This document shows, piece by piece, positions 1-64,000 of a DNA stretch of 64,000 bases. The position numbers and the translations under genes were made by a program. The notes beneath the pieces were generated by a model, which saw only the letters and a program-made list of their open reading frames with translations, did no database searches and was not told the origin of the DNA. Location of the stretch: IMG/VR virus record IMGVR_UViG_3300030419_001717, positions 6,373 to 70,372 of that record; one strand, given 5' to 3'. Numbering within the stretch: the first letter of the stretch is position 1; each line of letters starts with the position of its first letter. Origin of the DNA: a virus.

Positions 1-1146
1 ACGTTGATAAGGAATGTCATGTCCACCACTTTTAGGGCTAATCTCTTCAATATAGATAAGTCGTGCAATATCCTCTCCACCATTATCCCCCATAAGTTTC
101 TCCCTTGCCCATCCGGTAATAACAGTAGAGTTAACAGATTTACCAACATCAACGCCGATAGTAATTTCAGGAGGATAATCTCCTGTTTCGATAGTTTCTC
201 GTGTCCACGGTTCATAGTCTTCAAAACAGTCCCTTAGTTTTTCTGGATTGAATATCTGCGATACACTCTCTACAAACTCACATTCGTATTCTGTCCTCCA
301 GTAGATAGAATCTTCTCCCCATTCAGTCATCTTATCTAACATTTCTAATTCAGTATAAGGAGGTGAATATGCGTCTCCTTGTTCGATAGCGTCTTTCCAT
401 GTAAAGTGTAATCTAGTAAAGGTATTTTCATACGCATCTGAGTACAAATACCTATACATGTGATTCTCTTTTGACTTTGGTGTACCTAAATTTATGAACG
501 GGGCCTTATTTGAAACTATCGCTGGTTCTACGTTATCCACAAACAAATTATCATCAATTAAAGGACTTTCATCTACAATACACATAGTAGGATGTTGTCC
601 TCGTATAGCTTGTCCTTGGTTACTAGGCGCCAATGGAGCTCTACGCATCATTGTGCCCCCCTTCATGCGTATATGGGGCTTATTATGAAATTTATAATTA
701 TCTACCAAACTATCTAAAAATTTATTATCTTTGAAGTTTCTATACACATATCCAAAGATTAATGCTGCTTGGTCTTCAGATGGAGCTAATACAAATATTA
801 AATCTCTAAACCTTTTAAAAAACATATAGATAGTAACAGCTACAGCAAGAGCATATGATTTACCACTTCCTCTTGGTGCGAGAATAGCTAATTTACGCTG
901 ACCACCATCTTCGCGATGTGTTAATGATTTAACTATTATTTGTTCTTGTAGTGGTCTTAATCTTAAAGGACGTTGTTTATTATCAATTAAATATGTTTCA
1001 CAAAATGCTTTTACTAATTTAAGCATTTTATCTTCACTATGTCTACATTTTTCGAATATCTCTTCAAGGCTACGTGTATCGTAAGCGCCTTTACCTATCA
1101 GTGCTGTCTTCAGTTTCTTTGTCTCTTCCTTTATCGGTAGCTTCAT
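1..1146 (-). CDS. terL: Terminase large subunit (runs off the left edge)
   Basis: Not in the ORF track. Hand translation from ATG 1146 gives MKLPIKEETKKL..., Walker A ILAPRGSGKS, Walker B MCIVDES, a GTP coupling motif and nuclease motif IGVDVGKSVNST. Confidence 0.9.
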   Translation of the reverse strand, partial: MKLPIKEETKKLKTALIGKGAYDTRSLEEIFEKCRHSEDKMLKLVKAFCETYLIDNKQRPLRLRPLQEQIIVKSLTHREDGGQRKLAILAPRGSGKSYALAVAVTIYMFFKRFRDLIFVLAPSEDQAALIFGYVYRNFKDNKFLDSLVDNYKFHNKPHIRMKGGTMMRRAPLAPSNQGQAIRGQHPTMCIVDESPLIDDNLFVDNVEPAIVSNKAPFINLGTPKSKENHMYRYLYSDAYENTFTRLHFTWKDAIEQGDAYSPPYTELEMLDKMTEWGEDSIYWRTEYECEFVESVSQIFNPEKLRDCFEDYEPWTRETIETGDYPPEITIGVDVGKSVNSTVITGWAREKLMGDNGGEDIARLIYIEEISPKSGGHDIPYQR

Positions 1147-1438
1147 CTGTTAAATCCTCTAAAAACCCTGCAAACCCTTCAGTTCGTTGTTCTACAACTG
1201 TAGGTATTTCTATATTTAATGCTCTGAATTCAGTATGTATGTCACGAACGATTGAATTTCTTTGGCGCAAGAGCTCTGTTCGTAAGTTAACATCCCGAAT
1301 ATGTAAAGAAATTTCTTCCCAAAGCACGTCTTCAAGAGCAAGATTGCGCGCCAGAAGACGGACAAGCTCTTTATGACGACCATATTCTGCTTCTCCGACT
1401 CTCTGACGTAATCTTTGCTCGTATTCTTCCTCGTTCAA
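1091..1438 (-). CDS. Helical protein, candidate terminase small subunit
   Basis: 115 aa, directly upstream of and overlapping terL; assignment is positional only. Confidence 0.45.
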   Translation of the reverse strand: MNEEEYEQRLRQRVGEAEYGRHKELVRLLARNLALEDVLWEEISLHIRDVNLRTELLRQRNSIVRDIHTEFRALNIEIPTVVEQRTEGFAGFLEDLTDEATDKGRDKETEDSTDR

Positions 1439-1890
1439 AGTGATTTGCCTTCATCAAGGGCTGATTTGACTTTAGACTTGACTAATGCGGCAAGTTCGTC
1501 GTCTTTCTCATCCCATGCTGTGACCAATACATTTCGAACTAAAGAGTCTTTTACGTGCTTTTGTGCTGTAGCATCCAGCTTTTCAAAAGCCTTCATCTGG
1601 GCTTTAGTTAGATTACTATCTAACATCTCCATTAATTCAGCTTCGTTGTTCTTAATGTATTTAAAAACTAACGCTTTAACTGCTGGTACAGTATAAGCAA
1701 TATATCCTGCCATACCTACCACTAATGCAGCCATCGCCATTAATAATGGTTCATCCATTAACGCATCTAACATTCCAGATTCTTCTACAGTATCCAATAT
1801 AGCGGTTAAGTTACCTTCTTCAGCAGTGTTATTTTCTTCTGCTGTCATGTTGCCGCTATTATCGGCTGTGTTATTACTTGTTTCATTCAT
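1435..1890 (-). CDS. Membrane-anchored hypothetical protein
   Basis: Likely start MNETSNN at 1890 after a GGAGA SD; one TM segment (LLMAMAALVVGMAGYIAYTV); several N-x-S/T sequons in the N-terminus. Confidence 0.7.
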   Translation of the reverse strand: MNETSNNTADNSGNMTAEENNTAEEGNLTAILDTVEESGMLDALMDEPLLMAMAALVVGMAGYIAYTVPAVKALVFKYIKNNEAELMEMLDSNLTKAQMKAFEKLDATAQKHVKDSLVRNVLVTAWDEKDDELAALVKSKVKSALDEGKSL

Positions 1891-2012
1891 ATGTTGATAT
1901 CTCCATATTTTTTGGGACTCCCACGTTGGCACTTGCGTTAAGTATCCTGTGGAGCCTTGGCCCTTCTGTGAGAGCCTATACATAGTAGGTCACCCCACTA
2001 TATAAAGCTTAC

Positions 2013-2060
2013 TTATTCCCCGTTACAGCAGTCACATGAGCAGTCTTTACAACAGCACAT
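2013..2060 (-). CDS. Cys-rich micropeptide MCCCKDCSCDCCNGE
   Basis: GGAGA SD upstream; starts 2 nt after the previous stop; 7 Cys in 15 aa. Confidence 0.55.
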   Translation of the reverse strand: MCCCKDCSCDCCNGE

Positions 2061-2062
2061 TA

Positions 2063-2332
2063 TTAGTTCTCCTTTTTCTTCTTTTTAGGGTCTAGTGAAG
2101 GATATGCTTTGTATACTGCCTTTTTAATACCAGAAGGGTTAGGAGCATTGTGTGCATATGATAATGCTGCTTTTGCTCTTTTCTTAGTATTAATAGGGTA
2201 GCTACCTTTAGGTGCTCCTCCAGAAGGACCAGCGAATTTACTAACGTTAGGATACTTCCCTACATTAGAGCCACCGGGCTTTTTGCGTGCTTCAGCTTGT
2301 CTTCGAGCCTTTGATTTTTTATTATAGGCCAT
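2063..2332 (-). CDS. Small basic protein
   Basis: Lys/Arg-rich; GSYPINT..RAKAALSYA segment resembles small phage proteins; translationally coupled. Confidence 0.75.
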   Translation of the reverse strand: MAYNKKSKARRQAEARKKPGGSNVGKYPNVSKFAGPSGGAPKGSYPINTKKRAKAALSYAHNAPNPSGIKKAVYKAYPSLDPKKKKKEN

Positions 2333-2376
2333 TATTTCTTTTTCCTTGTGGTTTTTTTCTTCTTCTTATAAGCCAT
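2332..2376 (-). CDS. 14-aa basic micropeptide MAYKKKKKTTRKKK
   Basis: Fills the gap exactly (TAA-ATG upstream, TAATG overlap downstream) and shares the MAY start of both neighbours. Confidence 0.55.
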   Translation of the reverse strand: MAYKKKKKTTRKKK

Positions 2377-2733
2377 TTAACACTTCCATCTTCTTCTTGC
2401 TTGATTAATTCTTGAATTAGGGTCATTTTGTGTTTTCTTAGAACTTCTCTTTTTCTGTCCTAGTGACCTAGCACAATAAGATTTACGTCTTTTAGCAGCT
2501 TTACTACCTTTCTTAACTTTACCTGTAACTGCTCCTTTAAGTTTAGAACCGGGATTAGCTCTTCTATATGCTTTAATTCCCTTTCTGGTCATACCAGCTC
2601 CAGATTTTGTTTTACGATAGTTAGCTCCTTTACCTTTAGTTGTTTTACGTATAGCCTTACCTTTCTTTCGTTTTTTAGTAGCTTTCCTAGCTTCAGCCTG
2701 ACGGCGTTTCTTAGACTTACTGTTGTAAGCCAT
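2377..2733 (-). CDS. Basic protein, DUF6321-like marine phage family
   Basis: Motif G.T.KG..AYRRANPGSKLK.AVT...RRKSYCARS.GQ...DPNSRI..ARRRWKC. Confidence 0.75.
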   Translation of the reverse strand: MAYNSKSKKRRQAEARKATKKRKKGKAIRKTTKGKGANYRKTKSGAGMTRKGIKAYRRANPGSKLKGAVTGKVKKGSKAAKRRKSYCARSLGQKKRSSKKTQNDPNSRINQARRRWKC

Positions 2734-2735
2734 TT

Positions 2736-3011
2736 TTAATGAGAGCCGCCGTGGTCCGCGTGCTTATTTTTCGAATGTTGTCTCTTACCTATGTGATGTC
2801 CGTGACTTTTTCTGTCTGCTATTTCAGTTTCAGTTACATCTCTAATTTGTTTTAGAGCTTCTTCTTTAGAAATAGCGTGGTGTTCTAGAGCATGGGTATG
2901 GCCACCTACGTGACTGAAAACCTTTTCTCCTGAACCACTCTTTCTCATAGTAAGAGTCTTATCGATATTCTCTTTTTTATTTTCTTTTGCTATAGTTTTA
3001 TTACTGACCAT
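2736..3011 (-). CDS. His-rich hypothetical protein
   Basis: 91-aa ORF, tightly packed in the operon. Confidence 0.65.
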   Translation of the reverse strand: MVSNKTIAKENKKENIDKTLTMRKSGSGEKVFSHVGGHTHALEHHAISKEEALKQIRDVTETEIADRKSHGHHIGKRQHSKNKHADHGGSH

Positions 3012-3013
3012 AT

Positions 3014-3361
3014 TTAATCATCCTGTGCACCGTATATTCTTTTGCCGGGTTCTTGGCTTGCCCCAACTTTACCTAAATATTCTTGGTTGTTTTCGTAAGC
3101 TATATCATAAGTAGTTCCAGAGTATACTTCAGTTATAGCTGGTTTATCTTTAATATAGTCAGGCATCTTATCGTAACAGGTTGTTCCGCGATGTGCAGAC
3201 ATCTCGTTGATTTCATCTTGACTTGGATGTGGCCAGTCTAGAGTCTTTGCGTACTCCTCAGACCAATGTTCTCCTTTGAACAATCCACCAGCCGAAGAAT
3301 CTACAACCTTATCTTTGGTTTGATTACCTTCATATTTTTTATACATCTCTTTTGTTGGCAT
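3014..3361 (-). CDS. Hypothetical protein
   Basis: 115-aa ORF with an AGGAG SD. Confidence 0.7.
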   Translation of the reverse strand: MPTKEMYKKYEGNQTKDKVVDSSAGGLFKGEHWSEEYAKTLDWPHPSQDEINEMSAHRGTTCYDKMPDYIKDKPAITEVYSGTTYDIAYENNQEYLGKVGASQEPGKRIYGAQDD

Positions 3362-3385
3362 TGTTATTCTCCTGTAAGTTCAAAC

Positions 3386-3634
3386 TTACTCTTCTTCTGC
3401 TGCTTCGTCCTCATCAGCCTCTTCTTCAGCTTCTTCTTCTGCCTCTTCTTCTGCTTCTTCCTCAGCAGCTTCTTCTTCGACAGCTTCTTCTTCAGCTTCT
3501 TCTTCGACTAATTCTTCTTCTGCAACTACTTCATCATCGCTCATGCTTTCTCCTAGTAACACTTCTAGTGCTTTAATCTTAACTTCCATCGCTTGCACTT
3601 GGTCGTATAGACTTCTTACTTCAAAATCGTTCAT
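3386..3634 (-). CDS. Coiled-coil protein with an extremely acidic (EEEA)n tail
   Basis: 82 aa; imperfect 12-bp GAAGAAGAAGCN tandem repeat. Confidence 0.75.
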   Translation of the reverse strand: MNDFEVRSLYDQVQAMEVKIKALEVLLGESMSDDEVVAEEELVEEEAEEEAVEEEAAEEEAEEEAEEEAEEEADEDEAAEEE

Positions 3635-4164
3635 TTTTTGTTCTCCATTTTATGTTCTTGTTCTTGAGCCTTTGCTTCTATCATCTGGGATTGTTTCTGA
3701 GCAGCATCATTGTAGTCAATAACAGCTTGTGCTTTTGTTTTATAAAATGCAGTTTTCTCAGCCTGTTCCTGTTTCCAGACATCTAAAGCATCTTTGATGA
3801 TAAGAAGGGCTGGACCTCCTAATATAGCAATCAAAGTTGTATATCCTTCAATCTGTTCAAGAACAGAGTCGTCTTGTAATCCACTGTGTATAACGAACCC
3901 AGCGAATCCTACCCAGAGTAAAACCAATGGTACAGCAATCATAAACATAAATATGTCGTTAAACGTAACTCCTTCACCTTTTTCTTTACTCATTTGTGGT
4001 TTCTCCTTCTTTATTGATTCCTTTGGCACTACTTTTACTGGCTTTGGTTTTACTTGTCTTAATGCTTGGCGCGCAAAATTCACAAGTACCGCGAAAGCAA
4101 TGACAACTGCCATGCTCGCCATAACCACTGCTAGTATTTCTAACACTACTATCCATTCTATCAC
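3631..4164 (-). CDS. Multi-pass membrane protein
   Basis: Three hydrophobic segments followed by a C-terminal coiled coil. Confidence 0.75.
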   Translation of the reverse strand: MIEWIVVLEILAVVMASMAVVIAFAVLVNFARQALRQVKPKPVKVVPKESIKKEKPQMSKEKGEGVTFNDIFMFMIAVPLVLLWVGFAGFVIHSGLQDDSVLEQIEGYTTLIAILGGPALLIIKDALDVWKQEQAEKTAFYKTKAQAVIDYNDAAQKQSQMIEAKAQEQEHKMENKK

Positions 4165-4203
4165 TCCTCTTCTCCTATGCTTTCCAGTAGTTTTTTGTAT
4201 CTA

Positions 4204-5235
4204 CTATACATATAGGACCCATCCCATTTCTTCTAGTTCTCCGTTACCCCAATTAGTGGAATAACCGACATACTCATCTTCTCCGTAATAGTCACCATCT
4301 CCATTATAATCTGCATAATAAGAAGTATAATAGAACCAGTAACCTTCATAAATATCATTAAAGTTTTCTTCTAAGTCATCTTCGAACAGTTCTTCATATT
4401 CGAACCAATGCTCATCTTCTGTCCATCCTGAAACATTAAAGAACACTTTAGTATAGATGTAATTATCATAGTACATAGACTTATTACCATTTTCATCTTC
4501 ATCAATCATGATGTGTACTAAGTCGTAATAAACTAATATAGGTAAGGGGTCTTCCTCATCATCACAATCAGTATCAAAGTCCATATAGAAATCTAAAGAA
4601 TTATTTGATGGTCGAGAGACGTTACCATGAGATAAACCATTCCAAGCATACATATTAGTATGGTTACAGTGGTTTTCTTCGTGTTCATATTCACAAGAGC
4701 CATCATCTTCTGTAGCCCTATCGTTATAGTTATTTGCATCTATATCCATACAACCATATACTGTTTCATTAGTTTGTGTTTCGTTAGTAGTACCATTAGG
4801 GTTTTGATTTAGAATGTTACATCTACCATTATCGTGAGTAGCTTGTGGGTCATAGTTAACCGCCTCGGGGTCAGTACAACCATACACTATCACGACAAAA
4901 TTACAACTACCATCATCGAAGGTAGCGTCAGGATTATAATTAGTGGCGCCATCTTCCATACAGCCCCCGATGGGGCCTTCATCATCTCCATTAAAAAAAT
5001 CATGGAGAATTGTCATGTTGGCCCCCCCACTCAAGAGCGCGAGCATCAATACGGTGATTATAGTTCCTATTTTCTTACCTACTTGGGTTTCTCCAATTTT
5101 ATCAGCAGCTTTGCCAATAGTCTCGAAAAGCTTTTCCTCTTCCTCATCAGAGGGCTTTTTAGGACCGCTAATCCCTAATATCTCTTTTTCTTCATCAGAG
5201 ATTACAGAGATAGCTCCATAATCATCGCGCGCCAT
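4204..5235 (-). CDS. Membrane-anchored surface protein with three GCxD..A.NY...AT.DDG.C repeats
   Basis: TM helix, three Cys-bracketed repeats and an acidic aromatic C-terminal domain; TATA box about 25 nt upstream suggests a leaderless transcript. Confidence 0.8.
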   Translation of the reverse strand: MARDDYGAISVISDEEKEILGISGPKKPSDEEEEKLFETIGKAADKIGETQVGKKIGTIITVLMLALLSGGANMTILHDFFNGDDEGPIGGCMEDGATNYNPDATFDDGSCNFVVIVYGCTDPEAVNYDPQATHDNGRCNILNQNPNGTTNETQTNETVYGCMDIDANNYNDRATEDDGSCEYEHEENHCNHTNMYAWNGLSHGNVSRPSNNSLDFYMDFDTDCDDEEDPLPILVYYDLVHIMIDEDENGNKSMYYDNYIYTKVFFNVSGWTEDEHWFEYEELFEDDLEENFNDIYEGYWFYYTSYYADYNGDGDYYGEDEYVGYSTNWGNGELEEMGWVLYV

Positions 5236-5272
5236 GTTTTTATTTACACAGCGCGACTATATAAAGATTACC

Positions 5273-6244
5273 CTAATCGAACTCAGGAAACTGCTCTTGA
5301 TTCTCTAACTCTATGAGGTCTTTAGTTTTATTATCCAAATCAGCGTAATTTTCCTTTTTACGCTGGAATTTAGGTTTCCACTTTGGGACTTCAACATCGC
5401 AAGGGCCGCCGTTACCTTTATAGAAGGAGCACCACTTACATAAGTTCTGTGGTTTCTGTTCGTATCTATCTTCGTACTCTTCACGCTCTTTTATACAATC
5501 ATGAACAAATTTAATTAAGTCACGGGCTTCATCGAGCTCGTTCTGTGTTATCTTTACAAAAAAGGTATCATCAAAGCGTAGATAGTTAACGCCTACAAAA
5601 TTAGGCATCTCTCCCATCTCTAATGTATACAAAAATGCATAGATAATCAACTGGCGATAATATTCCTCTGATAAATAGGGCCCATAGCGCTTACTGGTCT
5701 TATAATCTAATAATGTGGTACCCCCATCAAAATCATTACATACTACATCAATAACTCCAACTATTGCATACTCTTTTGACTTAACCCACTTCTCAGCATA
5801 CTTAGGTGCTACTGAGTTCCAAGCTTGATATTTGTTTTTAAATATTTTCCATTTAACCATCTCTGTAAGTTTTTTATTAACACTACCTACAAAGTTTTGA
5901 AGTAACTCTTCAGTTTCGGTATACATGGCATCCATTTCTTCTTTGGTGTGTACTTCCCAAAGCCATTTATGTTTAGCTATCTTTTCTTCCCAACCTGTTT
6001 CAAATTGTTCTTGGACCCATGACCGAGGGGCTCCTTTTTCCCAAGCAGTTAAAGATTTAAATTCTTTCTTAAATAGGTCTTCTAAAATTTGATGTACTAA
6101 CGTTCCTCTAAAAAGATGTATTGTTTTCTTTTCAGGCATCTTAGCTATATACTTGTAATAGAATTCTCTTGGACATTTCATGTAAGTATTTATTTTACTT
6201 GGGCTCAACCTCATGTGACTTGATTCCCATTTAACTTCGCTCAT
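5273..6244 (-). CDS. Cas4/RecB-like PD-(D/E)XK exonuclease
   Basis: LSPS.I..Y.KCP, GTLVH, GVID...DYKT, QL.IYA and C..C...C cluster. Confidence 0.88.
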   Translation of the reverse strand: MSEVKWESSHMRLSPSKINTYMKCPREFYYKYIAKMPEKKTIHLFRGTLVHQILEDLFKKEFKSLTAWEKGAPRSWVQEQFETGWEEKIAKHKWLWEVHTKEEMDAMYTETEELLQNFVGSVNKKLTEMVKWKIFKNKYQAWNSVAPKYAEKWVKSKEYAIVGVIDVVCNDFDGGTTLLDYKTSKRYGPYLSEEYYRQLIIYAFLYTLEMGEMPNFVGVNYLRFDDTFFVKITQNELDEARDLIKFVHDCIKEREEYEDRYEQKPQNLCKWCSFYKGNGGPCDVEVPKWKPKFQRKKENYADLDNKTKDLIELENQEQFPEFD

Positions 6245-7032
6245 AGTTCATCCTCATCTTTTTTCAAATTAAAGAAGAATAATTGAAATAGTCTACTATC
6301 ATGAATATTATCACCAAAATAACCACTAGCTGCGTGTATTTTTCTAGCATCAAAAATAACTAATCTATTATAGATATTAGCTACTTCGTCTGTCTTTTCA
6401 AATTGAGTACCATCTAAGTAATTAGACTCATGTGTCCTTAATAATTTCTTTGGGTTATTAGGTGGGTTAGGGTCTGGTGTTCCTTGTTCCCCCGAATATT
6501 TACCAAAGATTGCATCATGCAGAGTTTGCCAAGAACAACTGAAATATTTATAACAGTCTTCGTCTGATTGTGGCATCCAGTCTATACCTGTTGCTTTGTG
6601 TTTATACAGTGAAGTTCCTGTGTTTGTAGGTGCATCTGGTGTTAAAAATAACACACCTGCATATTGTTGAGAATCACAATGGTAAGCTATAGGTGTTCCT
6701 GCTGGACACCATTGAAAACAACCATTGGTAGGGTATTCCCAACCTCCTTCGTGTGTACCTTCCTCAACTTTACCATTCATAACACTTTCAATACATTCTT
6801 TAGCGTTAGTAAAAAATTTGCGGTCTTCTTCACATCTATAACCTACAGCACCATGTGTGCCGGGTTCTTGGAAATGACCTTCTCCAATAGCCCAATTTCT
6901 CACTTCATCAGGGTCATTGTAGAAATGGTCTACAACCACTATAGATGGAGTTCTCACTTCTGCTGCCATAATTTGTTTAGGCAGCTTACGACCCTCAGAA
7001 TCGTATTCCTTTTCATAGAATTCGTCTTTCAT
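6241..7032 (-). CDS. 2OG-Fe(II) oxygenase-like protein (DUF6445-type)
   Basis: VVDHFY.DPD.VR, HCD, YAGVLFLTP, GTSLY, NRLVIFDA.KIH...RLFQLFF; likely start MKDEF at 7032. Confidence 0.8.
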   Translation of the reverse strand: MKDEFYEKEYDSEGRKLPKQIMAAEVRTPSIVVVDHFYNDPDEVRNWAIGEGHFQEPGTHGAVGYRCEEDRKFFTNAKECIESVMNGKVEEGTHEGGWEYPTNGCFQWCPAGTPIAYHCDSQQYAGVLFLTPDAPTNTGTSLYKHKATGIDWMPQSDEDCYKYFSCSWQTLHDAIFGKYSGEQGTPDPNPPNNPKKLLRTHESNYLDGTQFEKTDEVANIYNRLVIFDARKIHAASGYFGDNIHDSRLFQLFFFNLKKDEDEL

Positions 7033-7679
7033 TCTTTCTCCTTGTATGCAATATACATTTCTTGTGATGACGCATTGGAAACACTGTATCCCATATCTTG
7101 TAGGTATATAAAAAGCTTTTCTTTTAACTCTGGTATGTCCCAACACTCAAATAGTATTGGTGGATAACCATTCTGTATAATAGTTCTTTTAGCTCCTTGT
7201 AATACTTCATACTCATGTCCTTCTACGTCTATCTTGATAAGTCCTATATTTTCTATTACAAAACTATCAAGTGTTTTAGTTGTAACTGTATAGGAATCAT
7301 AACTCTCTTTTAAATAAGGAGTATCAAGTCCATTAGTTCCTCCATCTTCATCTCTTTCATGAAAGACACATTCTTTCTCTTGATAGGATAATGGGAGATT
7401 ATATGCAGTTACTTTGTTAGATAACCCAGCCAAAGCTATGTTACCACACAAAATATTATAATTATGTTTGGTTGGTTCAAAAGCAATTACTTCTTTACAG
7501 TAAGGAGCTACAGACCATGTGTAGGTTCCTATGTGGGCTCCTATGTCTACAAAGACTTTTGAACTATCTATATTATCTTTACACCATTCAATAACTAAAT
7601 TTTCAGGTAATGTGTTGTCTACACCTAAATATTGTTCCATATTGTCAGGAATGTAAAATTTATTATCTATTAATTTCAT
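7029..7679 (-). CDS. FkbM-family SAM methyltransferase
   Basis: VDIGAHIG, AFEP and IKIDVEGHEYEVLQGA motifs. Confidence 0.92.
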   Translation of the reverse strand: MKLIDNKFYIPDNMEQYLGVDNTLPENLVIEWCKDNIDSSKVFVDIGAHIGTYTWSVAPYCKEVIAFEPTKHNYNILCGNIALAGLSNKVTAYNLPLSYQEKECVFHERDEDGGTNGLDTPYLKESYDSYTVTTKTLDSFVIENIGLIKIDVEGHEYEVLQGAKRTIIQNGYPPILFECWDIPELKEKLFIYLQDMGYSVSNASSQEMYIAYKEKE

Positions 7680-8389
7680 TCTTGTTGTCTTCCTACATTT
7701 TGTTTTAACTTAGTTATATTATTTAATATACTTGTCTTTATGTCATTTGGAAAATCTTCTCTTTTATTGAGTTCTGTGAATAGTTCACGTGCTTCATCAC
7801 ATTTTCCTACCCACCATGCAGAAACTGCTCTTTGGTATGTACAGCTATGAATACCATAGTATCCTACATCTGTTTGTAGGGGTTGTAGATTAGGGATTTT
7901 AGTTGCTAAATTATAATCATTACTTTCACCCATACAAGCAAATAGATAAGCGTCAAACCATCTTTCATGGTTATCTTCATTACCTTGCCTTTCATAAACT
8001 TGACTTAAAAGTAAATATGCTTCAGGTCTGTTAGGTATTAAAGATATAGCATGTGATAGTGCTATCTTTTCATGTGCCTTTCTACCTCCTTGTTTTTCAT
8101 AACATAATGCCATTCTTAACAAAGCTTCATATGCTAATAAATCATCATCAATAGCTCTCTCTGCACATTGATGGTAAAATCCTATAGCTGATGCTGTTTG
8201 TTCTTTACTCTCATATTCCTGACCACATTTAAACATATTAGTTGGTGTAGGGTCATCTATATAGTCTCTTAGAGAATTTACGCGTGGTGTAGGGTGAAAA
8301 GTAAGTTCTGGTCTACCTTCTAATTCTGATTCTAAATCTTTAACGCGTTGTTGTAACTCTTCATATGTAGGTTTAATTACTTCTTTCAT
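7676..8389 (-). CDS. TPR-like repeat protein
   Basis: Helical repeats such as AISLIPNRPEAYLLLSQVYE and AVSAWWVGKCDEARELF. Confidence 0.75.
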   Translation of the reverse strand: MKEVIKPTYEELQQRVKDLESELEGRPELTFHPTPRVNSLRDYIDDPTPTNMFKCGQEYESKEQTASAIGFYHQCAERAIDDDLLAYEALLRMALCYEKQGGRKAHEKIALSHAISLIPNRPEAYLLLSQVYERQGNEDNHERWFDAYLFACMGESNDYNLATKIPNLQPLQTDVGYYGIHSCTYQRAVSAWWVGKCDEARELFTELNKREDFPNDIKTSILNNITKLKQNVGRQQE

Positions 8390-9428
8390 ATACTTCCTCC
8401 TTAGGTAATCTGTTCATAAAATCGAAAGGTACTCTAAATAAATAAGCTGAGTTGTCTTGAAAACCAAAAGTTATATGTAATATATCTTCGTCTACTGCTA
8501 GTCCACAACAAAACTCTATCTTACCATGCATAAACTTCCATGGTTTAGTTACTGAGATTATATTCCAATCTTTGTCCCATATTACTAACCTATGGTTGTA
8601 GTGTCCTTCACGGTCTCCTTTCTCTGTCTGCCAGCCATCTACTTCATGGGTGATAGCTATTCTGTAACCGTTGTATGGTACTACTTGTGAGCCTCCTCTT
8701 AAATCTAAATTATCAAATGGTAGTGTATCTCCTAACTTTACTTGTTTAGCTATTTTATTTTTAAGGTCAACTTTAACAATCTCCAAAGGATTTAACCACT
8801 TAACAAAATGATAAGGCATATCTAAAATAGGCATCCAATTCTTTTCACAGTAGGAAGAACTGTCTTCTACTTCTATTATATGTCTTTCTTCTTCGATAGC
8901 TCCTGTATCAGATAAATCAATGCGTGACATTTGCATTCTTCCTTTACCATCAGGAGCATGTCTTCTTACTCCCGCAAACCAAAGTTTATCATCCCATTTC
9001 ATTAACCTACCATCTTCATGACCCACAAAATCCCATTCTGGCATCTTAGGGAATTTACGTTCGTCAATCATATTATATCTTTCAATACCTTTACCAGAGT
9101 TAAGATAACCTAAATAATTATAAGTTCTTAAGTATGGGTCGTTGTCAGGTCTAACATAGTTTAAAGGTCCCCATGGTGTTTGAAACCTACCATCTTGTTC
9201 ACTACCACTTGGATTAGGTGGGTCACAATGATGTAAGGTGTATGATACATTTCTAACATTACATATCCAATCATCTCCATCTTTTAGTATAGTGGGGTTC
9301 ATTAAACCCAAGCCACCAGTAAATTGGGATTCAATAATTAATGGTGTTAATTTAGCTTCTTCTGCTGTCGCTTCTATTGCATCTCTCACGATTGATGTCG
9401 TACATAGTTCTTGCATTTCTACTGTCAT
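8373..9428 (-). CDS. Beta-propeller glycosidase/phosphorylase-like protein
   Basis: NPTI, GHEDGRL, EKNWMP, LRGGSQ, IEFCCGL and FGFQD motifs resemble 5-bladed GH-like domains. Confidence 0.65.
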   Translation of the reverse strand: MTVEMQELCTTSIVRDAIEATAEEAKLTPLIIESQFTGGLGLMNPTILKDGDDWICNVRNVSYTLHHCDPPNPSGSEQDGRFQTPWGPLNYVRPDNDPYLRTYNYLGYLNSGKGIERYNMIDERKFPKMPEWDFVGHEDGRLMKWDDKLWFAGVRRHAPDGKGRMQMSRIDLSDTGAIEEERHIIEVEDSSSYCEKNWMPILDMPYHFVKWLNPLEIVKVDLKNKIAKQVKLGDTLPFDNLDLRGGSQVVPYNGYRIAITHEVDGWQTEKGDREGHYNHRLVIWDKDWNIISVTKPWKFMHGKIEFCCGLAVDEDILHITFGFQDNSAYLFRVPFDFMNRLPKEEVYERSN

Positions 9429-10328
9429 CTAAAACCCCGTATTCTTTTTTCTTACAAATTGTAAATCGTATGTAGTATGAGAAAGAGGTAAATCTTTATT
9501 ATCAAAAGGTCCACCATCCCATGGCCAACATGTTCTCCACCAAGGTCCCCACTTTTGTTCCATATATTCAAAATTAACTACATTAGAGAATTCTAACTTC
9601 CTTCTAATATCTTCATCACCTTGACTTGTTTGCATACCATGTTCATAATAGTCTTTCACATCTTGTTTAGAATCACAACCTCCATGGAAGTATGAACTGT
9701 CTAAAGACATAATACGTTTAATAGGAGAACCTCCTACATTACGTTCACGTAAAAATATACGCATTATATAATCACTATCTTCACAATAAGCTGGATAAAA
9801 GTTCTCATCAAATAAACCTATTTGTTGTACAACCCAATCCTTTAATAAGAATACATTCCAACTACCTATCCCAGCAAAGTCTCCTTCAAATCCATGAATC
9901 ATTCCTACTGTGTGGTCTTTAGCTTTTTCACACATCTCTTCAAGGAAACCTTTACCGAAAGATACATCATCATTAGCAATAAGCCAATAAGGTTCCATCA
10001 TGAAAGATTTAATTATAAGATTCCATCCACCAGCTATTCCTATGTTCTGGGGTAAGTGGCAAACTTGTAAATTATCTATAAGTTTATTATTCTGATGTTC
10101 TGCAACTATCTTATCTAGTTCTTCAGTTATTTCACCTCTACCATTATTATTAAAAATAATATAGTTCTTTACAGGGAAATCTACGCTCTCTATTTGTTTC
10201 TTTACCCATTTAGGTTGCCTAACAACGAGGGCACCTAAGACAGGTATCTTATTTTCTGCACTTCGTTTATTCTTATAATAAGTGTGTACATTTTCGTGTT
10301 CAATCACGGGGTCTTCTTTCTTTACCAT
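9429..10328 (-). CDS. GT2-like glycosyltransferase
   Basis: NIGIAGGWN, IANDDV and GLFDENFYPAYCEDSDY motifs. Confidence 0.85.
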   Translation of the reverse strand: MVKKEDPVIEHENVHTYYKNKRSAENKIPVLGALVVRQPKWVKKQIESVDFPVKNYIIFNNNGRGEITEELDKIVAEHQNNKLIDNLQVCHLPQNIGIAGGWNLIIKSFMMEPYWLIANDDVSFGKGFLEEMCEKAKDHTVGMIHGFEGDFAGIGSWNVFLLKDWVVQQIGLFDENFYPAYCEDSDYIMRIFLRERNVGGSPIKRIMSLDSSYFHGGCDSKQDVKDYYEHGMQTSQGDEDIRRKLEFSNVVNFEYMEQKWGPWWRTCWPWDGGPFDNKDLPLSHTTYDLQFVRKKNTGF

Positions 10329-10927
10329 TCATCTCCTCCTTTTATTATTAAATATTTATCATCCCATTTTACATTGGTTAAGTATCCTCTTTTTGATTTA
10401 TAAGTAGAGCAATATTGACATGGATGTAATTGGTATCTTACATCATACATCTGGTCTATCTCTGGGTTCATATTAGCAAACTCTTTTCGTATTAATACTG
10501 ATGGTGTTTCATCAAATCTATACATGCTATGGTCTAACGTATCAGGGTCATTAAGGAATGTACGAAAATCCTCTACCTGTATAATCTCGTCTCCATCTAA
10601 AAATAATATCCATGGTATTTCTGGATGAACTGAGGGTTGTCCCATATTATGAGTCTTACCTTCTACCACGCTAAAGTTTCCATGCACTGGTGGTAAACTT
10701 GATTCAGTTACTACTATTACTTGTTTTGAAACGCTAATAGCATTTCCTATACATTCTATAATTGAGTCTTTGTATTCTGTCTTGTAGCGTATGATTGTAG
10801 CTATTTTCATGTGATAAGGTGAATCAGGGATAAGCTTTACTAAGTCTTGATTGCGAGGGTGTGTCCATAAAAATGGAGTCTTACCATATCTAGGGTTGTG
10901 GTCTACTGATACTGGTGGTGCTTTCAC
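10322..10927 (-). CDS. GT-A fold glycosyltransferase-like protein
   Basis: WILFLDGDE DxD motif. Confidence 0.55.
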   Translation of the reverse strand: MKAPPVSVDHNPRYGKTPFLWTHPRNQDLVKLIPDSPYHMKIATIIRYKTEYKDSIIECIGNAISVSKQVIVVTESSLPPVHGNFSVVEGKTHNMGQPSVHPEIPWILFLDGDEIIQVEDFRTFLNDPDTLDHSMYRFDETPSVLIRKEFANMNPEIDQMYDVRYQLHPCQYCSTYKSKRGYLTNVKWDDKYLIIKGGDEW

Positions 10928-11934
10928 TTCCCCTCCTTATTCCAAAACTCATATATATTAGTATCTAACTCAAAGTCTTTCCATTCTTTCCTTTTATGTT
11001 GTGGTGCTTTCTGTGCCCACTCCCACATCTTAGTTAGCCCTTCTTCTAAATCTATTCTATGTTTAAAATCTAATAGTTCTACAGACTTATCCCACGTAGA
11101 CCATGCATATTTAGTTTCATGACGTGGTTCTAGATGTACTGGTTTTAAATCAGTTCCTGTTACTTTGAGTAATACATCACACGCATCGTTGATTGTATAT
11201 TCTTTAATACCACCTAGATTAATAATCTCTCCTATACATTTATCTGATTGTGATGCTTTCCATAAAGGTTCAAGTGCATCATCTATATAACTAAACGCTC
11301 TCTTCTGTTTTCCATCACCAAATATGGTAGGGGGTATATCATTCATAATCTGGTACATCCAAATGCCTAATACGTTTCTATATCTGTCCCAGATATTTTG
11401 GTTACGTCCATAAAAATTATGTGGACGAACCACTGTATAATTTAGGCCATGCTGGCGGGCTGCGACTTCCAAGTCTTGTTCTACTGCGTATTTAGCTATA
11501 CCGTAAGGGTCAATCGGGGTGGGTAATAATTCTTCACTAAATGGGGGTGTGTGAATGTCCCCATAGACTGCCATCGAAGATGTGAATACAAAACGTTCTA
11601 TGTCGTGTTTAATACTGTTAGTAATTAAGTTAGTCGATGCAATCAAGTTATTCTCATAGTTATGTTTTCTCATAAAAGGACTAAGCCCTTCAGCTGCATA
11701 GGCAGCCATATGATAAACAATATCTATCTTGTTCTCTTTAAACATTAAGTCTACATACTTAAGTTCTTTTAAGTCATAGCTATATAGTTTAACGCCTAGG
11801 TTTACGTTCTCTAGATATCCACCACTGAAGTCATCAACTCCTATGACTGTATGCTCTGTGTTATCTAAAATCCAGTCAGCTAAGCGAGAACCTAGTAGCC
11901 CTCCTACGCCTGTTATTAAAATTGTTTTATTCAT
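10924..11934 (-). CDS. NAD-dependent sugar epimerase/dehydratase
   Basis: TGVGGLLGS, TSSMAVYG, YGIAK (YxxxK) and GDGKQKRAF motifs. Confidence 0.93.
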   Translation of the reverse strand: MNKTILITGVGGLLGSRLADWILDNTEHTVIGVDDFSGGYLENVNLGVKLYSYDLKELKYVDLMFKENKIDIVYHMAAYAAEGLSPFMRKHNYENNLIASTNLITNSIKHDIERFVFTSSMAVYGDIHTPPFSEELLPTPIDPYGIAKYAVEQDLEVAARQHGLNYTVVRPHNFYGRNQNIWDRYRNVLGIWMYQIMNDIPPTIFGDGKQKRAFSYIDDALEPLWKASQSDKCIGEIINLGGIKEYTINDACDVLLKVTGTDLKPVHLEPRHETKYAWSTWDKSVELLDFKHRIDLEEGLTKMWEWAQKAPQHKRKEWKDFELDTNIYEFWNKEGK

Positions 11935-11943
11935 CAATAAGCT

Positions 11944-12354
11944 CTATTTATCACTGCTATTTTCGAACACCGTAATCTTTGCATCCTTTGGGAGTTCTAA
12001 GCTCCATGGAGGCACATACCCTGTATCGCATGAACAGTTATGCATCCCGTGTTCACAAATACAGCTTGTTACGACTGTGACATTTTCTCCTTTGGTCTCT
12101 CGTGCTATTTTGAGCAAAATGAGATATCCTATCAAATCGTCTAGTGTATCTTCTGTTGCATCATCGAGCCCATTGTTTTTAATTCTAGAGAGTTTATCGT
12201 CGATACGTGCACAGATGGCCTGTGCGTTATCGAGCTTACTAAAAATATTATCAGGCTCCAGAGCTGAATCTCCATAAGCCTTGTTCTTGCTTAAGAGCAA
12301 GTCGCGAATCTCATTACAAGTCCACTTGATATTATTCTGCGTTTTTTTCGACAT
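11944..12354 (-). CDS. Nucleotide modification-associated domain 1 (DUF1599-like) protein
   Basis: KNKAYGDS...RIDDKLSRI...DTLDDLIGYLIL; C-terminal CxC..CxC. Confidence 0.8.
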   Translation of the reverse strand: MSKKTQNNIKWTCNEIRDLLLSKNKAYGDSALEPDNIFSKLDNAQAICARIDDKLSRIKNNGLDDATEDTLDDLIGYLILLKIARETKGENVTVVTSCICEHGMHNCSCDTGYVPPWSLELPKDAKITVFENSSDK

Positions 12355-12633
12355 AGTTTTTTCACTAAAAGTAGTAACTACTCAGAGTATATAAAACTTT
12401 CTGTTAACATAACATATAGACATATTAGCCTGCCTTGAAATGCTTACTCTATATAATATATCTATATAGCTATTACTCTATTAAGATACTACTTTCAAAA
12501 TTTACCCGATTTGTTTAGACCCCTACACGACATATGACACCATGGCCCCCTCGTGATTTTAGACGGGGGGTGGAAAAAAAATAAGATAAAATAATAATAG
12601 TACTAAATAAATAATAATTACAAAAATATGTAA

Positions 12634-12730
12634 GCGGGACGTATATCGCACTATATATACTCCCTCGTTCCTTATATACTAAAACCAGCGATACCCTTAT
12701 ATACTTGGTTGCTATAAGTAATATAGAGGT
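12634..12730 (+). promoter_or_regulatory. Multi-TATA early promoter module 1
   Basis: TATAT-N5-TATAT..-N13-TTATATAC-N17-TTATATAC-N6-GCTA-N11-GAGGT. Confidence 0.75.
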
Positions 12731-12737
12731 AAAAGAA

Positions 12738-13059
12738 ATGACAACAACCGTAACACAACAGCAAGTAGCACAACACAACAAGGCAGTAATAGCCCGTGTA
12801 GTAGCCCAACACATTTGGGCCCAGACCAGTAGGGTAGCTACTACTACCAGACACAGCCAATGGAGTAGGTAACTATGAAATGGCTTGAGGTAGGTAGCCT
12901 ATCCGTAGGTGACCCAGAAGAGGTATTAGACAAGCTTAATGCATTACTAACTAAAACAATAAATGAAGCACAAAAACAAATGGAGGAAAAGAAATGAACT
13001 ATAGAAACTTTTTAGTAAACTACTTAGTAACAGTATCTTACGCAACCCGTAAGCTGTAA
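12738..13059 (+). CDS. Three coupled micro-ORFs: 12738-12872 (44 aa), 12875-12997 (40 aa), 12994-13059 (21 aa)
   Basis: GAGGT SD after module 1; near-abutting or ATGA-overlapping junctions. Confidence 0.6.
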
Positions 13060-13226
13060 ACAGTAAGCCGTCCCTAAGTCGGGACATGTCCTATATTGTA
13101 CCATGTCCACATATGCCTACCCCCCTAGGCACCCCCCCTATACCCCCCCATGCCATAATTCTACCATGCGCCCACTTTTTTTTATTTATTTATTATTTTG
13201 TGCTTAGCTTTTTTTGTAAACATTGA

Positions 13227-13323
13227 GCGGGCTGTATATAGGGGTATATAAGGTAAGAGGAGCCTTATATACTGTTTAGAGACAAAGCTTTATATACTCT
13301 CTCGCTACAAGTATAATAGAGGT
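13227..13323 (+). promoter_or_regulatory. Multi-TATA early promoter module 2
   Basis: GTATATAA-N13-TTATATAC-N17-TTATATAC-N6-GCTA-N11-GAGGT. Confidence 0.8.
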
Positions 13324-13330
13324 AAATACA

Positions 13331-13681
13331 ATGACTAATCAAACGTATACAACAAATAAAACCGGCTTTATCGTCTTTGACGGTAGAATAATGTCAATTC
13401 ACAATTTTTGGATTGAAGTAATGGGTTCCAGAATGGAAGGCACAAATTCCCTTTATTGCCACACCGTAGGCTGGGCAAACTTGCACAGCTTTGGAACTAA
13501 ACACGGAAGTCTTGACGACTCCGAAGTTTGGAACGTAATAAATAGCGTAGGTGCTAAGTTCGTCTTATACCCTTCCCAAAAACCAGACAGGTATAACACT
13601 TGGGACGGCGGACGCTGGGAACAGAAAATGCTTGAACTTGGAGCAATGGAAAATGGCTGTTATCAAATGGGGGACTTTTAA
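13331..13681 (+). CDS. Hypothetical early protein
   Basis: 116 aa with a GAGGT SD. Confidence 0.75.
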   Translation: MTNQTYTTNKTGFIVFDGRIMSIHNFWIEVMGSRMEGTNSLYCHTVGWANLHSFGTKHGSLDDSEVWNVINSVGAKFVLYPSQKPDRYNTWDGGRWEQKMLELGAMENGCYQMGDF

Positions 13682-13906
13682 ATGAGCTGGACAGAAACAC
13701 CGGCCGAAGTATTCCGCCGAAATCAAGAACGCAAAGCTAAAGAAATGCAAACAGCAATGACGACAAGCGAGTTAAAGGTAGCTATTGACTCGCTACGCTT
13801 TGATATAAGTAAACTTAACACTTGGAACGTAAGAAGTCCTAACGATATAGAATACTACGACGAAGTCCTCGCACAGCTAAGCTGGAGGTTAGAACGTGGT
13901 ATTTGA
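13682..13906 (+). CDS. Hypothetical early protein
   Basis: 74 aa, abuts the previous stop. Confidence 0.7.
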   Translation: MSWTETPAEVFRRNQERKAKEMQTAMTTSELKVAIDSLRFDISKLNTWNVRSPNDIEYYDEVLAQLSWRLERGI

Positions 13907-13972
13907 ACTAATAATGGTTTTCTTCGCACTAATAGAAGTTTATACTTTTATAAAAGCAATGGAGGGATAGAA

Positions 13973-14086
13973 ATGTTAAAGTTTAATAGTAGGTGGCGCA
14001 AGCTCGCCAAAGATATAAAGCCCAAAAAAAAGAAAGAACCAGAAAGCTGGAACGCCGCCGACTTCATTTTTCACGTCGATAAATAA
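13973..14086 (+). CDS. 37-aa basic microprotein
   Basis: GGAGG SD; MLKFNSRWRKLAK... Confidence 0.55.
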   Translation: MLKFNSRWRKLAKDIKPKKKKEPESWNAADFIFHVDK

Positions 14087-14122
14087 AGTTGGCACATGGT
14101 CGATTTTTTCAAAAAAGTGCGT

Positions 14123-14219
14123 TCGGGTTCTATATTGGGGTATATAAGTCCCCACGACGTTTATATACTAATTTGACCCAAACCTTTAAATACTTTCTTG
14201 CTACAGGTATTATAGAGGT
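14123..14219 (+). promoter_or_regulatory. Multi-TATA early promoter module 3
   Basis: GTATATAA-N13-TTATATAC-N17-TTAAATAC-N6-GCTA-N11-GAGGT. Confidence 0.8.
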
Positions 14220-14228
14220 AAGAGACCA

Positions 14229-14333
14229 ATGTCAAAATCAAAATTCAAAGGAACGCGTTTTACAATAGCAAGTCCTGAAGCAACCAAAATGTGGAAGGCT
14301 GTTAAAGAGTTAAAACGTTTATACGCAAAATAA
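14229..14333 (+). CDS. 34-aa basic microprotein
   Basis: MSKSKFKGTRFTIASPEATKMWKAVKELKRLYAK, directly after module 3. Confidence 0.6.
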   Translation: MSKSKFKGTRFTIASPEATKMWKAVKELKRLYAK

Positions 14334-14364
14334 ATTAGGTTTAAAGGGGTAGCTCCCCTTTATC

Positions 14365-14840
14365 GTGAGTGGCTGAATAATCCCTTCCCAAAGGGGATAA
14401 GGCACACAACACCCTTGACCAACGGACAAGTGTCTGAGGGATAGGTGAGTGGTAGGCGCGGACACAATACTTAGGTATTTGGGCCGGTGGTCCTTGTGGG
14501 TTAACCTTGAATCCCACCTCACACCCGCTTAGGGGAACCGTGGAAGCTATCGACTGCTTCCCGACCTAAAAAGATGAAAATAGCAAAATAGTATTGCAAC
14601 CCTAAGCACCTTATTGTTATTGCTGATTGCAACAGCTTTAATAGTCGGGTATAATCCGACTTAAAATAATGTCTGTCGCCGGACAACGAATGGCGAAGCG
14701 TAAAACAGCACACAGGTTAAGAGTGTTGCTTCCTAATCAGTTAGGGACACAAGAGCTTGTGTGACTGGAGTGACTATAGCACTCGCGGTTGGAAGCCCGT
14801 GGTTAGCGTGAGGGGTTCTGGAGCACCCCAACAGACAACC
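14365..14840 (+). ncRNA. Candidate large structured ncRNA 1 (about 475 nt)
   Basis: No plus-strand ORF; more than ten hairpins and long-range stems (GTGAG/CTCAC, GCTTAGGG/CCCTAAGC, TGTCTGT/ACAGACA); immediately upstream of the tRNA. Confidence 0.65.
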
Positions 14841-14853
14841 TTATTATTCTAGT

Positions 14854-14929
14854 GGAGTCGTAGTGTAGTGGCCCAGCATTTAAGGCTTTCGACCTTAAGA
14901 CCCGGGTTCGAATCCCGGCGACTCTGCCA
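14854..14929 (+). tRNA. tRNA-Glu (anticodon TTC)
   Basis: 76-nt cloverleaf: acceptor GGAGTCG/CGACTCT, anticodon arm TAAGG-CTTTCGA-CCTTA, T arm CCGGG-TTCGAAT-CCCGG, encoded CCA. Confidence 0.95.
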
Positions 14930-14969
14930 GCTAAAATTTGACCATGCGCCAATTTTTCAAAAACAGTGA

Positions 14970-15067
14970 CCGGAACCTATATCGCAGTATATAAACCCCC
15001 TCGATACTTATATACCTTTTTGAGAGAAACCTTTAAATACTCTCTCGCTACAAGTAAAATACGAGGT
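14970..15067 (+). promoter_or_regulatory. Multi-TATA early promoter module 4
   Basis: GTATATAA-N13-TTATATAC-N17-TTAAATAC-N6-GCTA-N12-GAGGT. Confidence 0.8.
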
Positions 15068-15074
15068 AATACAA

Positions 15075-15677
15075 ATGAGTTTCAAAGAAAATATAAAAAG
15101 AAATAAGTTTAGATTTAGGAAAGCTCCAATTAGGAGACAACCGGAAAATAAAATAGACAGTGGAGTCTTAGACCAGCTTAAAGCTAAAAGATTGGGGTTG
15201 ACCGAATGAGAGACGAGCTTTGGGAATTGGCTAATGATTTTCATTACGAAAACAGCGGAGCAACCGGAGAAGAAAACCTTCACCACGAAAAATGTGAATG
15301 GGTTTACGGTAATTGCACCTGCGGTAAAGCTGAAGAATTACAAATAAGATACGATTACGAGGACGACGGTGATTACTAATGAGTGAACACAACGTATATA
15401 ATTGGACCGACTTCTTATTGTGTATAGGAATGGAACTCGCCTACTATAAGAATGGCGAACGTCCTATCCAAGAACAAATGATAGCAGAAAAATTAATAGA
15501 AATAGGAGGTATAAAATAATGTTAGTAAGAAAGACAGACGCAGAGCTTATAAGAAAAGGTTTTGAAGAAGACGACCTAGTCTGCGATTCGTGTAAAGACG
15601 CTCACGCTACGTCAAGGGCAAGCCACGACGAAGTGTGCACAGATTGTTTTTACGAAATCTACGACGGGTGCCCTTAA
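15075..15677 (+). CDS. Four coupled micro-ORFs: 15075-15209, 15206-15379, 15379-15519, 15519-15677 (last is a CxxC-CxxC zinc finger)
   Basis: ATGA/TAATG overlaps at every junction; hand-translated at 44, 57, 46 and 52 aa. Confidence 0.7.
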
Positions 15678-15737
15678 ATTGGGCCATGTGCAAACCTTTA
15701 TTAAGGAGGTCGCTATAGGTATATCAGAGGTCAAACA

Positions 15738-16016
15738 ATGACAGATAATCAAAAGAAAACAACAACGATTGAGAAGCCCTATGAAATTTGGGTGGATAAG
15801 CACGGAGCCGGTTTTGAGTGGAGAGTATTAAAGAAATACCAAAAACCAGAACTGGAAGCAAAGAACCAATACGCCCGGTGGTTCTGTGGTGTTAAGTCAC
15901 CGTATACTTACGGAGAATTTGAATTAGGAGACGTTTACGTTTCAGAAATTAAATCAATGGCTACCAAGATAATAGAAGGCGCTGACGAATGCGCTGACTG
16001 GATAGCTAACCACTAA
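15738..16016 (+). CDS. Hypothetical early protein
   Basis: 92 aa; preceded by a single-TATA version of the module (CTTTATTAAG, GCTA, GAGGT). Confidence 0.8.
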   Translation: MTDNQKKTTTIEKPYEIWVDKHGAGFEWRVLKKYQKPELEAKNQYARWFCGVKSPYTYGEFELGDVYVSEIKSMATKIIEGADECADWIANH

Positions 16017-16034
16017 GAGTTAACAACCTCTAAC

Positions 16035-16068
16035 GGGGTGGTTTCAGGAGCCGAATTCCGACCACCCC
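16035..16068 (+). terminator. GC-rich hairpin after the ORF
   Basis: GGGGTGGT...ACCACCCC inverted repeat. Confidence 0.45.
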
Positions 16069-16097
16069 AAAAGTTAGACCATGTGCGAAAATTTTAT

Positions 16098-16476
16098 AGG
16101 TCACTTCGGAGGGAGCCCCTATATAAGGGGTTGGGCGTCCCACTTTAACTCCCTCCTGATAAGACCTTTTGTCATTGTAAGGGTGGGCCTGTGAGACTTC
16201 AAACGGTTTCCCGTCACGAGAGTTTCAATTTAATTAGTGAGAACCATTGACACAACGATTAGTTTAAGGTTTAAGTAATAGGGAAGGATTCAACGTTTCG
16301 TATTTCCTCGAGTAGTTTGAGAAAGGGCGTCCTACGGCACTTTAAATAATATACTCCTAACAAGTGACTAAACGACATTGATAGAGGGACGGCTACGCAT
16401 TTATATCTAAACTTTAATATCTAATTTGCGAGTGGTGACTAATTAACAGGCCCGTTTTATCGAGCTCTGATAAATA
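16098..16476 (+). ncRNA. Candidate large structured ncRNA 2 (about 380 nt)
   Basis: ORF-free; nested stems GGAGGGAG/CTCCCTCC, GGGCCTGT/ACAGGCCC, TAATTAGT/ACTAATTA, GTAGTT/GGCTAC; G-U pairs favour the plus strand. Confidence 0.55.
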
Positions 16477-16481
16477 TAATT

Positions 16482-16500
16482 GGGGAGGAATCGCCTCCCC
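16482..16500. terminator. Hairpin between convergent units
   Basis: GGGGAGG-AATCG-CCTCCCC. Confidence 0.5.
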
Positions 16501-16514
16501 TACGTTTTAGTTAT

Positions 16515-16868
16515 TTATTCCATTGCTTCAAGCTTAGCTTTAAGCTCAGTCAATGAAATTCTTCCAGACTTTACAGCAGAAATTATACTTTCCGGCGTTG
16601 CGGACACTTTACCAGCTCCGAGTCTACGGGAAGCCTGTAAATCTATAATTCGACTTGTAATAGCTGAAGTAGTTTTATTAAACTCTTCAACACTCAAGAC
16701 GTCATTTAGAGCTACGAGGGTATCGTATTTAACTCCGACGGGTAGACGGCCCCCCTCTGACGCAGTGAATCCAAGCAAAGACATTAAGTTCTTTACTATT
16801 CCACTGTTGCGAGGTGCGGACAAATAATCCATTGCTGTGCTTTTCTGGGTTTCAGTTGTTTTTGGCAT
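16515..16868 (-). CDS. Hypothetical protein, lone minus-strand gene in the early region
   Basis: 117 aa with AGGAG SD and its own TATA (CTTTATATAC near 16910-16920). Confidence 0.75.
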   Translation of the reverse strand: MPKTTETQKSTAMDYLSAPRNSGIVKNLMSLLGFTASEGGRLPVGVKYDTLVALNDVLSVEEFNKTTSAITSRIIDLQASRRLGAGKVSATPESIISAVKSGRISLTELKAKLEAME

Positions 16869-17039
16869 TTTTTACACTCCTTTTCTGGTAAATTACAGAA
16901 GGTTTGAAAGTATATAAAGCTTGTGGTAGAAATCATATATAAAGCCCCTCGACCCTTTTATACCCCTGTATAGCTTCCGCTCACTACTTTTCGTTTTATC
17001 CGCACATGTGTAGATTTTAATACATGCAGTGGTATAGAG

Positions 17040-17460
17040 TTTATATCTTTAGCTCAATTAGGCTCTATAAAAACCTATCGGTTATAACGTCGTAATCGGT
17101 CGGTGAGAAATTTATATTTTTTAGGTGCTTAATGGAGCTTATAAACTTTATATTACTTTTTGAAAGCTCTATATCGCTCGTTGACTGGCTCTACTACGCA
17201 CAGCCCCCGTGAGAAACTGTATAAGGCACTGAGTTTCTTTCGTAATAGAGCATTTTCTTTTATACGTTTGCGTTAAAAAAAATACTATAAACAATACGTT
17301 GCTCTAATATTATAATTAAGCTCTATTAAGATATTAATAGGCTCTATTAAGCAATATATCTTTTGCTCTATTAAGATATATAATTATAGACCTATATAAA
17401 GCTTGTTCTAATATAGCTCTTAATAGAGCCTTATCTTAATATAGTTTAATATAGTCTCCC
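17040..17460. repeat. AT-rich region with GCTCTATTAAG-type repeats, candidate replication origin
   Basis: Direct copies near 17320, 17341 and 17365, an inverted copy near 17418, and several degenerate GCTCTA copies. Confidence 0.5.
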
Positions 17461-17584
17461 GTTTTTTTATAAGTGTGAGCGGGATTTGCATACCTTTAGC
17501 GTTGAGCACAAGTCTATACGTTTAGACCCCAAAAACCGCCGAAAGACTTAAATACTTTGAAACCGTCTATTATTTAGGTTAAAA

Positions 17585-17833
17585 ATGAGACAATCCAACG
17601 CCGAAATTAGAAAAATGCTTAGTGATATAACTCCAGAACAACTGCTATCTTTAATGGCAGAGATAAAGGGTAATGGAGTTAGAAAGATTGACACTTCAGT
17701 AAGGGAACGTAGGAACCAAAAGACTGCACTATACTTTAGTGTAGCACCACTACCTTACAAGTCAACCTACGAAGAATATAAAATGCACTCCGATAGTATA
17801 AGAGAGCAGGTTATATCAGGAGTAGATTTATAA
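17585..17833 (+). CDS. Hypothetical protein
   Basis: 82 aa, with a TTAAATA TATA box upstream. Confidence 0.7.
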   Translation: MRQSNAEIRKMLSDITPEQLLSLMAEIKGNGVRKIDTSVRERRNQKTALYFSVAPLPYKSTYEEYKMHSDSIREQVISGVDL

Positions 17834-18007
17834 TGTTATACGATACACCTTACGGTAGCTATACGTATAAAGAATTAATGGAGATAGTAAACGAACAATG
17901 AAACAAAGATTAGAAATGAGATATCCCTCAGCCAAACTAAAACTACTACTAATGAGAAAGTATCAAGATAGAATGGGTGACGGTAAGAACTATCAAAAGG
18001 ATGAATA

Positions 18008-18355
18008 ATGAGTGAGATAACGTTAGAAGATATAAGGTCAATGATTAGAGGTAAGAATAGATTCTCTTTAATCAGTGTAGATAATGACAGTGATAAGCAT
18101 TACCAAACTTGGGCTACGCTTGTGCAAAAGGTGTATCCTAATACAGGTGATAACTTATACGAAACACAAAGAGGAATGTCACGTATAAGGGAAACCCTTA
18201 GCGTAATGGAGCCTAATGATTTTAATAAGATAGTTAATACTCTTAAGAAATACGAGGTTAGTGGTAGTGTAAGACCTATCAGTGGAGTAAAGACCTACGC
18301 TTACGATAAGAGTAGATTAGATAACAGAATGTATAAGAGAAAGAGGTCCAACTAA
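18008..18355 (+). CDS. Hypothetical protein
   Basis: 115-aa ORF in the operon. Confidence 0.7.
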   Translation: MSEITLEDIRSMIRGKNRFSLISVDNDSDKHYQTWATLVQKVYPNTGDNLYETQRGMSRIRETLSVMEPNDFNKIVNTLKKYEVSGSVRPISGVKTYAYDKSRLDNRMYKRKRSN

Positions 18356-18651
18356 TGGATATAATAGATAGTTATAGTGTGACGTGCAAGGTATACGTAG
18401 GTGATAAAGAAATAGACGTAGAGTTGCCAGAGTATATCTATAATAGGATAGATACGTATATAACTGAATACGAAGAGTGGTTAAGAAGCGGATAAAGATA
18501 GAATGAAATTTGATGACACTGAGTTTCTTATACTCTTAGCAACATTACTGAAAGATATAGAGGTAAGCGAAAGCTTTAAAAAGGATGAGACTATTGTTAA
18601 GGTTGACGACGCTGAGATTTTCAAAGCTGAGAAAATGTATGAGGATATAAG

Positions 18652-19959
18652 ATGAGTAGTAGAAGTGAGAAGTTTGCTAAGTTAGGTGACTTAACAACTA
18701 AGCACGTTAAGTTAGAAGATAAGAAGAGATATCTTTGTGAGAGTATGGACCGCTTAGCTGAGGATGATATACACGCTAAAGAAGAATATCTTAGACAGAT
18801 AAGCGTAATAAACGTTGAGATTTCTATATTAGAAAAAGAAATAAAAGAGGTAAAAAGTATGTATAAAGAACATAGAAGGGATGAAGAATTCCCTACCGAT
18901 AAGTATGACGAGGACATATCCCCCGATGAAGTGGATAGATATGAAGCAAGGCGTATGTTTAGAGAGTTATTCGAAGATGACTATCGAGATATAAGATACG
19001 AGCTTGACTCGGATGATTGGGAAACATTAGCTATATTTTTAAATAAAGAGATGTATACCGAAGAAGAACCAGAAGAGGAACCTGAAATAGTGATAGACGA
19101 TTCCGTATTGGGTAAGCTTAAGGCAAGTGTAGCAATACCTGAAGAATTTAAGTTTGCAGATAATATGACGTTTTACACTATGCTTAGGAATATCTTTAGG
19201 AACAAGTATATACTTGTGACAGGTCCATCCGGATGTGGTAAATCATCCTTAGGTAAGATTTTAGCAGAGATAAGTAATAAACCTTTCCATCAGTTCAACT
19301 TTGGAGACACTATGAATCCTGCGGCTAAGCTATTAGGAGACACTAAGTATAATCAAGAGGATGGAACTTGGTTTAAACCATCTCGTTTTGTTTCAGCCTT
19401 ACAAGATAACAGTGGTTCTTTCATTATGCTTGATGAAGTGACAAGAGATAGGACAGGTGACTTAGGTAATATCCTTATGCCTGTGTTAGATGGTCAAAGA
19501 TATTTAGCATTAGATGAAAGTGATGACGCAGACATAGTGAAATTGGATAGGAACGTATTCTTTTTTGCTACGGCAAACATAGGTAGAGAATATCTTGGTG
19601 CGGCCACCGACTTAGATAGAGCTTGGAAAGATAGATTCACGGGTGGTATATATGAATTAGATTATCTACCACAAAAGAAAGAACAGGAACTATTAATGGT
19701 GCGTGTTCCTTCTATTGATGAAAATGATGCACGACGTATAACTGAGTTTGCTAAGAAGATTAGAGATTTGTATAAAGCAGAAGAGTTAAACGTAGCAGTT
19801 TCTACTCGTATGTGTTTAGCAGTAGCTGAATTAGTGGTAGATGGAATGACATTGCTTGAAGCATTAAAGCACACTGTCCTACCATTTTATCCTATCACTG
19901 CTGGAGATGACACTGATAGAGTTAAAGTAATTCAAGCAATACAATCAATGGGTGATTAA
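18652..19959 (+). CDS. MoxR/CbbQ/CobS-like AAA+ ATPase
   Basis: GPSGCGKS, IMLDE, FFATAN, LDRAWKDRF and VSTR motifs; acidic coiled-coil N-terminus. Confidence 0.9.
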   Translation: MSSRSEKFAKLGDLTTKHVKLEDKKRYLCESMDRLAEDDIHAKEEYLRQISVINVEISILEKEIKEVKSMYKEHRRDEEFPTDKYDEDISPDEVDRYEARRMFRELFEDDYRDIRYELDSDDWETLAIFLNKEMYTEEEPEEEPEIVIDDSVLGKLKASVAIPEEFKFADNMTFYTMLRNIFRNKYILVTGPSGCGKSSLGKILAEISNKPFHQFNFGDTMNPAAKLLGDTKYNQEDGTWFKPSRFVSALQDNSGSFIMLDEVTRDRTGDLGNILMPVLDGQRYLALDESDDADIVKLDRNVFFFATANIGREYLGAATDLDRAWKDRFTGGIYELDYLPQKKEQELLMVRVPSIDENDARRITEFAKKIRDLYKAEELNVAVSTRMCLAVAELVVDGMTLLEALKHTVLPFYPITAGDDTDRVKVIQAIQSMGD

Positions 19960-20365
19960 TATGGCTAAAAGAGTCAGACCTAAGAAACATTTGTATTGGC
20001 ATAGTCAGGCGAAAGTCCTATTAGAACATGGAATGACTCCTACTAATGTAGCTAAAGCCTTAAAGGTAGTATACCCACAAGGGGAAATTACAGGTAGGCA
20101 CGTTGGAGGATATAAACGTAGACTAATTAACGATGATATGTTAACGAAAGGACTTCCACTTACTATTGATATGCAAGATGCAATAGGAATGGTAGAAGGA
20201 TTAGTTGGAGAAGATGATAGGTTTATCTATCATTGCACAATAGGTTCAGCTAAAAGAACACTAAAATGTTTTGAATATAAAATGTTAAAAGAATTAGTAG
20301 ATGAAAAAGCTGAAGAGGATATAGAAGAATGGTTATCAAACACGAACCACACTACACTGATATAG
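19952..20365 (+). CDS. Hypothetical protein, possible HTH
   Basis: GMTPTNVAKAL...ITGRHVGGYKRR resembles a helix-turn-helix. Confidence 0.55.
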   Translation: MINMAKRVRPKKHLYWHSQAKVLLEHGMTPTNVAKALKVVYPQGEITGRHVGGYKRRLINDDMLTKGLPLTIDMQDAIGMVEGLVGEDDRFIYHCTIGSAKRTLKCFEYKMLKELVDEKAEEDIEEWLSNTNHTTLI

Positions 20366-22482
20366 ATAGTTGGGCTGACGTAGCCGACGACGATTACTGC
20401 TACGAATGTAGTAAGTGGATTGAAGCAACATCAGAGGACTGTTGTCCTATATGTGAAACACCACTGAACTACGATGATGAGTATACGTCTGCGATGACAG
20501 CAAAGACATCATTATCTGATGCACCAAAGGTAAATACATACACCGGAGACATATGGAATCGGGGTAAGTCCTACGTTTGGGGCGGAGGTAATAGCTGGTG
20601 GAACAGTGGTAGTTCTGCATATACCGGTGGAGTATCGAGTATGTGGGGTAGTTGGAGTAGTAGTCATAATTCTGAAGATACTGCTTCTCGACTGCTTAAG
20701 CATAAGAGACATTTAGATTCTTTATGTAAAGTTGTAGACCCAACAGTAGCTCATAAGTTAGATTATAACTTTCATGGAAAAAATTATTCAGATTTGAATA
20801 GAGGAGTTATACGTATAGACGGCAGTCTACTGAAGGAAAGTGATGATAACTTAGACATATGTGCTGGTTTAGCCATACATGAAAAGTTGCATCTTATCCA
20901 TAGTAAACCATTATTGAAATGGGAAAGAGATTATAACTATTCTAATAATATGGACCACGCTGAAAAGAATTTATTACATACTATTGCTAATACAGTAGAA
21001 GATGAATATATAGAAAAGCAGTTAGCTAAAGATAATGCTGGTTTCGTGACATATATAGCTGAAGTAAAGAAACACTTCTTTGATACAGAGATGGAAGATA
21101 AGCTTCTAAAGGAAGGACAGAATGAGTTTATGGATATACTCAACACTCTGTTAGCTTTTGTTAGATGGCCTATCGAACTGAGTGCTGAACGTAAACGTAA
21201 ACATGCTAAACATATAAGATATTTCGCACGAGCATTAGCGACAGGATTAGATAGTAGAGACAATACTTTCAAATGTATAGAATCTTTGTATATGTATCTT
21301 AAAGAAATAGCTAAAAGAATGGCTAAAGAGAAAGGCGAAGAAGGTATAGATGATGAAGTTAAAGAAGAGTTAGAAAGGCTTACTGATAGTATGAGTGATT
21401 CTGATGAGATGTCTGAAGAAGAAACGGAAGCAATGAAAGATGCTATCCGTAAGAGTATAGAAAGAAAAAGAGAACGTATGTCTGATGTAGCCAAAGCGAT
21501 AGACTCTGATGAACTACGTGACTTAGCAAAGGTAGTAGACTATAACGAAAAAGCCATAGAAGATACGTTAGATGAAGAGTTAGCAGAAGCTATTAAAGAG
21601 CTTGAAGATGAAGATTTTCATGAAGAAGATATAAAGGATGTAGGTCTTATATATAAGAACCAAAGGAAAATCACTTGGCGTAAAGCACGTAGTGATGACC
21701 ATGCTAAAGATAGATATATCTTTGAATCTAAGAAGATGAAGAAACAATCTAATCAGTTAAAGCGTAAGATAGACTTATATGGTAATACTCAAAAACATAT
21801 CATACGTAATCAAAAGCGTGGTAAGATAGATAAAAGAATGCTTCATAGGATACCTGCTGGTCGTATGGATTTATTTAAGAATGATATAATTCAAGATGAT
21901 AAACCATTAGACATATGTATATTGGTAGATGAATCAGGTAGTATGGGTTCATGGAAAATGGAGATGGCCAGACAATCAGCCATAGCAACCAAAGAAGCTT
22001 TAGAAGATAACCCTAAGTTAAACTTATGGGTGTTTGGACATACAGCTGATGGTGAAAAAGGATGGCATACTGACACAGGGTCAACTAATATGACTGAATA
22101 TTATTCACCACGTATGAAAGATAGACCCTTTGCAATAGGTAATATGAGGGCCAGATATGAAAACCGTGATGGTAATGCAATATATGCGGCCGCTGAAAAG
22201 GTTAGTAAGGAATCCGAACAACCTATGTCTAACAAGCTTATGATTATATACTCCGACGGACAACCAGCCGCTGATAGATATGGTGGTATGGATAGTAGGA
22301 GACACGTAAGAAAAGTAGTAAGCTACTTAGAGGCTAAAGGATGGGCCATTATACAAGTAGGTATAAGTGGTGCAAACGAATGGTGTCAGAAAGAAATGTT
22401 TACTAATCATATAATGGTTAATGATATAGAGAATCTTGCTCCAGAAGTAAGTAAAGTAATAAGGAGGGTGATAAAAGTATGA
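20329..22482 (+). CDS. VWA-domain protein (CobT-like MoxR partner) with HExxH motif
   Basis: MIDAS DESGSM, SDGQP, HEKLH...EDEYIE, and an N-terminal CxxC..CPxC. Confidence 0.88.
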   Translation: MVIKHEPHYTDIDSWADVADDDYCYECSKWIEATSEDCCPICETPLNYDDEYTSAMTAKTSLSDAPKVNTYTGDIWNRGKSYVWGGGNSWWNSGSSAYTGGVSSMWGSWSSSHNSEDTASRLLKHKRHLDSLCKVVDPTVAHKLDYNFHGKNYSDLNRGVIRIDGSLLKESDDNLDICAGLAIHEKLHLIHSKPLLKWERDYNYSNNMDHAEKNLLHTIANTVEDEYIEKQLAKDNAGFVTYIAEVKKHFFDTEMEDKLLKEGQNEFMDILNTLLAFVRWPIELSAERKRKHAKHIRYFARALATGLDSRDNTFKCIESLYMYLKEIAKRMAKEKGEEGIDDEVKEELERLTDSMSDSDEMSEEETEAMKDAIRKSIERKRERMSDVAKAIDSDELRDLAKVVDYNEKAIEDTLDEELAEAIKELEDEDFHEEDIKDVGLIYKNQRKITWRKARSDDHAKDRYIFESKKMKKQSNQLKRKIDLYGNTQKHIIRNQKRGKIDKRMLHRIPAGRMDLFKNDIIQDDKPLDICILVDESGSMGSWKMEMARQSAIATKEALEDNPKLNLWVFGHTADGEKGWHTDTGSTNMTEYYSPRMKDRPFAIGNMRARYENRDGNAIYAAAEKVSKESEQPMSNKLMIIYSDGQPAADRYGGMDSRRHVRKVVSYLEAKGWAIIQVGISGANEWCQKEMFTNHIMVNDIENLAPEVSKVIRRVIKV

Positions 22483-22595
22483 ACACAGTATTATGTAATA
22501 CGTGCCGATGTAAGTTAGCACTAAACTATGTAAGATATAGAGATACTGCGGGTAATCCATATTGCCACGTATGCTATCAGAGGTTATTGATATAA
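22479..22595 (+). CDS. 38-aa zinc-finger microprotein
   Basis: CNTC...CHVC; ATGA and TAATG overlaps with both neighbours. Confidence 0.65.
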   Translation: MNTVLCNTCRCKLALNYVRYRDTAGNPYCHVCYQRLLI

Positions 22596-23080
22596 TGCAA
22601 ACTTTCTTACCCGTAGCTGACTTTAGAAAGTCAGCCAAAATGTTAGATTATAAACGCTTAGGTAAGCAAAGAGTAGAAGGTATGCAACTACTTAACGCTA
22701 TGCAACCCGATTATGATAAAAAAGGTTGGCTTAAACATCCTGCAAAGATAATGTGGGAAGGTTATCAAGACATGCTTAAGAAGTATGTTAACGTTATGAT
22801 AGAAGAGTGGATTAGTAGAGGATATAACAATACAATGCAGTTCTATGAGTATGACGCATCTGCACCTATGCCTGATTGGATAGGTAATGACAAGATACAC
22901 AAGTCACATAGACTCAATCTATTGCGTAAAGATTTCCAATACTATTCACAGATATGGCCCGAAGAAGCTATACAGTATGCATTTGAAATAGAATCATATC
23001 CTTACTATTGGCCTGTTGGTGATAAGTTTAGAGTATCTACTCCAGATAGAACAGGAACCAGATGGGAGAGTGAATTATGA
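22595..23080 (+). CDS. Pyrimidine-dimer DNA glycosylase/endonuclease V-like protein
   Basis: MQTFLP...LD.KRLGKQRVE..Q, HPA..MW.GY, SHR.NLLRKD and Y.WP motifs. Confidence 0.88.
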   Translation: MQTFLPVADFRKSAKMLDYKRLGKQRVEGMQLLNAMQPDYDKKGWLKHPAKIMWEGYQDMLKKYVNVMIEEWISRGYNNTMQFYEYDASAPMPDWIGNDKIHKSHRLNLLRKDFQYYSQIWPEEAIQYAFEIESYPYYWPVGDKFRVSTPDRTGTRWESEL

Positions 23081-23303
23081 GTAGTTATTGGACTGAAGAT
23101 AGAAAACAGAGAGTAGTAGATTATATCTCTGGGTTTATCTTTGGATATTGTATAGGGATGATAGTAGGAGTATGGATTCTATAATAGAAAGATTAAAAGC
23201 TATATGGAGTAATCCACGTGACATACAAGAAGCTGAATGGTATATACTAATAGGCTTCTTTATTATGATATGGATGTGGATGTTTATATGGCACGGTTCT
23301 TAA
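23077..23303 (+). CDS. Two single-TM microproteins (23077-23184, 23172-23303)
   Basis: 35 and 43 aa, hydrophobic C-termini, overlapping. Confidence 0.55.
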
Positions 23304-23314
23304 ACAAGGTGATA

Positions 23315-23382
23315 GGATAGAAGTGACAACCTTATTTCTTAAACAGTTGTTTGGCTCATTTTACCTCTCGTTGCTTCTATCC
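23315..23382 (+). ncRNA. Hairpin with an anti-SD/anti-AUG loop
   Basis: 13-bp stem GGATAGAAGTGAC/GTTGCTTCTATCC; the loop contains CATTTTACCTC. Confidence 0.5.
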
Positions 23383-23388
23383 CACTAA

Positions 23389-23953
23389 ATGTGGTAGAGA
23401 CCTGAATCATACGCCCCAAAGTCGCTGAGAAAGATATAATGACTGAGCCACATGATATGGCCCAAACAGGTGAGATATACATCTGATGCTATAAGCAGAC
23501 GATACACATCTCTGGAAAACTGTCGTTATATCTGTGTCGCTGGTGAGGAATATAACTATTGAAACACCTGAAGCAGTTATGCAGATGGACTGAATCCCGT
23601 AGAGATTCTATACAGTAGAAACTATTGGACCTTTAGTTATATATGTATACCGTCGTTGGACAAGAATGGATACGCAGAACGCTACGTTGGATAGCGTCAA
23701 TACGCAAGTTATACTTAGACCGGACACTTAGTAGGTGAGTAGCGGTATGGATGCTACTCATAAAGAGAACCAAACGTAGGAGGTATAACCTGACTACCCT
23801 GTCTTATGGTTATACAGCTAATCATTATGCACTACCTATGTGTCAAGCGAACCTACTAAACATATAGCATGGACCCGTTGTCAAGGAGTAAGCTGTAAGG
23901 CCCGCATAGGGCGAGTGATAAACAAGGACATATTCGTCGGTGAGAAGCACATC
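23389..23953 (+). ncRNA. Candidate large structured ncRNA 3 (about 565 nt)
   Basis: ORF-free gap in a dense operon; stems GATATAATGAC/GTCGTTATATC, TGAGTAGCG/TGCTACTCA, TTAGTAGGT/ACCTACTAA, ACGCTA/TAGCGT, GAATAT/ATATTC. Confidence 0.65.
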
Positions 23954-24151
23954 TATATATGCTTAGTTTTGTTTGGGGTTATATCTCTCTCTACCACAAA
24001 CTTTAAATAGATATTTGATATATATTGAAATAACAAATGGAGGTTTTGAAAAAATGGTAAGAGAATTTATAGTATGGTTAGATAAAAAATTCGGTTTTAG
24101 TAGTAAGAAACTAATGATAAGACCCAGAAAATATAACAAAGGTAAATAAAC

Positions 24152-24427
24152 ATGAGACAAATGAAAGAAAGTAACATCGAACAGATGACAACAATAAGCG
24201 GTGATATAAAAGACACCGATGATAGCGAAGAAGGTCGTATGCTTAAACGTATACGAGAAGCAGAAGAAATGATAGGCACCATAGCTGAGATTATATGGGC
24301 ACAGGAGCCACTAAGATTTCAGGACCAATGGCTTGAACATATAATGGCTAAGGGTATATGGGCACCTGACCCAGACTTAGTAGAGGGTATGAAGAAGGAG
24401 GAAGAAGATGGTGACGACGAAGAGTGA
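24152..24427 (+). CDS. Acidic hypothetical protein
   Basis: 91-aa ORF. Confidence 0.7.
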   Translation: MRQMKESNIEQMTTISGDIKDTDDSEEGRMLKRIREAEEMIGTIAEIIWAQEPLRFQDQWLEHIMAKGIWAPDPDLVEGMKKEEEDGDDEE

Positions 24428-24711
24428 AGCTATACATATACTTCACCTACTCAAACAGTATATGACACCAAGAGTTATGTCTATGTTTATCGCAGACTTA
24501 GATTTTGAAGTAGCTGAGAATACTGATAACGAGTCTTTAAGAGATAGTATAAAGATGGTTAGGGATTATATGCGTGATTCACAATGAAAGTAGTAGTAGA
24601 TAATGTAGAGATATTAGATATAACTCTCGGTTTATATGGTAATGTTTTTGTGCGTGTTAAAGATATTGATGGATATGAATATGCAGGTGAGCTAACAGAA
24701 GTGGAGAAAGA

Positions 24712-25572
24712 ATGATAGATAGACCAAAGTTTAAAGAATTGATATATAGAGCTGAGAGAGAGATACCTATTAGATATGATATGGTCCAATTAAAAATGGA
24801 TGGTATATGGGGTTGTCTCGTTATAAATAATGGAACGTGGAGAATATTCTCACGAACAGGTAAAGAGAAACGTAAAGGTGAGTTTCCTGATAAGAAAGCA
24901 GATGCAATATTATTAGGTGAATTCATGTATGGTTCCCATTGGGGACATATGCGTGGTTTAGATGGTGAGTTTTATATTTTTGATTGTCTAAGATATAGAG
25001 GTAAAGATTTAAAAGATAGAGACCTTAAGCATAGATTAGTTGTAGCTGACTTAGCGTGGCAAGAATACAAAAAAGATTTAGAGTGGCTTGATATATTACA
25101 AAATTATGAGTTAGAAGATTGGCCTCACTTATGGGACCATGAAATCCTTGAAGAAGGATATGAAGGTCTTGTGTTTAAGGATAGCACAAGTGAGTATTCT
25201 GATAAAGGTGCGTGGGCAAGAATGAAAGCTGTTGTAGAAATAGAATATATCTGCCACGCATTTAGACCAGCCGATGAAGGCACAAGGTATGAGGGACAAG
25301 TAGGTGCAGTGATAGGAACACTACATGATAAAGAAGTATATGTGACGTGTGGTGGTCTTACAGATGAGATGCGTCTTGAGTTTACTAACAACCCTGAGCC
25401 TTATATCGGACAAGTGTTTAAAGCAAAAGGTAATACGTGGTATCCATCTGGAAGCTTAAGACATCCCAAGTTTATGCATTGGAGGGATGATAAAGAACCA
25501 ATAGAATGCACGTATGACCAAATACCTGAGAGTATAAGAGAAGGTCTGGCAAAAGCATATGTTTCTCGATAA
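24712..25572 (+). CDS. lig: ATP-dependent DNA ligase
   Basis: KMDG motif I, ILLGE, IFDCL, EGLVFK, and an OB-fold ending SLRHPKF..WRDDK. Confidence 0.92.
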   Translation: MIDRPKFKELIYRAEREIPIRYDMVQLKMDGIWGCLVINNGTWRIFSRTGKEKRKGEFPDKKADAILLGEFMYGSHWGHMRGLDGEFYIFDCLRYRGKDLKDRDLKHRLVVADLAWQEYKKDLEWLDILQNYELEDWPHLWDHEILEEGYEGLVFKDSTSEYSDKGAWARMKAVVEIEYICHAFRPADEGTRYEGQVGAVIGTLHDKEVYVTCGGLTDEMRLEFTNNPEPYIGQVFKAKGNTWYPSGSLRHPKFMHWRDDKEPIECTYDQIPESIREGLAKAYVSR

Positions 25573-25660
25573 GTATTGTAAAGGATGTGGTAAACGAATA
25601 TCATTAGCAGAGTCTGAGTTATATTGGGGTTACTGTAATAGGTGTATAGTAAAGCACTAA
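25559..25660 (+). CDS. 33-aa zinc-finger microprotein
   Basis: CKGC...CNRC. Confidence 0.55.
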   Translation: MFLDKYCKGCGKRISLAESELYWGYCNRCIVKH

Positions 25661-25759
25661 GCTCTATTACACAAGCTTTATATATCTCCCTATAGTATTA
25701 CTATATAGAGCATAGTTCTATAACGTTCATGTTCTAATATATTAGCGTAGTGATGCTGT

Positions 25760-26263
25760 ATGGGAAAGAAAGACACAGGAAAGAACTTTGAAAACGAAAT
25801 ACGTAGGAGCCTTAAATCATCTAAACATATATGGTGGTTTAGAATACAAGATACAAATGACATTAACCGATTCGTTAAGATTGCTGTTGCAGAAAAACAA
25901 CCAGCCGACTTCTTTACAGTATACAGAGGAAGACCTATTATGCTTGAAGCTAAAACAAGCAGGAATCTTACTTCTTTTCCTTTATATTATGGTAGTGGCC
26001 GTGCTATCGCTAAGCATCAGATAGATGAAGGGATTAGCTTAGAGAGAAAGGGCGGAGTATCGCTTATACTAATAAGAAGAGAGGAGTATAGAAATAAAAA
26101 AGTTTATGCTATTACACCAAGCCAAGCGAGATATCTTTACAGTAAAAAGATAAAGAAGAAATCAATTAAGTGGGCGTGGTTTGAAGAACATGCATATATC
26201 GTTGAAAGATTAAAGGCACCATTAAGATGGAATTTACAAAAGTTATTTGAAGAAGCAATATAA
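25760..26263 (+). CDS. Holliday junction resolvase (RecU/Hjc-like PD-(D/E)XK)
   Basis: GKNFE, PADF, MLEAK and HQI motifs. Confidence 0.82.
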   Translation: MGKKDTGKNFENEIRRSLKSSKHIWWFRIQDTNDINRFVKIAVAEKQPADFFTVYRGRPIMLEAKTSRNLTSFPLYYGSGRAIAKHQIDEGISLERKGGVSLILIRREEYRNKKVYAITPSQARYLYSKKIKKKSIKWAWFEEHAYIVERLKAPLRWNLQKLFEEAI

Positions 26264-26581
26264 AAGAAGCAAAGTTATATATAAGAGAGGATAATAAATA
26301 GAAGTATGAAGAAGAAAGTGGCAAAGATACCATATGAAGGATATACTCTTCCACCTAGTGCAGAAAAGGGTGGTAGTTTTGTAGACTTCAAACAAGCATA
26401 TAAAGAGGCACCAACTAAAGTGCCGGTAAAAAGAATAAAGGTAGTGAAACGTGGAAAGAAAAGAAGCAAAGTGGGTTCTCGCTAAACATATACACAAACG
26501 ACTCTGGGAAGAGAACTGTCTCAGTGATTGGGGTAAGTATGTTGTTCAAGTAGAAACTATAGAAGAATGGATGGATGAAGC

Positions 26582-27184
26582 ATGAAAGAAGTGATGAGAA
26601 AATATAGCACCACATTTTTTGAATGTATGAAAGATTGGCCTGAACATATTAAACAAGACATATATAAGTTATATGCCTATCTAAGAGTATGTGATGAAGT
26701 AGTAGAAGGTCAAGAGGACTACAGTGCTAGTGAGAAAATGAAGATAACTAAAGAGTTCCATGAAGTATTTGATAGGTATGAGATGGAAGGTAAGTGGCTT
26801 GATTCATTCCATCATGCTATGTTAACTGATTTAAATAAAAAGAAACATACTATAGTGTCAATGTTAGAATACTGTAAAGGTTCTTCTGAGACAGTAGGAC
26901 TTATGATGTCACGTATCTTAGGGTGTCCACCTGAAGCAGATGAATATGCAAAGGCTTTGGGTAGAGCATATCAAATAATAAACTTCGTTAGAGATTATGA
27001 AGAAGACATAGAGAAGGGATATCATTATATAGGTGAAGACCATACATTATACCTATTACTCTTTATAGAAGAGTTAGAAACAGCTATGGAAGGAATCAAT
27101 TACATACCAGAAGATTTGCGTGGTCCTATTATTAAAGCTAACCAAGCATACATAGAGGTGGCACGTGAAGCCAACTTACTATAA
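26582..27184 (+). CDS. Squalene/phytoene synthase family protein (CrtB/HpnC-D-like)
   Basis: YSTTF, LYAYLRVCDEVVE, YC.G....VGLMM and LGRAYQIINFVRDYEED..KG..YI. Confidence 0.88.
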   Translation: MKEVMRKYSTTFFECMKDWPEHIKQDIYKLYAYLRVCDEVVEGQEDYSASEKMKITKEFHEVFDRYEMEGKWLDSFHHAMLTDLNKKKHTIVSMLEYCKGSSETVGLMMSRILGCPPEADEYAKALGRAYQIINFVRDYEEDIEKGYHYIGEDHTLYLLLFIEELETAMEGINYIPEDLRGPIIKANQAYIEVAREANLL

Positions 27185-27431
27185 AGTGCTATGGCACAAC
27201 TGCAATAGGTGTAAAACCCACTATACTAGTGAAGCACCTCATCTTAAAGCATATCTATGTGATGATTGTTGGGGCGCTATACCTCACTTTCAAGTAAAGA
27301 ATGTTCAAACAGTTCAAAGGAAAGTAATGAAGAAGAAAAATAAAGATATAGATTGGGGAACAATAATATTATATACCATCGGCAATCTAATATGTTTAGG
27401 AGTAATCGCATATTATTTGTGGTTTAAATGA
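27165..27431 (+). CDS. Zinc finger plus TM protein
   Basis: CNRC...CDDC followed by a C-terminal hydrophobic helix. Confidence 0.65.
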   Translation: MKPTYYKVLWHNCNRCKTHYTSEAPHLKAYLCDDCWGAIPHFQVKNVQTVQRKVMKKKNKDIDWGTIILYTIGNLICLGVIAYYLWFK

Positions 27432-27657
27432 TTATGACAGAATGCAACAGATGTTTAAAAAACGCTTTCGTATGGACATACGATGGCAGAAAACGGTGTG
27501 TTAACTGTAACCCCTATAAGGAAGAATGATGGATATAATCCCATTAGAAATTTCACGTATAGACCAGATTAAAGTCTATACTTTACAAGTTATATGCTAC
27601 ACTACAGCGAAAGCTTTATATATTGTGTAGTTATGTTAGGTTCACAGGAGTGATTAA

Positions 27658-27963
27658 ATGTCAGAAAGAACAGAAATATTCGACAGAGTTTACAGAGCCG
27701 CTGAGCATTATCAGAGGACAGGTAAACATAAGCAAGTAAGCTTTAGGTATAATCCTGAAGCAAGAACAGAGTTTGACTTCTCTCAATGGAAACATTCAAG
27801 AGACCACGACTCAGTTAGAAAAATCTTAGTAGAAGATGTAAAAGTATCAAGCGATGGTATGGTATATGCTATTGGAGTAGATAACAGATATAACCTTAAA
27901 CAGTTTACTGCACAATACCCTCAGCATGTCAGAGCTTATCGTATTGATAGGATGGTAGTATGA
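27658..27963 (+). CDS. Stand-alone WYL-like domain protein
   Basis: V.FRY...R.I......G.VYAIGVD...RAYRIDRM matches the WYL R.FR.DRI signature; own TATA near 27612. Confidence 0.6.
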   Translation: MSERTEIFDRVYRAAEHYQRTGKHKQVSFRYNPEARTEFDFSQWKHSRDHDSVRKILVEDVKVSSDGMVYAIGVDNRYNLKQFTAQYPQHVRAYRIDRMVV

Positions 27964-28127
27964 AACAAGTAAGTAGTATAAAACGTATAAGTGAATACAA
28001 GTCAGTCTATATCCCTGATGTTATCTTAGAAGATATGAAATTAGATTCTGGAGATAATGTTGTGTGGTTTCAGAATGATGACGGACACTATCTCATAAAG
28101 AAAGTTCAAGTAGATATACTCGATTAG
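27960..28127 (+). CDS. AbrB/SpoVT-like DNA-binding protein
   Basis: 55 aa; SVYIPDVILEDMKLDSGDNVVW...LIKKV; ATGA overlap. Confidence 0.7.
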   Translation: MKQVSSIKRISEYKSVYIPDVILEDMKLDSGDNVVWFQNDDGHYLIKKVQVDILD

Positions 28128-28136
28128 AGGTTAACT

Positions 28137-29622
28137 ATGGGTGAACTTTTAGAAGGCTTTTGTAAGCTTATAAAGGCTGATGAGGATGTAATGTCTATTG
28201 CTGAGTTAATGACTACAGAAGAGATAAAGCAATGGGAATTATTAGTCAAAGCTTTTAGAGATATAAACGTGACAACAATAGGTAAAGACTTAGAAAGAGT
28301 AAATGATTTCTATAAATTAGAAAGATGGCAAGAAATGGCTATACTCGCATTGGTTAAACACTTTGAGTTAATGATTAAGACTGCTCAAGATGATGGCCAA
28401 GCTTTACTACAGTTGAAAGAAAATTTAGAAAAGAGTGAACATAACATAGAGGTGCCATCATACGATGGTATGTTCGGATGAGATGTTTACAGTGTGGGGG
28501 AGATTACGTAGGGATGAAAAAATCTCATACGTTTAACTGTCCCCACTGTGGAAAATTAAAGGTGAAAAAAGATGAGTAGATGGGATGCCTTTGATAAGAT
28601 ATGGGCTAAAGGTAAAACCAATAAAATGGTTCAACGCCTTATGTCTAAGTGTGTTCAAAGAAAGTTAGAACCTACGGAAGAAAACTGTAGGGACTATTGG
28701 ATGGGTTATATCAGATACTATAAAGATGCCCACACAGGACAAGAGTATCATTTGAATCCACGTAAAAACAAAACAATAATGAAAATGTTAAAGAGAAATA
28801 GACATGACAATAGCAGACGAGAAAAAAGCAAGAAAGGACCATCATATAAGATGGGCAGAAGAAATAAATCAAAGAAACGCAAGATATAGTGAAGAAAGTA
28901 ATTGGTATCCCTTCGTTCAAAATGTAGAAGATATACTCAAGAGGATAGACTATATGTCTCAGAGATTTGATGACATAGAGAATAGAATCGGTGAAGTAGA
29001 TGGGAAGATTAATAACTTAAGAAAAATTTTAATTAAACTTGAGGTAATAGATGACAGATTTATCTTCTAATGATAACAAAGAGGATGTGGCTGATATGGC
29101 GGCCGAATTGATTAACGAAAAAATCAATGCTGCCAGACGTGATACTCAGCAAACCCACTTACTACGTATAGGACCATTCCATATGGAGATAGTCCCCAAC
29201 CCTGACTTAGACGTAGAAGAGTTTTTTACTCAGACATATAAATATATATGCGAAGAGTATAAAGACAACAAAGCCTTCTGGAACGCAAGTGAGATGGGTA
29301 ATAAGCATTATCAATGAAAACTATAAAAGAAGATGAGGTAGTTGGTAAATGCACACTATGTGCATCCACTATCCACGATAATGATTATTGGGTGAATGAG
29401 ACTGCCGTAGTAATAAATGCCACATGGTTATGTGGTGAATGTTTAGCTAACTTATGGTCAGCATCAACAGAAGCACTTAAAAGATATAAGGTGCATCTTA
29501 ATGATACTAAGACCACAAACGAAAAGATAGCTAATGAATATGGTATATCTATAGACCCAAAAACAGGCAAACTAAAGAAAGCAAAAGCTTTAAATAGAGA
29601 CCAGACATTGGTCAAAACATAA
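28137..29622 (+). CDS. Run of small hypothetical proteins (28137-28481, 28478-28579 CPxCG finger, 28572-28889, 28804-29070, 29051-29317, 29314-29622)
   Basis: Contiguous or overlapping plus-strand ORFs; two contain CxxC pairs. Confidence 0.7.
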
Positions 29623-29636
29623 AAGGAGAAGAAACT

Positions 29637-29846
29637 ATGACAGAACAAAAGAAAACTGGATTAGAACTTGTAGTCGGATTGTTCCGAAACACAGATAAGA
29701 ACGGCAACGTATACTACACTGGCAAGAACGAAGCTGGTGATGAATTCGTTATGTTCAGAAACTCTTATTGGAAGGAAGGGGCATCTAAGCCATACTTCCG
29801 TTTAATGAAGAGAACTGAAGCAAGTGCAACAAAGATAGAGGATTAG
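29637..29846 (+). CDS. Small beta-rich protein (DUF736-like)
   Basis: VGLFRNTDKNGNVYYTG...MFRN...KPYFRL; strong SD. Confidence 0.55.
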   Translation: MTEQKKTGLELVVGLFRNTDKNGNVYYTGKNEAGDEFVMFRNSYWKEGASKPYFRLMKRTEASATKIED

Positions 29847-29850
29847 AGAT

Positions 29851-30222
29851 ATGGCACACCCATTAGACGACCTTATGGACGCTTGGATGGATATGATAAC
29901 TGCTAGACCACCTCGTTTCAGAGCTACACAGTTTCCAACATGGAACAATAAAGATGACATAGGAGACTGGGAAGATAAGAACGGTGAGATAACTATCACT
30001 GTCGATATGCCCGGAGTAGCGAAGAAAGATATAGAAATGCATGTTGATAAGCATTTAGTAAAGGTAGAAGCTTCTACTGAGGATAGGGATTATTCCTTCT
30101 CAAAGAAGTTTACACCTGAACTCAACCCTGATAAGGTAGAAGCTAAATTCAACAATGGTGTTCTAGATATCAAAATCCAAAAGGCTGAAGAAAGTAAAGG
30201 TAAGAAGATAAGTATTAAATGA
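29851..30222 (+). CDS. hsp20: Small heat-shock protein (Hsp20)
   Basis: VDMPGVAKKDI...AKFNNGVLDIKI.K and a C-terminal IxI. Confidence 0.92.
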   Translation: MAHPLDDLMDAWMDMITARPPRFRATQFPTWNNKDDIGDWEDKNGEITITVDMPGVAKKDIEMHVDKHLVKVEASTEDRDYSFSKKFTPELNPDKVEAKFNNGVLDIKIQKAEESKGKKISIK

Positions 30223-30911
30223 GTGTTTACTCAGATTGGATACAGTCGCCCAAAAGTCAAAGAGTATGGTTAGAAGACTCAATGAGTGCGTTGGGACAAT
30301 TCGCATTTATAGCACCAATTCATAGAGTGAAACATTGGAATCAATCCACGAGACGTAGAGTTAAATGTTGGGCTGAAGAAGGTGAATGTGTATTCTGTAA
30401 ACAAGATATACCACGTATAAATGAATTTACATATGGTATATATCATAATGATACAGAGTATATAGGTGGTGGTAAGCATAATATATCTTACTTATCTGCT
30501 ACCTTAGCAACACATACACACTTTCAAAAGACATTCTCAAAGTTGATAGATGAAAACATTAATCCTACTGATGTAGTGTTCGAATTAAAGAGAACTAAAA
30601 TAACTACGTCACAAGGTAGAACAGTTAATGGTTACGCCTTAGACCAAACAGATATGGAATCTTTTGTAAAGGAGAAATTCAGACCCTCCCTATTTAACTC
30701 AGAAGAACAAGAGTATACTTGGATAGTTCCAGAAGAGATAGTGAAGTTTTTGGAAGAGAAAGATGGAGAGCCTATGTCTCTAATTGATTTGTTCCTATCC
30801 TTAAAGGATAACTTTACAGGTATGAGTGAAAAGGAATTAAAAACCTATGCTATTCGATTATGTGAGAACAATGTTCTCAACCTGAGAAGAGCGAGGAAGA
30901 AATGGATATGA
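30219..30911 (+). CDS. Putative Zn-binding ssDNA-binding protein (gp32-like)
   Basis: HW...C......CxxC metal site and OB-like strands; located in the replication block. Confidence 0.45.
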   Translation: MSVYSDWIQSPKSQRVWLEDSMSALGQFAFIAPIHRVKHWNQSTRRRVKCWAEEGECVFCKQDIPRINEFTYGIYHNDTEYIGGGKHNISYLSATLATHTHFQKTFSKLIDENINPTDVVFELKRTKITTSQGRTVNGYALDQTDMESFVKEKFRPSLFNSEEQEYTWIVPEEIVKFLEEKDGEPMSLIDLFLSLKDNFTGMSEKELKTYAIRLCENNVLNLRRARKKWI

Positions 30912-31014
30912 ACTGGTTCAGTGACTATGATAGCCCCAACCACTTAGATATTATATTCTTTGGTATAGTGTGGTCTTTCTTAATGATAGAGTATTATTTA
31001 TGGAGAGTAAATAA

Positions 31015-32487
31015 ATGAAAAAATATGAAGTTCACGACTTAACAAGATATTTTCATAATGTTAAGAATAAAAAAGGAGAGCTGAATCCTATCTTAGGAGA
31101 AGATGCCACCGCTTTAACAGCATGTTTATCTTATCTTTTAGAAGACACAAACTTTGTTATTAAGGCTTATTCAGGGACAGGTAAGACAGTCATCATGGAT
31201 GCTATCTTTGGCCTGTTACCTGATGAGTTTTATCATACTATGGAGCATCTTTCTGAGACTGCTGTATGGTATGATGCTGATAAGATAAATCGTTCAAGGT
31301 TTGTAGCCATACCAGAAGCGCAAAAGTTACCCGAAGGAGTAATGGAAGTCATTAAGACTTGGGGTGACAGCAGGGCAGCCTTTAGAAAAAAGACTGATAT
31401 TACGGTAGGAGAGACTGTTAGACAGACTCTTAATCCAAAATATGTCTTCATGTGTGTAGCAGTAGAAAACACAAAAGGTTCATCCTATTTCGACGCAGAG
31501 TTAGAACGTAGATGTATGATTATGCATACTAACCCTACAGTTGTTCAAACTGAAAGAGTTATAAAGCATAAGCTGTTAGAGGCTGCATCTCCACTAACTG
31601 ATTTAACTACTATGTCTGATGAAGAGATAGAAGGATTGCGTAGACATATACTAGATGTTATAGTAAATAGAGATGATGAAGAAGCTATAAAATTGAAGAA
31701 CCCCTGTGCGCCATTTTTATTTGAGGCTATACCAAGTGCCTTCCCTGTCTCAAGGTCTAAAGTCCAGTATCTATTAAAACTGATTAATGCAGTTGCTAGA
31801 TTTTATCCTGATGAGATTCTAAGGGTAGAGAAAGATGGAGTTAAATATGGACTCGTGACCCCTAAACATAACTGGTTAGGATTACGTATATATTTAAATT
31901 CATTTGTTGAAGAATGTTTACATATGCCAAGTCATGGAACAGATATACTTAAATTATTCCCTGATACAAGACTAGATAAATTTGGTTTTGCAGATGGGGA
32001 AACTATAAGAATGTCCACTAATGAAATAAAGAAAGCTGCTAAGGCAGTTGGTCTACCTTTCACTAAACTAGACCCTATACTAATGGGTTTAGTTATGACA
32101 GGTTTCTTAGAAATGGATGATGATAAAGGTAAGCGTATGTATTACAAAAGTCCACTGATAGACGAACCAGTGGCAAAAATAAACTGGAGTGAGTTAATTG
32201 AAGAAACGAAAGAGTTTATGGGAAAGAACTGGTCTACCGTGGCTGGGGAATACAATGGTCGCTTTTGTAGCGATATTAAAATTGTTGACCCGTTTACTGG
32301 CGACAACGTTAGGTTGGGTTCGAGAGCAAAGACAGCAACGGAAGTAGAGAAAATGGATTACCCAAAGGTTTTTAAAACCAAACGTGATTCAGAGATTAAG
32401 GACTATGAGTCCTTTCTATTAAATGCAGAAGGAGATTATAATGAAAAAGAACTCAAAGATATCAAACATACCTTTCAGAAAGGTTAA
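31015..32487 (+). CDS. AAA+ ATPase, candidate MCM-related replicative helicase
   Basis: Walker A YSGTGKT, Walker B-like VAIPE, ELERR arginine finger, possible C-terminal winged helix. Confidence 0.6.
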   Translation: MKKYEVHDLTRYFHNVKNKKGELNPILGEDATALTACLSYLLEDTNFVIKAYSGTGKTVIMDAIFGLLPDEFYHTMEHLSETAVWYDADKINRSRFVAIPEAQKLPEGVMEVIKTWGDSRAAFRKKTDITVGETVRQTLNPKYVFMCVAVENTKGSSYFDAELERRCMIMHTNPTVVQTERVIKHKLLEAASPLTDLTTMSDEEIEGLRRHILDVIVNRDDEEAIKLKNPCAPFLFEAIPSAFPVSRSKVQYLLKLINAVARFYPDEILRVEKDGVKYGLVTPKHNWLGLRIYLNSFVEECLHMPSHGTDILKLFPDTRLDKFGFADGETIRMSTNEIKKAAKAVGLPFTKLDPILMGLVMTGFLEMDDDKGKRMYYKSPLIDEPVAKINWSELIEETKEFMGKNWSTVAGEYNGRFCSDIKIVDPFTGDNVRLGSRAKTATEVEKMDYPKVFKTKRDSEIKDYESFLLNAEGDYNEKELKDIKHTFQKG

Positions 32488-32761
32488 ACTTCCTGTTAAG
32501 GATGAACAGTTCGCTGTAGTAAGTGAGATGTCTGGGGGTTCACGATTGAAAGCTATGTGTGAGGATGGTCAAACACGCATGGTAAGAATAGGTGGTAAAT
32601 TTAAAAGAAGAATGTGGGTCAGAGAAAATGACCTTATTCTTATTAAGCCGTGGACTGTGCAAACAGAAAGTAAAGCTGATTTAGTTCATAGGTATTTACC
32701 AACAGAAAGGAAATGGATAATTAACAGAGATATAATACCAGAGGAGTTAAACATATGGTAG
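32441..32761 (+). CDS. eif1a: Translation initiation factor aIF-1A
   Basis: AVV.EM.GG.RL.A.CEDG.TR..RI.GK.KRRMWVRE.D.I...PW......KAD.V.RY. Confidence 0.93.
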   Translation: MKKNSKISNIPFRKVKLPVKDEQFAVVSEMSGGSRLKAMCEDGQTRMVRIGGKFKRRMWVRENDLILIKPWTVQTESKADLVHRYLPTERKWIINRDIIPEELNIW

Positions 32762-33120
32762 AAGAAGTAATAAACATATTAGAACCGGAATGGATGAAGT
32801 TGGGTATTGAAGCAAGTTATATGGATTTTACACGTAGAACTGCGAAATACCCTAAAGAAAAAGAAGTAGAATACCTAATGATAGGGTTAATGAATGAGGC
32901 AGGGGAAGTAGGCGGAGCCTTCAAGAAAGAGATAAGAGATAACGTAGACAATAAAGAACTCATCATAGATGAAATGGGTGATGTCTTATGGTATCTTACA
33001 CGACTTTGTGATGTGTATGATATAAGAGTATCAGACCTAATGAGAACAAACATGATTAAGTTATTTCAAAGAATGTCCCCTGAACAAGCTGAAGAGTATA
33101 GGGGAATTTCTACAGAATGA
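32755..33120 (+). CDS. MazG-like NTP pyrophosphohydrolase
   Basis: GLMNEAGEV...KK and DEMGDVLWY motifs. Confidence 0.9.
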   Translation: MVEEVINILEPEWMKLGIEASYMDFTRRTAKYPKEKEVEYLMIGLMNEAGEVGGAFKKEIRDNVDNKELIIDEMGDVLWYLTRLCDVYDIRVSDLMRTNMIKLFQRMSPEQAEEYRGISTE

Positions 33121-33407
33121 GCGTTGACATTAAAGAGTTAAAAGTTAACACAGAAGATGAACGCAAAGATTGGATAGACCTTTTATATCATTGTGTGAAT
33201 TTTCATGAACAGATAGCACAAGAAGTTAAGTCAGAGATACTGGGTGATGAAGAATCGAAAGCGATGTATATGTATCACTCTTCTATGGCTAACGCTGTAA
33301 GAGACGCTATAGGTTTAATTCAAATGTGGGAGATAAAAGAAGAGAATGAAATTAAAACTGCTAAAGAAATCATGGATGAACAAAGACAGATAGGTAGACC
33401 AGAATGA
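33117..33407 (+). CDS. Hypothetical protein
   Basis: 96 aa, coupled on both sides. Confidence 0.7.
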   Translation: MSVDIKELKVNTEDERKDWIDLLYHCVNFHEQIAQEVKSEILGDEESKAMYMYHSSMANAVRDAIGLIQMWEIKEENEIKTAKEIMDEQRQIGRPE

Positions 33408-35623
33408 AAGTACCACTAATAGCAACCGTAAGTCATAGGACTATAGACTTAAGAGATGGTTCACAGAAAATTAAGATATATAGAAATGGAAATGTAGAAG
33501 CTGTTAAGAGTCCTCTTATACCTTACTACTATACTGTAGATGAGAATGGTAAAGAGTATAAAACTATTGCCAGTGATAAGAAGATAAAACTTAAAAGAAA
33601 TAACTACGTTCCAAACAAAGATGCCGTTCCACCAAATGCGTTCTATGATGGTGGACGTGAAGCCCTTCTGGAGCGACTCGTAATCGAGAACCCTGACTTC
33701 TTTAGTCAGTACCCTAACACGGATGACTTAAAGTGTCTCGTGTTCGATATCGAAACGCACTCACCTGATGGGGGATTTCCTTTTGGTGAGAAATACCCTG
33801 TTGTAGCGATTGGCATAGTAACGTCCACTGGAGAACGTGAAGTTCTTTTGTGGGATGGTAAAGATGACAGAGATGTTATACTTAAGTTCGCTGAATATGT
33901 GCATGATTATGACCCAGACATTATATGTGGGTATAACCTCGTAGGGTATGATATCCCTCAAATATTACATAGAGCTAATTTCCATGGCCTTAAAGGCTAT
34001 AAAAAGATACTTAACAGAGATAACAGTGAATGGGGATGGGAGTCCCCTAAAGACCAAAAAGAATTGAAGATGAACGCCGGAGGACGCATAGTTCTCGATT
34101 TACTGAGATGGACACGACTTGATTACTCCCTATCAGGTATTCCAAGAGGTCTAAAAAGTGTAGCAAAGAATTTTGGATTAGAGCCATTAGAGCTTGACTT
34201 TGCTAACAAAGACTTGTTGGATTATTCCATAGAAGAGATAAACGATTACGTCTTAAGTGACGTAGACGCCACCATGTATCTCTATAACCACTATTTTCCC
34301 CAGATTCAGTATATCGCAGAAACATTATGCGTTCCACTGGCAACATATGTCAATGCTCCATCTAGTTATATAACTAAAATATTACAAGGGAGGAGCTTGT
34401 TTGAGCAAGGCATAGTAACGCTTGATAGAAATAAAGAACGACACCCTACTATCTTTAAAGCTGACAGAGGGAACTATCAAGCTGCACATATAGAGCTTTA
34501 CAGTCCCGGATTTCATCAGAAGAATGTAAAGATAGACTTTAGTGCATTCTATCCCTCAATCGCAATGGCGCTGAATTTAGGCCCAGATACTACACAAATT
34601 GTAGGATATGACGACTATAGTGAGAAGCTAGAATTCAAAGATGGGATACTTTACGTGCCTGATAACAAGGTGGGTAAAAGACTAATGGTTAAAATAGACC
34701 AGTCTAGGAAGAGCTGTCTATATAAAATGTGCACAGAATTCACAGAAATGCGAAAGCCTTATAAGCTTGGGTCCACGAAAGAAGATAAGAGCAAATCAAA
34801 TGCTCTGAAAATAATGGTGAATACATTCTATGGTGCAAACGCTAATCCTTATATTACTTATGGTGACATGGGTGTTGGTATTACTATCACAGCAGTTGCG
34901 CGCTGGCTCCTTCTTTCAGCTGTCGATATTATCCGTGCGAGATATGGAGAGGATGCTGTGGTATATGTTCATACTGATGGGATTAATACTAATGTGGATG
35001 TTGATGAGTCATGGGTAGTAAAAAGATTGAGGGCTTTGCTTAAGCATGTTGTTACTGATGCTGAGCCGCAGCATATATCTATGGATAAAGACTACTTTAA
35101 AGAAGGTGTATGGCTTCAAGTAGGAAACTATGTCTTAAGAAATGAAGATGGTAGTCTAACCAAACATGGAAGTACATTCAAAGCAACGAGTCGTTCTAAG
35201 TTTTATCTTAAAGTGTTAGATAAAATTATAGAGAATCGTATAAACAATACTATTAATAATACATTTATTGATAAGCTATATGATTTGAATGAGTATGAAT
35301 TAGAAGATTTTGTTATGCGTAAAAGTCAAGGACGTAAAAAGGAAGACTATAAATCTGAGACTGATTTAATTCTTAAATTAATTGCTATGGGAGAAGCTAT
35401 AGGTATGGAGTCTACTGAAGGAACTACATATTATTATGTTAAAACAAAGGAAGGTTATAAGTTAGAATCTACCGTTAAAGATATAGACGAGATAGATATG
35501 AGATACTATTGGGATACTATCAGTACATTGTTGCAGAAGTTTCAATTACAGAGTTGGATAAAGAAAAGACCACCACTAACAGTATTAGATAGTAAACAAC
35601 AGAGTTTAATGGAGTGGATATAA
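33404..35623 (+). CDS. polB: Family B DNA polymerase
   Basis: Exonuclease FDIET and GYN..GYD; polymerase DFSAFYPS, KIMVNTFYG and HTDG. Confidence 0.96.
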   Translation: MKVPLIATVSHRTIDLRDGSQKIKIYRNGNVEAVKSPLIPYYYTVDENGKEYKTIASDKKIKLKRNNYVPNKDAVPPNAFYDGGREALLERLVIENPDFFSQYPNTDDLKCLVFDIETHSPDGGFPFGEKYPVVAIGIVTSTGEREVLLWDGKDDRDVILKFAEYVHDYDPDIICGYNLVGYDIPQILHRANFHGLKGYKKILNRDNSEWGWESPKDQKELKMNAGGRIVLDLLRWTRLDYSLSGIPRGLKSVAKNFGLEPLELDFANKDLLDYSIEEINDYVLSDVDATMYLYNHYFPQIQYIAETLCVPLATYVNAPSSYITKILQGRSLFEQGIVTLDRNKERHPTIFKADRGNYQAAHIELYSPGFHQKNVKIDFSAFYPSIAMALNLGPDTTQIVGYDDYSEKLEFKDGILYVPDNKVGKRLMVKIDQSRKSCLYKMCTEFTEMRKPYKLGSTKEDKSKSNALKIMVNTFYGANANPYITYGDMGVGITITAVARWLLLSAVDIIRARYGEDAVVYVHTDGINTNVDVDESWVVKRLRALLKHVVTDAEPQHISMDKDYFKEGVWLQVGNYVLRNEDGSLTKHGSTFKATSRSKFYLKVLDKIIENRINNTINNTFIDKLYDLNEYELEDFVMRKSQGRKKEDYKSETDLILKLIAMGEAIGMESTEGTTYYYVKTKEGYKLESTVKDIDEIDMRYYWDTISTLLQKFQLQSWIKKRPPLTVLDSKQQSLMEWI

Positions 35624-35716
35624 TGCCGCAATCTTTATATACTATATCGTCATATAACTATCTAGTTGCGGAGTCTGTTTCGAAAACACGACCCTGCCAA
35701 CCTAATAAAGGAGATA

Positions 35717-35917
35717 ATGAATATGGATGAAAATGACGGTAAAGGACTTGCTTCGTTCTTGAAGGAAAAAGAAGTTAAAGTAGTATGGCGAGAAGAGGAA
35801 AAGACGAAAGTCGGTAGAGGAATGATAGTAAACGATGATGATAATTTTGTATACCTTACAGGTGAGAAAGGAACTGTCGTAGTTAATAAAAGAGATATCA
35901 TTGCTATAAAACAGTGA
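35717..35917 (+). CDS. Sm/LSm-like small beta-barrel protein
   Basis: 66 aa: helix, V.V.W, RG.I...DDNFVYL, VVVNKRDIIAI; GGAGA SD; own TATA near 35634. Confidence 0.6.
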   Translation: MNMDENDGKGLASFLKEKEVKVVWREEEKTKVGRGMIVNDDDNFVYLTGEKGTVVVNKRDIIAIKQ

Positions 35918-35924
35918 GATAACT

Positions 35925-37424
35925 ATGAAGAACCCACCACAATCAGCAGGTAAAGAGTCGACTTACAAGTATGACACACCTAAAAAAGGTAAATTGAGAA
36001 TAATGCCTATATCTGATAGCTTATGGGCACCTACAGGTTTTGGAACAAATACTAAAAATGTTTCTGCCCTTTTAACTAAAGAAGGACACCATATAGGATA
36101 TGGAGGATGTCAGAACCCACAACATGTTCCTGCCGATATATATTGGCCTTTAGGGCAAGAGAAAGAGTATTATACAGTAGAAAACCTACCTATCATGCAT
36201 CCGGGCCAAGAGAAGTTCGGAGAGAAATCTTTCCCTACATGGATTGATAATTTTAAACCTCATGTTGTCTGGACACATTTAGATTTTCAAATGTTTCAAC
36301 ATGTAGCAGCATATAAAAACCCTGCACAAGCAAACGTTCCTTTGCACAATGAGAAAACTGGTAAACCATTGAGCACTAAAGAACAAAGAGATATGTTTAA
36401 ACAGATATACAGGGATATGAAGAAACGAAGTAAATGGAAGTGGGCAGCCACTATACCTTTCGACGGTACACCTTGTGTCACATCTTGGCAAGGATTATTA
36501 GACCATATAGATTATAAGATATGTATGTCTAGATATGGACAGATAGTTGCTAAAGAAGAATTTACAGGTTGTGAGAACACTGTTTATATACCTCATGGTG
36601 TAGATGCCAAAAATACTTTTAAACCTGTGATGAATCCTCGCTATGGTAAAGATACTTTAGAATCGTTAGTAGGAGATGCTTTTGTAGTTGGTTGTGTAGC
36701 ACGTAATCAACATAGAAAAAACATCCCTCAATTAATTAAAGGATTTAAAGAGTTTGTAGATAGAAATGATTTAACACCAAAAGATGTGAGATTAATATTA
36801 CACATGGATTGGAATGATGCAATGGGATGGAGATTCCCTAAATTTGCAGCACAATATGGATTAGAAGATTATTTATTACCACCTTTAATGGGTGTATTAG
36901 ATTTGGGTGAAGCTCTAACAGAAGAAGATATGGTACATCTTTATAATTGTATGGATGCTTTTGTATTACCTACAGCGGGTGAAGGATTTGGTATACCTAC
37001 CATTGAAGCTATGGCTTGTGGAGTACCACCATTAGTAACTAACTATACTACTGCATGGGAAATCATTAGAGAAGATGACCCTGAAACAGCAGATATACCC
37101 TTATACCCATTAGGTGGAGAACCTAAAGGTAATGAAAAAGAAAATGGTAGAGATAAGTTAATTGAAGAAGATATCTGTGAAGCAGGAATACTATTACCCT
37201 ACAAAGATATGTGGTGGGATACTCCTGCTAGAGCTGCTCCTCAAAGAGCGATATGTTCTGCTGTAGCTATAGCAGATGGTTTAGATTATTTATATCATAA
37301 CCCAGAGAAGAAATTAAAGATGGGTAAGGCCGCAAGAGCAAAAGCTCTTAAGGAATACGATTGGGAGCCAGTTGGTCAGAGATGGATTAAATTGGCTGAA
37401 CAATGGGAGAAAGAATGCATTTAG
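35925..37424 (+). CDS. GT4 (GT-B) glycosyltransferase
   Basis: PTGFG, IPHGVD, ARNQHRKN and EGFGIPTIEAMACG motifs. Confidence 0.92.
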   Translation: MKNPPQSAGKESTYKYDTPKKGKLRIMPISDSLWAPTGFGTNTKNVSALLTKEGHHIGYGGCQNPQHVPADIYWPLGQEKEYYTVENLPIMHPGQEKFGEKSFPTWIDNFKPHVVWTHLDFQMFQHVAAYKNPAQANVPLHNEKTGKPLSTKEQRDMFKQIYRDMKKRSKWKWAATIPFDGTPCVTSWQGLLDHIDYKICMSRYGQIVAKEEFTGCENTVYIPHGVDAKNTFKPVMNPRYGKDTLESLVGDAFVVGCVARNQHRKNIPQLIKGFKEFVDRNDLTPKDVRLILHMDWNDAMGWRFPKFAAQYGLEDYLLPPLMGVLDLGEALTEEDMVHLYNCMDAFVLPTAGEGFGIPTIEAMACGVPPLVTNYTTAWEIIREDDPETADIPLYPLGGEPKGNEKENGRDKLIEEDICEAGILLPYKDMWWDTPARAAPQRAICSAVAIADGLDYLYHNPEKKLKMGKAARAKALKEYDWEPVGQRWIKLAEQWEKECI

Positions 37425-37774
37425 TATTCGGGTTAGATGGAGTCATTTGTAAACCTGAAGATAAAATGTTGTGGAAACATTCACAACCTTTAATGAATGT
37501 AATCGAATTTATGCAATATATAAAGGGTAAAGGACATCATATCACTATATGGTGTGAACGCCCTAATACATTGGAAGTGAAGTTTATAACAGAACAGTGG
37601 TTGGAACTACAGCAGGTCCCTTATGATAGGTTATTATTTGATAAACCTAAGAGACCTATATATGTAGATGAAACACCACCAAATGCTAAGTATCATAAAT
37701 CTATAGGAGATAATGATATAATAGCAATGTTATTTGAGGAATGGAAAGAATGGATAACCACGCAAAAGGAATAG
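37415..37774 (+). CDS. HAD-like protein with a degenerate motif I
   Basis: FGLDGVI (canonical DxD is GxD here), WL....VPYDRLLFDKP, YVDE. Confidence 0.7.
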   Translation: MHLVFGLDGVICKPEDKMLWKHSQPLMNVIEFMQYIKGKGHHITIWCERPNTLEVKFITEQWLELQQVPYDRLLFDKPKRPIYVDETPPNAKYHKSIGDNDIIAMLFEEWKEWITTQKE

Positions 37775-38121
37775 GAGGAGTTGGCCCTCTAGTAAAAGTC
37801 ACATGGAATGACGCCGCCCAACAAATAAAAATACACGCTATTAATGGGGCAAACCCAGAAAAACATCTAGCAGTATGTGAGACTATAGGGGAACTGATAG
37901 TCAAAGACCGAAAAGCTTTAATACTGTGTCAGCATTGGTCTGATACTGATGGAATAGACATCTTAGCAATACCAAGAGATTGGTGTACAAAGATAGAAGT
38001 ATTAGAGAAAATAGGAGAAGGTATAATAGACCCAAGAGAAGAACTATGTATTTTAGAGAATTCGGAATCCCAGCAAGAATCGCCAAGTGTAAAACAGTCG
38101 AAGACATCGAAGAAAAGATAA
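37741..38121 (+). CDS. Small phage-type beta protein
   Basis: VKVTWNDA...CETIG.L...IPR.W..KIE.L. Confidence 0.6.
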   Translation: MERMDNHAKGIGGVGPLVKVTWNDAAQQIKIHAINGANPEKHLAVCETIGELIVKDRKALILCQHWSDTDGIDILAIPRDWCTKIEVLEKIGEGIIDPREELCILENSESQQESPSVKQSKTSKKR

Positions 38122-39110
38122 AGAAGTTTAGCGGAAAGAAAAACTGCTATTCGAGTGTGTATGTCTTCAGTGAAGAAAAGGATGATGGAAAAACAAACTA
38201 TGAGTCGGCTGTCCTTAATACCATATGGTTTGACTTTGACCATAATAAAGACGTTAAAAAATGTCTTATGGATGTTAGGAAATTTATAAGAAGATTTTGT
38301 AAACCTTTGGGAATAACTCCACGTATATATTTAACAGGGGGTAAGGGGTTTCAGATGAATATAGATTTCTGGACTTATGTAGATTTACCTAATCACCTTA
38401 AACGTAAAGCAATTAAAGAATATCTTTTACACTTAAAAAAGAAATATAAGTTATCTACACTAGATGAGATATGTGTTAATAATAGTGTGTCTTGTATGAG
38501 ACGTATAGTTAATACACCTTATATATCTAAGATTACAGGGGAACCTACTGGAGTTTGGTGTACACAGTTCCCAGTTCATGATATAATGAAATTAGATATC
38601 GAACAGTTATATGGTATGGCTATAGAGAGTAACTTCACAATACCTCCAGAAAAGAGTAAAAAGGCACAAAGAAACTTTGTAGAATTTGTGTGTGATATGT
38701 TAGAAGTTAAACATACTGTATCTAATAGTATAGATTATTTATTAAATGAAATAGAGAAAGCATCAGGCTCTATTAAGATAGGCTCTGATATAAGCAGTGA
38801 TTATATTAAGCCAGTAAGGAGATGCGTAATGGAGTTAATAGAGCTTAATATAGAGCGTGGACATAGCTCTCATGAACAGAACAATATAATAGCAACAGAG
38901 CTGGTAACAGCTGGATACAACAATAGAGACATTTACTTTATCTTTAACAGTATCTATAATGAGCCCGCAGGAGACTGGGGTTGGTATACTGATGACCCAA
39001 ACGTCGCAGGACGCCAAATTGACCTCATTAGGTCGAAAGCTTTAAATAGGTATTCGAGGGATAAGTTAATACAGTTAGGTATATGCACTGAAAAATGTGG
39101 GTGTGCTTAA
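38046..39110 (+). CDS. Archaeo-eukaryotic primase (PriS catalytic domain fused to a PriL/PriX-like C-terminus)
   Basis: REFG, FDFD, TGGKGFQ and RRIVNT motifs; C-terminal C..C.C. Confidence 0.88.
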   Translation: MYFREFGIPARIAKCKTVEDIEEKIKKFSGKKNCYSSVYVFSEEKDDGKTNYESAVLNTIWFDFDHNKDVKKCLMDVRKFIRRFCKPLGITPRIYLTGGKGFQMNIDFWTYVDLPNHLKRKAIKEYLLHLKKKYKLSTLDEICVNNSVSCMRRIVNTPYISKITGEPTGVWCTQFPVHDIMKLDIEQLYGMAIESNFTIPPEKSKKAQRNFVEFVCDMLEVKHTVSNSIDYLLNEIEKASGSIKIGSDISSDYIKPVRRCVMELIELNIERGHSSHEQNNIIATELVTAGYNNRDIYFIFNSIYNEPAGDWGWYTDDPNVAGRQIDLIRSKALNRYSRDKLIQLGICTEKCGCA

Positions 39111-39127
39111 TAAAGGAGAAATGAATA

Positions 39128-39511
39128 ATGGCAACATTAAAAAGAGTAGATAAGCGTTTGAACGAAGTAGAGCAATGGATAAAAGAGTTTGAAAAAGGTG
39201 CTGGTCCAACACAAACTATGGATAATATGAACTTCCTAGTTAGTCAGACCAGACAGTTGGGTGAAAGACTGCAAGGTGCAGATGGCCACATTAACGAACT
39301 CCGAGGAGCACTGGAACAAAATCAACAGATTTTACAACAGTTCTTGGAGAAAGAAGATATGGTCAAAGACTGGCAGTTCTTTATCAAGGAAAACTATAGT
39401 CCAGAAGAGGAAGATAACAATGCCGTTCAAGAGCAAAGCGCAGAGACGTTGGATGTACAAGAACAAGCCGGAGATGGCGAAGCAATGGGAGAAGGAGACT
39501 CCGAAGAGTAA
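39128..39511 (+). CDS. Coiled-coil hypothetical protein
   Basis: AGGAG SD; TATA CTTTAAATAG near 39040. Confidence 0.7.
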   Translation: MATLKRVDKRLNEVEQWIKEFEKGAGPTQTMDNMNFLVSQTRQLGERLQGADGHINELRGALEQNQQILQQFLEKEDMVKDWQFFIKENYSPEEEDNNAVQEQSAETLDVQEQAGDGEAMGEGDSEE

Positions 39512-39581
39512 TCTCCCTGAAAAAAGTACAAACAAACGTAGAAAGAAAAAACAAGCTAGACGTAGCGGGAAAAGTGATTAA
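39420..39581 (+). CDS. Small basic phage protein of the MPFKSKAQRRWM type
   Basis: GAGG SD before ATG 39420; recognisable MPFKS.AQRR.M...PE.A..W..ETP motif. Confidence 0.7.
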   Translation: MPFKSKAQRRWMYKNKPEMAKQWEKETPKSNLPEKSTNKRRKKKQARRSGKSD

Positions 39582-39583
39582 TC

Positions 39584-39997
39584 ATGGCAGATAAAAAAGC
39601 AGATAAAAAAGCTGACGCAAAAGCACCAGTCGAAAAGAAAGAAGAAGTCAAAGAGACTTTCGTTGAAGACCTAAGACCTGATGGTACGGTTGTTCTTCGA
39701 TATTCCGATGGTAGGGTAATTCCTAAGTAGGTGAATTATGGCAGCAAAAAAAGAAACAAAAAAAGAAGCTAAAAAGGCTGAGCCTGTAGCAATGGTCCTC
39801 GTTAAGAGATATGACCCAGTAACACAGAAACGATACAATAAAGAAGTTCCACGTGCAGAATACGAGGAAAACTCTATTGGTCCGTTCGCTGATGTTTTAG
39901 TAGAATGAGTATTCTAACTACTAATAGTCGTTGCGAGTGCAAGGAGGATGAGCCTTGCACTTGCGGCAAAAGAATTTTAACTGATTATAAAATTTAG
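39584..39997 (+). CDS. Three microproteins (39584-39730, 39738-39908, 39905-39997 with CxC..CxC)
   Basis: Two have K/A/E-rich N-termini; SD-like GTGA/GGTGA sequences and tight spacing. Confidence 0.6.
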
Positions 39998-40055
39998 AAA
40001 AAGGCTTTTATAGTAGCGTAAACTATAGTAATGAACCGCAAAAGGAGTGGTATAA

Positions 40056-41921
40056 ATGTTTAAAAACGAAGTAGCAGAATTTATATATAAAAGAACGTAT
40101 TCACGTTGGTTGGATGAAGAGAAAAGAAGAGAAGAATGGCCTGAAACTATTGAGAGATTTTTAAGTTTTATAATTTCAGAAAGGCCAGACATACCTGATA
40201 AAACCATAAATAAAATCAGGAAGTATATGACAGAGTTCGCAGTAATGCCCTCTATGAGATTTTTATGGGCAGCAGGTCCAGCTGCTAAGTTTGATAACAC
40301 ATGTATTTATAACTGCTCCTTTGCTAAAATAAATTGTGTTGAAGCATTCGCAGAATGTTTGTATATCCTGATGTGTGGAACTGGATTTGGTTTCTCTATA
40401 GAAAAAGAAGAAGTAGATAAACTACCAGAGATTCCTACCATTAAATCAGGTAGAGGACTAGATAAGATTCCTATCTTTGATTCAAAGGCAGGATGGGCAG
40501 ATTCAGTAAAGATGTTAATGAACCATCTATATGATGGTCAGAACATTTATTTTGATTATTCTCAAATTAGATTGGAGGGGGCTCGCCTACGCACAATGGG
40601 AGGACGTGCATCAGGACCAGCTCCTTTAATTAAGTTACATGATTTTATACGTGAGACTATGCACAATGCTCAGGGTAGGAAACTTACTACCTTAGAAGCT
40701 CATGACATATGTAACCAAATAGCAGAGATAGTAGTAGTGGGTGGTGTTAGACGTAGTTCACAAATATCTTTAAGTGATTTAAATGATAAAGAAATGCGTC
40801 ACGCAAAAGATTGGCCCTATCCTATCAAAAGAGCTATGGCAAACAACAGTGCTATATACAGAGAGAAACCATCAGCTGGTGAGTTCCTTAAAGAATGGGC
40901 AGCATTAGCTCTATCAGGCACAGGTGAAAGAGGTATATTTAATCTAGATGCAGCAAAGAAGAAAGCTCCATCACGCAGATATGCTCCATTAATCGAGGGC
41001 ACTAATCCTTGTGGCGAAATAATGCTTAGGGATATGGAGTTCTGTAATTTAAGTGAAGTGGTAGTTAGAGCTGAGGACGATTTAGACACCCTTTTAGATA
41101 AGGTAGAGACTGCTACATGGCTCGGTGTTATACAGAGCTCATTCACATACTTTCCCTACCTCCGAGAAACATGGAAAAAGAATTGTGACGTAGAAGCGCT
41201 TTTAGGCGTCAGTTTAACCGGTCAGATGGATAACCCCTCGGCATTGACTTCGGAGGCTTTAAAGGCCCTTAAAAGCCGTGTTTTGCGCATTTCTCGTAAA
41301 GCATCAGGAATACTCGGTACTAAAATGCCAGCAGCGACCACTTGTGTTAAACCCTCAGGCACAGTTTCACAGCTTGTAGATTCTGCGTCAGGTGTCCATC
41401 CTCGCTATTCAGAGTATTATATTAGAAGATATAGAATATCAAGTAATGACCCTCTATTCCAGTTAATGAAAGATAGTGGTATAAAAGCTAATCCAGAAGT
41501 AGGACAAGATAAAAAGAATGCATCTACATGGGTCTTAGAATTCCCAGTTAAATCACCTGAGGGTTGTATAACACGTAAAGATGTTACTGCTTTAGACCAA
41601 TTAAAACATTATAAAAACCTTCAACATAACTGGTGTGAACACAATGCGAGTATGACTGTGTATGTCAGAGATGATGAGTGGTTTGAGGTTGGTAATTGGG
41701 TGTATCAAAACTGGGATATTATTAACGGTGTCTCTTTTTTACCTTATGATGGGGGACATTATGAACTCGCTCCTTATGAGGAAATTGACCACAGAACTTA
41801 CGAAAGGCTTATAAAGAAGCTCCCCGTAGTTAATTATAAGTTGTTGTCTGACTACGAGATAAATGACAATACTCAGGGAAAAGCTGAGTATGCTTGTGTC
41901 GGCGACAAGTGTGAGATTTAA
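40056..41921 (+). CDS. nrdJ: Class II (adenosylcobalamin) ribonucleotide reductase
   Basis: YNC, GGVRRS, TNPCGEI, CNLSE, TCVKPSGT and C-terminal C....C; no small subunit nearby. Confidence 0.94.
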   Translation: MFKNEVAEFIYKRTYSRWLDEEKRREEWPETIERFLSFIISERPDIPDKTINKIRKYMTEFAVMPSMRFLWAAGPAAKFDNTCIYNCSFAKINCVEAFAECLYILMCGTGFGFSIEKEEVDKLPEIPTIKSGRGLDKIPIFDSKAGWADSVKMLMNHLYDGQNIYFDYSQIRLEGARLRTMGGRASGPAPLIKLHDFIRETMHNAQGRKLTTLEAHDICNQIAEIVVVGGVRRSSQISLSDLNDKEMRHAKDWPYPIKRAMANNSAIYREKPSAGEFLKEWAALALSGTGERGIFNLDAAKKKAPSRRYAPLIEGTNPCGEIMLRDMEFCNLSEVVVRAEDDLDTLLDKVETATWLGVIQSSFTYFPYLRETWKKNCDVEALLGVSLTGQMDNPSALTSEALKALKSRVLRISRKASGILGTKMPAATTCVKPSGTVSQLVDSASGVHPRYSEYYIRRYRISSNDPLFQLMKDSGIKANPEVGQDKKNASTWVLEFPVKSPEGCITRKDVTALDQLKHYKNLQHNWCEHNASMTVYVRDDEWFEVGNWVYQNWDIINGVSFLPYDGGHYELAPYEEIDHRTYERLIKKLPVVNYKLLSDYEINDNTQGKAEYACVGDKCEI

Positions 41922-41923
41922 AC

Positions 41924-42223
41924 ATGGGATGGAGCGACGCTACAGACATAACAGGATATGGCCGTAAGATGGGCCTTAACGCAGGTGGTAACGGAGAAGG
42001 TAGAATTGACCACCCAGTATATCTAGGTCCTAACGATGGACCAGATGGTGATGGACAATGGCAACCTGCTGGAACTGTAACATATAGAACTTTATACCCT
42101 GCAAATGGAGAATCAAGCGGAGGCATGGGTCAAGCTGGTAATGCTTGGGGTACAAACAGATTAAATAATGTATCAGGTTCAGGTGAACCACAAATTAATG
42201 ACGCTGCTTATCCTAAAGGTTAA
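41924..42223 (+). CDS. Gly/Asn-rich hypothetical protein
   Basis: 99-aa ORF. Confidence 0.65.
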   Translation: MGWSDATDITGYGRKMGLNAGGNGEGRIDHPVYLGPNDGPDGDGQWQPAGTVTYRTLYPANGESSGGMGQAGNAWGTNRLNNVSGSGEPQINDAAYPKG

Positions 42224-42225
42224 TT

Positions 42226-42336
42226 ATGGTAAAAAGGAATAAGAATGGAGTTCCTACAAAGAAACGTAAGAAACGTAGGATTAAAAAGGGAGAGAAAGCT
42301 TATCGTAAAAGAAATGGTAAACTCTCAAAGAAATAA
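42226..42336 (+). CDS. 36-aa very basic microprotein
   Basis: MVKRNKNGVPTKKRKKRRIKKGEKAYRKRNGKLSKK; its stop abuts the convergent stop at 42337. Confidence 0.55.
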   Translation: MVKRNKNGVPTKKRKKRRIKKGEKAYRKRNGKLSKK

Positions 42337-43389
42337 TTAATTATCACTATCAGCTATATATTCAGCCAATGTTGGTGGTTTCTTATTGATTGTGATACCT
42401 ACACTAAAAGAAGCAGGAGAGAAAGATATACTCTTTCCTACAACTCTATAGTTACCAGAGAAATCTCTATCATTAGTTTCTACTCTAATTACTTCATTCT
42501 CTGCTAAGTATGAACCTTCAGTAACTTCTAAAGCATATTCATATTGATTTTTTAAATTGGCTTCAAAAAGTTTACGACCAAAGTCTTTACACTCAGCTGG
42601 TGATGTTAGTTGGTTGTTATCTACTTCCATATAACTACTATCCAAAGCAGTGATAGCACTGTCATGAGTAAATGTTCCTTCAACACCATCCTTTCCTTTG
42701 ACTAAAATTATTGTAGGAATTTTCTTTTCGTTAATACTTAAGCTTACAATATTACTTTCTTCTGTGAATATATGTGATATTTGGGCAGTATCAACATCTG
42801 CTTCAGGTTCTATCACTAACTGAGAATTACTACCATCATCTACTAATTTATATAGATTAGGATGTGGTAAAGTTCCACTCTCGTCTACCGAATTGTAAAC
42901 CATTGTTTGAATAATATCTTGTAGTGTAACTCTTCCTCTAAAATTAAACCTACTTGCAGAAATACTAGGAGTAGTATTCCTAATAAAATCTGTTTTTAAT
43001 TTTGTATCTAACTTAGCTCTTTTAATAGCTTCTACTATAGCTGCTCCACTAGTATAACCATCTAAGTTATCTTGTCTAGTCAAAACTATTGAAGACTTTG
43101 TAGATTCTCCTCCTTTAACAGTATAACCTAAAGCATCCATAGCTAATATATCTATATCATTAAGTGTAGGTTGTGCTCTTCTTATCCAACCTCTAAAGAT
43201 AGGGGTACTATCCGCTTCATCTAAATATAAAAGGACTTCTTTATTCCATAACTTTTTATTTCCACCATATTGTAAAGGCATTGAGAATGTTAATTCAGCA
43301 GCTGTTCCACCACCAGCATATGTATAACTTCCTTCGAGATATTCTACATCTTTACCATCAATAGATATCTTAGGTGAAATCTTTTTCAT
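42337..43389 (-). CDS. Tail tip/baseplate hub-like protein
   Basis: IFRGWI...DILAMDAL and SGNYRV..KSISF patterns of hub (gpD/Tal-like) folds; last gene of the tail operon. Confidence 0.6.
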   Translation of the reverse strand: MKKISPKISIDGKDVEYLEGSYTYAGGGTAAELTFSMPLQYGGNKKLWNKEVLLYLDEADSTPIFRGWIRRAQPTLNDIDILAMDALGYTVKGGESTKSSIVLTRQDNLDGYTSGAAIVEAIKRAKLDTKLKTDFIRNTTPSISASRFNFRGRVTLQDIIQTMVYNSVDESGTLPHPNLYKLVDDGSNSQLVIEPEADVDTAQISHIFTEESNIVSLSINEKKIPTIILVKGKDGVEGTFTHDSAITALDSSYMEVDNNQLTSPAECKDFGRKLFEANLKNQYEYALEVTEGSYLAENEVIRVETNDRDFSGNYRVVGKSISFSPASFSVGITINKKPPTLAEYIADSDN

Positions 43390-46300
43390 CTTGTACTCCT
43401 CCTAGTGGGAAGATGTCAGTCATAAGATTACTGTTAGCATCAATCAAGGCTACCTCAGTTATAGTCATAGCGGCATCATATCCTACAACACCTGTAGCAC
43501 CTCCTACTCCAAAGTTTTCTGCTACTTCTGTTATTACTCCCCAGAAGCGAATGAAGGTACCATCTTTCTGTTGTTGGTCCCAATAAACAGGGACATTTTC
43601 AGCTTGTAGTTTTCTTACAGTATGTAGATGAGCATACAAATTATCTCCTGCAAAAGAATATCCTGTAGGTACTTGCCATGTATCACTAAAGGCTCTGGAA
43701 GTACCATCGGCGTTAAGCCTTTCTCCATCACCCAAAGCTACACTTGAAAAACCTATACTTCCCATTACATCACCAGTTCGAGCTATTATTGTTTTACCCT
43801 TTCGAGTTATAGCTTGATAATAAGCACCAGCTCTGGATATTCCTATATCACTGATAATTGGTAAAGAATTTAAATTAAATGCTGAATCGTCAACTTCGGT
43901 TACAACATCTTCATAAACTTGATTACCATCAAATATATTCCAAATTTCAGGGAATGCATCAGCGGCAGCAGCAGTTCCACTTACAGCTACTTTTAAAGCA
44001 AATAGGTCAGACGTGCCCCATGCGTCAAATAAATCTGTTTCTACAGTAGAACCTCCTGTGCTGTTAAATATAAACTCATTAGCAAAAGCCGCTCCAGCTC
44101 CTACTGGAACAAGACTAGATGTAGAAGTTCCATTAAATACTTTACTAAATCCATCTACTATATCATAAACATTGATTCTTCTAAGAGAACCAGTAATAGT
44201 TCCTGCGGGTTGAGTTGCTGTGGTAGAATCACCAAAGTGTAAATTTAAAATATTAGAGGAAGCTTTGTAGCCATCACTGGCCCCACTAGCTACCCAATAA
44301 AACCTTTGTGCTCCTGTACCTGTGTTGATAATAAATCCATACCTAAAAGCACCTATATCATTGTCTGTAAGATAATCTTCTATAGCAGCAGGATTACTAA
44401 TAGTCACTGGGTTTTGAGAACCATATCCAGTTACACTAGCAGATGTTCCACAAGTACCTGTAAGTGTTATATCATCGGCTCCTGCTACACTGTACGCTGA
44501 ACCGGGGGTTACACCACCATAAAGAGTTTTAAGACTACATGCGTCCCAGTCTAAGGGCATGTCAAAATTTAAAAACCCTGACTGAGATAAAGAATTACTT
44601 TGGTCTATTATCTTTTCATTTGTAGTGTCTTTGTAAGATAAAGAAACTTTAGTGGTATCTTCAAAGGGTACATTCTTCCACATAGCTTCTTGGTGTTTTG
44701 TTCCTGATTTTTCTAATGATAAGTAGGAAACACTTGCTATTTTCCATGGGGTAGTGAATGAAGTACCTGAAAGATTAGCGTTGATTAACCCATTAGCATA
44801 ATTATTTAAATTAAAAAATACTTTATTAGTTTTGCTAGGGAATAGTAGAAGGAAATATTGTAAGGGGTCATTTGTCCTATCAGTAGATTCATCGTTATAT
44901 TCATAATCTGCTTCATTCATACCACTAACACTAACCATAGTTCCTGAACCATTACGGAAAGCTTCTTCTGTATAATTCTTAGATATAACTGAAGTGTTAT
45001 TATCTATATTACAAATTGTTCTTTCACTAGCCCAGTCATAAGCTGGTTGCATCCAAAAGACATAGGGTTTATTATTATTGATAGAACTTGCAGTGTTAGC
45101 TGCGCTAGTTGCAGCAGGGTAAGTCGCACCAGAAGGTTCTGCTGACATTCTAGTTAAATGGTATTGGTCAGTGAATCTACCAAATTCATCAATAGTGAAC
45201 TGGTCTTCTCTATACTTTTGGTCCGTTACGTACCAATGAGCATCACTATCAGTTGTAAAAGCTACAGAAGGTGTACTTGCTCCACCTATAGTTCCTGACC
45301 CATTAAGTCCATCAGGTCTTATCATACCATAAGTATAAGCTACATTTCGCACTTCCTGAGAGCCACTAGTATCATTATTAAAGAAGAGATATTCATCACT
45401 GCTCGATGAACCACTAGTAACATTCCACTGATAAGCAGGGTTAAACCAAGCTTTTCCTACATCATATCTATAGTTTTTTAGAGCTACGTTGGAAGCTTTT
45501 GCTCTACTTTGGCTAAAGTCCATTGTTAAATAGCGCCTAGGGTCATCTGATGATTTAATAGGAGACCCAGCTGTTACATATGTAATAGGGTAATAATTGC
45601 CATCCTTACCAGCTACTACAATGAATATCTTTAAAAAGTTAAAAACATAATTTTTATCATAATCGTCATAAGTTGAACCAGAGTTTATTCCTCCGGAATT
45701 ATTTTCTATAGTGAGTTTTGGATTTTTATAAACTACTTTTAATATTCTACTAACCTGTCCTGCGGTTACATCTATATCTTCCAAACCAGAAGCTGTAGAA
45801 AAACTAGAACCGCTAAGAGTTTTAGTAATAACTTCTACCTTTTTACCAGCACCAACTACTGTAGTTGAATCAGTAGCATTAACCATTGTAGTATCTACTT
45901 CAGCTGTTATTTCTAGATTTACATGTTTAATTACAGCTAGGTTGCCTGAACTTAAGAAAGGAGCAATAACCATCTTTATATCTTTAGGTCCTTCTTTCTC
46001 AAAGATAGAGTTATCTATACCTGAATAAACAGATTTATTTTCTACCTTTAACACTCCTGTCGCTTGACCATCACTAACGGCCATCTCATTGATTTCAGCA
46101 CGAGTATTAAAAGGACTTGGTGCACCTCCCGCTGCCCCAGCACCATAATAGTTAGAGGCGAATCCTCTTGAATTAATGGTTTGAACTATAGGTTGAAAAG
46201 TGCCTGTAGCTGTGTAAGTATGTTTAGCTTGAAGAGACCCAGTAGCTTCTGTAGTCTCAATCCATTGGTAATTAGCATATCTTTTATCTCGTGAAAAACT

Positions 46301-46444
46301 TCCAGCGGGGTCTTGTCCATCTCCCCAATCAATATAAACTGCCCTTACATCATCATCTGTAAAATTTAAAGTTCCTGTTAGTTCTGTGAAAACATTAGCA
46401 GTATTGGCTGTAAGACCTCCCGTCCATACTAATCCTAAAGCCAT
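43370..46444 (-). CDS. Large tail protein with an N-terminal PKD-like domain
   Basis: IDWGDG...HTYTATGTF; S/T/G-rich. Confidence 0.7.
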   Translation of the reverse strand: MALGLVWTGGLTANTANVFTELTGTLNFTDDDVRAVYIDWGDGQDPAGSFSRDKRYANYQWIETTEATGSLQAKHTYTATGTFQPIVQTINSRGFASNYYGAGAAGGAPSPFNTRAEINEMAVSDGQATGVLKVENKSVYSGIDNSIFEKEGPKDIKMVIAPFLSSGNLAVIKHVNLEITAEVDTTMVNATDSTTVVGAGKKVEVITKTLSGSSFSTASGLEDIDVTAGQVSRILKVVYKNPKLTIENNSGGINSGSTYDDYDKNYVFNFLKIFIVVAGKDGNYYPITYVTAGSPIKSSDDPRRYLTMDFSQSRAKASNVALKNYRYDVGKAWFNPAYQWNVTSGSSSSDEYLFFNNDTSGSQEVRNVAYTYGMIRPDGLNGSGTIGGASTPSVAFTTDSDAHWYVTDQKYREDQFTIDEFGRFTDQYHLTRMSAEPSGATYPAATSAANTASSINNNKPYVFWMQPAYDWASERTICNIDNNTSVISKNYTEEAFRNGSGTMVSVSGMNEADYEYNDESTDRTNDPLQYFLLLFPSKTNKVFFNLNNYANGLINANLSGTSFTTPWKIASVSYLSLEKSGTKHQEAMWKNVPFEDTTKVSLSYKDTTNEKIIDQSNSLSQSGFLNFDMPLDWDACSLKTLYGGVTPGSAYSVAGADDITLTGTCGTSASVTGYGSQNPVTISNPAAIEDYLTDNDIGAFRYGFIINTGTGAQRFYWVASGASDGYKASSNILNLHFGDSTTATQPAGTITGSLRRINVYDIVDGFSKVFNGTSTSSLVPVGAGAAFANEFIFNSTGGSTVETDLFDAWGTSDLFALKVAVSGTAAAADAFPEIWNIFDGNQVYEDVVTEVDDSAFNLNSLPIISDIGISRAGAYYQAITRKGKTIIARTGDVMGSIGFSSVALGDGERLNADGTSRAFSDTWQVPTGYSFAGDNLYAHLHTVRKLQAENVPVYWDQQQKDGTFIRFWGVITEVAENFGVGGATGVVGYDAAMTITEVALIDANSNLMTDIFPLGGVQDEKDFT

Positions 46445-46454
46445 ACAACCTCCA

Positions 46455-49400
46455 TCATGCTATAGTTGTCCTCCATGAAACATTACTAGAACTTGCTAAT
46501 GTATCTCTAGAAGTTCCTCGAATGTTAGTATAATCCATTACAAATAATCTAGCGTTGTGAGGGTAGGTTGGTTTTTCACCACCACCAGTAGTTGAAGCAT
46601 CATATTCTGTTAATTCTTTAGTATTAAAAATATATTCACCGGGCATTTCTGGACAGTATAATCTTTTATTCCATACACAAAATTCTTCTATGTATCCTGT
46701 TATGTTATCGTTAGCAGAATTAGTTGCAGTTGATGTACCTATATAGGCAGCGTCTGTAGAACCGAAATCTCTCATAGCACTACCTTCAGTAATATAATCT
46801 TCTAGTTTTCCATTAATGTGTAATGTCATAGGCATTGTTGAACCAGATTTATAGGTAACCATGACTGCTAGAGGTGTTTCACCATCTAAAGGATTGGCAG
46901 AAGTGCCTGTCATAGTGGCATCTTGCCCTGATACTACTATTTTACCTGCACTGTTAAGTCCTATATTTAATCCAGTAGTTGTGTTACCTTTAAAGAACAC
47001 TGCACCTGAAGCTGCTGGTTTTAAATGTATCATTAAAGTGTATTCTTTTTGAGAATCGTTCATTAAACCATTTGTTGCATGTGCAATAGGGAATCCTGAA
47101 AGTTTGGTTGTATCAGAGCCTGTTGTATTGGTTGAATAAAATCCATAACCATTAAATCCTTCTATACGTTGTCGTGAATAACTTGCTGAAGCAAGTCCAT
47201 AAGGGTCAGCTAATGTTGAAGAAGGGTCAGCAGTACCATTTGCTGAAGGTTTATAGAGAGCTATACTTGATGCTCCATACCCATCTTCTATACCTACTAA
47301 TGGGTCATAACCATTACCTAAGTTAGGTAAATCATTAAAAGGTATCCAGCAGAGACAGTTAGTATATTTATTTTCGATAGGATTATTATCTACCATTAAA
47401 AGTCTATACCATATGTCATCACCCTCTTCGTCCCAAGTAAATCTCACCGAATTGAGATTTTCTGTAGTCAAATCGTAGAGGTTAACATCTCCTTCAATTA
47501 CATTTATTGTGGGATTAACTTGGAAATTCGAAACTTTAGGTAATGCGTCATGATAACCAAATATATAATAAGGTTTTCTATCTTCTGCTGCGGCTACATT
47601 ACCTGTAGTCATAGTACGTGTATAATCATTACCGAACATCTCAATAGTTTGATTTGCTGTAGGTTTATTTAATTGTAATGTTGACATAAAGGGTTCATCT
47701 GGTCTTATGCCTGATTTTACGGCTTTACTAAAATCTAAATATATAGGTCTATCAGTATAACCACTCTTGATATCTACTTGTCCTCCTTCATCCTTTTCGG
47801 CATTATAATTTCCATATCCAAAGTCTGTGGTTAAATCTAAACTACTAGAAGTAATATCTCCTACGTCTAAATTCCAAGTATTTCTATAAAGAGCTGCTTT
47901 ACCAGCAGTACCTGCATCGGAAGCGTTATATCCATAGTTCCATTCATTGTAAGTTGAACCACTACCAAAAGAGAAACCAGTTTTATTACCACTCATTAAA
48001 CAAATATTATCGTAAACTTTATTTTCAGCATTACCACCATAAGCCCATGCATAACCTACATTAGCGAGTCTTCTATATAGTTTTGAAGAACCACCACCAG
48101 TTGCTCCACGAACAACAGTAGTGTCTACTGTCTTACACTGACCGGGCCAAATTTCCATGTTTATCCAATATTTTCTTGGTCCTACCCATAAAAATGGAAG
48201 GTAGGTGTTATTAGCTATAGCGCTTACATCTTGGTCAAAGAAAATCATATCTCCTTCACGTCTTCTACTCTGTTTAAGGTCCATAGATTTACCTACTAAA
48301 GATGAAGTAACCCCTGTTCCTAACTCTGCATTAGCTGATTTCCATTCAGCGTCAGTAAGATGGTTATTTTCATTTCCCATATATATTACATATGTAGAAG
48401 TTCCTACAGTAGCTTCATCAAAAAGTTCGGGTTCGTCGACTATAATACATTTACCATTTTCTCCATAAAATTCAGAGTCTATATCGAAATTAGGTATACC
48501 TATTACTCTAGCCGAAGCTATTAAGTTAGGTATTTTCTCCCAATTACTGTTTCCTGCTTGGTCTATCATACCTGTATTGGTTCCTGCCGTACCAGAAGTA
48601 GTTCCTGATAAAGCTTTAAAGAATGTAAATCCTTTTTGAGTCAAACCATCATTACTAAACCAAGCACTTCCATCAGAAGAACCTGTACCCCAAGCTATAC
48701 CGCCCGGAGCTGCTGCTGAACCTGTAGCTGAATCAATATCAAGTTGAGAAGTAAGGGCAGTTAATCTTGGTTCGGCCCCTGTAGTAGCTGCTGTATGAGA
48801 ATCTCCAGCAAACATCCAAGCTATATTATTAGTATAATCTGAATCATAAACAGTGTTATTTGCGTGATTACCTGAGAGAGTACTATACCACATGTTTGTA
48901 GTAGCTTTACTCACTCCTGAACCTATTTGTTGAGTCAACTCACTAAATGAACCGCCATAATTAAAACCATTCCATAACCACCATGAATCAAAATCATCTC
49001 CATTAGCATACATATCTGTAGTTCCACTTTCAAAACCAATAGCCAAGTATGTAGGACATACTGCATTAGGTAAATATTCACCAGAAGCATCTGGATATTC
49101 ATTATACCATGCACTATCTGTGGCGTTGTCGGTATGCGATGCTAATGCTAAGTATTGATATTGGGGGTAATTACGTAAAGATATTTGTTTAGTTAAAGCT
49201 CCAGCTCCAGCAGATGAATTATATATTTGACCATTAAATCCTGTTAAGGTTATACTGTCTACAAATGCTTCGGCTTCTCGTGCTCCACCTGTAGCAGGCC
49301 ATTCACCTGTTAAAATAGAATTTCCGGCATTATTTGTACCGAACTTCTTATCATCTGTACCTCCAGTGTCTATATATCTGAAATTTTGTAACCATACTGT

Positions 49401-51923
49401 CATATAACGAGGCCATGTAGTGGTAAAGTAACTGTGGTCCAAATCTATTGCACTACCAGATTCATAAACTTTACCGAATTCACTAGTTTCCGTCGCCGTC
49501 CTTGCCGAGGCCATTGCTGTCCCTCCACGAATTGGAGAAGTAGAGAAATCTAGGTTAAACGATGGTGGACGAGCATCTGGGTCTGCTCCTGCATTAGTAG
49601 TACCTGTTAGTGTTGAATTAACATTGGTAGTACCTGTAGGTTGTGTGACACCTGCTGTAACATAACACCTAGCTTGTGGACCAGCAATATCCCCATCATC
49701 ATTTACACCGGCCTGTGTGTTCTGTCTGAATTGGTTAGATTTAAATGGTGCTTGAGTAACATCATAACCTACCATACTTTTTCGTGGATATGGTTGAAAC
49801 ACTGTTTTAATATTAATCCATTCATCATAATCTAATCGTACACATGGTTCGTTATCAGCTGTTTCAATATTATGGTTTACGGTACCTGAAATCCTGTCTT
49901 GATTTCTCGTATAAGAAGAATTTTCACCGGGGTCTAATTTATAAGGCATTATTGTTGTTCGATTCATACCATATCCAGTATCAGCAGAGCCACCAGATAC
50001 AAGGAAATGCAGTCCATTGTAAGTGTAATATTCTCTGGCTGTAGAAGACCCAAGAACTGAAGTAGTGGAACCAGCTTTTTGACCATATATATACCAAGAT
50101 TGGTCAGTAATTAATGGGGTACATACTAAAGCAGCTTTATTATCATTGTCAGAGCTCTCTAATCTTGAATTATCAGCTACGACTGCAAAACCACCTACAA
50201 TTCCTGCTTTATTATAATAGGTTGGTGCTGCACCACCAGCAGCCCCAGCGAGCTCTTTTGTTTTTGCCCCCATGAGTGTGCGGAATAAGAAAGAATCTAA
50301 ATTATCTCCTTGTTCGGGAGGAGCATTAGACCATGTAACAACAAAAGAACGTAATAAAGTTGTGCCTTTATATGTTGCATCATCAGGTGCAATATATAGT
50401 CCTCTCATTGCTGTCGTTGAGTCAGTTGAAGTATCCCTAGACATATCTAATACAGGTGAATTGTCTGGTTGACTTTTATCCCATCCTGTTACACCCGTTA
50501 ATGTATTGGTTGATACTCCGGTCCATCGAAATACCATACCATTACATATTCCTACGCCTGCCGCATTCGCAAATCCGTGACCTGAATCGAGGGTAACGCT
50601 TGTTGAACCACTTTCTGTTAAACCATTTAATACTCCTTGATTTGTGGAGTCGCTCACACTGGCATCTATTGCCGTAAATGCAGTAGTTCCTCCACTGATT
50701 TGAATGGCTGAACCCATTTTTGTAATCTTAAATTTTATATCTACTTGTGCAGCAGTAATATTAGGACGACCATCAATGTCAACCATCCCACTAGTTAAAG
50801 AGGCTCCTCCCATGTCCATAGGGACAGGATAAGGACCTAAATCTGTAGTAACCATAGTAAATTGTGGATTTAATTGCCCAGACGCACCATAAACTGAATT
50901 TGTTTCGGCTACGCCACTAGAATTATCCCACATATGAGCCATACGTAAAGACTGACCACCTGTAGCATAGTTACTAGTATCCAATTCTAACCAGCTTTGA
51001 CACCATCCTGTTCCATCAGGGTTACCTTCCCATGCATTGGATATTGAAGGTGTTGCTATAGCTTGAACATTAAATATTGTATTTCCTTTATTGACAGGTT
51101 GAGGTGCTGCGTCTTCTCCTGCTGGAGGTTTTTCTTTTTTCTCAAAATATATTAAACTCTTTAAGTCTTTAAATTTCCATATTGGTTTAAAAACAGTATA
51201 TTTATTTAAACCTGTTCTATTGTCATAACGTGTGGTCCACAGTCCTTCTGGTTTATTTCTGCGCTGTGGTTTAATGTATATTTTTCGTTCTTTAACTGCA
51301 CCCATTCCTCCGCCTTCGGTTCTACCGAAATAAGTCTGAAGGAATTCACCAGTACCACCTTCCATATCTTCTCCGACGTGAAAGAAAGAGAAAGTACCGC
51401 CTAAATATATTTTATTAGCAGCTTGGTCAGCATCTACATAAGCGTTTTCACCTAATAATGCGCCTCCACCGGGGGCTCCAATAATTGTAACATCTCCTAT
51501 AGTTTTTTCTGCTCCATTAAAAGTTTCAGAAAACCAAGGTAAACTACTGTCCATGTGTTTTGTAATGATAGTTAAAGAATCTCCTCCAGCACCAGCTGTA
51601 CTTAATTGTGAGCCAGTTCCTTCCTTTGTTAATATTCCATCTTTTATTTTATAAGCAGTTAATTGAGGGATTTGTGAAGATTCAGAAACATCTGAACCAC
51701 TTACTACTCCCCCTAGATATATATTTTCTAGTTTACCTCCTCCATAATTTGGATTAGAAGGTACATTTCCAGAAACTACATAACGATTAGCTTTGGGTCC
51801 TCCTGAAAAATCCCAAGTTGTAGTACCAGATTGTGGTAAATCTTTAAATAAGGCGCTTAGTTTTAACGCACCACTGGTAGAAATAAAATTCTTCCTATAA
51901 TTCATATTGTTTTTAACTAACAT
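46455..51923 (-). CDS. Very large tail/receptor-binding protein with a C-terminal LamG-like domain
   Basis: 1822 aa; LHING...YIG...GYIEEFCVWNKRL. Confidence 0.75.
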   Translation of the reverse strand: MLVKNNMNYRKNFISTSGALKLSALFKDLPQSGTTTWDFSGGPKANRYVVSGNVPSNPNYGGGKLENIYLGGVVSGSDVSESSQIPQLTAYKIKDGILTKEGTGSQLSTAGAGGDSLTIITKHMDSSLPWFSETFNGAEKTIGDVTIIGAPGGGALLGENAYVDADQAANKIYLGGTFSFFHVGEDMEGGTGEFLQTYFGRTEGGGMGAVKERKIYIKPQRRNKPEGLWTTRYDNRTGLNKYTVFKPIWKFKDLKSLIYFEKKEKPPAGEDAAPQPVNKGNTIFNVQAIATPSISNAWEGNPDGTGWCQSWLELDTSNYATGGQSLRMAHMWDNSSGVAETNSVYGASGQLNPQFTMVTTDLGPYPVPMDMGGASLTSGMVDIDGRPNITAAQVDIKFKITKMGSAIQISGGTTAFTAIDASVSDSTNQGVLNGLTESGSTSVTLDSGHGFANAAGVGICNGMVFRWTGVSTNTLTGVTGWDKSQPDNSPVLDMSRDTSTDSTTAMRGLYIAPDDATYKGTTLLRSFVVTWSNAPPEQGDNLDSFLFRTLMGAKTKELAGAAGGAAPTYYNKAGIVGGFAVVADNSRLESSDNDNKAALVCTPLITDQSWYIYGQKAGSTTSVLGSSTAREYYTYNGLHFLVSGGSADTGYGMNRTTIMPYKLDPGENSSYTRNQDRISGTVNHNIETADNEPCVRLDYDEWINIKTVFQPYPRKSMVGYDVTQAPFKSNQFRQNTQAGVNDDGDIAGPQARCYVTAGVTQPTGTTNVNSTLTGTTNAGADPDARPPSFNLDFSTSPIRGGTAMASARTATETSEFGKVYESGSAIDLDHSYFTTTWPRYMTVWLQNFRYIDTGGTDDKKFGTNNAGNSILTGEWPATGGAREAEAFVDSITLTGFNGQIYNSSAGAGALTKQISLRNYPQYQYLALASHTDNATDSAWYNEYPDASGEYLPNAVCPTYLAIGFESGTTDMYANGDDFDSWWLWNGFNYGGSFSELTQQIGSGVSKATTNMWYSTLSGNHANNTVYDSDYTNNIAWMFAGDSHTAATTGAEPRLTALTSQLDIDSATGSAAAPGGIAWGTGSSDGSAWFSNDGLTQKGFTFFKALSGTTSGTAGTNTGMIDQAGNSNWEKIPNLIASARVIGIPNFDIDSEFYGENGKCIIVDEPELFDEATVGTSTYVIYMGNENNHLTDAEWKSANAELGTGVTSSLVGKSMDLKQSRRREGDMIFFDQDVSAIANNTYLPFLWVGPRKYWINMEIWPGQCKTVDTTVVRGATGGGSSKLYRRLANVGYAWAYGGNAENKVYDNICLMSGNKTGFSFGSGSTYNEWNYGYNASDAGTAGKAALYRNTWNLDVGDITSSSLDLTTDFGYGNYNAEKDEGGQVDIKSGYTDRPIYLDFSKAVKSGIRPDEPFMSTLQLNKPTANQTIEMFGNDYTRTMTTGNVAAAEDRKPYYIFGYHDALPKVSNFQVNPTINVIEGDVNLYDLTTENLNSVRFTWDEEGDDIWYRLLMVDNNPIENKYTNCLCWIPFNDLPNLGNGYDPLVGIEDGYGASSIALYKPSANGTADPSSTLADPYGLASASYSRQRIEGFNGYGFYSTNTTGSDTTKLSGFPIAHATNGLMNDSQKEYTLMIHLKPAASGAVFFKGNTTTGLNIGLNSAGKIVVSGQDATMTGTSANPLDGETPLAVMVTYKSGSTMPMTLHINGKLEDYITEGSAMRDFGSTDAAYIGTSTATNSANDNITGYIEEFCVWNKRLYCPEMPGEYIFNTKELTEYDASTTGGGEKPTYPHNARLFVMDYTNIRGTSRDTLASSSNVSWRTTIA

Positions 51924-51925
51924 AT

Positions 51926-54900
51926 CTAAATTGTTACCCTCCCGGTTCTAAAGGGATTAATACCTATTGTACTGCTCTTGGATTTTAATTTTCCTACTGT
52001 TAATGTTTCCACTACCATCGTTTTCTCTCCTGCTGTTTTGGCTTGAGCACGGTCTTGCCAATTTTTCAACATACTTCTTACGCGGTCGCCAGTATTTAAA
52101 GCTTTGTTAGAAATTATCTTACCACTAGTGTTAGGCATAAATAATTCAGGGCCCTTTTCTCCTACCACATATGGTAAATCCCGTCCTGAGAATCCACCTT
52201 GAGCCATTCCTTTAACATACATCCCATTAGCACCGAAAATTAGACCGGAAAGACCTTCATCATCGGTCATGAATCCTTTTTTAGGACCATAACCATAACC
52301 CCATCTGTCTTCATCCTTCCTTTCTTGGCTTGCCTGACCAAATTCTGCAACATCCTTTAACCCTTCGTAGACTTGTAGGATTACATCTACAATACTTTGT
52401 ATACCCGCGACAAGAGATTCCCAGCCTTGTTCAGCCAACTGATAAGCGAAGTCTGCGGCCTCTTTTATCCAATCTCGAAGGTTTCCGAATGCCTCTACTA
52501 CTGCTTTGAACCATTTATTTTCAGATATTGTTTCCCATACACCACCAAGAGCCTCCCAAATTTGTCCACCTAACCATATGAAAATACCTCCTAAAGCGTA
52601 AAATTCCATTCCTAATCTATGTACAACTGGGAAAATGGTGTCTTCCCAAGCAGCTTTAACAGTATCGGCTATTGATGCCCATGCATCTCCTAAACCATTC
52701 ATTATCCATGTAGTAACTCCTAACTCTTTGTTAAGAGTATAGATTCCATATATTACTCCTACTATGGCTAAACCTATAGCTACTATTAACAGAACAATAG
52801 GAACTGCTGTCAAAGCCCACATTGCTCCCGTTAACAGATATGTTGCTCCTGTCCAGAGAGCTGTTCCTATCGCAGTTAGGGATATACTTCCTACAAGTCC
52901 CATTAACGCAGTTGCAAGGAAACCTAGAGGAGTGAGTAAAGCCCATTTAGCAGCAGTAAGAAGTCCTGTTGCTCCCGCAGATAAGAATTCTGAAATAGTT
53001 TCAGCGTTTGTCCATGCAGTATAAATCTTTTTGGCAAGTATTACTAGTGGATATAATGGAAGTAATAACATCATGCCTATTCTTAAAGCACCTTTAGCAG
53101 CATTGTTTGCCCAAGTTGCTCCAGCAGATAGGAAATCTGCAACACTCTCAGCGTTAGTCCATGCAGTATAAACTTTTTTGACTGCTATCACTACTAAATA
53201 TAATGGAGGGAATAATATCATTGCTGCATATAAGGCATATTTAGCTATCGTCAGTGCCATGTCTGCCATCCATTCTTTTACAGTAGCCGCAGCAGATGCT
53301 AATTTAGCTTTAACTCCTTCCCATGTGGATATTGTATTACCCTTTCTAATGTAATTCGACATAAATAAGAAATAATTGTGTCTTATTAATTGTAGTGTTG
53401 ACATTTCTTGTAACCGTGTTTCCTGTAGGAATCCAGCATAATAAGTACTTTGTAACATAATTCGTATAGCATTATATGCATTAGATATACCTAATTGTAT
53501 ATTTCCAAATTGAAGAACTTTATTTAGAATATGATATGCTACTACTACCTTAAGTAAATCAGTAGGCATTTTTTCTAATAATCCTACTACTACCTTTAAT
53601 GGTATAGCATACATTTGTAATATACTAATACCAAAAGAACCTTCTTCTGAAAATCTCCTTAAAACAACAACTGTTTTTTGTAATAAATCGACCATAAGAC
53701 CAACACCATTAACAGCTATATCTTGTATATTTTGACCAAATGCAGTTAATTCATACCCTGCTTCAGTTTCTGCCACGAGTAAATCTTTAAGTGTTTGTAC
53801 TCCATCTACTAAGGCTTGATGAAAAGCGTTCATATACTGAGTTCCTTCATAATTTGCGTCTCTCATAAAGAAAACTGCTGCTATATTATTCTTCAGAATC
53901 TGTGTTTGTGCCTGAATTGATTCATTTTGAATTCTAACCATTTCGTCCAATTCTCCACCAGATTCTGCTGTATCACGAACTGCTTTATCAAACTCTTCAG
54001 CGTTTTGTACTAAGTGAATAAACGCAGTAGCACCACGCACATTCAAATCATCAATTAATGTTGTAAGTAATTCTGTATTGTTAGCTACTTCATCACCTAC
54101 AGCTTCTTTAAATCTCATTGCTATTTCTGTAAGGGGTAGCATTTCCCCTGCGGCATCTTTAATGTTGATACCCATTTTCTTAAAAGCAGCTGTATTATCC
54201 TCTGCTTTTTCTGCAAATTCTGCTAAAGCCTGTCTTAAACCACGACCTGCAATACCAGCCTCTAAAGCTCTATTAGTCAAGACCTGTAAAGCACCTAACA
54301 GTTGGTCTATAGATTGCCCTGTAGCGGTAAAGAAAGGTAGAGCAAACTTAACAGCGCTTGATAAATCTTCATACTCTATTAAAGACTTCTGAATAGCATG
54401 TGCAAATTTATCTGTCACTTGTGATGCTTCATTCATCTCTAATCCGAAACCTTTGATAGTCTGTGTGGTTAATTTAGAAATAGTATTATGGTCACCTTGC
54501 ACAGCCATAGATAATTTTAAAGTTTCTGGTAACACTGTCATTGCCTCATCAGCGGTTAAACCTGCCGATGCAAGTTGATAAAGACCAGTGGCACCATTTT
54601 GCATCTCCAATCCAAATTGTTGACCAAATTGAGTAACCATTTCACCAGTGTCAAATAATGTATCTCTGGTTTCCATCCAAACTGAGTTTGCATTTAAGAG
54701 CTCTCTTTCGAATTCTACTAAAGCTTGTGTATTTTGTGAAAGTTTATAATAGAAAGCTGTCATAGCTGCGACAGTTTCTTTTAAAGCGTCTGTAAATCCT
54801 CTTTTAAGTCCGTCTATTGCTTGGTTAGTGAGAACCTTAATATTTTGTGTTTGTTTCTTAGTTTCTACGTTAACGTCTTTAACTGCTTTTTCGTGTTTTT

Positions 54901-55627
54901 TATAGAGGGCTATTAATTCTTTTTCTTCTTTATTTAATTTAGATTCTTCCTTAGCTAAAGCTGCCACTAATTTACTGTGGTCTCTTTCCAAGATATTTAT
55001 TTCTTTAAGCTGTTGTTTATTTTCTTCGTGAAGTGCTACTTTTTTCTTTAAATCATCTACAGTAGCTTTACCAGCTTTAACTAATTTACCAGTATCTATT
55101 ACAGCTTGTTTGGAACCTTCAGCTCTATCCTTGAAAAAGTCTACTACAGCTGAGCGTTGTTCTTTAGTCATCTTGGTAAAGTTTTGCATCATCTTTGCCA
55201 TCTGTTGTGACTCAGACATTGCAGCTTTACCAGTCATTTTTATACCCTTAAATAGAGCATTAAATTGACCGGGAGCAGCTTTACCCATTTTAGATTTTAA
55301 TTTAGCAATCGCTCCACCTGTTTCAAGAGCCATCGCTCCACTACTACTTAAAGAACGTATCTTTTTAATAGTTCGAGCAGAAGAACCTTCTAATTCTTTA
55401 GCTGATTTGGCTTGAAAAGATTTAATAGCTTTACCTTGAGCATTTAAAGCTTGTGAAGTTGATGCTAAGTTCTGTTTTGCGGCCTCTAATTTCTTAGCCC
55501 GCATTTTACTATAGATTCCGCCGACAGCACCTGCAATAAGACCTCCTGCCTTATTCAAAGATTGCTGTGAAGGTACAGCTAATCCGACTGCAACACGAGC
55601 AGCAAAAACCTGACCTGCAAAACCCAT
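51926..55627 (-). CDS. Tail tape measure protein
   Basis: TP901-like core (GLYQLASAG...AGRGLRQAL), A/W-rich amphipathic repeats, VVGEKGPELF motif. Confidence 0.93.
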   Translation of the reverse strand: MGFAGQVFAARVAVGLAVPSQQSLNKAGGLIAGAVGGIYSKMRAKKLEAAKQNLASTSQALNAQGKAIKSFQAKSAKELEGSSARTIKKIRSLSSSGAMALETGGAIAKLKSKMGKAAPGQFNALFKGIKMTGKAAMSESQQMAKMMQNFTKMTKEQRSAVVDFFKDRAEGSKQAVIDTGKLVKAGKATVDDLKKKVALHEENKQQLKEINILERDHSKLVAALAKEESKLNKEEKELIALYKKHEKAVKDVNVETKKQTQNIKVLTNQAIDGLKRGFTDALKETVAAMTAFYYKLSQNTQALVEFERELLNANSVWMETRDTLFDTGEMVTQFGQQFGLEMQNGATGLYQLASAGLTADEAMTVLPETLKLSMAVQGDHNTISKLTTQTIKGFGLEMNEASQVTDKFAHAIQKSLIEYEDLSSAVKFALPFFTATGQSIDQLLGALQVLTNRALEAGIAGRGLRQALAEFAEKAEDNTAAFKKMGINIKDAAGEMLPLTEIAMRFKEAVGDEVANNTELLTTLIDDLNVRGATAFIHLVQNAEEFDKAVRDTAESGGELDEMVRIQNESIQAQTQILKNNIAAVFFMRDANYEGTQYMNAFHQALVDGVQTLKDLLVAETEAGYELTAFGQNIQDIAVNGVGLMVDLLQKTVVVLRRFSEEGSFGISILQMYAIPLKVVVGLLEKMPTDLLKVVVAYHILNKVLQFGNIQLGISNAYNAIRIMLQSTYYAGFLQETRLQEMSTLQLIRHNYFLFMSNYIRKGNTISTWEGVKAKLASAAATVKEWMADMALTIAKYALYAAMILFPPLYLVVIAVKKVYTAWTNAESVADFLSAGATWANNAAKGALRIGMMLLLPLYPLVILAKKIYTAWTNAETISEFLSAGATGLLTAAKWALLTPLGFLATALMGLVGSISLTAIGTALWTGATYLLTGAMWALTAVPIVLLIVAIGLAIVGVIYGIYTLNKELGVTTWIMNGLGDAWASIADTVKAAWEDTIFPVVHRLGMEFYALGGIFIWLGGQIWEALGGVWETISENKWFKAVVEAFGNLRDWIKEAADFAYQLAEQGWESLVAGIQSIVDVILQVYEGLKDVAEFGQASQERKDEDRWGYGYGPKKGFMTDDEGLSGLIFGANGMYVKGMAQGGFSGRDLPYVVGEKGPELFMPNTSGKIISNKALNTGDRVRSMLKNWQDRAQAKTAGEKTMVVETLTVGKLKSKSSTIGINPFRTGRVTI

Positions 55628-55628
55628 A

Positions 55629-56105
55629 CTATTCTACCGTCTTATATTCTGTATTTTTCAATTCCTTCTTTTCATACGTTGGTGGTATTAGATTTCTATT
55701 CTCTAATGTGGGTTCATTTCCTCCTAGACCATCGTCGACAGGGGTTCTAAGTTCTGTTCCCTCTTGTGATGAAGGTAAAGCATTTTCATCTAGAAGAGAG
55801 TTACTCTTGAACGTGTCAAAACTTTGGGCTATTTCTTGCTTTCCAACCATTGTCTTATATTTTCTTTGCTTGGCTACATATCTATGCCATGTTTGTCTTA
55901 TACTAGGCTGATTTTTAGCCATCTCACTTACATTTTTATCTGTATAGCCATCCATACAGTGTAATTCTTCATATTCATTATAGGCTTGTAAAAGCCCTTG
56001 CAGCTCATAATTGGGAGTATTTTTTATTTCCTCCCATGACATGCCTAAATATTTCATCAGTGGAATCCAGAGTAACACCGGTTCAGGTGTCTCCGTCATC
56101 CTCAA
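55629..56105 (-). CDS. Tail assembly chaperone, frameshift extension (gpT-like)
   Basis: LGMSWEEI...P pattern; in the -1 frame of the upstream ORF. Confidence 0.75.
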   Translation of the reverse strand: MRMTETPEPVLLWIPLMKYLGMSWEEIKNTPNYELQGLLQAYNEYEELHCMDGYTDKNVSEMAKNQPSIRQTWHRYVAKQRKYKTMVGKQEIAQSFDTFKSNSLLDENALPSSQEGTELRTPVDDGLGGNEPTLENRNLIPPTYEKKELKNTEYKTVE

Positions 56106-56485
56106 CGAAAATTTACAGCTGTCTCTTGCTCCATTCCGATTACTTTATTTGCTATGGTATATTTAAGTGTTGTTGGTAGTTGGTGCCAATTCTCTTCGGT
56201 AATTGTAGCATTATCTGGACTCTTTTCGTTTGCTTTAAGAATCATTTTGAGAACTCTTTCTGTTCCTATCTTTTGATAGTATTCGTTTTGTTCTGCTTCA
56301 TTTTTGAATTTGAGTTTATTCATCTTTGGTTCTTCGTTTTCTGTTAATTCAGAATACTGAATATCTAACATCTTTCCTCTAAACTCAATGCTTTCGGATA
56401 ATACTTTTTCCGTTAAACCGGTTAGGTCCTCCATCGACCACACTTCTTGTTCTTTTTCTTCTTCTTTTATCTCTTTTTCAGACAT
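56102..56485 (-). CDS. Tail assembly chaperone (gpG-like)
   Basis: Between the tail tube and tape measure genes; ends in slippery A AAT TTT. Confidence 0.8.
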   Translation of the reverse strand: MSEKEIKEEEKEQEVWSMEDLTGLTEKVLSESIEFRGKMLDIQYSELTENEEPKMNKLKFKNEAEQNEYYQKIGTERVLKMILKANEKSPDNATITEENWHQLPTTLKYTIANKVIGMEQETAVNFR

Positions 56486-56520
56486 TTTTTCCTCCTAAAA
56501 GGAGGGGACTAAGTCCCCCC

Positions 56521-57084
56521 TTATAGTGCTGCACCACTGGTTGCAGTTGTATAATTAGCTGAACCAATACGTGGTGTTACGTATGACATGAATTCAATAG
56601 TTTCCTCTTGAACTCCGTCTGCGTTAATCGTAGTAGTATGTGACTGTACACATGCATTAGGTACAGTAAATACTTCTGAGCTACTCTTTAATTGGACATA
56701 TATTCTATATCCATGAGTAATTGTTGGTTCTTCTAAACCATACCATTCTTGACTTGCTCCAGATACTCCAAAGCGAGCTTTATTGAAGACAGTATCCCAT
56801 TCGTCGTTTGTCTTCTTTTTGGTAATAGTTAAAACCGTTTCCTTTTTAATTTCAGCTTTGGTTTGGGAGCGCATACCATAATAAGATATGTCTTCATCCA
56901 TTGCTCCAATAGAAAGGTCTACTCCTGTAACATCAGGGAAAGTAGAACTTCCAGAGCCTAAAGCTGCGGCAGTACCTGAAGCGGCTGCACTTATTGTTAA
57001 AGCATCAGCAGCTGCGGTAAGCCCTATCGTTGAATTTTCAGTAGCCAAAGCAACTGATACATCTCTACCTAGAAAGTATACCAT
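56521..57084 (-). CDS. Tail tube protein paralog 2
   Basis: MVYFLGRDV...TGVDLSIGAMDEDI...NADGVQEETIEF; position before the chaperones. Confidence 0.72.
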   Translation of the reverse strand: MVYFLGRDVSVALATENSTIGLTAAADALTISAAASGTAAALGSGSSTFPDVTGVDLSIGAMDEDISYYGMRSQTKAEIKKETVLTITKKKTNDEWDTVFNKARFGVSGASQEWYGLEEPTITHGYRIYVQLKSSSEVFTVPNACVQSHTTTINADGVQEETIEFMSYVTPRIGSANYTTATSGAAL

Positions 57085-57095
57085 ATTAATTCACC

Positions 57096-57809
57096 TCAGA
57101 AATCACTCATGTTAGTGAGTGTGTAGTTGAACTCGGTTCCTATTGAGAACCTTGCTGCTTGGTTGGTTGCTAGTTCCAACGATTCCTCTGTAACACCATC
57201 TGCATTAAGTGTTACTGTATAATTTTTTAATACTAAATTTGGCAAAGTCATTGTTTCTGTGGTTCCATCTGTTGCTGAACCTGATTTCATAACTATTGCT
57301 ACACGATAACCATATCCACATTGTGTGGCTGAACCACCATGTGCTCTAACATCTTTTGGATTTTGTAATCCTGCGCCGATACTAGAGGAGTTGCTTCCGT
57401 GACCGAATCTTGCTCCACCTTTTTGGCTTGTGACTTCCATATAACTGGAATTAATAGGACCATTATATATAACGTCCCAACAGTTATTGGATTTCTTTCG
57501 TGTAAGGGTTACTGTCATCTCTTTTTTAATTTCTACAGTTCCAGTACCCATCTGGCCTACATAGGTGATGTCCTCATCCATCGCTCCTATGCTTACGTCT
57601 ACACCTGTTATATCTGCTTGTCTGTCAAAATCTGCCAAGGTATTACTTGCAGAACTGCCAGATGCCATTGCCGTAGCAAATGTTTGTGATAAAGTTGCAG
57701 CCCCATTTACGACCTCGCTTCCACTAGTACCTATTGTGGCATTAGCATTGGTCTCTTGTGTTTCTGCAAAGATGTATACATCTACGTCTCTTCCTAGGAA
57801 ATATACCAT
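57096..57809 (-). CDS. Tail tube protein paralog 1
   Basis: MVYFLGRDV...TGVDVSIGAMDEDI...NADGVTEESLEL; own TATA near 57880-57892. Confidence 0.72.
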   Translation of the reverse strand: MVYFLGRDVDVYIFAETQETNANATIGTSGSEVVNGAATLSQTFATAMASGSSASNTLADFDRQADITGVDVSIGAMDEDITYVGQMGTGTVEIKKEMTVTLTRKKSNNCWDVIYNGPINSSYMEVTSQKGGARFGHGSNSSSIGAGLQNPKDVRAHGGSATQCGYGYRVAIVMKSGSATDGTTETMTLPNLVLKNYTVTLNADGVTEESLELATNQAARFSIGTEFNYTLTNMSDF

Positions 57810-57900
57810 TTTTATTTTCTCCTTTTTCTATTGTTGTCTAGACACGCTACACTTCATTACTTTTTTATAAGAAGTCACAGTATATAAAGGTTATGCTTGA

Positions 57901-59907
57901 TTAACCCTGACTTCTAAGCCATGAATTGTATTTACTGGAAAATTCACCTTTTTTTCCATATTGAGTTCTTAAAGATTTACCACGTTTACCTAATTTCATA
58001 ACAGGTCTTTTTAATGACCGCCATTTAGGTTCACCTTTCTGGTCGCGTTTGTATCCTGCTTGGTCAATCTTCATCCCCCTTCTATCAACTCCTTCACGAA
58101 CTTGAGCTGCTTTTGCAGGATTAAGTGTTATATTATACTGAGGTTTAGCTGCTCCAAATAGCTTTACATATTCTTTAGTTCCTAATAAAAAGGGAGAAAC
58201 ACCTAAATCTTTACCACTCCTACCATCTCCATCATTCCATGTTCTATCATCGTCAGGCCAAATACCTCCAGTAGAATAATCATTTAATATTTCTCCAAAG
58301 AGTTCTCCACCTTGAACACCAGCGCTTAATTTCCATGCTTTAGTAGCATTGTTAGCTACTTCTAACATCTTATTAAATAAGTCAGCGTGGGGCCCAGTAT
58401 AAGAAGGGTCTTTCGCTTGTAATTTAATTTGTTCCAATAGTGATTTAGCTATATCTGCACCAGCTATTTGAGTGATAGGACCTACAAATCCTTTTTTCTC
58501 TGCTGGTGGTATTAGTTCTATATTTAATTCGGGTTGTGTTATCTGGTCAACCATTCCATGTACCCATAGTTCATGAGCTCCCATCCTTGCTTCTGATTTA
58601 ACCCATTCATCTAAAGCCATAGAACGTGTTAAGTCGTAAAATTCTTGAGCTGATAAATTTCCCCCATGAGCTGTTGTTGCTGCATATTCAGCTACAATAA
58701 CACCATCAGAAGCAACTCCAGCTTGTCCACTGTCATGAAACGATGCAGACCAGTCAAACCCAATATCTCCATTTGGAGTAATAATAGGTGTACCTAAAAT
58801 AGCTACCCACCACCCTGTATCTCCAAGAGGTTGTTGTTCTAAAAATGAAGGCATTTCGTCATATCCTCCGGCGACGTATTCTTGAAACGCTAAGTTCCAT
58901 ACGTTTAGCATGTGATTAGCTACAAAAGGACCATTCTGAGCAGAACCTGCGCCTCCTCCTTGTACCCCAGCTGCCCCGTACATTCTATTTAAATCTGCTA
59001 TAATTTTATCAGTTTCAGCTGAACTATAATCTCCTGCTGCCTTTAATGTTTTAAAACCAGTTGCTATGTCAGCTAAATGAGAATTTAATTGTTGCATAGT
59101 AGACTCGAAGTTTTGTTTCCATGATTTTATTACTCCTGCCATTTTTTCCTCATCGATGGTACCATCTTCATTTCTATATTTTTTATTGTAGGTAACACCA
59201 GCCTTAATTTGGTTAGCAATCCATTTTTTCTTATCTGATTCAGTAACATCCATAAATTTAACATTATTAAGTTTGCCTTTCCACAGCGCCAACTCTGCCT
59301 CACTCAAATCTCCTTTAACAACTTCTGTAAAAACTTTTATTATTGCTCTGTGAGCTTCTGAATTAGCGATTATATCTGCTGGCTGAGCTGTCCTTCCTCC
59401 ATGAGATAAACTTACAACATTCTCTATCACTGTTGGTGCAGCTATACCTTCTAATCTATCAGCTAAATCTGCACCCATAAAATCTAATTGAAGCTCAGCA
59501 GCAGTAGGTGCTGATATACCTGATTGAGTTGGGTGACTTCCTTCAATTTTCATAGCGAGTTCTTCAGCTAGTGTTATATTACCTTGGTCTAATGCAGTTT
59601 TTAATGAATTATTAGTTGATGCACTTTGTTCTACTGCTTGAGCATTTGGTCCATTTTTTAATTGTGATAAAAAGGGTTCTATGTTTGCCTCTTTATAATC
59701 TGCCTGTAGGTCCATGTCTTCAGGTGCCATATATTCACCATCATAATCTCCTCCTCCTCTTACAGCTTTTAAGCCTATCCCTCTTACAGAGGAAAGATAG
59801 GGAGATACTCCAGCAGTAATGGTTCTATATACTTCTTGTTCTACAAAAGTTTCTTCTTGATAAGAACCATAAGTGTCAAATCTAATTGCCGATGCTGGCG
59901 TGCCCAT
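57901..59907 (-). CDS. Large hypothetical virion-module protein
   Basis: 668 aa with a basic C-terminus; no motif recognised. Confidence 0.7.
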   Translation of the reverse strand: MGTPASAIRFDTYGSYQEETFVEQEVYRTITAGVSPYLSSVRGIGLKAVRGGGDYDGEYMAPEDMDLQADYKEANIEPFLSQLKNGPNAQAVEQSASTNNSLKTALDQGNITLAEELAMKIEGSHPTQSGISAPTAAELQLDFMGADLADRLEGIAAPTVIENVVSLSHGGRTAQPADIIANSEAHRAIIKVFTEVVKGDLSEAELALWKGKLNNVKFMDVTESDKKKWIANQIKAGVTYNKKYRNEDGTIDEEKMAGVIKSWKQNFESTMQQLNSHLADIATGFKTLKAAGDYSSAETDKIIADLNRMYGAAGVQGGGAGSAQNGPFVANHMLNVWNLAFQEYVAGGYDEMPSFLEQQPLGDTGWWVAILGTPIITPNGDIGFDWSASFHDSGQAGVASDGVIVAEYAATTAHGGNLSAQEFYDLTRSMALDEWVKSEARMGAHELWVHGMVDQITQPELNIELIPPAEKKGFVGPITQIAGADIAKSLLEQIKLQAKDPSYTGPHADLFNKMLEVANNATKAWKLSAGVQGGELFGEILNDYSTGGIWPDDDRTWNDGDGRSGKDLGVSPFLLGTKEYVKLFGAAKPQYNITLNPAKAAQVREGVDRRGMKIDQAGYKRDQKGEPKWRSLKRPVMKLGKRGKSLRTQYGKKGEFSSKYNSWLRSQG

Positions 59908-59913
59908 TTATAC

Positions 59914-60432
59914 CTATGGGGGCCTATCGTTCTTAAATGTAACTATCATACTGGCCATAGCTGCCCATATTTCTAAATCAGGGTTATAACCCATATCTTG
60001 AAATCCAGTATAATGTCTTTCTTCTACTTCAGTATCTGTTGAAGTAAAATCTGCGTCCATAACAATATTAGCCGTAGCTAACATCAAATAATTTAATAAT
60101 CTTCTTTGTTTGTAACCCACGCTATTTACTGTGACAGTTGAATCGCGGTCTACAACGATATGAAATCTAAAAGAAACTCCATATAACTCTCCTATCTCTC
60201 CGCTACCCATAGCTTGTCCCATAAATTGTGTTTCTATACCATTGGCTGTCATTTCTACAATAATACAAGGATACTTGACATCTTCTGTTTCGGGGAATTG
60301 TCCAAATACGGTTACATCTCCACTAGACCAAGCAGTAGCTGTACTGCCTCGACTGCCTGAAGTATATGTACCTGTACGGAGATTGTCAATAAGTTTACGT
60401 TCTATAACGTTAAGGTGGTCAGGTTGTGCCAT
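59914..60432 (-). CDS. Tail terminator-like protein
   Basis: Position; FP....KYPCIIV pattern. Confidence 0.55.
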   Translation of the reverse strand: MAQPDHLNVIERKLIDNLRTGTYTSGSRGSTATAWSSGDVTVFGQFPETEDVKYPCIIVEMTANGIETQFMGQAMGSGEIGELYGVSFRFHIVVDRDSTVTVNSVGYKQRRLLNYLMLATANIVMDADFTSTDTEVEERHYTGFQDMGYNPDLEIWAAMASMIVTFKNDRPP

Positions 60433-61421
60433 TAACGAGCCCTCCTGTTCTTATCAGATTTACCACGTATTCTTACGCATTCATAAATAACATAATCGTC
60501 ATTGTAATCTCGGACAGCCTGAACCATCCATCTTATAGATTTATAATATTTAATATCTCTTACCATAACTTTGTTTCCGCTTGCAGCTCCTGAAACCTCT
60601 AATTCAAAATCTCTAAAGTCGGCTTCATAATTAAAACTTGACCCAGAGGTGATAGTTACAGCATAACGTGTTCCATTCAAGTATATAGAAGAACCACTAG
60701 TTACGCTTCCTGTAATAAATGGTACGTCTACTGTAAGCCAACTACCAGTAGGTATGCTTAATGAAGCAGGAGTATAAGTAATAGCATAAGCGCTATTTTG
60801 CGTTGCTCCATTATAGCTCTTTATATTAGTAAGCGCTATATTGCTAGCTCCACTAGCCTTTATCTGGAACTGTATTCGGTCTGTTTCTAAGGTATTAGTA
60901 GCTCCAGTAGTATAATGAATAGTGCCATTATAATCAGTGCCTAATGTAGCTGTAATAGTTTGCCCGTCAGACGCAAATGTAGCATCAGCAGAGCCAGAGG
61001 TCCATCCAGTAGTAGCATTAGTAGGAACTGTATAGATATAACGGTTTACATCTATAAGTCTATCCCATCCCTCTATCTCATTAAATTGAGCGTCATTAGC
61101 TTGATTGAAATTAGCGAAACCTTTAATAGTAGCTAAATTAGGTGTGTATATTCTTGCTGCACCTACAATATTATGTCCAGACCTTTGTAATTGATAGTCC
61201 GAAGTAACGCTAGGGCGTATTAGAGCTGGTAAGTCTGGTATAACCATCTCTGCTCCACTTGTTGCTATAGTAGTAGTTTCAACACCATATCCATCTGTAG
61301 TAAACTGAGGAGGTCTATAGAATACAACTTTTCTACTCTGATTGGTATGATAGCGCATATTCCTGAGAATACGGCCCATATTAATAGAGCCCGGTCTTAT
61401 ACCTTGATTACTAAGAGTCAT
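60432..61421 (-). CDS. Head-closure-like protein with an inserted beta domain
   Basis: Position after the adaptor; S/T/G-rich central insert. Confidence 0.5.
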   Translation of the reverse strand: MTLSNQGIRPGSINMGRILRNMRYHTNQSRKVVFYRPPQFTTDGYGVETTTIATSGAEMVIPDLPALIRPSVTSDYQLQRSGHNIVGAARIYTPNLATIKGFANFNQANDAQFNEIEGWDRLIDVNRYIYTVPTNATTGWTSGSADATFASDGQTITATLGTDYNGTIHYTTGATNTLETDRIQFQIKASGASNIALTNIKSYNGATQNSAYAITYTPASLSIPTGSWLTVDVPFITGSVTSGSSIYLNGTRYAVTITSGSSFNYEADFRDFELEVSGAASGNKVMVRDIKYYKSIRWMVQAVRDYNDDYVIYECVRIRGKSDKNRRAR

Positions 61422-61875
61422 ACTGTACCCCCCTCACAGGAGGATACATGGTTTTTGTAGCATTAACTCCAGTGATGTTCTCATCCCAGTTGACACGTCC
61501 AAGGTATGGAGCAGCGTTGTATGAAGTACGTTTAATACTTAATCCAAGTTTCATTACTAACATTTGGTTTGCTAATGTTGCCCATACTTCGTATTCCGAG
61601 GTATCATAGTAAATTTGTAAATCACCTACTGCTATTCTATCAATTCCCACTCCGTTTGCTGCTAAACAGGCAAGATAACAAGTATAATATATAACTGCAT
61701 TATCATACGTATTATCTGAATCAAGGGTAAAGGTAGTGCCTGTATTCTCTTGGAACCATTCGGCTGACATATTGGCTAAAATATCTAATGTATCGTTATC
61801 GAGTTCTTGTTGTTCAATACCGGCAAGTAATCTAACTCGATTTCTAAAGGTTGCGTCCCAAGTAAAGCTTTCCAT
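61411..61875 (-). CDS. Head-tail adaptor-like protein
   Basis: Start MESFTW after GAGGT; RVRLLAG...ELD.D.L and I.VGDL.I.Y patterns. Confidence 0.6.
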   Translation of the reverse strand: MESFTWDATFRNRVRLLAGIEQQELDNDTLDILANMSAEWFQENTGTTFTLDSDNTYDNAVIYYTCYLACLAANGVGIDRIAVGDLQIYYDTSEYEVWATLANQMLVMKLGLSIKRTSYNAAPYLGRVNWDENITGVNATKTMYPPVRGVQYDS

Positions 61876-62084
61876 TATATATACCTCATTGCGCCTATAA
61901 CTCCGGCCATTAGGGTGGCAAGAATGCCTAATCCCCAACGAAGTTGACTATTCATCTGGTTTTCCCACATTTCATGATGTGCTAAGTGGTTGGTGAAAAG
62001 AGTTTCAAAATCATCCATCTTGTTATAGATAGTCTTTATCCTTTCGTCCATACGAATTAACAATTCATCTTTATCAGAAGGCAT
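61875..62084 (-). CDS. Coiled coil plus C-terminal TM protein
   Basis: LLIRMDER...RWGLGILATLMAGVIGA; holin/XhlA-like architecture. Confidence 0.6.
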   Translation of the reverse strand: MPSDKDELLIRMDERIKTIYNKMDDFETLFTNHLAHHEMWENQMNSQLRWGLGILATLMAGVIGAMRYI

Positions 62085-62093
62085 CTAATATCT

Positions 62094-62264
62094 TTATGCG
62101 TCTACCACTAAGGCGTATGCGTATTTATTGCCTACTTTATGAACACTCAATAAACGTATAGTTTTTGTGTTAGTTATGGTTTCTAGCTTTGTTTCTAATA
62201 ATGCTAGAACTGCTGATAAAGTGTCTGCACTTTCTGTGAAATCATCTACTGCGTAATTTGCCAT
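62094..62264 (-). CDS. 56-aa hypothetical protein
   Basis: AGGTGA SD, TATA near 62320-62330; MANYAVDDF... Confidence 0.65.
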   Translation of the reverse strand: MANYAVDDFTESADTLSAVLALLETKLETITNTKTIRLLSVHKVGNKYAYALVVDA

Positions 62265-62337
62265 TTTTAGTCACCTTGCTGTTGCCGGACAGCGTATATA
62301 AATTCTTTAGTTCGTTTGAGTATATAAAGTTATCGTT

Positions 62338-64000
62338 CTATGGAGACCAAGATGGCCATGCACGAGTGGCTCCGCCTACAGATGCAGATAAATATCCATC
62401 TGCCACACCTACAGTTGCCATGTCATGCATCTCTACTGGAGCTCCTGAGGTTACATATATTACTGGTGCTGCACCCATTAATGGTGAACCACCAGAAGCA
62501 TTGTGGGAAATGGTTGTACCACCACCACCACCACCTGATGGACCAGTTGTTCCTTGAGTACCTTGATTACCTTGCGCACCTGTACCTCCTCCTGAACCAG
62601 TATTTCCTTGTTTACCTTGAGTTCCTTGACTACCTGAACCTGTACTTCCTTGAGTTCCTTGAGCACCTGTACTACCAGTCGAACCTGTAGACCCAGTATT
62701 CCCTTGAATACCTTGTTTACCCTGTGTTCCTTGGTCACCTACACGACCCTGTGTTCCTTGACGGCCTTGTGTTCCTTGAGAACCACCTCCACCACCGCCA
62801 CCATCAGAACCTTGTGTACCTTGTTGACCTTGTTTACCTTGAGTACCTTGAGGTCCTGTTGAACCAATAGGACCACGAGTTCCCTGTGTTCCTTGAGCAC
62901 CTGTATTACCAGTACTTCCAGTGTTTCCCTGTTTACCTTGTGTACCTTGAGTACCTAAGTCACCTGTGATAGCATATTCTACTGTAATTCTTTCACCGTT
63001 ACTAAATGGTGGATTACCTGAACCCACTAATGGAACAACCTCTATTCTGAAATAACCTGTTTGTTCAGAAATTCCTGTTACATGAAATGAAGCAAATGAT
63101 GTATCGCTACCGTCAGCAGATTGTATAATTAAAGTACCTTTAATGGTACTTGTAGAGTCATCCCACGTTCGCATCCATGCTTGTTGGTCATTACCATCTT
63201 CATCATCGTCGTCAATCATTATTCTGCCAATACTACTGAAAGTGGCGTTGTTAAATCTAATGTCCCCTGCACCGGGGTCTGAATCAGTAGTAGAAGTATC
63301 GAAAGTCCATGGCGTTCCACCTCTATAACCTGTAGTACCTAAAGTTCCTTGTCTACCTTGAGAACCTTGAGTACCACCTCCACCTCCACCACCGGTAGTT
63401 CCCTGCTTACCTTGTGTTCCTTGGTCACCTACACGACCTTGAGTTCCTTGACGACCTTGAGTCCCTTGTCCACCTGTACCACCAGTAGAACCAGTAGTTC
63501 CTTGAGTACCTTGAGAACCTGTAGTTCCTTGTTTACCTTGTGTTCCTTGACTACCAGTTGAACCTGTGTCACCTTTATTTCCTTGATTACCGGTTGTTCC
63601 CTGTTTTCCCTGTGTTCCTTGTGCACCAGTGCCACCATCATCACCATCAGTTCCTTGACTACCTGTTGTTCCCTGTTTACCTTGTGTACCTTGAGTACCT
63701 TGACGACCTTGTGTTCCTTGAGAACCACCTCCACCGCCACCACCAGTATTACCTTGAATACCTTGTTTACCTTGAGTACCTTGAGCACCGGTACTTCCTT
63801 GAGTTCCTTGACTACCGGTTGTTCCCTGTTTACCTTGTGTTCCTTGACTACCAGTTGTACCTGTACTTCCTTGTGTACCTTGACCACCAGTAGTTCCTTG
63901 ACGACCTTGAGTTCCTTGAGCGCCTGTTGTACCTGTCGTTCCTTGTGTACCTTGCGCACCTGTATTACCAGTTGTTCCTTGTTTTCCCTGAGTACCTTGA
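62338..64000 (-). CDS. Collagen-like fibre protein (runs off the right edge)
   Basis: The frame reads as open upstream of 63219; long G-T-Q/G-K-Q/G-S-T triplet runs interrupted by a globular domain (DPGAGDIRFNN) and poly-Gly hinges. Confidence 0.9.
   Translation of the reverse strand, partial: QGTQGKQGTTGNTGAQGTQGTTGTTGAQGTQGRQGTTGGQGTQGSTGTTGSQGTQGKQGTTGSQGTQGSTGAQGTQGKQGIQGNTGGGGGGGSQGTQGRQGTQGTQGKQGTTGSQGTDGDDGGTGAQGTQGKQGTTGNQGNKGDTGSTGSQGTQGKQGTTGSQGTQGTTGSTGGTGGQGTQGRQGTQGRVGDQGTQGKQGTTGGGGGGGTQGSQGRQGTLGTTGYRGGTPWTFDTSTTDSDPGAGDIRFNNATFSSIGRIMIDDDDEDGNDQQAWMRTWDDSTSTIKGTLIIQSADGSDTSFASFHVTGISEQTGYFRIEVVPLVGSGNPPFSNGERITVEYAITGDLGTQGTQGKQGNTGSTGNTGAQGTQGTRGPIGSTGPQGTQGKQGQQGTQGSDGGGGGGGSQGTQGRQGTQGRVGDQGTQGKQGIQGNTGSTGSTGSTGAQGTQGSTGSGSQGTQGKQGNTGSGGGTGAQGNQGTQGTTGPSGGGGGGTTISHNASGGSPLMGAAPVIYVTSGAPVEMHDMATVGVADGYLSASVGGATRAWPSWSP

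Follow-up and report, generated by a model that had tools for sequence, protein, structure and literature searches.

Clusters of structured non-coding RNAs are known from T4-like cyanophages. In S-CREM1, for instance, such a cluster comprises wcaG, manA, abiF and glnA RNAs together with tRNAs (PMC9964418). The described carriers of one of these families, manA, are cyanophages and gamma-proteobacteria (Weinberg et al. 2010, PMC2864571). A cryo-EM preprint reports decamers and a 60-mer cage formed by self-assembly of manA RNAs less than 200 nt long (10.64898/2026.07.01.735769), which points to a particle role.

The stretch of DNA analysed here, a window of 64,000 nt, is nearly the whole of a complete 70-kb marine tailed virus genome (record length 70,372 bp; CheckV completeness estimate 100%). 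As in T4-like cyanophages, several structured RNAs of Rfam type and tRNAs crowd into a few hundred bases of this marine virus, with cobS, hsp20, mazG and a pyrimidine-dimer glycosylase alongside (PMC9964418). Compared with the cyanophage genomes covered by that source, however, the gene set differs in including aIF-1A and PolB (PMC9964418). The RNAs differ as well: no Rfam family matched the elements that we call X (at E <= 5), Y, Z, W and H. We lean towards the reading that these RNAs are independent modules ending short early units on their 3' side, in an archaeal tailed virus that carries separate genes for RNA-binding and translation proteins.

The virus and its host

The genome encodes a large terminase, a tape-measure protein, a class II ribonucleotide reductase, PolB, a ligase, Hsp20, MazG and CobS/CobT-like proteins. 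No close relative was found among 50,697 GenBank phage records, where PolB identity was at most 24%. The host is most likely an archaeon: the genome encodes an aIF-1A of archaeal type, and BRE/TATA-like boxes are enriched (30 occurrences of the TATA-like motif vs 12.3 in shuffles) and placed ahead of start codons, 44-45 nt upstream. On the other hand, a scan of genome contigs gave a single match, and the contig concerned bears the label of a bacterial MAG; RecU, Hsp20, MazG, CobS and the pyrimidine-dimer glycosylase are found in cyanophages too, which are known carriers of manA.

Structured RNAs in an array of short early units

Short transcription units are arrayed along the early region (about 12.6-17.6 kb). 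Each would open with a repeated BRE/TATA-type promoter cassette, continue through a Shine-Dalgarno (SD) leader and a small ORF, and stop at an oligo-T run; several appear to end in, or to consist mostly of, stable structured RNAs. The cassette P3 (14106..14214, plus strand), with the palindrome GTATATAAG..TTATATAC, the BRE/TATA-like box CTTTAAATAC and the SD sequence AGAGGTAAG, is one of four direct copies of the repeat family D1 (at 12617, 13210, 14106 and 14953); an inverted copy forms the inverted repeat I1 at 16906-16983. The small ORFs are strongly basic (pI 10.5-12), in agreement with the several very basic micropeptides that a sequence-only reading of this DNA had listed. In the P3 unit the first frame is a 34-aa ORF taken from the ORF list (14229..14333, plus strand, pI 10.5), which had no Pfam or PHROG match and is not conserved (best E 2.4 in tblastn across all fetched loci); in relatives its slot holds unrelated ORFs.

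No conserved ORFs were found in the non-coding blocks 14334-14853, 16017-16514 and 23304-24151, which the same reading had taken for three large ncRNAs. The fold z-score was -3.79 for 14334-14853, where 0 of 100 shuffles folded equally well, and -2.86 for the minus strand of 16020-16514 (2 of 100 as good), but only -1.48 for 23304-23990 (2 of 20 as good). Each block does contain a structured, conserved RNA. In the third, however, the conserved part, Z, covers only about 130 nt, the remaining 500 nt or so differing between relatives, and the RNA of the second block, Y, lies on the minus strand and not on the plus strand. For comparison we used 22 records, all from one syntenic virus lineage and mostly fragments, of which 4 are near-complete.

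The plus-strand unit behind P3 would run from the 34-aa ORF through manA, W and X to tRNA-Glu. The manA motif (Rfam RF01745; 14342..14527, plus strand) was matched by its covariance model at full length, positions 1-192, with the pseudoknotted core included. Its score lies at the family threshold, only just over the Rfam cut-off (55.5 bits vs a gathering score of 55.2, E 1.9e-11); 12 of the 22 related records matched at E <= 4e-13, 5 of them above the cut-off and the best with 72.6 bits. As in T4-like cyanophages, the motif adjoins the tRNA gene region of a marine virus (PMC2864571). Unlike the carriers described in that source, the carrier here has an archaeal-type aIF-1A and TATA-box promoters, and the RNA is placed not in a 5' UTR but between stop codons and further ncRNAs (PMC2864571). 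Across relatives, seven different ORF types precede manA (the 34-aa, 27-aa and 56-aa ORFs, a 29+22-aa pair, a homologue of the 57-aa gene, and the 92-aa and 117-aa genes), and manA starts 24-110 nt past the stop codon. Its follower on the same strand is X, Y, a convergent RNA or promoters; among the layouts seen, a coding gene never comes directly after it on its own strand. The adjoining hairpin module W (14527..14607, plus strand) occurs in 9 distinct copies: the complementary outer stems differ and covary, and the loop, about 30 nt long, is invariant.

X (14645..14837, plus strand), a new structured RNA with several helices, about 190 nt long and recognised by covariation, lies directly upstream of tRNA-Glu. 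In an alignment of 8 sequences, 23 of its 52 pairs showed compensatory changes. The cells were paired in 96% of cases, vs 36-42% with slid partners, and 0 of 500 shuffles reached as high a value. Several of the pairs are G-U and strand-specific. The model R1 found X in 13 of the 22 records. The tRNA that had been read from the sequence is confirmed by ARAGORN and Rfam (62.9 bits) as tRNA-Glu with anticodon UUC (14854..14929, plus strand); its CCA is encoded, and a T-run comes next. Three of the 22 records have this tRNA, each time 13-16 nt downstream of X.

On the minus strand, a unit would lead from a 117-aa gene through a spacer to Y. The gene (16515..16868, minus strand), driven from the inverted cassette, is conserved (57-83% identity by tblastn in 6 of 7 loci) and had no Pfam, PHROG or NCBIfam match; downstream of it in relatives lies manA or Y (layouts in G021 and G003). 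Y (16085..16249, minus strand), also a new structured RNA, forms a three-way junction with a 5' hairpin. Its minus strand folds at -31.8 kcal/mol, with 17 compensatory changes among 36 pairs and one invariant G-U pair, compared with -21.4 kcal/mol for the plus strand. The 3' end is an oligo-T run here, and a T-run in most of 8 copies; the model R2 found Y in 12 of the 22 records. In one marine metatranscriptome, a 393-nt contig with 3 differences spans 16187-16579 and no other part of the 5 kb compared, a hint of expression from a contig whose strand is not readable and for which DNA carry-over is possible. Nearby, the mini-hairpin H (16035..16068, plus strand) keeps its loop, UUUCAGGGGCCGAAUCCCGA, invariant on a stem that covaries; its 6 distinct copies differ in stem and slot. 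One hairpin that the sequence-only reading may have meant by its anti-SD hairpin, GGGGAGG-aatcg-CCTCCCC (16483..16501, no strand assigned), was read from the sequence just beyond the stop of the 117-aa gene; its stem is formed in the minimum-energy fold.

Among bacterial small RNAs, those of the RsaE/RNAIII type in S. aureus carry C-rich anti-SD loops of the UCCC type. The third new RNA, Z (about 23310..23440, plus strand), resembles them in a conserved pyrimidine-rich loop, UUUACCUC(U/C), complementary to ribosome-binding sites in the AGAGGUAAA leaders of the early cassettes; it differs in its architecture, in its origin from a virus whose host is probably an archaeon, and in that its targets are putative. 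Z sits after a 51-aa ORF at 23.3 kb and consists of a long bulged stem, a loop that includes the anti-SD-like UUUACCUCUCG, and a conserved single-stranded 3' tail. Of its 17 pairs, 4 covary, with invariant U-G pairs on the plus strand, in 21 sequences gathered by a pattern that contains part of the loop. Of the 7 copies not selected by this pattern, 5 keep the loop motif; the weakest copy (G007) lacks it. The model R3 found Z in 10 of the 22 records, including all 4 near-complete ones. With at most one mismatch, AGAGGTAAA occurs 45 times vs 26.4 expected; the ribosome-binding sites in cassettes P1, P2 and P3 are among these occurrences. The match between Z and the SD leaders is a generic purine/pyrimidine one.

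We take manA, on its Rfam scores, and X, Y and Z, on their covariation, to be real RNAs, and G-U pairs fix the strand of X, Y and Z.

Separately promoted protein genes

The Sm-like gene (35666..35917, plus strand) has a conserved part, 35723..35917, that encodes 64 aa, the size of a minimal Hfq, with 70-92% identity in an alignment of 8. In the AF2 model (pLDDT 77.9), a predicted N-terminal helix and five bent strands superpose on S. aureus Hfq, and the model also superposes on the M. jannaschii Hfq-like protein and Halobacterium SmAP. The top Foldseek matches were Hfq (TM 0.63-0.73), and the best 10 chains of a wide VIA search included 8 Hfq and 1 archaeal SmAP, the best being 1kq1_A (Z 9.1, rmsd 1.8 A over 58 of 60 residues). 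The Sm-like identity proposed earlier is thus upheld as a predicted Sm/Hfq fold. Unlike Hfq and archaeal SmAP, the protein is virus-encoded and the likeness is one of predicted fold only, with no LSM/Hfq sequence model or PDB sequence match at E <= 10.

The aIF-1A also proposed earlier (32423..32761, plus strand) is well supported by Pfam PF01176 (E 2.1e-17), NCBIfam NF003084 (104 bits vs a cut-off of 91) and its best PDB matches, all archaeal aIF1A (4mno, 5jb3 and 1jt8, E about 1e-21). Since its homologues are 106 aa long, the start is probably at 32441. The third protein, of 101 aa (27658..27963, plus strand), is conserved (62-82% identity in an alignment of 5) and had only 15 representatives among 1.84 billion proteins. 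Its earlier description as WYL-like found no support: Pfam WYL was touched by only 1 of 5 family members (E 0.027), 0 of 291 homologues had a Pfam domain, the profile had no PDB sequence match and the model was poor (pLDDT 56). The promoters assigned to the Sm-like and 101-aa genes do hold up, with TATA-like boxes of the early-cassette type upstream of both (at 35633, followed by the SD sequence AAGGAG at 35710, and at 27610-27624, respectively). The Sm-like, aIF-1A and 101-aa genes, core genes each with a promoter of its own, lie in the replication block at a distance of 12-20 kb from the RNAs.

Distribution among relatives

In the 4 near-complete records, manA, Y, Z and the Sm-like, 101-aa and aIF-1A proteins are each present in 4 of 4, and the three proteins are present wherever records cover their region. 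The RNAs change position between relatives and the proteins do not: manA, X and Y vary in slot and strand and are missing from some relatives. G007 has no X; G005, where the early region is covered and the 101-aa protein is present, has no manA, X or Y; and G013, with all three proteins, has no manA, X, Y or Z at E <= 0.001. Because all 22 records represent one syntenic lineage, the co-occurrence of RNAs and proteins on which the sequence-only reading had relied carries no independent weight, and where it is informative it leans towards independent distribution.

Alternative explanations

An unlikely alternative is that the RNAs are cis-acting 3'-end elements of early mRNAs, which protect against 3' exonucleases, serve processing or aid termination and have no function in trans. 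The constant place of manA behind a stop codon would fit, as would units closed by Y and X just ahead of T-runs or a tRNA, and the resemblance of H and the hairpin at 16483-16501 to terminal stem-loops. Nevertheless, the long invariant single-stranded stretches and multi-helix junctions in manA, X, Y and Z exceed the needs of protective hairpins. Unrelated genes precede one and the same RNA, a single unit strings together manA, W, X and the tRNA, and manA self-assembles by cryo-EM according to the preprint (10.64898/2026.07.01.735769).

We give somewhat less credence still to dedicated viral ribonucleoproteins, in which the RNAs would join the Sm-like, 101-aa and small basic proteins and, with aIF-1A, redirect host translation or block defence. 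An Sm/Hfq fold and aIF-1A do share the genome with at least five structured RNAs, the U-rich 3' end of Y is of the type bound by Hfq/Sm rings, and the absence of aIF-1A from the 50,697 GenBank phage records suggests a deliberate speciality of this virus lineage. By contrast, the 4 of 4 co-occurrence comes from a single syntenic lineage, and the gaps in G007, G005 and G013, the shuffling of the RNAs while the proteins stay, and the distance and separate promoters of the protein genes all argue against such an integrated system, as do the unsupported WYL identity and the unconserved 34-aa ORF.

That the conserved stretches act as DNA (a replication origin, packaging signal or regulator sites) is very improbable, for although the neighbouring 16.99-17.56 kb is AT-rich and packed with GCTCTATTAAGATA direct and inverted repeats and the promoter cassettes contain palindromes, the compensatory changes preserve Watson-Crick and G-U pairing for one strand only, where the other would have A-C mismatches, Y, Z and X keep their G-U or U-G pairs, and manA and the tRNA are established RNA families.

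Under the preferred reading of independent 3'-side modules, manA, X, Y and Z would behave as self-contained, movable gene-like modules and not as 5' leaders of particular genes. They may be set free from the 3' portions of early transcripts, in the case of X perhaps through RNase P cleavage at the adjoining tRNA, and may then work in trans or as stable particles. More speculatively, an Sm/Hfq-like ring could hold RNAs such as Y by their U-rich 3' ends and aid Z in pairing with the early leaders, masking ribosome-binding sites and thereby switching off early translation. Against this stand the generic nature of that pairing, the finding of no co-variation of Z loops with cassette leaders across genomes, and the failure of LSM and Hfq sequence models to match the Sm-like protein. 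The Z loop, with its anti-SD-like sequence, is the best lead to a mechanism. Alongside manA and tRNA-Glu, which belong to families already known, X, Y and Z are new structured RNAs.

A tailed virus with a likely archaeal host

The window spans bases 6373-70372 of a virus record with a length of 70,372 bp and a completeness of 100% (CheckV). The genes between 12.35 and 42.3 kb are on the plus strand; those to either side are on the minus strand. Pfam identified the tailed-virus genes for a T4-type large terminase, a tape-measure protein and a class II ribonucleotide reductase. Also matched were a CobS-like AAA ATPase, a CobT-like VWA protein, a family B DNA polymerase (PolB), an ATP-dependent ligase, a RecU-like resolvase, Hsp20, MazG, a pyrimidine-dimer glycosylase and a squalene/phytoene-synthase-like protein. 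The structural module includes a collagen-triple-helix-repeat protein (62338-63219, minus strand; Pfam E 1.1e-15), probably a tail fibre. Using tblastn with PolB, the CobS-like protein and the initiation factor aIF-1A, we found no close relative among GenBank phages; the best identities were at most 24% for PolB and at most 37% for the CobS-like protein.

The host is likely an archaeon, because aIF-1A is of the archaeal/eukaryotic type and a BRE/TATA-like promoter motif is enriched in the sequence. This motif, in which (C/A)(T/C)TTA(A/T)ATA comes after a purine-rich stretch, has 30 sites compared with 12.3 in shuffles and lies 44-45 nt ahead of start codons, the spacing expected of BRE/TATA promoters. 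Neither a scan of genome contigs nor the GenBank phage comparison named a host. Scanning with the aIF-1A alignment returned a single match, 72% identical, on a 10.9-kb contig (L043) in a MAG labelled Maricaulis, which is probably a mis-binned viral contig of the window's lineage.

Repeated promoter cassettes and short early units

Within 12.6-17.6 kb, a cassette of about 109 nt occurs in four plus-strand copies (12617, 13210, 14106 and 14953) and one inverted copy (16906-16983). Every copy comprises a palindrome, a TATA-like box and a AGAGGTAA Shine-Dalgarno leader, and a conserved T-run ahead of it probably stops the unit before. The early units are short, and several consist of a small ORF followed by non-coding sequence. 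Between divergent early promoters lies an AT-rich, non-coding stretch (16990-17560) with at least six direct and inverted GCTCTATTAAGATA-like repeats, a candidate replication origin or regulator-binding array.

manA lies beyond stop codons

Rfam places a full-length manA RNA (RF01745) at 14342-14527, covering model positions 1-192 with 55.5 bits against a gathering score of 55.2. The score is borderline in the window's genome but firm across the lineage: 12 of 22 related records match at E <= 4e-13 with 47.4-72.6 bits (five of the 22 over the cut-off), and the covariance model found no match in 14 control genomes. An additional copy in the fetched locus L004 was detected by blastn only.

Two reports describe manA as a marine, cyanophage and gamma-proteobacterial riboswitch candidate in 5' UTRs (PMC2864571; PMC9964418), named after its association with mannose-metabolism genes (PMC2864571). 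The window does contain an NAD-dependent epimerase/dehydratase of the GDP-mannose-dehydratase family (10924-11937, minus strand; Pfam E 9.6e-44), 2.4 kb from manA and on the opposite strand. A position in the 5' UTR of a coding gene, on which the riboswitch-candidate label is based, was not what we observed: manA always starts 24-110 nt past a stop codon. The ORFs 5' of it vary among relatives (a 34-aa ORF, a 27-aa ORF, a 29- and 22-aa pair, a 56-aa ORF, a homologue of the 57-aa gene, a 92-aa gene or a 117-aa gene), and the same-strand sequence 3' of it is W/X, Y, a convergent RNA or promoters. Because of this post-stop start, the varied upstream ORFs and the RNA or promoters downstream, manA fits better as a free-standing RNA than as a leader. 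A 2026 preprint (10.64898/2026.07.01.735769) reports self-assembly of manA RNAs, with decamers and a 60-mer cage as the products.

Four new RNAs in the early region

Downstream of manA, eight distinct copies of RNA X (14645-14837, plus strand) align to a multi-helix structure of 52 pairs, 23 of them with compensatory changes. In this alignment 96.1% of cells are paired, compared with 35.6-42.2% when the partners are slid by one to three columns, and none of 500 shuffles reached the observed covariation. X was assigned to the plus strand because several G-U pairs are conserved. Its covariance model was built from six of the eight copies, the two short-form copies being excluded since MAFFT misaligned them. 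X resembles no Rfam family at E <= 5. In each of the three tRNA-bearing records, it stands 13-16 nt 5' of tRNA-Glu. The tRNA itself, already recognised in the sequence-only reading, is confirmed as tRNA-Glu(UUC) at 14854-14929 by an ARAGORN cloverleaf and by RF00005 (62.9 bits against 29). Between manA and X lies a hairpin, W (14527-14607); in its nine distinct copies among the fetched loci the stem covaries and a loop of about 30 nt is invariant.

RNA Y (16085-16249, minus strand), whose conserved core was first detected as an 81-nt blastn match with 97% identity, lies 3' of a conserved 117-aa gene (16515-16868). Across eight copies, the minus strand folds at -31.8 kcal/mol with 36 pairs, 17 with compensatory changes and one an invariant G-U pair, and in most copies an oligo-T run follows the final helix. 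The plus-strand alternative reaches only -21.4 kcal/mol and 31 pairs over the same number of copies and was rejected. The stronger fold, the invariant G-U pair and the oligo-T run therefore assign Y to the minus strand. Rfam searches with the Y and Z blocks at permissive thresholds gave chance matches only.

The 117-aa protein belongs to no known family, is 57-83% identical in six loci and has its own inverted early cassette (minus strand). manA and/or Y are always found 3' of its gene; the order is 117-aa gene, manA, Y in the related record G021 and 117-aa gene, manA alone in G003. The protein could be a partner of the manA and Y RNAs.

Four RNA-seq runs were compared with 5 kb, and three had no match, although lack of cover is not evidence of silence. 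In the remaining run, a marine metatranscriptome, a 393-nt contig with three differences spans 16187-16579, that is, the 3' end of the 117-aa gene, the spacer and the start of Y, with none elsewhere in the 5 kb. The contig hints only weakly at an abundant RNA, given that strand and ends are not visible in the contig and DNA carry-over is possible. Beside Y lies a mini-hairpin, H (16035-16068), with covarying stems and an invariant 20-nt loop in six distinct copies, which occupy different slots; in L004 a copy of H sits inside Y.

A conserved RNA with an anti-Shine-Dalgarno-like loop

The third non-coding gap (23304-24151) is conserved in part. About 140 nt directly 3' of a 51-aa ORF are nearly invariant in two relatives; this part is RNA Z (about 23310-23440, plus strand). 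The end of the gap is the promoter of the next gene. The roughly 500 nt 3' of Z (23450-23960) show no relation to the sequence of locus L002, and L003 has only about 120 nt in their place; from these comparisons the segment looks like a hypervariable or replaceable one between two conserved anchors. We dropped it as a non-coding RNA: it has no conservation and no notable ORF, and the fold of the whole block has a z of -1.48, a value that chance would often give. The sequence-only reading had proposed three large non-coding RNAs. Structured RNAs are indeed present in the first two blocks, whereas in the third the claim holds for Z and found no support for the rest.

A metagenome scan with a 19-base pattern returned 29 stretches, among them two chance matches and four incomplete ones; the remaining stretches, the window and two loci made up 21 distinct sequences. 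These share a bulged stem of 17 pairs, four of them covarying, with invariant U-G pairs on the plus strand, a loop that terminates in UUUACCUCUCG, and a conserved unpaired tail. Since the search pattern contained part of the loop, seven copies that only the covariance model had found served as a check: the motif reads UUUACCUC in five and UUUUCCUCU in one, and it is lost in the weakest.

The loop motif is similar to the 16S rRNA end that carries the anti-Shine-Dalgarno sequence, and it complements the AGAGGUAAA leaders of the early cassettes at 9/9 positions in the copies P1 and P2 and at 8/9 in P3. No co-variation of Z loops with cassette leaders was seen in other genomes, and the pairing therefore remains a lead. 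We also considered Z as a C/D-box sRNA, with GUGAUAG and CUGAG as its boxes. Rfam gave only chance-level matches (sR46, E 4.1; Afu_335, E 4.3), and about 130 nt, with a 13-bp stem among them, separate the boxes, where C, D', C' and D are required within 50-70 nt.

Proteins predicted to act on RNA or translation

The conserved part of the Sm-like protein, from 35723, comprises 64 aa and is 70-92% identical in seven relatives. An AF2 model from the eight-sequence alignment (pLDDT 77.9) shows a helix (H9-13) and five strands. Hfq chains rank first in Foldseek (E about 1e-2, TM 0.63-0.73). In an exhaustive VIA search the best ten chains include eight Hfq and one archaeal SmAP with Z scores of 8.1-9.1, the top match being S. 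aureus Hfq (Z score 9.1, rmsd 1.8 A over 58 residues). Sequence models do not recover this similarity: none of the eight members matches the LSM or Hfq models of Pfam at E <= 10 for an Sm1/Sm2 signature, the profile finds no Sm/Hfq chain in the PDB at E <= 10, and NCBIfam gives no match. A four-copy complex prediction scored 0.10 against a mark of 0.42, which has no bearing either way. On the strength of the model we accept an Sm/Hfq fold as predicted, so that the Sm-like label given in the sequence-only reading stands at the level of structure and not at that of sequence families.

The identity of aIF-1A (32423-32761), proposed there too, is secure, and its sequence is clearly of the archaeal/eukaryotic type. 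It exceeds the cut-offs of PF01176 (62.9 bits against 30.2) and NF003084 (104 against 91) and falls below that of TIGR00523 (91 against 102.9). All 19 PDB matches are aIF1A/eIF1A, the best four archaeal. No counterpart occurs in 50,697 GenBank phage records, while metagenomes hold at least 254 clusters, on contigs of up to about 73 kb. The main texts of the literature searched make no mention of aIF-1A in magroviruses or other marine archaeal viruses.

By contrast, the WYL-like label of the 101-aa protein (27658-27963) found no support. WYL (PF13280) has no Pfam match at E <= 0.01; with the limit relaxed to E <= 10, one of five members reaches E 0.027, far below the cut-off. The protein is conserved and abundant, with 291 homologues, none of which has a precomputed Pfam domain, yet a search of 1.84 billion proteins found only 15 representatives, among which the sole long match, an FG-GAP/Kelch propeller, was judged spurious. 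A profile search of the PDB gave no WYL, and a language-model atlas (best score 0.80) no evidence of one. The structural model (pLDDT 56.1) is too weak for a fold call; its best VIA match is a BAH domain (Z score 4.8), with no WYL chain in the best 50. As for the basic micropeptides, the small ORFs at 15075, 26306 and 28572 are conserved, but the 34-aa ORF (pI 10.5) has no homologue in the fetched loci.

RNAs and proteins across related genomes

We compared 22 records, the window's own and 21 relatives, most of which are fragments of 15-83% completeness. Covariance models of X, Y (R2) and Z matched 13, 12 and 10 of them, and manA was found in 12, the 101-aa protein in 12, the Sm-like protein in 11, aIF-1A in 10 and the tRNA in three. 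Z is the most constant RNA, being present in all four records that are at least 90% complete. In these four every other element is likewise present, except X (3/4, absent from G007) and the tRNA (2/4); the Y and Z matches in G007 are weak. Most absences are due to contig ends, as in G010 and G012, which end short of the early region.

Three records are informative exceptions. The early region of G005 is covered and the 101-aa gene and Z are present, without manA, X or Y; in G020, manA and X are missing and Y and Z present. All three proteins occur in G013, which at E <= 0.001 matches none of the four RNAs, although it reaches both RNA regions if synteny holds; as G013 is the most divergent member, limited sensitivity of the models may account for this. 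Taken together with the changes of slot and strand that manA, X and Y undergo among relatives, these exceptions give the RNAs of the early region the look of accessory modules open to exchange, and the proteins and Z that of core genes. All records are kin, and the distribution is therefore no test of function.

Interpretation

The overall observation of the sequence-only reading largely holds and is partly richer: besides a known conserved RNA module there are at least five unknown ones. We lean towards a picture of independent RNA modules on early transcripts, accompanied by separate translation genes and genes predicted to bind RNA. The earlier synthesis, in which the structured RNAs, the Sm-like, WYL-like and aIF-1A proteins and basic micropeptides would form viral RNPs, was a reasonable hypothesis with co-occurrence as its sole basis. 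The near-complete records mostly share all elements, as it would expect, but G005, G020 and G013 depart from this among records that are all related, and we consider one integrated system improbable.

Next to our preferred picture of independent modules, the most testable mechanistic idea combines the Sm/Hfq-like protein with the anti-Shine-Dalgarno-like loop of Z. A broader reading, in which marine archaeal tailed viruses of one widespread lineage encode their own riboregulatory programme with three arms, is a long shot. In the first arm, an Hfq-like ring would load Z, perhaps also Y and X, onto Shine-Dalgarno leaders, whereby translation would be timed or re-targeted. In the second, initiation on host ribosomes would be re-tuned by the virus's own aIF-1A; in the third, manA would function as a free particle instead of a riboswitch. 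If true, manA would gain its first non-bacterial biological context, and an archaeal virus would for the first time be found to encode an Hfq-sRNA-type system.

The lineage is common in marine metagenomes, as judged from the 291 clusters of the 101-aa protein and the at least 254 of aIF-1A. To our knowledge, hardly any regulatory RNAs have been described in archaeal viruses. The present lineage provides conserved RNA modules with covariation support, at least five in number, for synthesis and testing, together with a small protein of predicted Hfq/Sm fold and a viral aIF-1A. manA now appears outside 5' UTRs and in what is likely a non-bacterial setting, which bears on the 16-year-old question of the function of this "riboswitch candidate" and on the report of RNA cages. 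The loop of Z offers a concrete, falsifiable hypothesis for timed translation control in an archaeal virus.

What the first reader, a model, noticed from the sequence alone, without database searches (positions are those of the whole stretch)
14365..14840. Ornate ~475-nt ncRNA candidate co-located with tRNA-Glu in an archaeal virus
Seen: no plus-strand ORF; higher GC than the flanks; three closed domains (GTGAG 14365/CTCAC 14518; GCTTAGGG 14527/CCCTAAGC 14600; TGTCTGT 14670/ACAGACA 14831). The last domain holds about 7 consecutive hairpins (TCGCC/GGCGA, CAGCAC/GTGTTG, TCCTAA/TTAGGG, CACAAG/CTTGTG, GAGTG/CACTC, GGGGT/ACCCC). Known: the large GOLLD and ROOL RNAs often lie beside tRNAs in bacterial phages. 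Inference: this is an analogous, possibly new large RNA class in an archaeal virus, transcribed from promoter module 3 and released by tRNA processing.
Basis: partly seen in the sequence, partly recalled or inferred. Interest (0 to 1): 0.82.

Follow-up and report, generated by a model that had tools for sequence, protein, structure and literature searches.

The report
Viral array of structured RNA modules
The stretch is a string of separately conserved folded RNAs in an abundant uncultured marine virus: a known manA RNA, two apparently undescribed RNA motifs and a tRNA, not one giant RNA.

Summary
There is no conserved ORF, GC is higher than in the flanks, and the three closed domains lie at the stated coordinates.

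- Domain 1 (14342-14527) is a divergent member of the known manA RNA family. It scores 55.5 bits against the Rfam cut-off of 55.2, and 29 of 37 predicted pairs covary among 15 viral copies.
- Domain 2 (module B, 14527-14607) and hairpin C plus domain D (14643-14837) match nothing in Rfam 15. Both are conserved in related viral contigs with strong covariation.
- In relatives the modules occur in other orders, alone, or on opposite strands. The 475 nt is therefore an array, not one RNA class.
- tRNA-Glu follows 4 of 14 distinct D copies.

Co-transcription is inferred from the promoter cassette and the T-run. One 267-nt contig from an RNA library supports it weakly. An archaeal host is not established.

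Most likely the unit makes stable, trans-acting folded RNAs, released partly by tRNA processing. This resembles the manA, ROOL and GOLLD assemblies.

The parts
14106..14214 (+). Promoter-like cassette, one of four ~109-nt direct repeats, with a TATA-box-like CTTTAAATA at 14184-14192. It is the inferred start of the transcription unit.
   Evidence: copies at 12617, 13210, 14106 and 14953, 65-72% identical to the reference copy. CTTTAWATA occurs 20 times in the window against 4.67 expected, with 0 of 100 shuffles reaching 20.
14229..14333 (+). Small ORF of 34 aa, lysine-rich, directly upstream of the RNA array.
   Evidence: Similar short basic ORFs precede the RNA modules in L004, L009 and L012, read from the sequences. 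This was not tested further.
14342..14527 (+). Module A: manA RNA (Rfam RF01745), a divergent viral clade. It includes the 5' hairpin 14342-14362 and the outer stem GTGAG/CTCAC.
   Evidence: 55.5 bits against a gathering score of 55.2, E 1.9e-11, model positions 1-192; 37 consensus pairs, 29 with compensatory changes, in 15 distinct copies; relatives score 47.4-69.2 bits.
14527..14607 (+). Module B, long form. The outer stem is GCTTAGGG/CCCTAAGC and the inner hairpin is GGAAGC/GCTTCC (14542-14561). A nearly invariant 28-nt segment at 14571-14598 contains a 4-bp hairpin. No Rfam match.
   Evidence: 26 distinct copies. In 25 of them a stem of 6-9 contiguous pairs lies next to the conserved segment; in L020 the script's best hit was a distant stem, and the adjacent 6-bp stem was read by eye. 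(18 short forms): 93.5% of cells paired against 74.9% in shuffles, and 7 of 8 outer-stem pairs compensatory. (8 long forms): 97.4% paired, 11 of 19 pairs compensatory; z -4.96.
14616..14636 (+). Linker hairpin between B and C. It is not conserved; L024 has a different GC-rich hairpin at this place.
   Evidence: Read and from the sequences. There is no comparative support.
14643..14661 (+). Hairpin C. It always precedes domain D in the D1-type copies and has a conserved AU-rich loop.
   Evidence: helix 1: 6 pairs, 4 with compensatory changes, 92.9% of cells paired. It was part of model R1.
14670..14837 (+). Domain D, a multi-branched RNA closed by the 7-bp stem TGTCTGT/ACAGACA. It has hairpin P2 (CGCC/GGCG, conserved 11-nt loop), a 4-bp stem P3 enclosing variable hairpins, a conserved hairpin whose loop reads GGAA, GAAA or GUAA in most copies, and hairpin P4 (GGGGT/ACCCC). 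No Rfam match.
   Evidence: 14 distinct copies and 42 pairs; 93.7% of cells paired against 73.7% in shuffles; 28 pairs with compensatory changes; 0 of 500 shuffles as high; slid controls 35-44%; one copy in the window (182 bits); the MFE fold reproduces the consensus, z -3.36.
14838..14844 (+). ACCTTAT tail after D. The same motif follows B at 14608-14614. CCTTAY is a shared 3' boundary motif of the modules.
   Evidence: CCTTAY lies within about 10 nt after the closing stem in 8 of 15 manA, 11 of 14 D1 and 13 of 26 B copies, 32 of 55 in all. The motif is not enriched in the window as a whole (21 found, 25.3 expected).
14854..14929 (+). tRNA-Glu (UUC) with encoded CCA, 16 nt downstream of D.
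   Evidence: ARAGORN. (RF00005, 62.9 bits); the same tRNA follows D, or D then B, in L005, L009 and L039.
14953..14963 (+). TTTTTCAAAAA, a T-run readable on both strands at the start of the next promoter cassette. It is the inferred end of the transcription unit.
   Evidence: Read. It is part of repeat D7. The same element lies at cassette starts in L004, L005 and L007. Function is inferred only.

Best explanation
The stretch is the non-coding part of one short viral transcription unit. The unit strings together independently conserved structured-RNA modules:
1. a divergent manA RNA;
2. module B, a stem that presents a nearly invariant 28-nt segment;
3. hairpin C plus domain D, a multi-branched RNA closed by a 7-bp helix;
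4. tRNA-Glu.

Shown here:
- the fold of each module, with covariation;
- manA family membership;
- absence of a conserved ORF;
- that the modules are separable and reshuffled among related viral contigs;
- that a CCUUAY tail follows most module copies.

Inferred:
- The unit is transcribed from the TATA-like promoter cassette at about 14184, through the 34-aa ORF, to the T-run at 14953.
- RNase P cutting at the 5' end of the tRNA frees the 3' end of D. Other modules are separated at or near their tails.
- The products act in trans as stable folded RNAs, most likely as self-assembling particles like manA, ROOL and GOLLD. They are not leaders that regulate a downstream gene.
For: manA membership:
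- The window scores 55.5 bits against a gathering score of 55.2, over the full model.
- 9 of 10 related records have a hit at E <= 0.01, and 4 of 10 are over the cut-off.
- 29 of 37 consensus pairs are compensatory.

Module B: 26 distinct copies. In 25 of them a 6-9 bp stem lies next to the conserved segment; L020's adjacent 6-bp stem was read by eye. The outer stems differ in sequence around 22 invariant loop positions. Pair counts beat all 500 shuffles on percentage paired and on covariation score.

C-D: 14 distinct copies; 28 of 42 pairs compensatory; 93.7% of cells paired; 0 of 500 shuffles as high; slid controls 35-44%. G-U pairs are frequent, for example 11 of 14 at one pair, which fits RNA read from this strand.

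Modularity, with the order on each contig:
- window and L024: A-B-C-D;
- L009: B-C-D-tRNA;
- L005: C-D-B-tRNA, with manA on the other strand;
- L002 and L003: A, another module, C-D, another module, with no B;
- L004: C-D, with manA 2.6 kb away on the opposite strand.

No promoter motif lies between 14192 and 15031.

All four distinct tRNAs found in the window plus 36 loci are tRNA-Glu lying directly after D or after D-B.

RNA libraries: a 267-nt contig identical to 14421-14687 bridges manA, B, C and the start of D. A 154-nt contig of a relative covers 14339-14492. Neither library had a contig on the flanking ORFs.

A preprint reports that manA RNAs form decamers and a 60-mer cage in vitro (10.64898/2026.07.01.735769, passages read). 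Another reports that ROOL and GOLLD are phage RNAs near tRNAs that form cages (10.1101/2024.12.08.627333, passages read).
Against: - Transcription, transcript ends and processing are not shown. The RNA-library evidence is two assembled contigs at depths 2 and 5.8. They could derive from DNA carried in the library, and contigs give no strand.
- A third RNA run, from a sample that holds the DNA, gave no contig.
- The manA part alone folds no better than shuffles (z -0.52), and its Rfam score is only 0.3 bits over the cut-off.
- The tRNA follows only 4 of 14 D copies, so tRNA processing cannot be the general way the modules are released.
- CCUUAY is missing after 23 of 55 module copies.
- No oligomerisation, binding partner or target was tested. 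No complement of the B loop longer than 11 nt exists in the window.
- B often lies directly after a stop codon, which also fits a 3'-UTR role.
Confidence: 0.6

Rival explanations
1. One large (~475-600 nt) ornate RNA, a new class analogous to GOLLD or ROOL, in which the three domains work together as a single molecule.
For: - In the window, L024 and L040 the domains are contiguous in the same order.
- The X19 contig from an RNA library bridges three of them.
- The whole stretch folds better than shuffles (z -3.44).
- GOLLD also has a variable 5' part and can carry tRNAs in a linker (passage read).
Against: - Only 5 of 14 D copies have manA upstream on the same strand within the array: window, L024, L040, L002 and L003.
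- In L005, L007 and L039 the manA copy lies on the strand opposite to C-D; in L004 it is 2.6 kb away on the opposite strand.
- B lies before C-D in some contigs, after it in L005 and L013, and is absent in L002 and L003.
- Each module closes on its own stem. No long-range pairing between domains appears in the consensus folds.
- Domain 1 is an existing family that folds and multimerises on its own at under 200 nt.
Confidence: 0.12
2. The modules are cis-acting elements of mRNAs. Either they are a riboswitch-like leader, which was the original proposal for manA, or they are 3'-UTR stabilisers or terminators of the small upstream ORFs.
For: - manA was proposed as a riboswitch candidate in 5' UTRs (PMC2864571, section read).
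- The array directly follows a 34-aa ORF.
- B directly follows a conserved small ORF in at least 10 contigs.
- Each module ends in a stem plus a U-rich tail.
Against: - What follows manA here is further RNA modules and a tRNA. The next ORF (15075) has its own promoter cassette.
- A simple terminator or stabiliser would not need 22 invariant loop positions or a 42-pair branched fold.
- Intrinsic-terminator-like sites are not enriched in 12000-19000: 7 found against 5.1 +/- 2.1 expected.
- The modules keep their sequence while the neighbouring genes change.
Confidence: 0.15
3. The conservation is at the DNA or protein level, not RNA: for example short overlapping genes, recombination sites of mobile cassettes, or replication elements.
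For: - Minus-strand ORFs of 58-67 aa overlap the window's stretch.
- The region lies among repeated cassettes that could drive recombination.
- Contigs of a DNA run break at module borders.
Against: - No frame is kept open across homologues.
- Compensatory changes keep the pairing: 28 of 42, 29 of 37 and 11 of 19 pairs.
- Many pairs are G-U on the plus strand, which would be C-A mismatches on the other strand.
- The plus strand folds better than the minus strand.
Confidence: 0.03

Closest known systems
manA RNA motif (Rfam RF01745; Weinberg et al. 2010, PMC2864571)
   Same: Window 14342-14527 matches the full model above the gathering score. It keeps the conserved sequence blocks and helices. 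The source is marine and viral, as for most known members.
   Different: This is a divergent clade scoring 47-69 bits. It does not lie in a 5' UTR; it heads or joins an array of other RNAs and a tRNA. The carrier is a ~70-kb tailed virus with family-B polymerase, unrelated at the DNA level to any of 50,697 deposited phage records, and not a T4-like cyanophage.
ROOL and GOLLD RNAs of phages and prophages
   Same: Virus-encoded, elaborately folded, with no known protein partner, and often beside tRNA genes (passages read).
   Different: There is no match to their Rfam models, even at E <= 10. Those are single RNAs of about 500-800 nt, whereas here there are separable modules of about 60-190 nt. 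Assembly into cages is not tested for B and C-D.
Stable small RNAs co-transcribed with the tRNA cluster of phage T4 and matured by tRNA-processing enzymes
   Same: Non-tRNA structured RNAs sit in one unit with phage tRNA genes, so that tRNA maturation would set their ends.
   Different: No sequence or fold relation was tested. Only one tRNA is present here, and most D copies have none.
tRNA and tRNA-like structures
   Same: Domain D is closed by a 7-bp helix followed by an unpaired A-C-C. It has a 4-bp hairpin next to the closing helix and a 5-bp hairpin before the 3' strand, giving a cloverleaf-like layout.
   Different: Neither ARAGORN nor the Rfam tRNA model calls it. The third arm holds a large branched insertion, and the loops lack the tRNA consensus.
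Catalogue of 8,495 candidate structured RNAs from IMG/VR (PMC10690425)
   Same: It mined the same kind of data (IMG/VR intergenic regions) for covarying motifs of 29-151 nt (passages read).
   Different: Whether module B or parts of C-D are among its entries could not be checked. The main-text passages read do not describe such an array.

Membership tests
manA RNA (RF01745) | Covariance-model score at or above Rfam's gathering score over the whole model | tested here: met
   55.5 bits against 55.2, model positions 1-192, E 1.9e-11. The margin is very small. Relatives score 47.4-69.2 bits, and 4 of 10 records are over the cut-off.
manA RNA (RF01745) | Conserved sequence blocks and helix layout of the consensus: 5' hairpin, outer stem, internal hairpins and 3' hairpin | tested here: met
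   Residue-by-residue alignment. The independent RNAalifold fold of 15 viral copies recovers these helices, with 29 of 37 pairs compensatory. The long hairpin at alignment columns ~125-170 was not recovered in that fold.
manA RNA (RF01745) | Position in the 5' UTR of a protein gene (sugar or nucleotide metabolism, ibpA, photosynthesis), as described for the family | tested here: not met
   In the window it is followed by module B, C-D and a tRNA. The next ORF has its own promoter cassette. This is a contextual trait rather than a structural one.
manA RNA (RF01745) | Forms closed homo-oligomers (decamer or 60-mer) in vitro | not testable with these tools
   Reported for other members in preprint 10.64898/2026.07.01.735769.
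GOLLD / ROOL | Match to the family covariance model | tested here: not met
   No hit at gathering level in the window. No hit at E <= 10 in 13900-15200.
GOLLD / ROOL | Single large RNA (several hundred nt) whose domains stay together | tested here: not met
   The domains are reshuffled or separated in relatives.
tRNA / tRNA-like (for domain D) | Recognised by tRNA finders or the tRNA covariance model | tested here: not met
   ARAGORN finds only the tRNA at 14854-14929. RF00005 gives no second hit even at E <= 10.
Riboswitch / cis-regulatory leader | Lies directly upstream of the regulated ORF, with an expression platform overlapping its start or a terminator | tested here: not met
   There is no ORF start within or directly after the modules. 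A tRNA and a new promoter cassette come before the next ORF.
Archaeal virus (host domain) | Evidence linking the virus to an archaeal host, such as a provirus, close cellular homologues or archaeal-type signals | tested here: inconclusive
   For:
- The TATA-box-like motif is enriched: 20 found against 4.67 expected.
- Sigma-70-like sites and intrinsic terminators are not enriched.

Against or neutral:
- NrdJ is 48-50% identical to Rhizobium and Roseobacter phage proteins.
- HSP20, MazG, CobS/CobT, Pyr_excise and RecU-like genes are present.
- The PolB query found no relative in 185,579 species genomes, and the B-loop pattern found no match there.

The most novel reading that the evidence does not exclude
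Module B and the C-D domain are two undescribed families of viral structured RNA. Together with manA they are made as a reshufflable polycistronic 'RNA operon', with or without tRNA-Glu, in one of the more widespread uncultured marine virus lineages, which may infect archaea. On this reading the shared CCUUAY tail is a common maturation or docking signal. It is the Watson-Crick complement of the UAAGG segment kept in 12 of 15 of these manA copies. The modules would form RNA-only homo- or hetero-assemblies like the manA cage. That would recast manA from a riboswitch candidate to one part of a viral RNA-particle toolkit.
Probability: 0.25. Interest if true: 0.85.

Novelty: new variant of a known kind. 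Interest (0 to 1): 0.62.

Why it matters
manA has been an orphan 'riboswitch candidate' since 2010, and a 2026 preprint reports that it builds 60-subunit RNA cages in vitro. In this virus manA sits in an array of other conserved folded RNAs and a tRNA, not in front of a gene. That argues for a trans-acting role, the same puzzle posed by ROOL and GOLLD.

The array also supplies two further covariation-supported RNA folds, each under 200 nt, which is a practical size for cryo-EM and biochemistry. The host virus lineage is found in marine metagenomes from 14 studies.

If the virus infects archaea, this would extend manA, and this style of viral RNA, beyond bacteria.

Tried and rejected
- Rfam at E <= 10 over 13900-15200 gave only tRNA, manA and two sub-threshold hits: mascRNA-menRNA lying on the tRNA, and Clostridiales-2 at 16.6 bits against 58.6. 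Neither is taken as real.
- blastn of 14300-14950 against 50,697 phage records found no match.
- Antisense target for the invariant B segment: the longest complement anywhere in the window is 11 nt, and none is 12 nt or longer. I did not run a shuffle control on this. No target is proposed.
- The ACCTTAY motif is not enriched across the window (21 found, 25.3 expected). Two hits at 17752 and 17847 lie in coding sequence, not in RNA modules.
- Host assignment. The B-loop pattern has 0 matches in 185,579 species genomes. PolB has 0 confirmed relatives there. PolB is under 25% identical to any deposited phage. The protein atlas gives only viral clusters. The RNR homologue search and cluster look-up returned no organism names. 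CobS-like and ligase searches gave only distant bacteriophage hits. The literature on marine archaeal tailed viruses gave no feature that settles the question.
- Run X21, an RNA library of a sample whose DNA holds the stretch, gave no contig.
- The idea that a helix followed by A-C-C marks RNase P substrates is my inference from general knowledge of RNase P. It is untested here and is weakened by hairpin C lying upstream of D's closing helix.
- MAFFT put the window's 5' strand of B, and the two registers of D's last hairpin, one column out. The model-fitted alignment A2 repairs the D hairpin, but it leans towards the given structure.
- Literature searches on manA and on structured phage RNAs found no description of such an array in the listings and passages I read. 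Supplementary catalogues were not visible.

Full report
WHAT IS THERE

The window is 64 kb of a 70,372-bp IMG/VR virus record that CheckV rates as complete. It is a tailed virus. It has a tape-measure-like protein, family-B DNA polymerase, CobS/CobT-like AAA and VWA proteins, class II ribonucleotide reductase, ATP-dependent ligase, HSP20, MazG, a Pyr_excise glycosylase and a RecU-like nuclease.

The finding lies in a region of small plus-strand ORFs. These are separated by four copies of a ~109-nt promoter-like cassette.

There is no meaningful plus-strand ORF. No frame on either strand stays open across homologues. GC is 0.44-0.50 against 0.32-0.40 in the flanks.

The stretch folds better than dinucleotide shuffles on the plus strand (z -3.44) than on the minus strand (z -2.02). 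Taken module by module, C-D (z -3.36) and B (z -4.96) stand out, while the manA part alone does not (z -0.52).

DOMAIN 1 IS manA

Rfam at gathering level finds two things in the whole window. One is tRNA-Glu (14854-14926 by the Rfam match; ARAGORN gives 14854-14929). The other is the manA RNA motif at 14342-14527, with 55.5 bits against a cut-off of 55.2 over the full model. The model also takes in a 5' hairpin at 14342-14362.

The score is marginal, so I checked relatives.
- nhmmer finds 15 distinct manA-like copies in related viral contigs.
- With the Rfam model, 9 of 10 related records have a hit at E <= 0.01, and 4 of 10 are over the cut-off, at 47.4-69.2 bits.
- An independent MAFFT and RNAalifold fold of the 15 copies recovers the manA helices, with 29 of 37 pairs showing compensatory changes.

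This is a divergent viral clade of manA.

The 2010 paper (section read) describes manA as a riboswitch candidate in 5' UTRs, from marine metagenomes, T4-like cyanophages and two gamma-proteobacteria. A 2026 preprint (passages read) reports that manA RNAs form decamers and a 60-mer cage in vitro.

DOMAINS 2 AND 3 ARE CONSERVED RNAS UNKNOWN TO RFAM

Nothing in Rfam 15 matches 14528-14853, even at E <= 10. Apart from manA and tRNA, nothing matches in 17 related loci at gathering level.

I reached relatives in two ways: through the CobS-like protein, and with two motif scans of IMG/VR.

Module B (14527-14607) has 26 distinct copies. In 25 of them a stem of 6-9 contiguous pairs lies directly next to a segment with 22 invariant positions. 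In the remaining copy (L020) the script picked a distant stem, and I read the adjacent 6-bp stem by eye. The stem sequences differ freely between copies.
- Short forms (18 copies): 93.5% of cells paired against 74.9% in shuffles, and 7 of 8 outer-stem pairs compensatory.
- Long forms like the window's (8 copies): 97.4% paired, 11 of 19 pairs compensatory, including the inner hairpin.

Hairpin C plus domain D (14643-14837) has 14 distinct copies of the window's type, plus 7 shorter relatives that share the core.
- On a plain MAFFT alignment, RNAalifold predicts 36 pairs, 26 of them compensatory.
- With the last hairpin added, there are 42 pairs. 93.7% of cells are paired, 28 pairs are compensatory, and 0 of 500 shuffles reach this. 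Slid controls give 35-44%.
- A covariance model built from this alignment finds exactly one copy in the window. It finds the shorter relatives at E from 1.8e-9 to 3.5e-4.
- The model-fitted alignment gives 33 of 42 compensatory pairs, though that alignment leans towards the structure.

The fold of D, from outside in:
- a 7-bp closing helix;
- a 4-bp hairpin with a conserved 11-nt loop;
- a 4-bp stem enclosing variable hairpins;
- a conserved hairpin whose loop reads GGAA, GAAA or GUAA in most copies;
- a 5-bp hairpin before the 3' strand.

IT IS AN ARRAY, NOT ONE RNA

Module order differs among relatives.
- Window and L024: manA-B-C-D.
- L040: the same order, with a short B.
- L009: B-C-D-tRNA.
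- L012, L016, L017: B-C-D.
- L005: C-D-B-tRNA, with manA on the other strand.
- L013: C-D-B.
- L002 and L003: manA, a different module, C-D, another module, with no B.
- L004: C-D, with manA 2.6 kb away on the opposite strand.
- L007 and L039: C-D on one strand, manA-B on the other.

Each module closes on its own stem. In a DNA run the assembled contigs break at module borders and differ widely in depth. That fits modules shared among many co-occurring genomes.

tRNA-Glu(UUC) follows D, or D then B, in 4 of 14 distinct D copies. These are the only tRNAs found in the window plus 36 loci.

A SHARED TAIL

CCTTAY lies within about 10 nt after the closing stem of 8 of 15 manA, 11 of 14 D and 13 of 26 B copies, 32 of 55 in all. 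The motif is not enriched in the window as a whole. The Rfam manA consensus itself ends in such a tail (alignment). CCUUA is the complement of the UAAGG segment kept in 12 of 15 manA copies. Whether the two pair was not testable, because both are nearly invariant.

HOW IT MOST LIKELY WORKS

The TATA-like motif CTTTAWATA is enriched (20 found against 4.67 expected). It lies at 14184, ahead of a 34-aa ORF. None lies between there and 15031.

A T-run readable on both strands lies at 14953, at the start of the next cassette. Sigma-70-like sites and intrinsic terminators are not enriched.

I therefore infer one transcript of about 750 nt: ORF, manA, B, C-D, tRNA. RNase P cutting at the tRNA would set the 3' end of D in those genomes that have the tRNA. 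How the other borders are cut is unknown.

Two RNA libraries hold contigs confined to the non-coding stretch. One is identical over 14421-14687 and bridges manA, B, C and the start of D. The other is from a relative and covers 14339-14492. These are contigs at low depth, without strand information, and could derive from DNA, so they are only a weak hint.

Several things point to trans-acting stable RNAs rather than cis-regulators. manA here precedes RNAs and not a gene. The modules keep their folds while the neighbouring genes change. And manA, ROOL and GOLLD are reported to self-assemble. Self-assembly is the most likely mode by analogy only. It is an inference.

HOST

The 'archaeal virus' label is not established. 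The promoter motif and the hairpin-less T-runs fit archaeal transcription. However, NrdJ is 48-50% identical to proteins of Rhizobium and Roseobacter phages. The gene set is common in marine bacteriophages. manA is known only from bacteria and their phages. Searches of 185,579 species genomes found nothing.

The lineage is common in marine metagenomes. DNA holders come from 14 studies, and more than 120 RNR clusters at 85% identity or above were listed, the most the search shows.

NOVELTY AND LIMITS

The manA part is a new member of a known family in an unusual context. B and C-D are not in Rfam 15 and do not appear in the papers whose listings or passages I read. However, a 2023 catalogue of 8,495 candidate RNAs from IMG/VR (PMC10690425, passages read) keeps its entries in supplementary files that I could not open. 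Priority for B or parts of D is therefore open.

Noticed in passing
window 12617-15061: A ~109-nt promoter-like cassette recurs four times (starts 12617, 13210, 14106, 14953). Each begins with a T-run/A-run element and carries a TATA-like box about 40 nt before a small ORF. Cassettes like this could drive the reshuffling of genes and RNA modules seen among relatives.
   Followed up: partly
window 17240-17440: A cluster of short direct repeats (units like GCTCTATTAAG and TCTTAATAGAGC) lies in the intergenic region where the gene strands diverge. It looks like an iteron array and is a possible replication origin.
   Followed up: no
L002:5057-5115 and L002:5271-5309 (also in L003, L007, L039): Two further conserved non-coding modules flank C-D in some relatives. 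One lies between manA and hairpin C. The other is a hairpin after D that recurs after manA-B in L039. Neither matches Rfam at gathering level.
   Followed up: no
L018:3810-4100, and likewise L026, L028, L031, L034, L035, L038: A second lineage carries a short B, then a ~120-nt domain closed by a long-range stem, then a compact version of D (78-79 nt), then another GC-rich hairpin. This is a different RNA array built on the same parts. The compact D scores E from 1.8e-9 to 3.5e-4 with model R1.
   Followed up: partly
L023:7770-8000, L025:9590-9830, L027 and L033 downstream of B: In other viral contigs, short B copies are followed by long stretches that look non-coding and stem-rich, and that end in the same ACCTTAC tail. 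The family of tail-bearing modules may be larger than the three studied here.
   Followed up: no
window 14854-14929; L005:5566-5641; L009:1013-1088; L039:4134-4209: All four viral tRNA-Glu copies keep a G-U pair at the top of the acceptor stem and encode the 3' CCA, while their acceptor stems differ from one another.
   Followed up: no
L002:4818-4858, L003:4730-4770, L018:3815-3850: A conserved hairpin whose loop reads like a T-arm (GGGTTTCAGGGGCCGAATCCCGACCC) lies just upstream of manA or just after B. Model R1 touches the L002 and L003 copies only weakly (E about 0.7).
   Followed up: no
window 13600-15600 in run X1: In one marine DNA run the assembly breaks into 74-142-nt contigs exactly over the RNA modules. 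Summed depth reaches about 430 over module B, against about 43-48 in the flanks. This suggests many co-occurring genomes share these modules in different contexts.
   Followed up: partly
window 26582-27184, 29851-30222, 32755-33120, 18652-22482: The virus carries a squalene/phytoene-synthase-like gene, HSP20, MazG and a CobS/CobT-like pair. HSP20 (ibpA-type) genes are among the contexts originally reported for manA, but here HSP20 lies 15 kb from the RNA.
   Followed up: no

What the first reader, a model, noticed from the sequence alone, without database searches (positions are those of the whole stretch)
23389..23953. Third large ornate RNA candidate (~565 nt, ROOL-sized) interrupting a gene-dense operon
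Seen: the only long ORF-free gap in 17.6-42 kb. Stems include an 11-bp GATATAATGAC 23433/GTCGTTATATC 23522, long-range TCGCTG..GAATAT 23537/ATATTC..CGGTGA 23930, TTAGTAGGT/ACCTACTAA, TGAGTAGCG/TGCTACTCA, ACGCTA/TAGCGT, GAATC/GATTC, ATAACT/AGTTAT and GCCC/GGGC, with terminal ATGTG/CACAT. Crossing pairings such as GACAC/GTGTC suggest pseudoknots or alternative folds. Its size is similar to ROOL, but identity cannot be judged by eye.
Basis: partly seen in the sequence, partly recalled or inferred. Interest (0 to 1): 0.8.

Follow-up and report, generated by a model that had tools for sequence, protein, structure and literature searches.

The report
Modular giant RNA of marine viruses
The gap holds a real, roughly 680-base folded non-coding RNA of an uncultured marine virus, built as a conserved clamp of paired ends around a shuffled set of folded modules, and it matches no catalogued RNA family.

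Summary
The element is real but larger than stated: 23315-23998 on the + strand.

It has three parts:
- a conserved 5' hairpin (23315-23382);
- a roughly 30-bp closing duplex that joins 23390-23429 to 23962-23998;
- an interior of nested, independently folding modules.

About 55 relatives in marine metagenomes and 8 viral contigs keep the hairpin and the closing duplex through compensatory changes. Their interior varies from 134 to 614 nt. It is a mosaic of at least 12 recurring modules whose number, order and nesting differ between relatives.

One module, a three-way junction at 23728-23859, shows clear covariation: 83% of cells paired, 14 of 24 pairs changed on both sides, and 0 of 500 shuffles as good.

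No Rfam 15 family matches, in the window or in its relatives. That rules out ROOL, GOLLD and group I/II intron models.

Contigs from four marine metatranscriptome studies lie on the element.

G.U versus A.C asymmetry points to the + strand. Folding energy does not decide the strand.

The function is unknown. My inference is a stable RNA carried in a polycistronic transcript and clamped, perhaps processed, at its closing stem. It may work with a conserved 31-aa basic peptide encoded just downstream.

Verdict: a new large modular viral RNA family.

The parts
23315..23386 (+). 5' hairpin ('hairpin 1'). The stem is GGATAGAAG 23315-23323 / CTTCTATCC 23374-23382, with a 50-nt loop that holds the conserved TTGGCTCAT..TTACCTC. 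CACT follows the stem. The hairpin starts 12 nt after the stop codon of the upstream 51-aa ORF.
   Evidence: In 45 unique sequences the three stem positions that my search pattern left free give 392 Watson-Crick and 13 G.U cells, with 0 A.C and 0 other mismatches. Four stem variants occur: AA/TT, GA/TC, GG/CC and TA/TA. The GGATAG, TATCC and TTACCTC letters were fixed by the pattern, so their conservation is partly by construction. L085 and L087 carry a hairpin of different sequence at the same place.
23390..23429 (+). 5' strand of the closing duplex: P1 23390-23400 (TGTGGTAGAGA), internal loops, P2 23414-23420 (CCCCAAA), P3 23425-23429 (CTGAG).
   Evidence: P1 in 20 type-A sequences has no mismatch, and three positions switch G-C to A-T on both sides. 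P2 has 9 arm-pair variants, most of them fully paired. Type B and type C frames have other sequences that still pair.
23962..23998 (+). 3' strand of the closing duplex: P3' 23962-23966 (CTTAG), P2' 23972-23978 (TTTGGGG), P1' 23988-23998 (TCTCTACCACA).
   Evidence: The duplex between the first 48 nt and the last 52 nt is -36.8 kcal/mol in the window (shuffles average -14.5; 0 of 200 as good). In 35 of 35 complete elements this duplex is stronger than any duplex with an interior window. It is also recovered by the unconstrained fold.
23433..23532 (+). Domain S1, closed by GATATAATGAC / GTCGTTATATC. It holds CCCAAACAGGTGAGATA and CTCTGGAAAACTGT.
   Evidence: The helix is in the minimum-energy fold. 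The core motifs recur in 4 and 5 of 45 elements, at different offsets. L063 keeps GATATAAC/GTTATATC.
23534..23727 (+). Domain M2, closed by GTGTC.C.GGT / ACC.G.GACAC. It holds GCTGGTGAGGA and CTTAGACCG. In the window it is expanded by nested inserts, including hairpin 23679-23685 / 23690-23697.
   Evidence: The closing helix covaries in 10 sequences (GTGTC/GACAC, GTTCT/AGAAC, ATGTC/GACAT, GTGCT/AGCAC) and encloses 53 to 175 nt. The nested hairpin ACGCTAC/GTAGCGT has 3 compensatory changes against L063.
23728..23859 (+). Module B, a three-way junction. Ba is 23728-23736 / 23851-23859, Bb 23737-23743 / 23753-23759, Bc 23774-23780 / 23835-23841. The joining strands AGAGAACCAA and GTCAAGCGA are invariant, and there is a conserved 10-nt loop TAATCATTAT.
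   Evidence: Covariance model R1 finds 21 copies in 47 sources, at E from 2.7e-27 to 2.3e-9. With the corrected structure 83.0% of cells pair, 14 of 24 pairs change on both sides, 0 of 500 shuffles reach the covariation score, and slid controls pair in 33-46% of cells.
23883..23928 (+). Module C: conserved AAGGAGTAAGCT .. GAGTGATAAACAAGGA around a variable hairpin (GCCC/GGGC in the window).
   Evidence: Both halves are present in 6 of 45 elements, at offsets from 383 to 609. The hairpin is replaced by a different one in L063 and is absent in L014 and L018.
24001..24009 (+). CTTTAAATA box directly after P1'. I read it as a promoter-like box; this is an inference.
   Evidence: AAAC(C)TTTAAATA also stands before two other short genes, at 14184 and 15031. 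There are 8 copies in the window against 2.4 expected. The box follows P1' in 31 of 35 complete elements; in the other 4 an AAGGAGTTAATATG start region follows P1' directly.
24054..24149 (+). 31-aa basic peptide gene (MVREFIVWLDKKFGFSSKKLMIRPRKYNKGK). It is a syntenic neighbour and a possible partner; the partnership is not shown.
   Evidence: A homologue of 30-34 aa lies 53-256 nt after the box in 27 of 31 loci that have at least 500 nt downstream. It has no Pfam or PHROG family (tested as the 58-aa frame).

Best explanation
Window 23315-23998 (+ strand) encodes a member of a previously uncatalogued family of large, modular, structured non-coding RNAs of uncultured marine tailed viruses.

Shown:
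- The RNA has a conserved frame: a 5' hairpin directly after the upstream stop codon, plus a roughly 30-bp irregular closing duplex (P1-P3) made by the two ends.
- The frame encloses a multi-branch interior of self-contained modules (S1, M2, the three-way junction B, C and others). Between relatives these modules differ in number, order and nesting, so interior size runs from 134 to 614 nt.
- The frame and the modules are kept by compensatory substitutions.
- RNA-library contigs from four studies lie on the element.

Inferred:
- The RNA is transcribed with the upstream genes, because no promoter-like box precedes it.
- The closing duplex clamps the interior and probably marks it for double-strand-specific processing, as with rRNA precursor stalks or the T7 intergenic RNase III sites.
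- The interior then accumulates as a stable trans-acting RNA that acts as a scaffold or decoy. The swappable modules would bind viral or host factors, possibly including the 31-aa basic peptide encoded just downstream.
For: Family and frame:
- A pattern scan gave 61 metagenome loci, of which 55 are true on inspection. Eight viral contigs also carry the element.
- After removing duplicates there are 45 unique elements, 35 of them with both ends.
- Hairpin 1: 392 Watson-Crick and 13 G.U cells, no mismatches, four covarying stem variants.
- P1: no mismatch in 20 type-A sequences, with three positions changed on both sides. P2 has 9 variants.
- Type B and type C frames have other sequences that still pair.
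- The closing duplex is stronger than any interior alternative in 35 of 35 elements. It beats all 200 shuffles in 28 of 35. The median is -34.5 kcal/mol.

Modules:
- Module B: 21 model hits. 83% of cells pair, 14 of 24 pairs change on both sides, 0 of 500 shuffles are as good, and slid controls pair in at most 46% of cells.
- M2 closing helix: 9 arm-pair variants in 10 sequences.
- Against L063, whole hairpins are replaced by different hairpins.
- Module order differs between relatives. M2 lies before B in 6 elements and after B in 4, and C lies at offsets from 383 to 609.

Other evidence:
- Full-length fold: z -3.23.
- No Rfam match.
- Strand: G.U events in hairpin 1, P1 and P3 far outnumber A.C events.
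- Expression: 7 metatranscriptome runs from 4 studies hold part of the stretch. In the 4 runs laid, one per study, 25 contigs lie within 23402-23906, with summed contig depth up to about 380 in X1. One contig's loose end jumps from 23636 straight into a module-B-like sequence, which is a relative with a different module layout.
Against: - Thermodynamics does not favour the + strand. The - strand folds to -178.6 kcal/mol with z -5.10, against -175 and z -3.23 for the + strand.
- In the module B alignment G.U (16) and A.C (14) cells are about equal, so the strand call rests on the frame helices alone.
- Many G.U cells are inherited copies of a few events.
- The RNA-library evidence comes from assembled contigs only. 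It shows no ends, no strand and no level, and DNA carry-over cannot be excluded (tool notes).
- Processing at the closing stem, trans action and peptide binding were not tested.
- Parts of the frame (GGATAG, TATCC, TTACCTC) were fixed by my search pattern, so the metagenome set is biased toward them.
I corrected this only when counting.
- About 100 nt of the window's interior (23540-23637) has no homologue, so its fold is a prediction only.
Confidence: 0.72

Rival explanations
1. It is a cis-acting leader or intergenic regulator. The structure is the 5' UTR of the downstream small-ORF operon (or the 3' UTR of the upstream gene). It would control translation or mRNA stability rather than act as a free RNA.
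For: The element fills the whole intergenic space, from 12 nt after the upstream stop codon to the downstream start region. In 4 of 35 complete elements the 3' arm of P1 is followed directly by AAGGAGTTAATATG. Synteny with the basic-peptide gene holds in 27 of 31 loci. In most members the hairpin 1 loop carries ACCTCC/ACCTCT, which resembles an anti-Shine-Dalgarno sequence.
Against: In 31 of 35 elements a conserved CTTTAAATA/TTTATATA box, which also precedes other genes, separates the RNA from the downstream gene. Interior content and size vary 4.6-fold and the modules are shuffled, which is not how known riboswitches or leaders behave. The ACCTC loop motif was imposed by my pattern, and L085 lacks it. 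No target for the loop was found elsewhere in the window.
Confidence: 0.13
2. It is a DNA-level feature: a hotspot where mobile elements or recombination cassettes insert (MITE-like or intron-like), or a replication or packaging site with hairpins. No functional RNA would be involved.
For: Close relatives differ by large insertions or deletions between conserved flanks. G002 has about 120 nt where the window has about 535 nt. Modules recur in different orders, as mobile cassettes would. The - strand folds at least as well as the + strand.
Against: The conserved flanks pair with each other and covary. Stems tolerate G.U but almost never A.C in the frame. There are no group I or II intron model matches at E up to 10, and no host gene is interrupted. 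No module copies occur elsewhere in the window. Modules are nested inside the loops of other modules while helices stay intact. RNA-library contigs lie on the element.
Confidence: 0.08
3. The functional transcript is on the minus strand: an antisense RNA, or the long leader of a minus-strand mini-ORF.
For: On the - strand the conserved hairpin 1 loop reads GGAGGTAAAATATGAGCCAA, a canonical ribosome-binding site plus ATG.
Against: In the window the - strand reading frame is only 6 codons long, and its length and sequence differ between relatives (read). The frame helices carry G.U pairs that would be C.A on the - strand: 13 versus 0 in hairpin 1, and 9 sequences in P3. All neighbouring genes from 18 to 42 kb are on the + strand.
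Confidence: 0.05
4. It is a divergent, unrecognised protein-coding stretch.
For: Short ORFs exist here: 56 aa on the + strand at 23840-24010, and 40-47 aa on the - strand.
Against: Relatives differ by indels of 1, 2, 4, 8 and more nt and by whole-module swaps across these frames. Substitutions are paired across helices rather than codon-like.
Confidence: 0.02

Closest known systems
ROOL and GOLLD RNAs (large 'ornate' RNAs of phages and prophages; Rfam families; cryo-EM structures in PMC12286853, of which I read passages)
   Same: It is several hundred nt long, virus-encoded and multi-branched, with conserved loops and junctions and no known protein-coding role. It appears abundant in RNA libraries, and its function is unknown. 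GOLLD also has one conserved part and one variable part.
   Different: It matches neither covariance model. It is not beside a tRNA island; the only tRNA lies 8.4 kb away. Here the two ends are conserved and the interior is a shuffled set of modules, whereas GOLLD has a conserved 3' half. Multimer or nanocage formation is untested.
Processing stalks of rRNA precursors and the intergenic RNase III sites of T7 early transcripts (textbook knowledge, recalled)
   Same: A long, irregular duplex formed by sequences that flank an RNA inside a polycistronic transcript, sitting exactly between two cistrons.
   Different: Cleavage is not shown here. The enclosed RNA is not rRNA, and T7 sites enclose nothing.
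Y RNAs / bacterial YrlA (recalled)
   Same: The 5' and 3' ends pair into a conserved stem that carries a variable, modular effector domain. Phage-encoded examples exist, and an RNA or DNA ligase gene is nearby in some loci.
   Different: There is no Rfam Y-RNA match, no Ro/Rsr gene was seen in the ORFs I scanned, and this RNA is much larger.
Candidate structured RNAs of viruses from IMG/VR (Fremin and colleagues 2023, PMC10690425; I read passages, and the supplements were closed)
   Same: They were mined from the same kind of viral intergenic regions. Pieces such as hairpin 1 or module B could be among the 8,495 unnamed 'DNAVirus_X' candidates.
   Different: Those candidates are 29-151 nt long. 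No 600-nt modular RNA is described in the text that I read.

Membership tests
ROOL RNA | Match to the Rfam covariance model at or above its gathering score | tested here: not met
   No ROOL row appears at the gathering threshold over the whole window, nor at E up to 10 over 23000-24300. None appears in 15 relatives at gathering or in 14 relatives at E up to 0.5.
ROOL RNA | Located in phages or prophages, often beside tRNA islands | tested here: inconclusive
   It is in a virus record. However, the only tRNA, at 14854-14929, lies 8.4 kb away.
ROOL RNA | Homo-octameric nanocage | not testable with these tools
   This needs native gels or cryo-EM.
GOLLD RNA | Match to the Rfam covariance model | tested here: not met
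   No match.
GOLLD RNA | Universally conserved 3' region with a less conserved 5' region (PMC12286853, passage read) | tested here: not met
   Here both ends are conserved and the interior varies.
Group I intron | Match to Rfam group I models | tested here: not met
   No match at E up to 10.
Group I intron | Interrupts a host gene whose exons join into one frame or one RNA | tested here: not met
   The flanks are a stop codon plus a hairpin on one side and a promoter-like box plus a separate gene on the other.
Group II intron | Match to Rfam group II / domain V models, and usually an RT-maturase ORF | tested here: not met
   No match, and no ORF longer than 56 aa lies inside.
drum RNA (RF02958) | Score at or above the gathering score of 43 bits | tested here: not met
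   The score is 19.1 bits at E 0.82 over 23920-24043, with several non-pairing positions in the alignment.
RNase III-type processing stalk | A long duplex formed by the two flanks of the enclosed RNA | tested here: met
   35 of 35 complete elements have it, with a median of -34.5 kcal/mol. The helices covary.
RNase III-type processing stalk | Cleavage within the duplex, giving discrete ends | not testable with these tools
   Only assembled contigs were available, with no read ends.

The most novel reading that the evidence does not exclude
This would be a new class of giant viral RNA built on a principle not described for natural RNAs. A conserved clamp (a 5' hairpin plus a roughly 30-bp closing stem) acts as a universal holder. 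A repertoire of at least a dozen autonomous folded modules is exchanged, permuted and nested within it between related viruses, an RNA-level cassette array. The RNA would be abundant in the ocean's RNA pool. It would work as a ribonucleoprotein or self-assembling particle in which each module engages a different host or viral factor, for example in an arms race with host defences.
Probability: 0.35. Interest if true: 0.9.

Novelty: new variant of a known kind. Interest (0 to 1): 0.8.

Why it matters
Large, intricately folded non-coding RNAs outside the ribosome are rare, and each new class (OLE, GOLLD, ROOL, raiA) has opened a line of structural and functional work.

This family adds a marine viral example with an unusual architecture:
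- The ends are fixed, while the folded modules inside are swapped, reordered and nested between relatives.
- That gives a natural experiment in RNA domain shuffling.
- It also gives a ready set of small autonomous folds, such as the three-way junction B, for structural study.

Three features suggest testable biology in virus-host interaction: its signal in metatranscriptomes from four studies, its fixed position in the replication gene block, and its tight synteny with a 31-aa basic peptide.

Tried and rejected
Searches that found nothing or were rejected:
- Rfam: gathering scan of the window, E up to 10 on 23000-24300, 15 relatives at gathering, and 14 relatives at E up to 0.5. The only hit was a sub-threshold drum match, which I rejected.
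- blastn of the region against 50,697 phage records: no match.
- Exact 23- and 25-nt flank patterns in viral contigs found only G002.
- The genome-contig scan with the hairpin pattern gave 5 hits, all unrelated coding or other sequence on inspection. This places no family member in 185,579 species genomes at that stringency. It is not proof of absence.
- A trans target for the hairpin 1 loop: none in the window.
- Module copies elsewhere in the window: none.

Analyses that were uninformative or needed correction:
- RNAalifold on the gappy module B alignment, both strands, was uninformative.
- G.U versus A.C counts in module B gave 16 versus 14, also uninformative.
- My first P1 count used a wrong register (P1 block) and was redone by columns.
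- Model R1 had helix Bc shifted by one column (30.8% paired). The count was repeated with the corrected structure. Helix Bb remains partly mis-registered there (69.7% paired), because two subtypes differ by a bulge.
- L050 is a true member that I dropped by mistake from the unique set and from every count.
- Six metagenome loci (L019, L021, L024, L034, L046, L068) and L086 were dropped as false pattern hits.

RNA libraries:
- No contig of the four runs laid lies on 22400-23401 or 23907-24900.

Host and literature:
- Host identity was not resolved. Pfam and PHROG scans of 29 ORFs and tblastn with the family-B polymerase (at most 24% identity) did not settle it. That the TTTAAATA/TTTATATA box resembles an archaeal TATA box or a T4-type late promoter is recalled knowledge and untested.
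- Three full-text searches listed no description of such an RNA. I read passages of PMC10690425, PMC12286853 and PMC5737381. Supplements were closed, and they could hold short candidates that overlap parts of this family.
Full report
WHAT IS THERE

The window is part of a 70,372-base IMG/VR virus record that CheckV rates as complete. Around the finding all genes run on the + strand. In order they are:
- an AAA ATPase of the CbbQ/CobS type;
- a CobT-like VWA protein (20329-22482);
- a DenV-type pyrimidine-dimer glycosylase (22562-23080);
- a 51-aa membrane ORF (23148-23303);
- the ORF-poor stretch under study;
- small ORFs, an ATP-dependent ligase (24712-25572), RecU and others.

IS IT MORE THAN CHANCE?

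Comparison with relatives moved the boundaries. A related viral contig (G002) matches the window at 87-89% identity on both sides, but has about 120 nt where the window has about 535 nt. The conserved flanks are complementary to each other:
- TGTGGTAGAGA 23390-23400 with TCTCTACCACA 23988-23998 (P1);
- CCCCAAA 23414-23420 with TTTGGGG 23972-23978 (P2);
- CTGAG 23425-23429 with CTTAG 23962-23966 (P3).

Folded from 23387 to 24000, the + strand gives -175 kcal/mol and z -3.23, with 0 of 20 shuffles as good. The unconstrained fold recovers P1-P3 and the module helices.

THE FAMILY

How members were found:
- Degenerate patterns built on the 5' hairpin found 5 viral contigs and 61 metagenome loci.
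- Inspection showed 6 of the 61 to be unrelated sequence.
- A pattern built on module B found two more viral contigs, L085 and L087. They have the same gene order but a different hairpin and a different P1 (type C). It also found one false hit.
- After removing near-identical copies there are 45 unique elements (L050 was left out by my mistake). Of these, 35 have both ends.
- One metagenome contig (L047) carries an element identical to the window's.
- No member was found in 185,579 species genomes with the hairpin pattern: 5 hits, all false.

The frame is held by compensatory change:
- Hairpin 1 shows four covarying stem variants and no mismatch in 405 cells.
- P1 in 20 type-A sequences has no mismatch, and three positions switch from G-C to A-T on both sides.
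- P2 has 9 arm-pair variants, for example CCCCAAA/TTTGGGG, CCCTAAA/TTTAGGG and CCCAAGA/TCTTGGG.
- Type B elements use GGTGAAG/CTTCACC or GCGACGAAGG/CCTTCGCCGC instead. Type C uses GCACAAAGG/CCTTTGTGC.
- In 35 of 35 complete elements the first 48 nt pair with the last 52 nt more strongly than with any interior window. In 28 of 35 they beat all 200 shuffles.

THE INTERIOR

The interior is 134 to 614 nt long and is a mosaic. Simple motif tracking finds recurring modules in different subsets and at different offsets:
- M1 in 13 elements;
- M2 in 10;
- B in 21;
- C in 6;
- a CCCCTGTAAATC..GATGNGTTTGGT module in 6;
- an AGGATGAAAG..GTTCGTGAGAAGCA module in 5;
- and others.

Order changes between relatives. 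M2 precedes B in the window, L023, L053, L056, L061 and L078, but follows B in L018, L020, L032 and L044. M1 follows B only in L062.

Modules also nest. In the window the M2 hairpin is expanded from 53 to 175 enclosed nt, and the Bc arm of module B carries an extra hairpin that other members lack.

MODULE B

Module B (window 23728-23859) is a three-way junction with invariant joining strands AGAGAACCAA and GTCAAGCGA.
- A covariance model found 21 copies, with E from 2.7e-27 to 2.3e-9.
- I had shifted one helix by a column when building the model.
- With the corrected structure 83.0% of cells pair and 14 of 24 pairs change on both sides.
- 0 of 500 shuffles reach the observed covariation score, and sliding the partners by 1-3 columns drops pairing to 33-46%.
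- The alignment was fitted to a model, so it leans toward the structure. The slid control and the many two-sided changes argue against an artefact.

OTHER HELICES

Against the best collinear relative, L063, whole hairpins are exchanged for different ones at the same place:
- ACGCTAC/GTAGCGT becomes ACGTAGC/GCTACGT;
- GTATAACC/GGTTATAC becomes ATATATC/GATATAT;
- GCCC/GGGC becomes CGCAT/ATGCG.

The M2 closing helix has 9 variants in 10 sequences.

WHICH STRAND?

Energy does not decide. The - strand folds to -178.6 kcal/mol with z -5.10.

The frame helices do decide:
- Hairpin 1 has 13 G.U and 0 A.C cells.
- P3 has G.U in 9 of 20 type-A sequences.
- P1 has U.G variants.
- A.C occurs once or twice in P2.

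On the - strand those G.U pairs would be C.A mismatches. Many G.U cells are inherited copies, so I count roughly eight independent G.U events against one or two A.C events. Module B adds nothing to this (16 versus 14). All neighbouring genes are on the + strand. I put the + strand at about 9 to 1.

NOT CODING, NOT A KNOWN RNA

- The longest ORFs are 56 aa (+) and 47 aa (-).
- Relatives differ by indels that are not multiples of three and by module swaps.
- Rfam 15 gives nothing at the gathering score in the window apart from a tRNA and a borderline manA hit elsewhere.
- At E up to 10 it gives nothing in 23000-24300 except chance-level rows. The best is drum, at 19.1 bits against a threshold of 43.
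- It also gives nothing in relatives.
- ROOL, GOLLD and the group I and II intron models are therefore not matched.

EXPRESSION

Seven metatranscriptome runs from four studies hold part of the stretch. I laid one run from each study. 21, 2, 1 and 1 contigs lie on 23402-23906, at 90-100% identity, with summed contig depth up to about 380 in X1.

These are assembled contigs. They show presence in RNA libraries, not ends, strand or level, and uncovered flanks are no evidence. One loose end joins 23636 directly to a module-B-like sequence, which is a relative with another module layout present in the RNA pool.

CONTEXT AND LIKELY WORKINGS

- The element starts 12 nt after the upstream stop codon and has no promoter-like box before it.
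- In 31 of 35 cases it ends directly at AAC(C)TTTAAATA or TTTATATA. In the window this box also precedes two other short genes, and it is over-represented: 8 copies against 2.4 expected.
- In the remaining 4 cases a ribosome-binding site and ATG follow P1.
- A 30-34-aa basic peptide gene follows in 27 of 31 loci.

From this I infer, without a test, the following. The RNA is made as part of the upstream transcript. Its roughly 30-bp irregular closing duplex clamps the interior and probably marks it for double-strand-specific processing, as in rRNA precursors and T7 intergenic sites (recalled knowledge). The interior then accumulates as a stable RNA.

Because only the frame is universal while modules come and go between close relatives, I read the frame as a holder and the modules as exchangeable working parts (binding sites or a scaffold). 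The peptide is a candidate partner by synteny only.

COMPARISON AND NOVELTY

The closest known things are the large phage RNAs ROOL and GOLLD. They are similar in size, viral origin, ornate folds, abundance and unknown function (PMC12286853 and PMC5737381, passages read). Membership fails on the model match and on architecture.

Three literature searches found no description of a modular RNA of this kind. A 2023 survey of IMG/VR intergenic regions lists 8,495 unnamed candidates of 29-151 nt (PMC10690425, passages read).

I rate this a real, new family: a new variant of the kind 'large structured viral RNA'. There is a fair chance that its clamp-plus-shuffled-modules design is new in principle.

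LIMITS

- The host is unknown.
- There are no read-level RNA data.
- About 100 nt of the window's interior has no homologue.
- The family set is biased by the patterns used to find it.
- Function and processing are inferred.

Noticed in passing
window 14184-14192, 15031-15039, 24001-24009: AAAC(C)TTTAAATA boxes stand about 35-45 nt before the start codons of short genes. CTTTAAATA occurs 8 times in the window against 2.4 expected. I take it for a shared promoter-like element of this virus. It resembles an archaeal TATA box or a T4-type late promoter (recalled, untested).
   Followed up: partly
window 14342-14527 and 14854-14929: There is a manA RNA match that only just reaches its Rfam threshold (55.5 versus 55.2 bits) and a tRNA-Glu(UUC).
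   Followed up: no
window 24054-24149; homologues in 27 of 31 related loci: A conserved basic peptide of 30-34 aa (consensus about MIRELLVWLDKRLGRSKKKMILRPRNYGNK) lies always just downstream of the RNA. It has no Pfam or PHROG family.
   Followed up: partly
L003 versus window 22562-23080: The DenV glycosylase gene sits at a different place in the related contig: between the homologues of window ~28.4 kb and 28.6 kb, rather than between CobT and the small membrane ORF. This is a gene transposition between close relatives.
   Followed up: no
L086 (reverse strand, about 11,900-12,900 of the oriented locus): An unrelated viral contig carries a long array of about 20-25-nt imperfect repeats of the form GAGAGAACCA..AGCGAGCCA. 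It looks iteron-like, and it hit my module B pattern by chance.
   Followed up: no
L075: In this contig the element breaks off after about 100 nt and continues into sequence antisense to the CobT-like gene (window 22482-22330). This is either a rearrangement or an assembly chimera.
   Followed up: no
window 26582-27184: A 200-aa squalene/phytoene-synthase-like protein (PF00494, 1.5e-27) is encoded in the viral replication block. This is an unusual auxiliary gene.
   Followed up: no
window 23347-23369 (- strand): Read on the minus strand, the conserved loop of hairpin 1 is a canonical ribosome-binding site plus ATG (GAGAGGTAAAATGAGCCAA). It opens only a 6-codon frame in the window and frames of varying length in relatives. 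Why this sequence is conserved is unexplained.
   Followed up: partly
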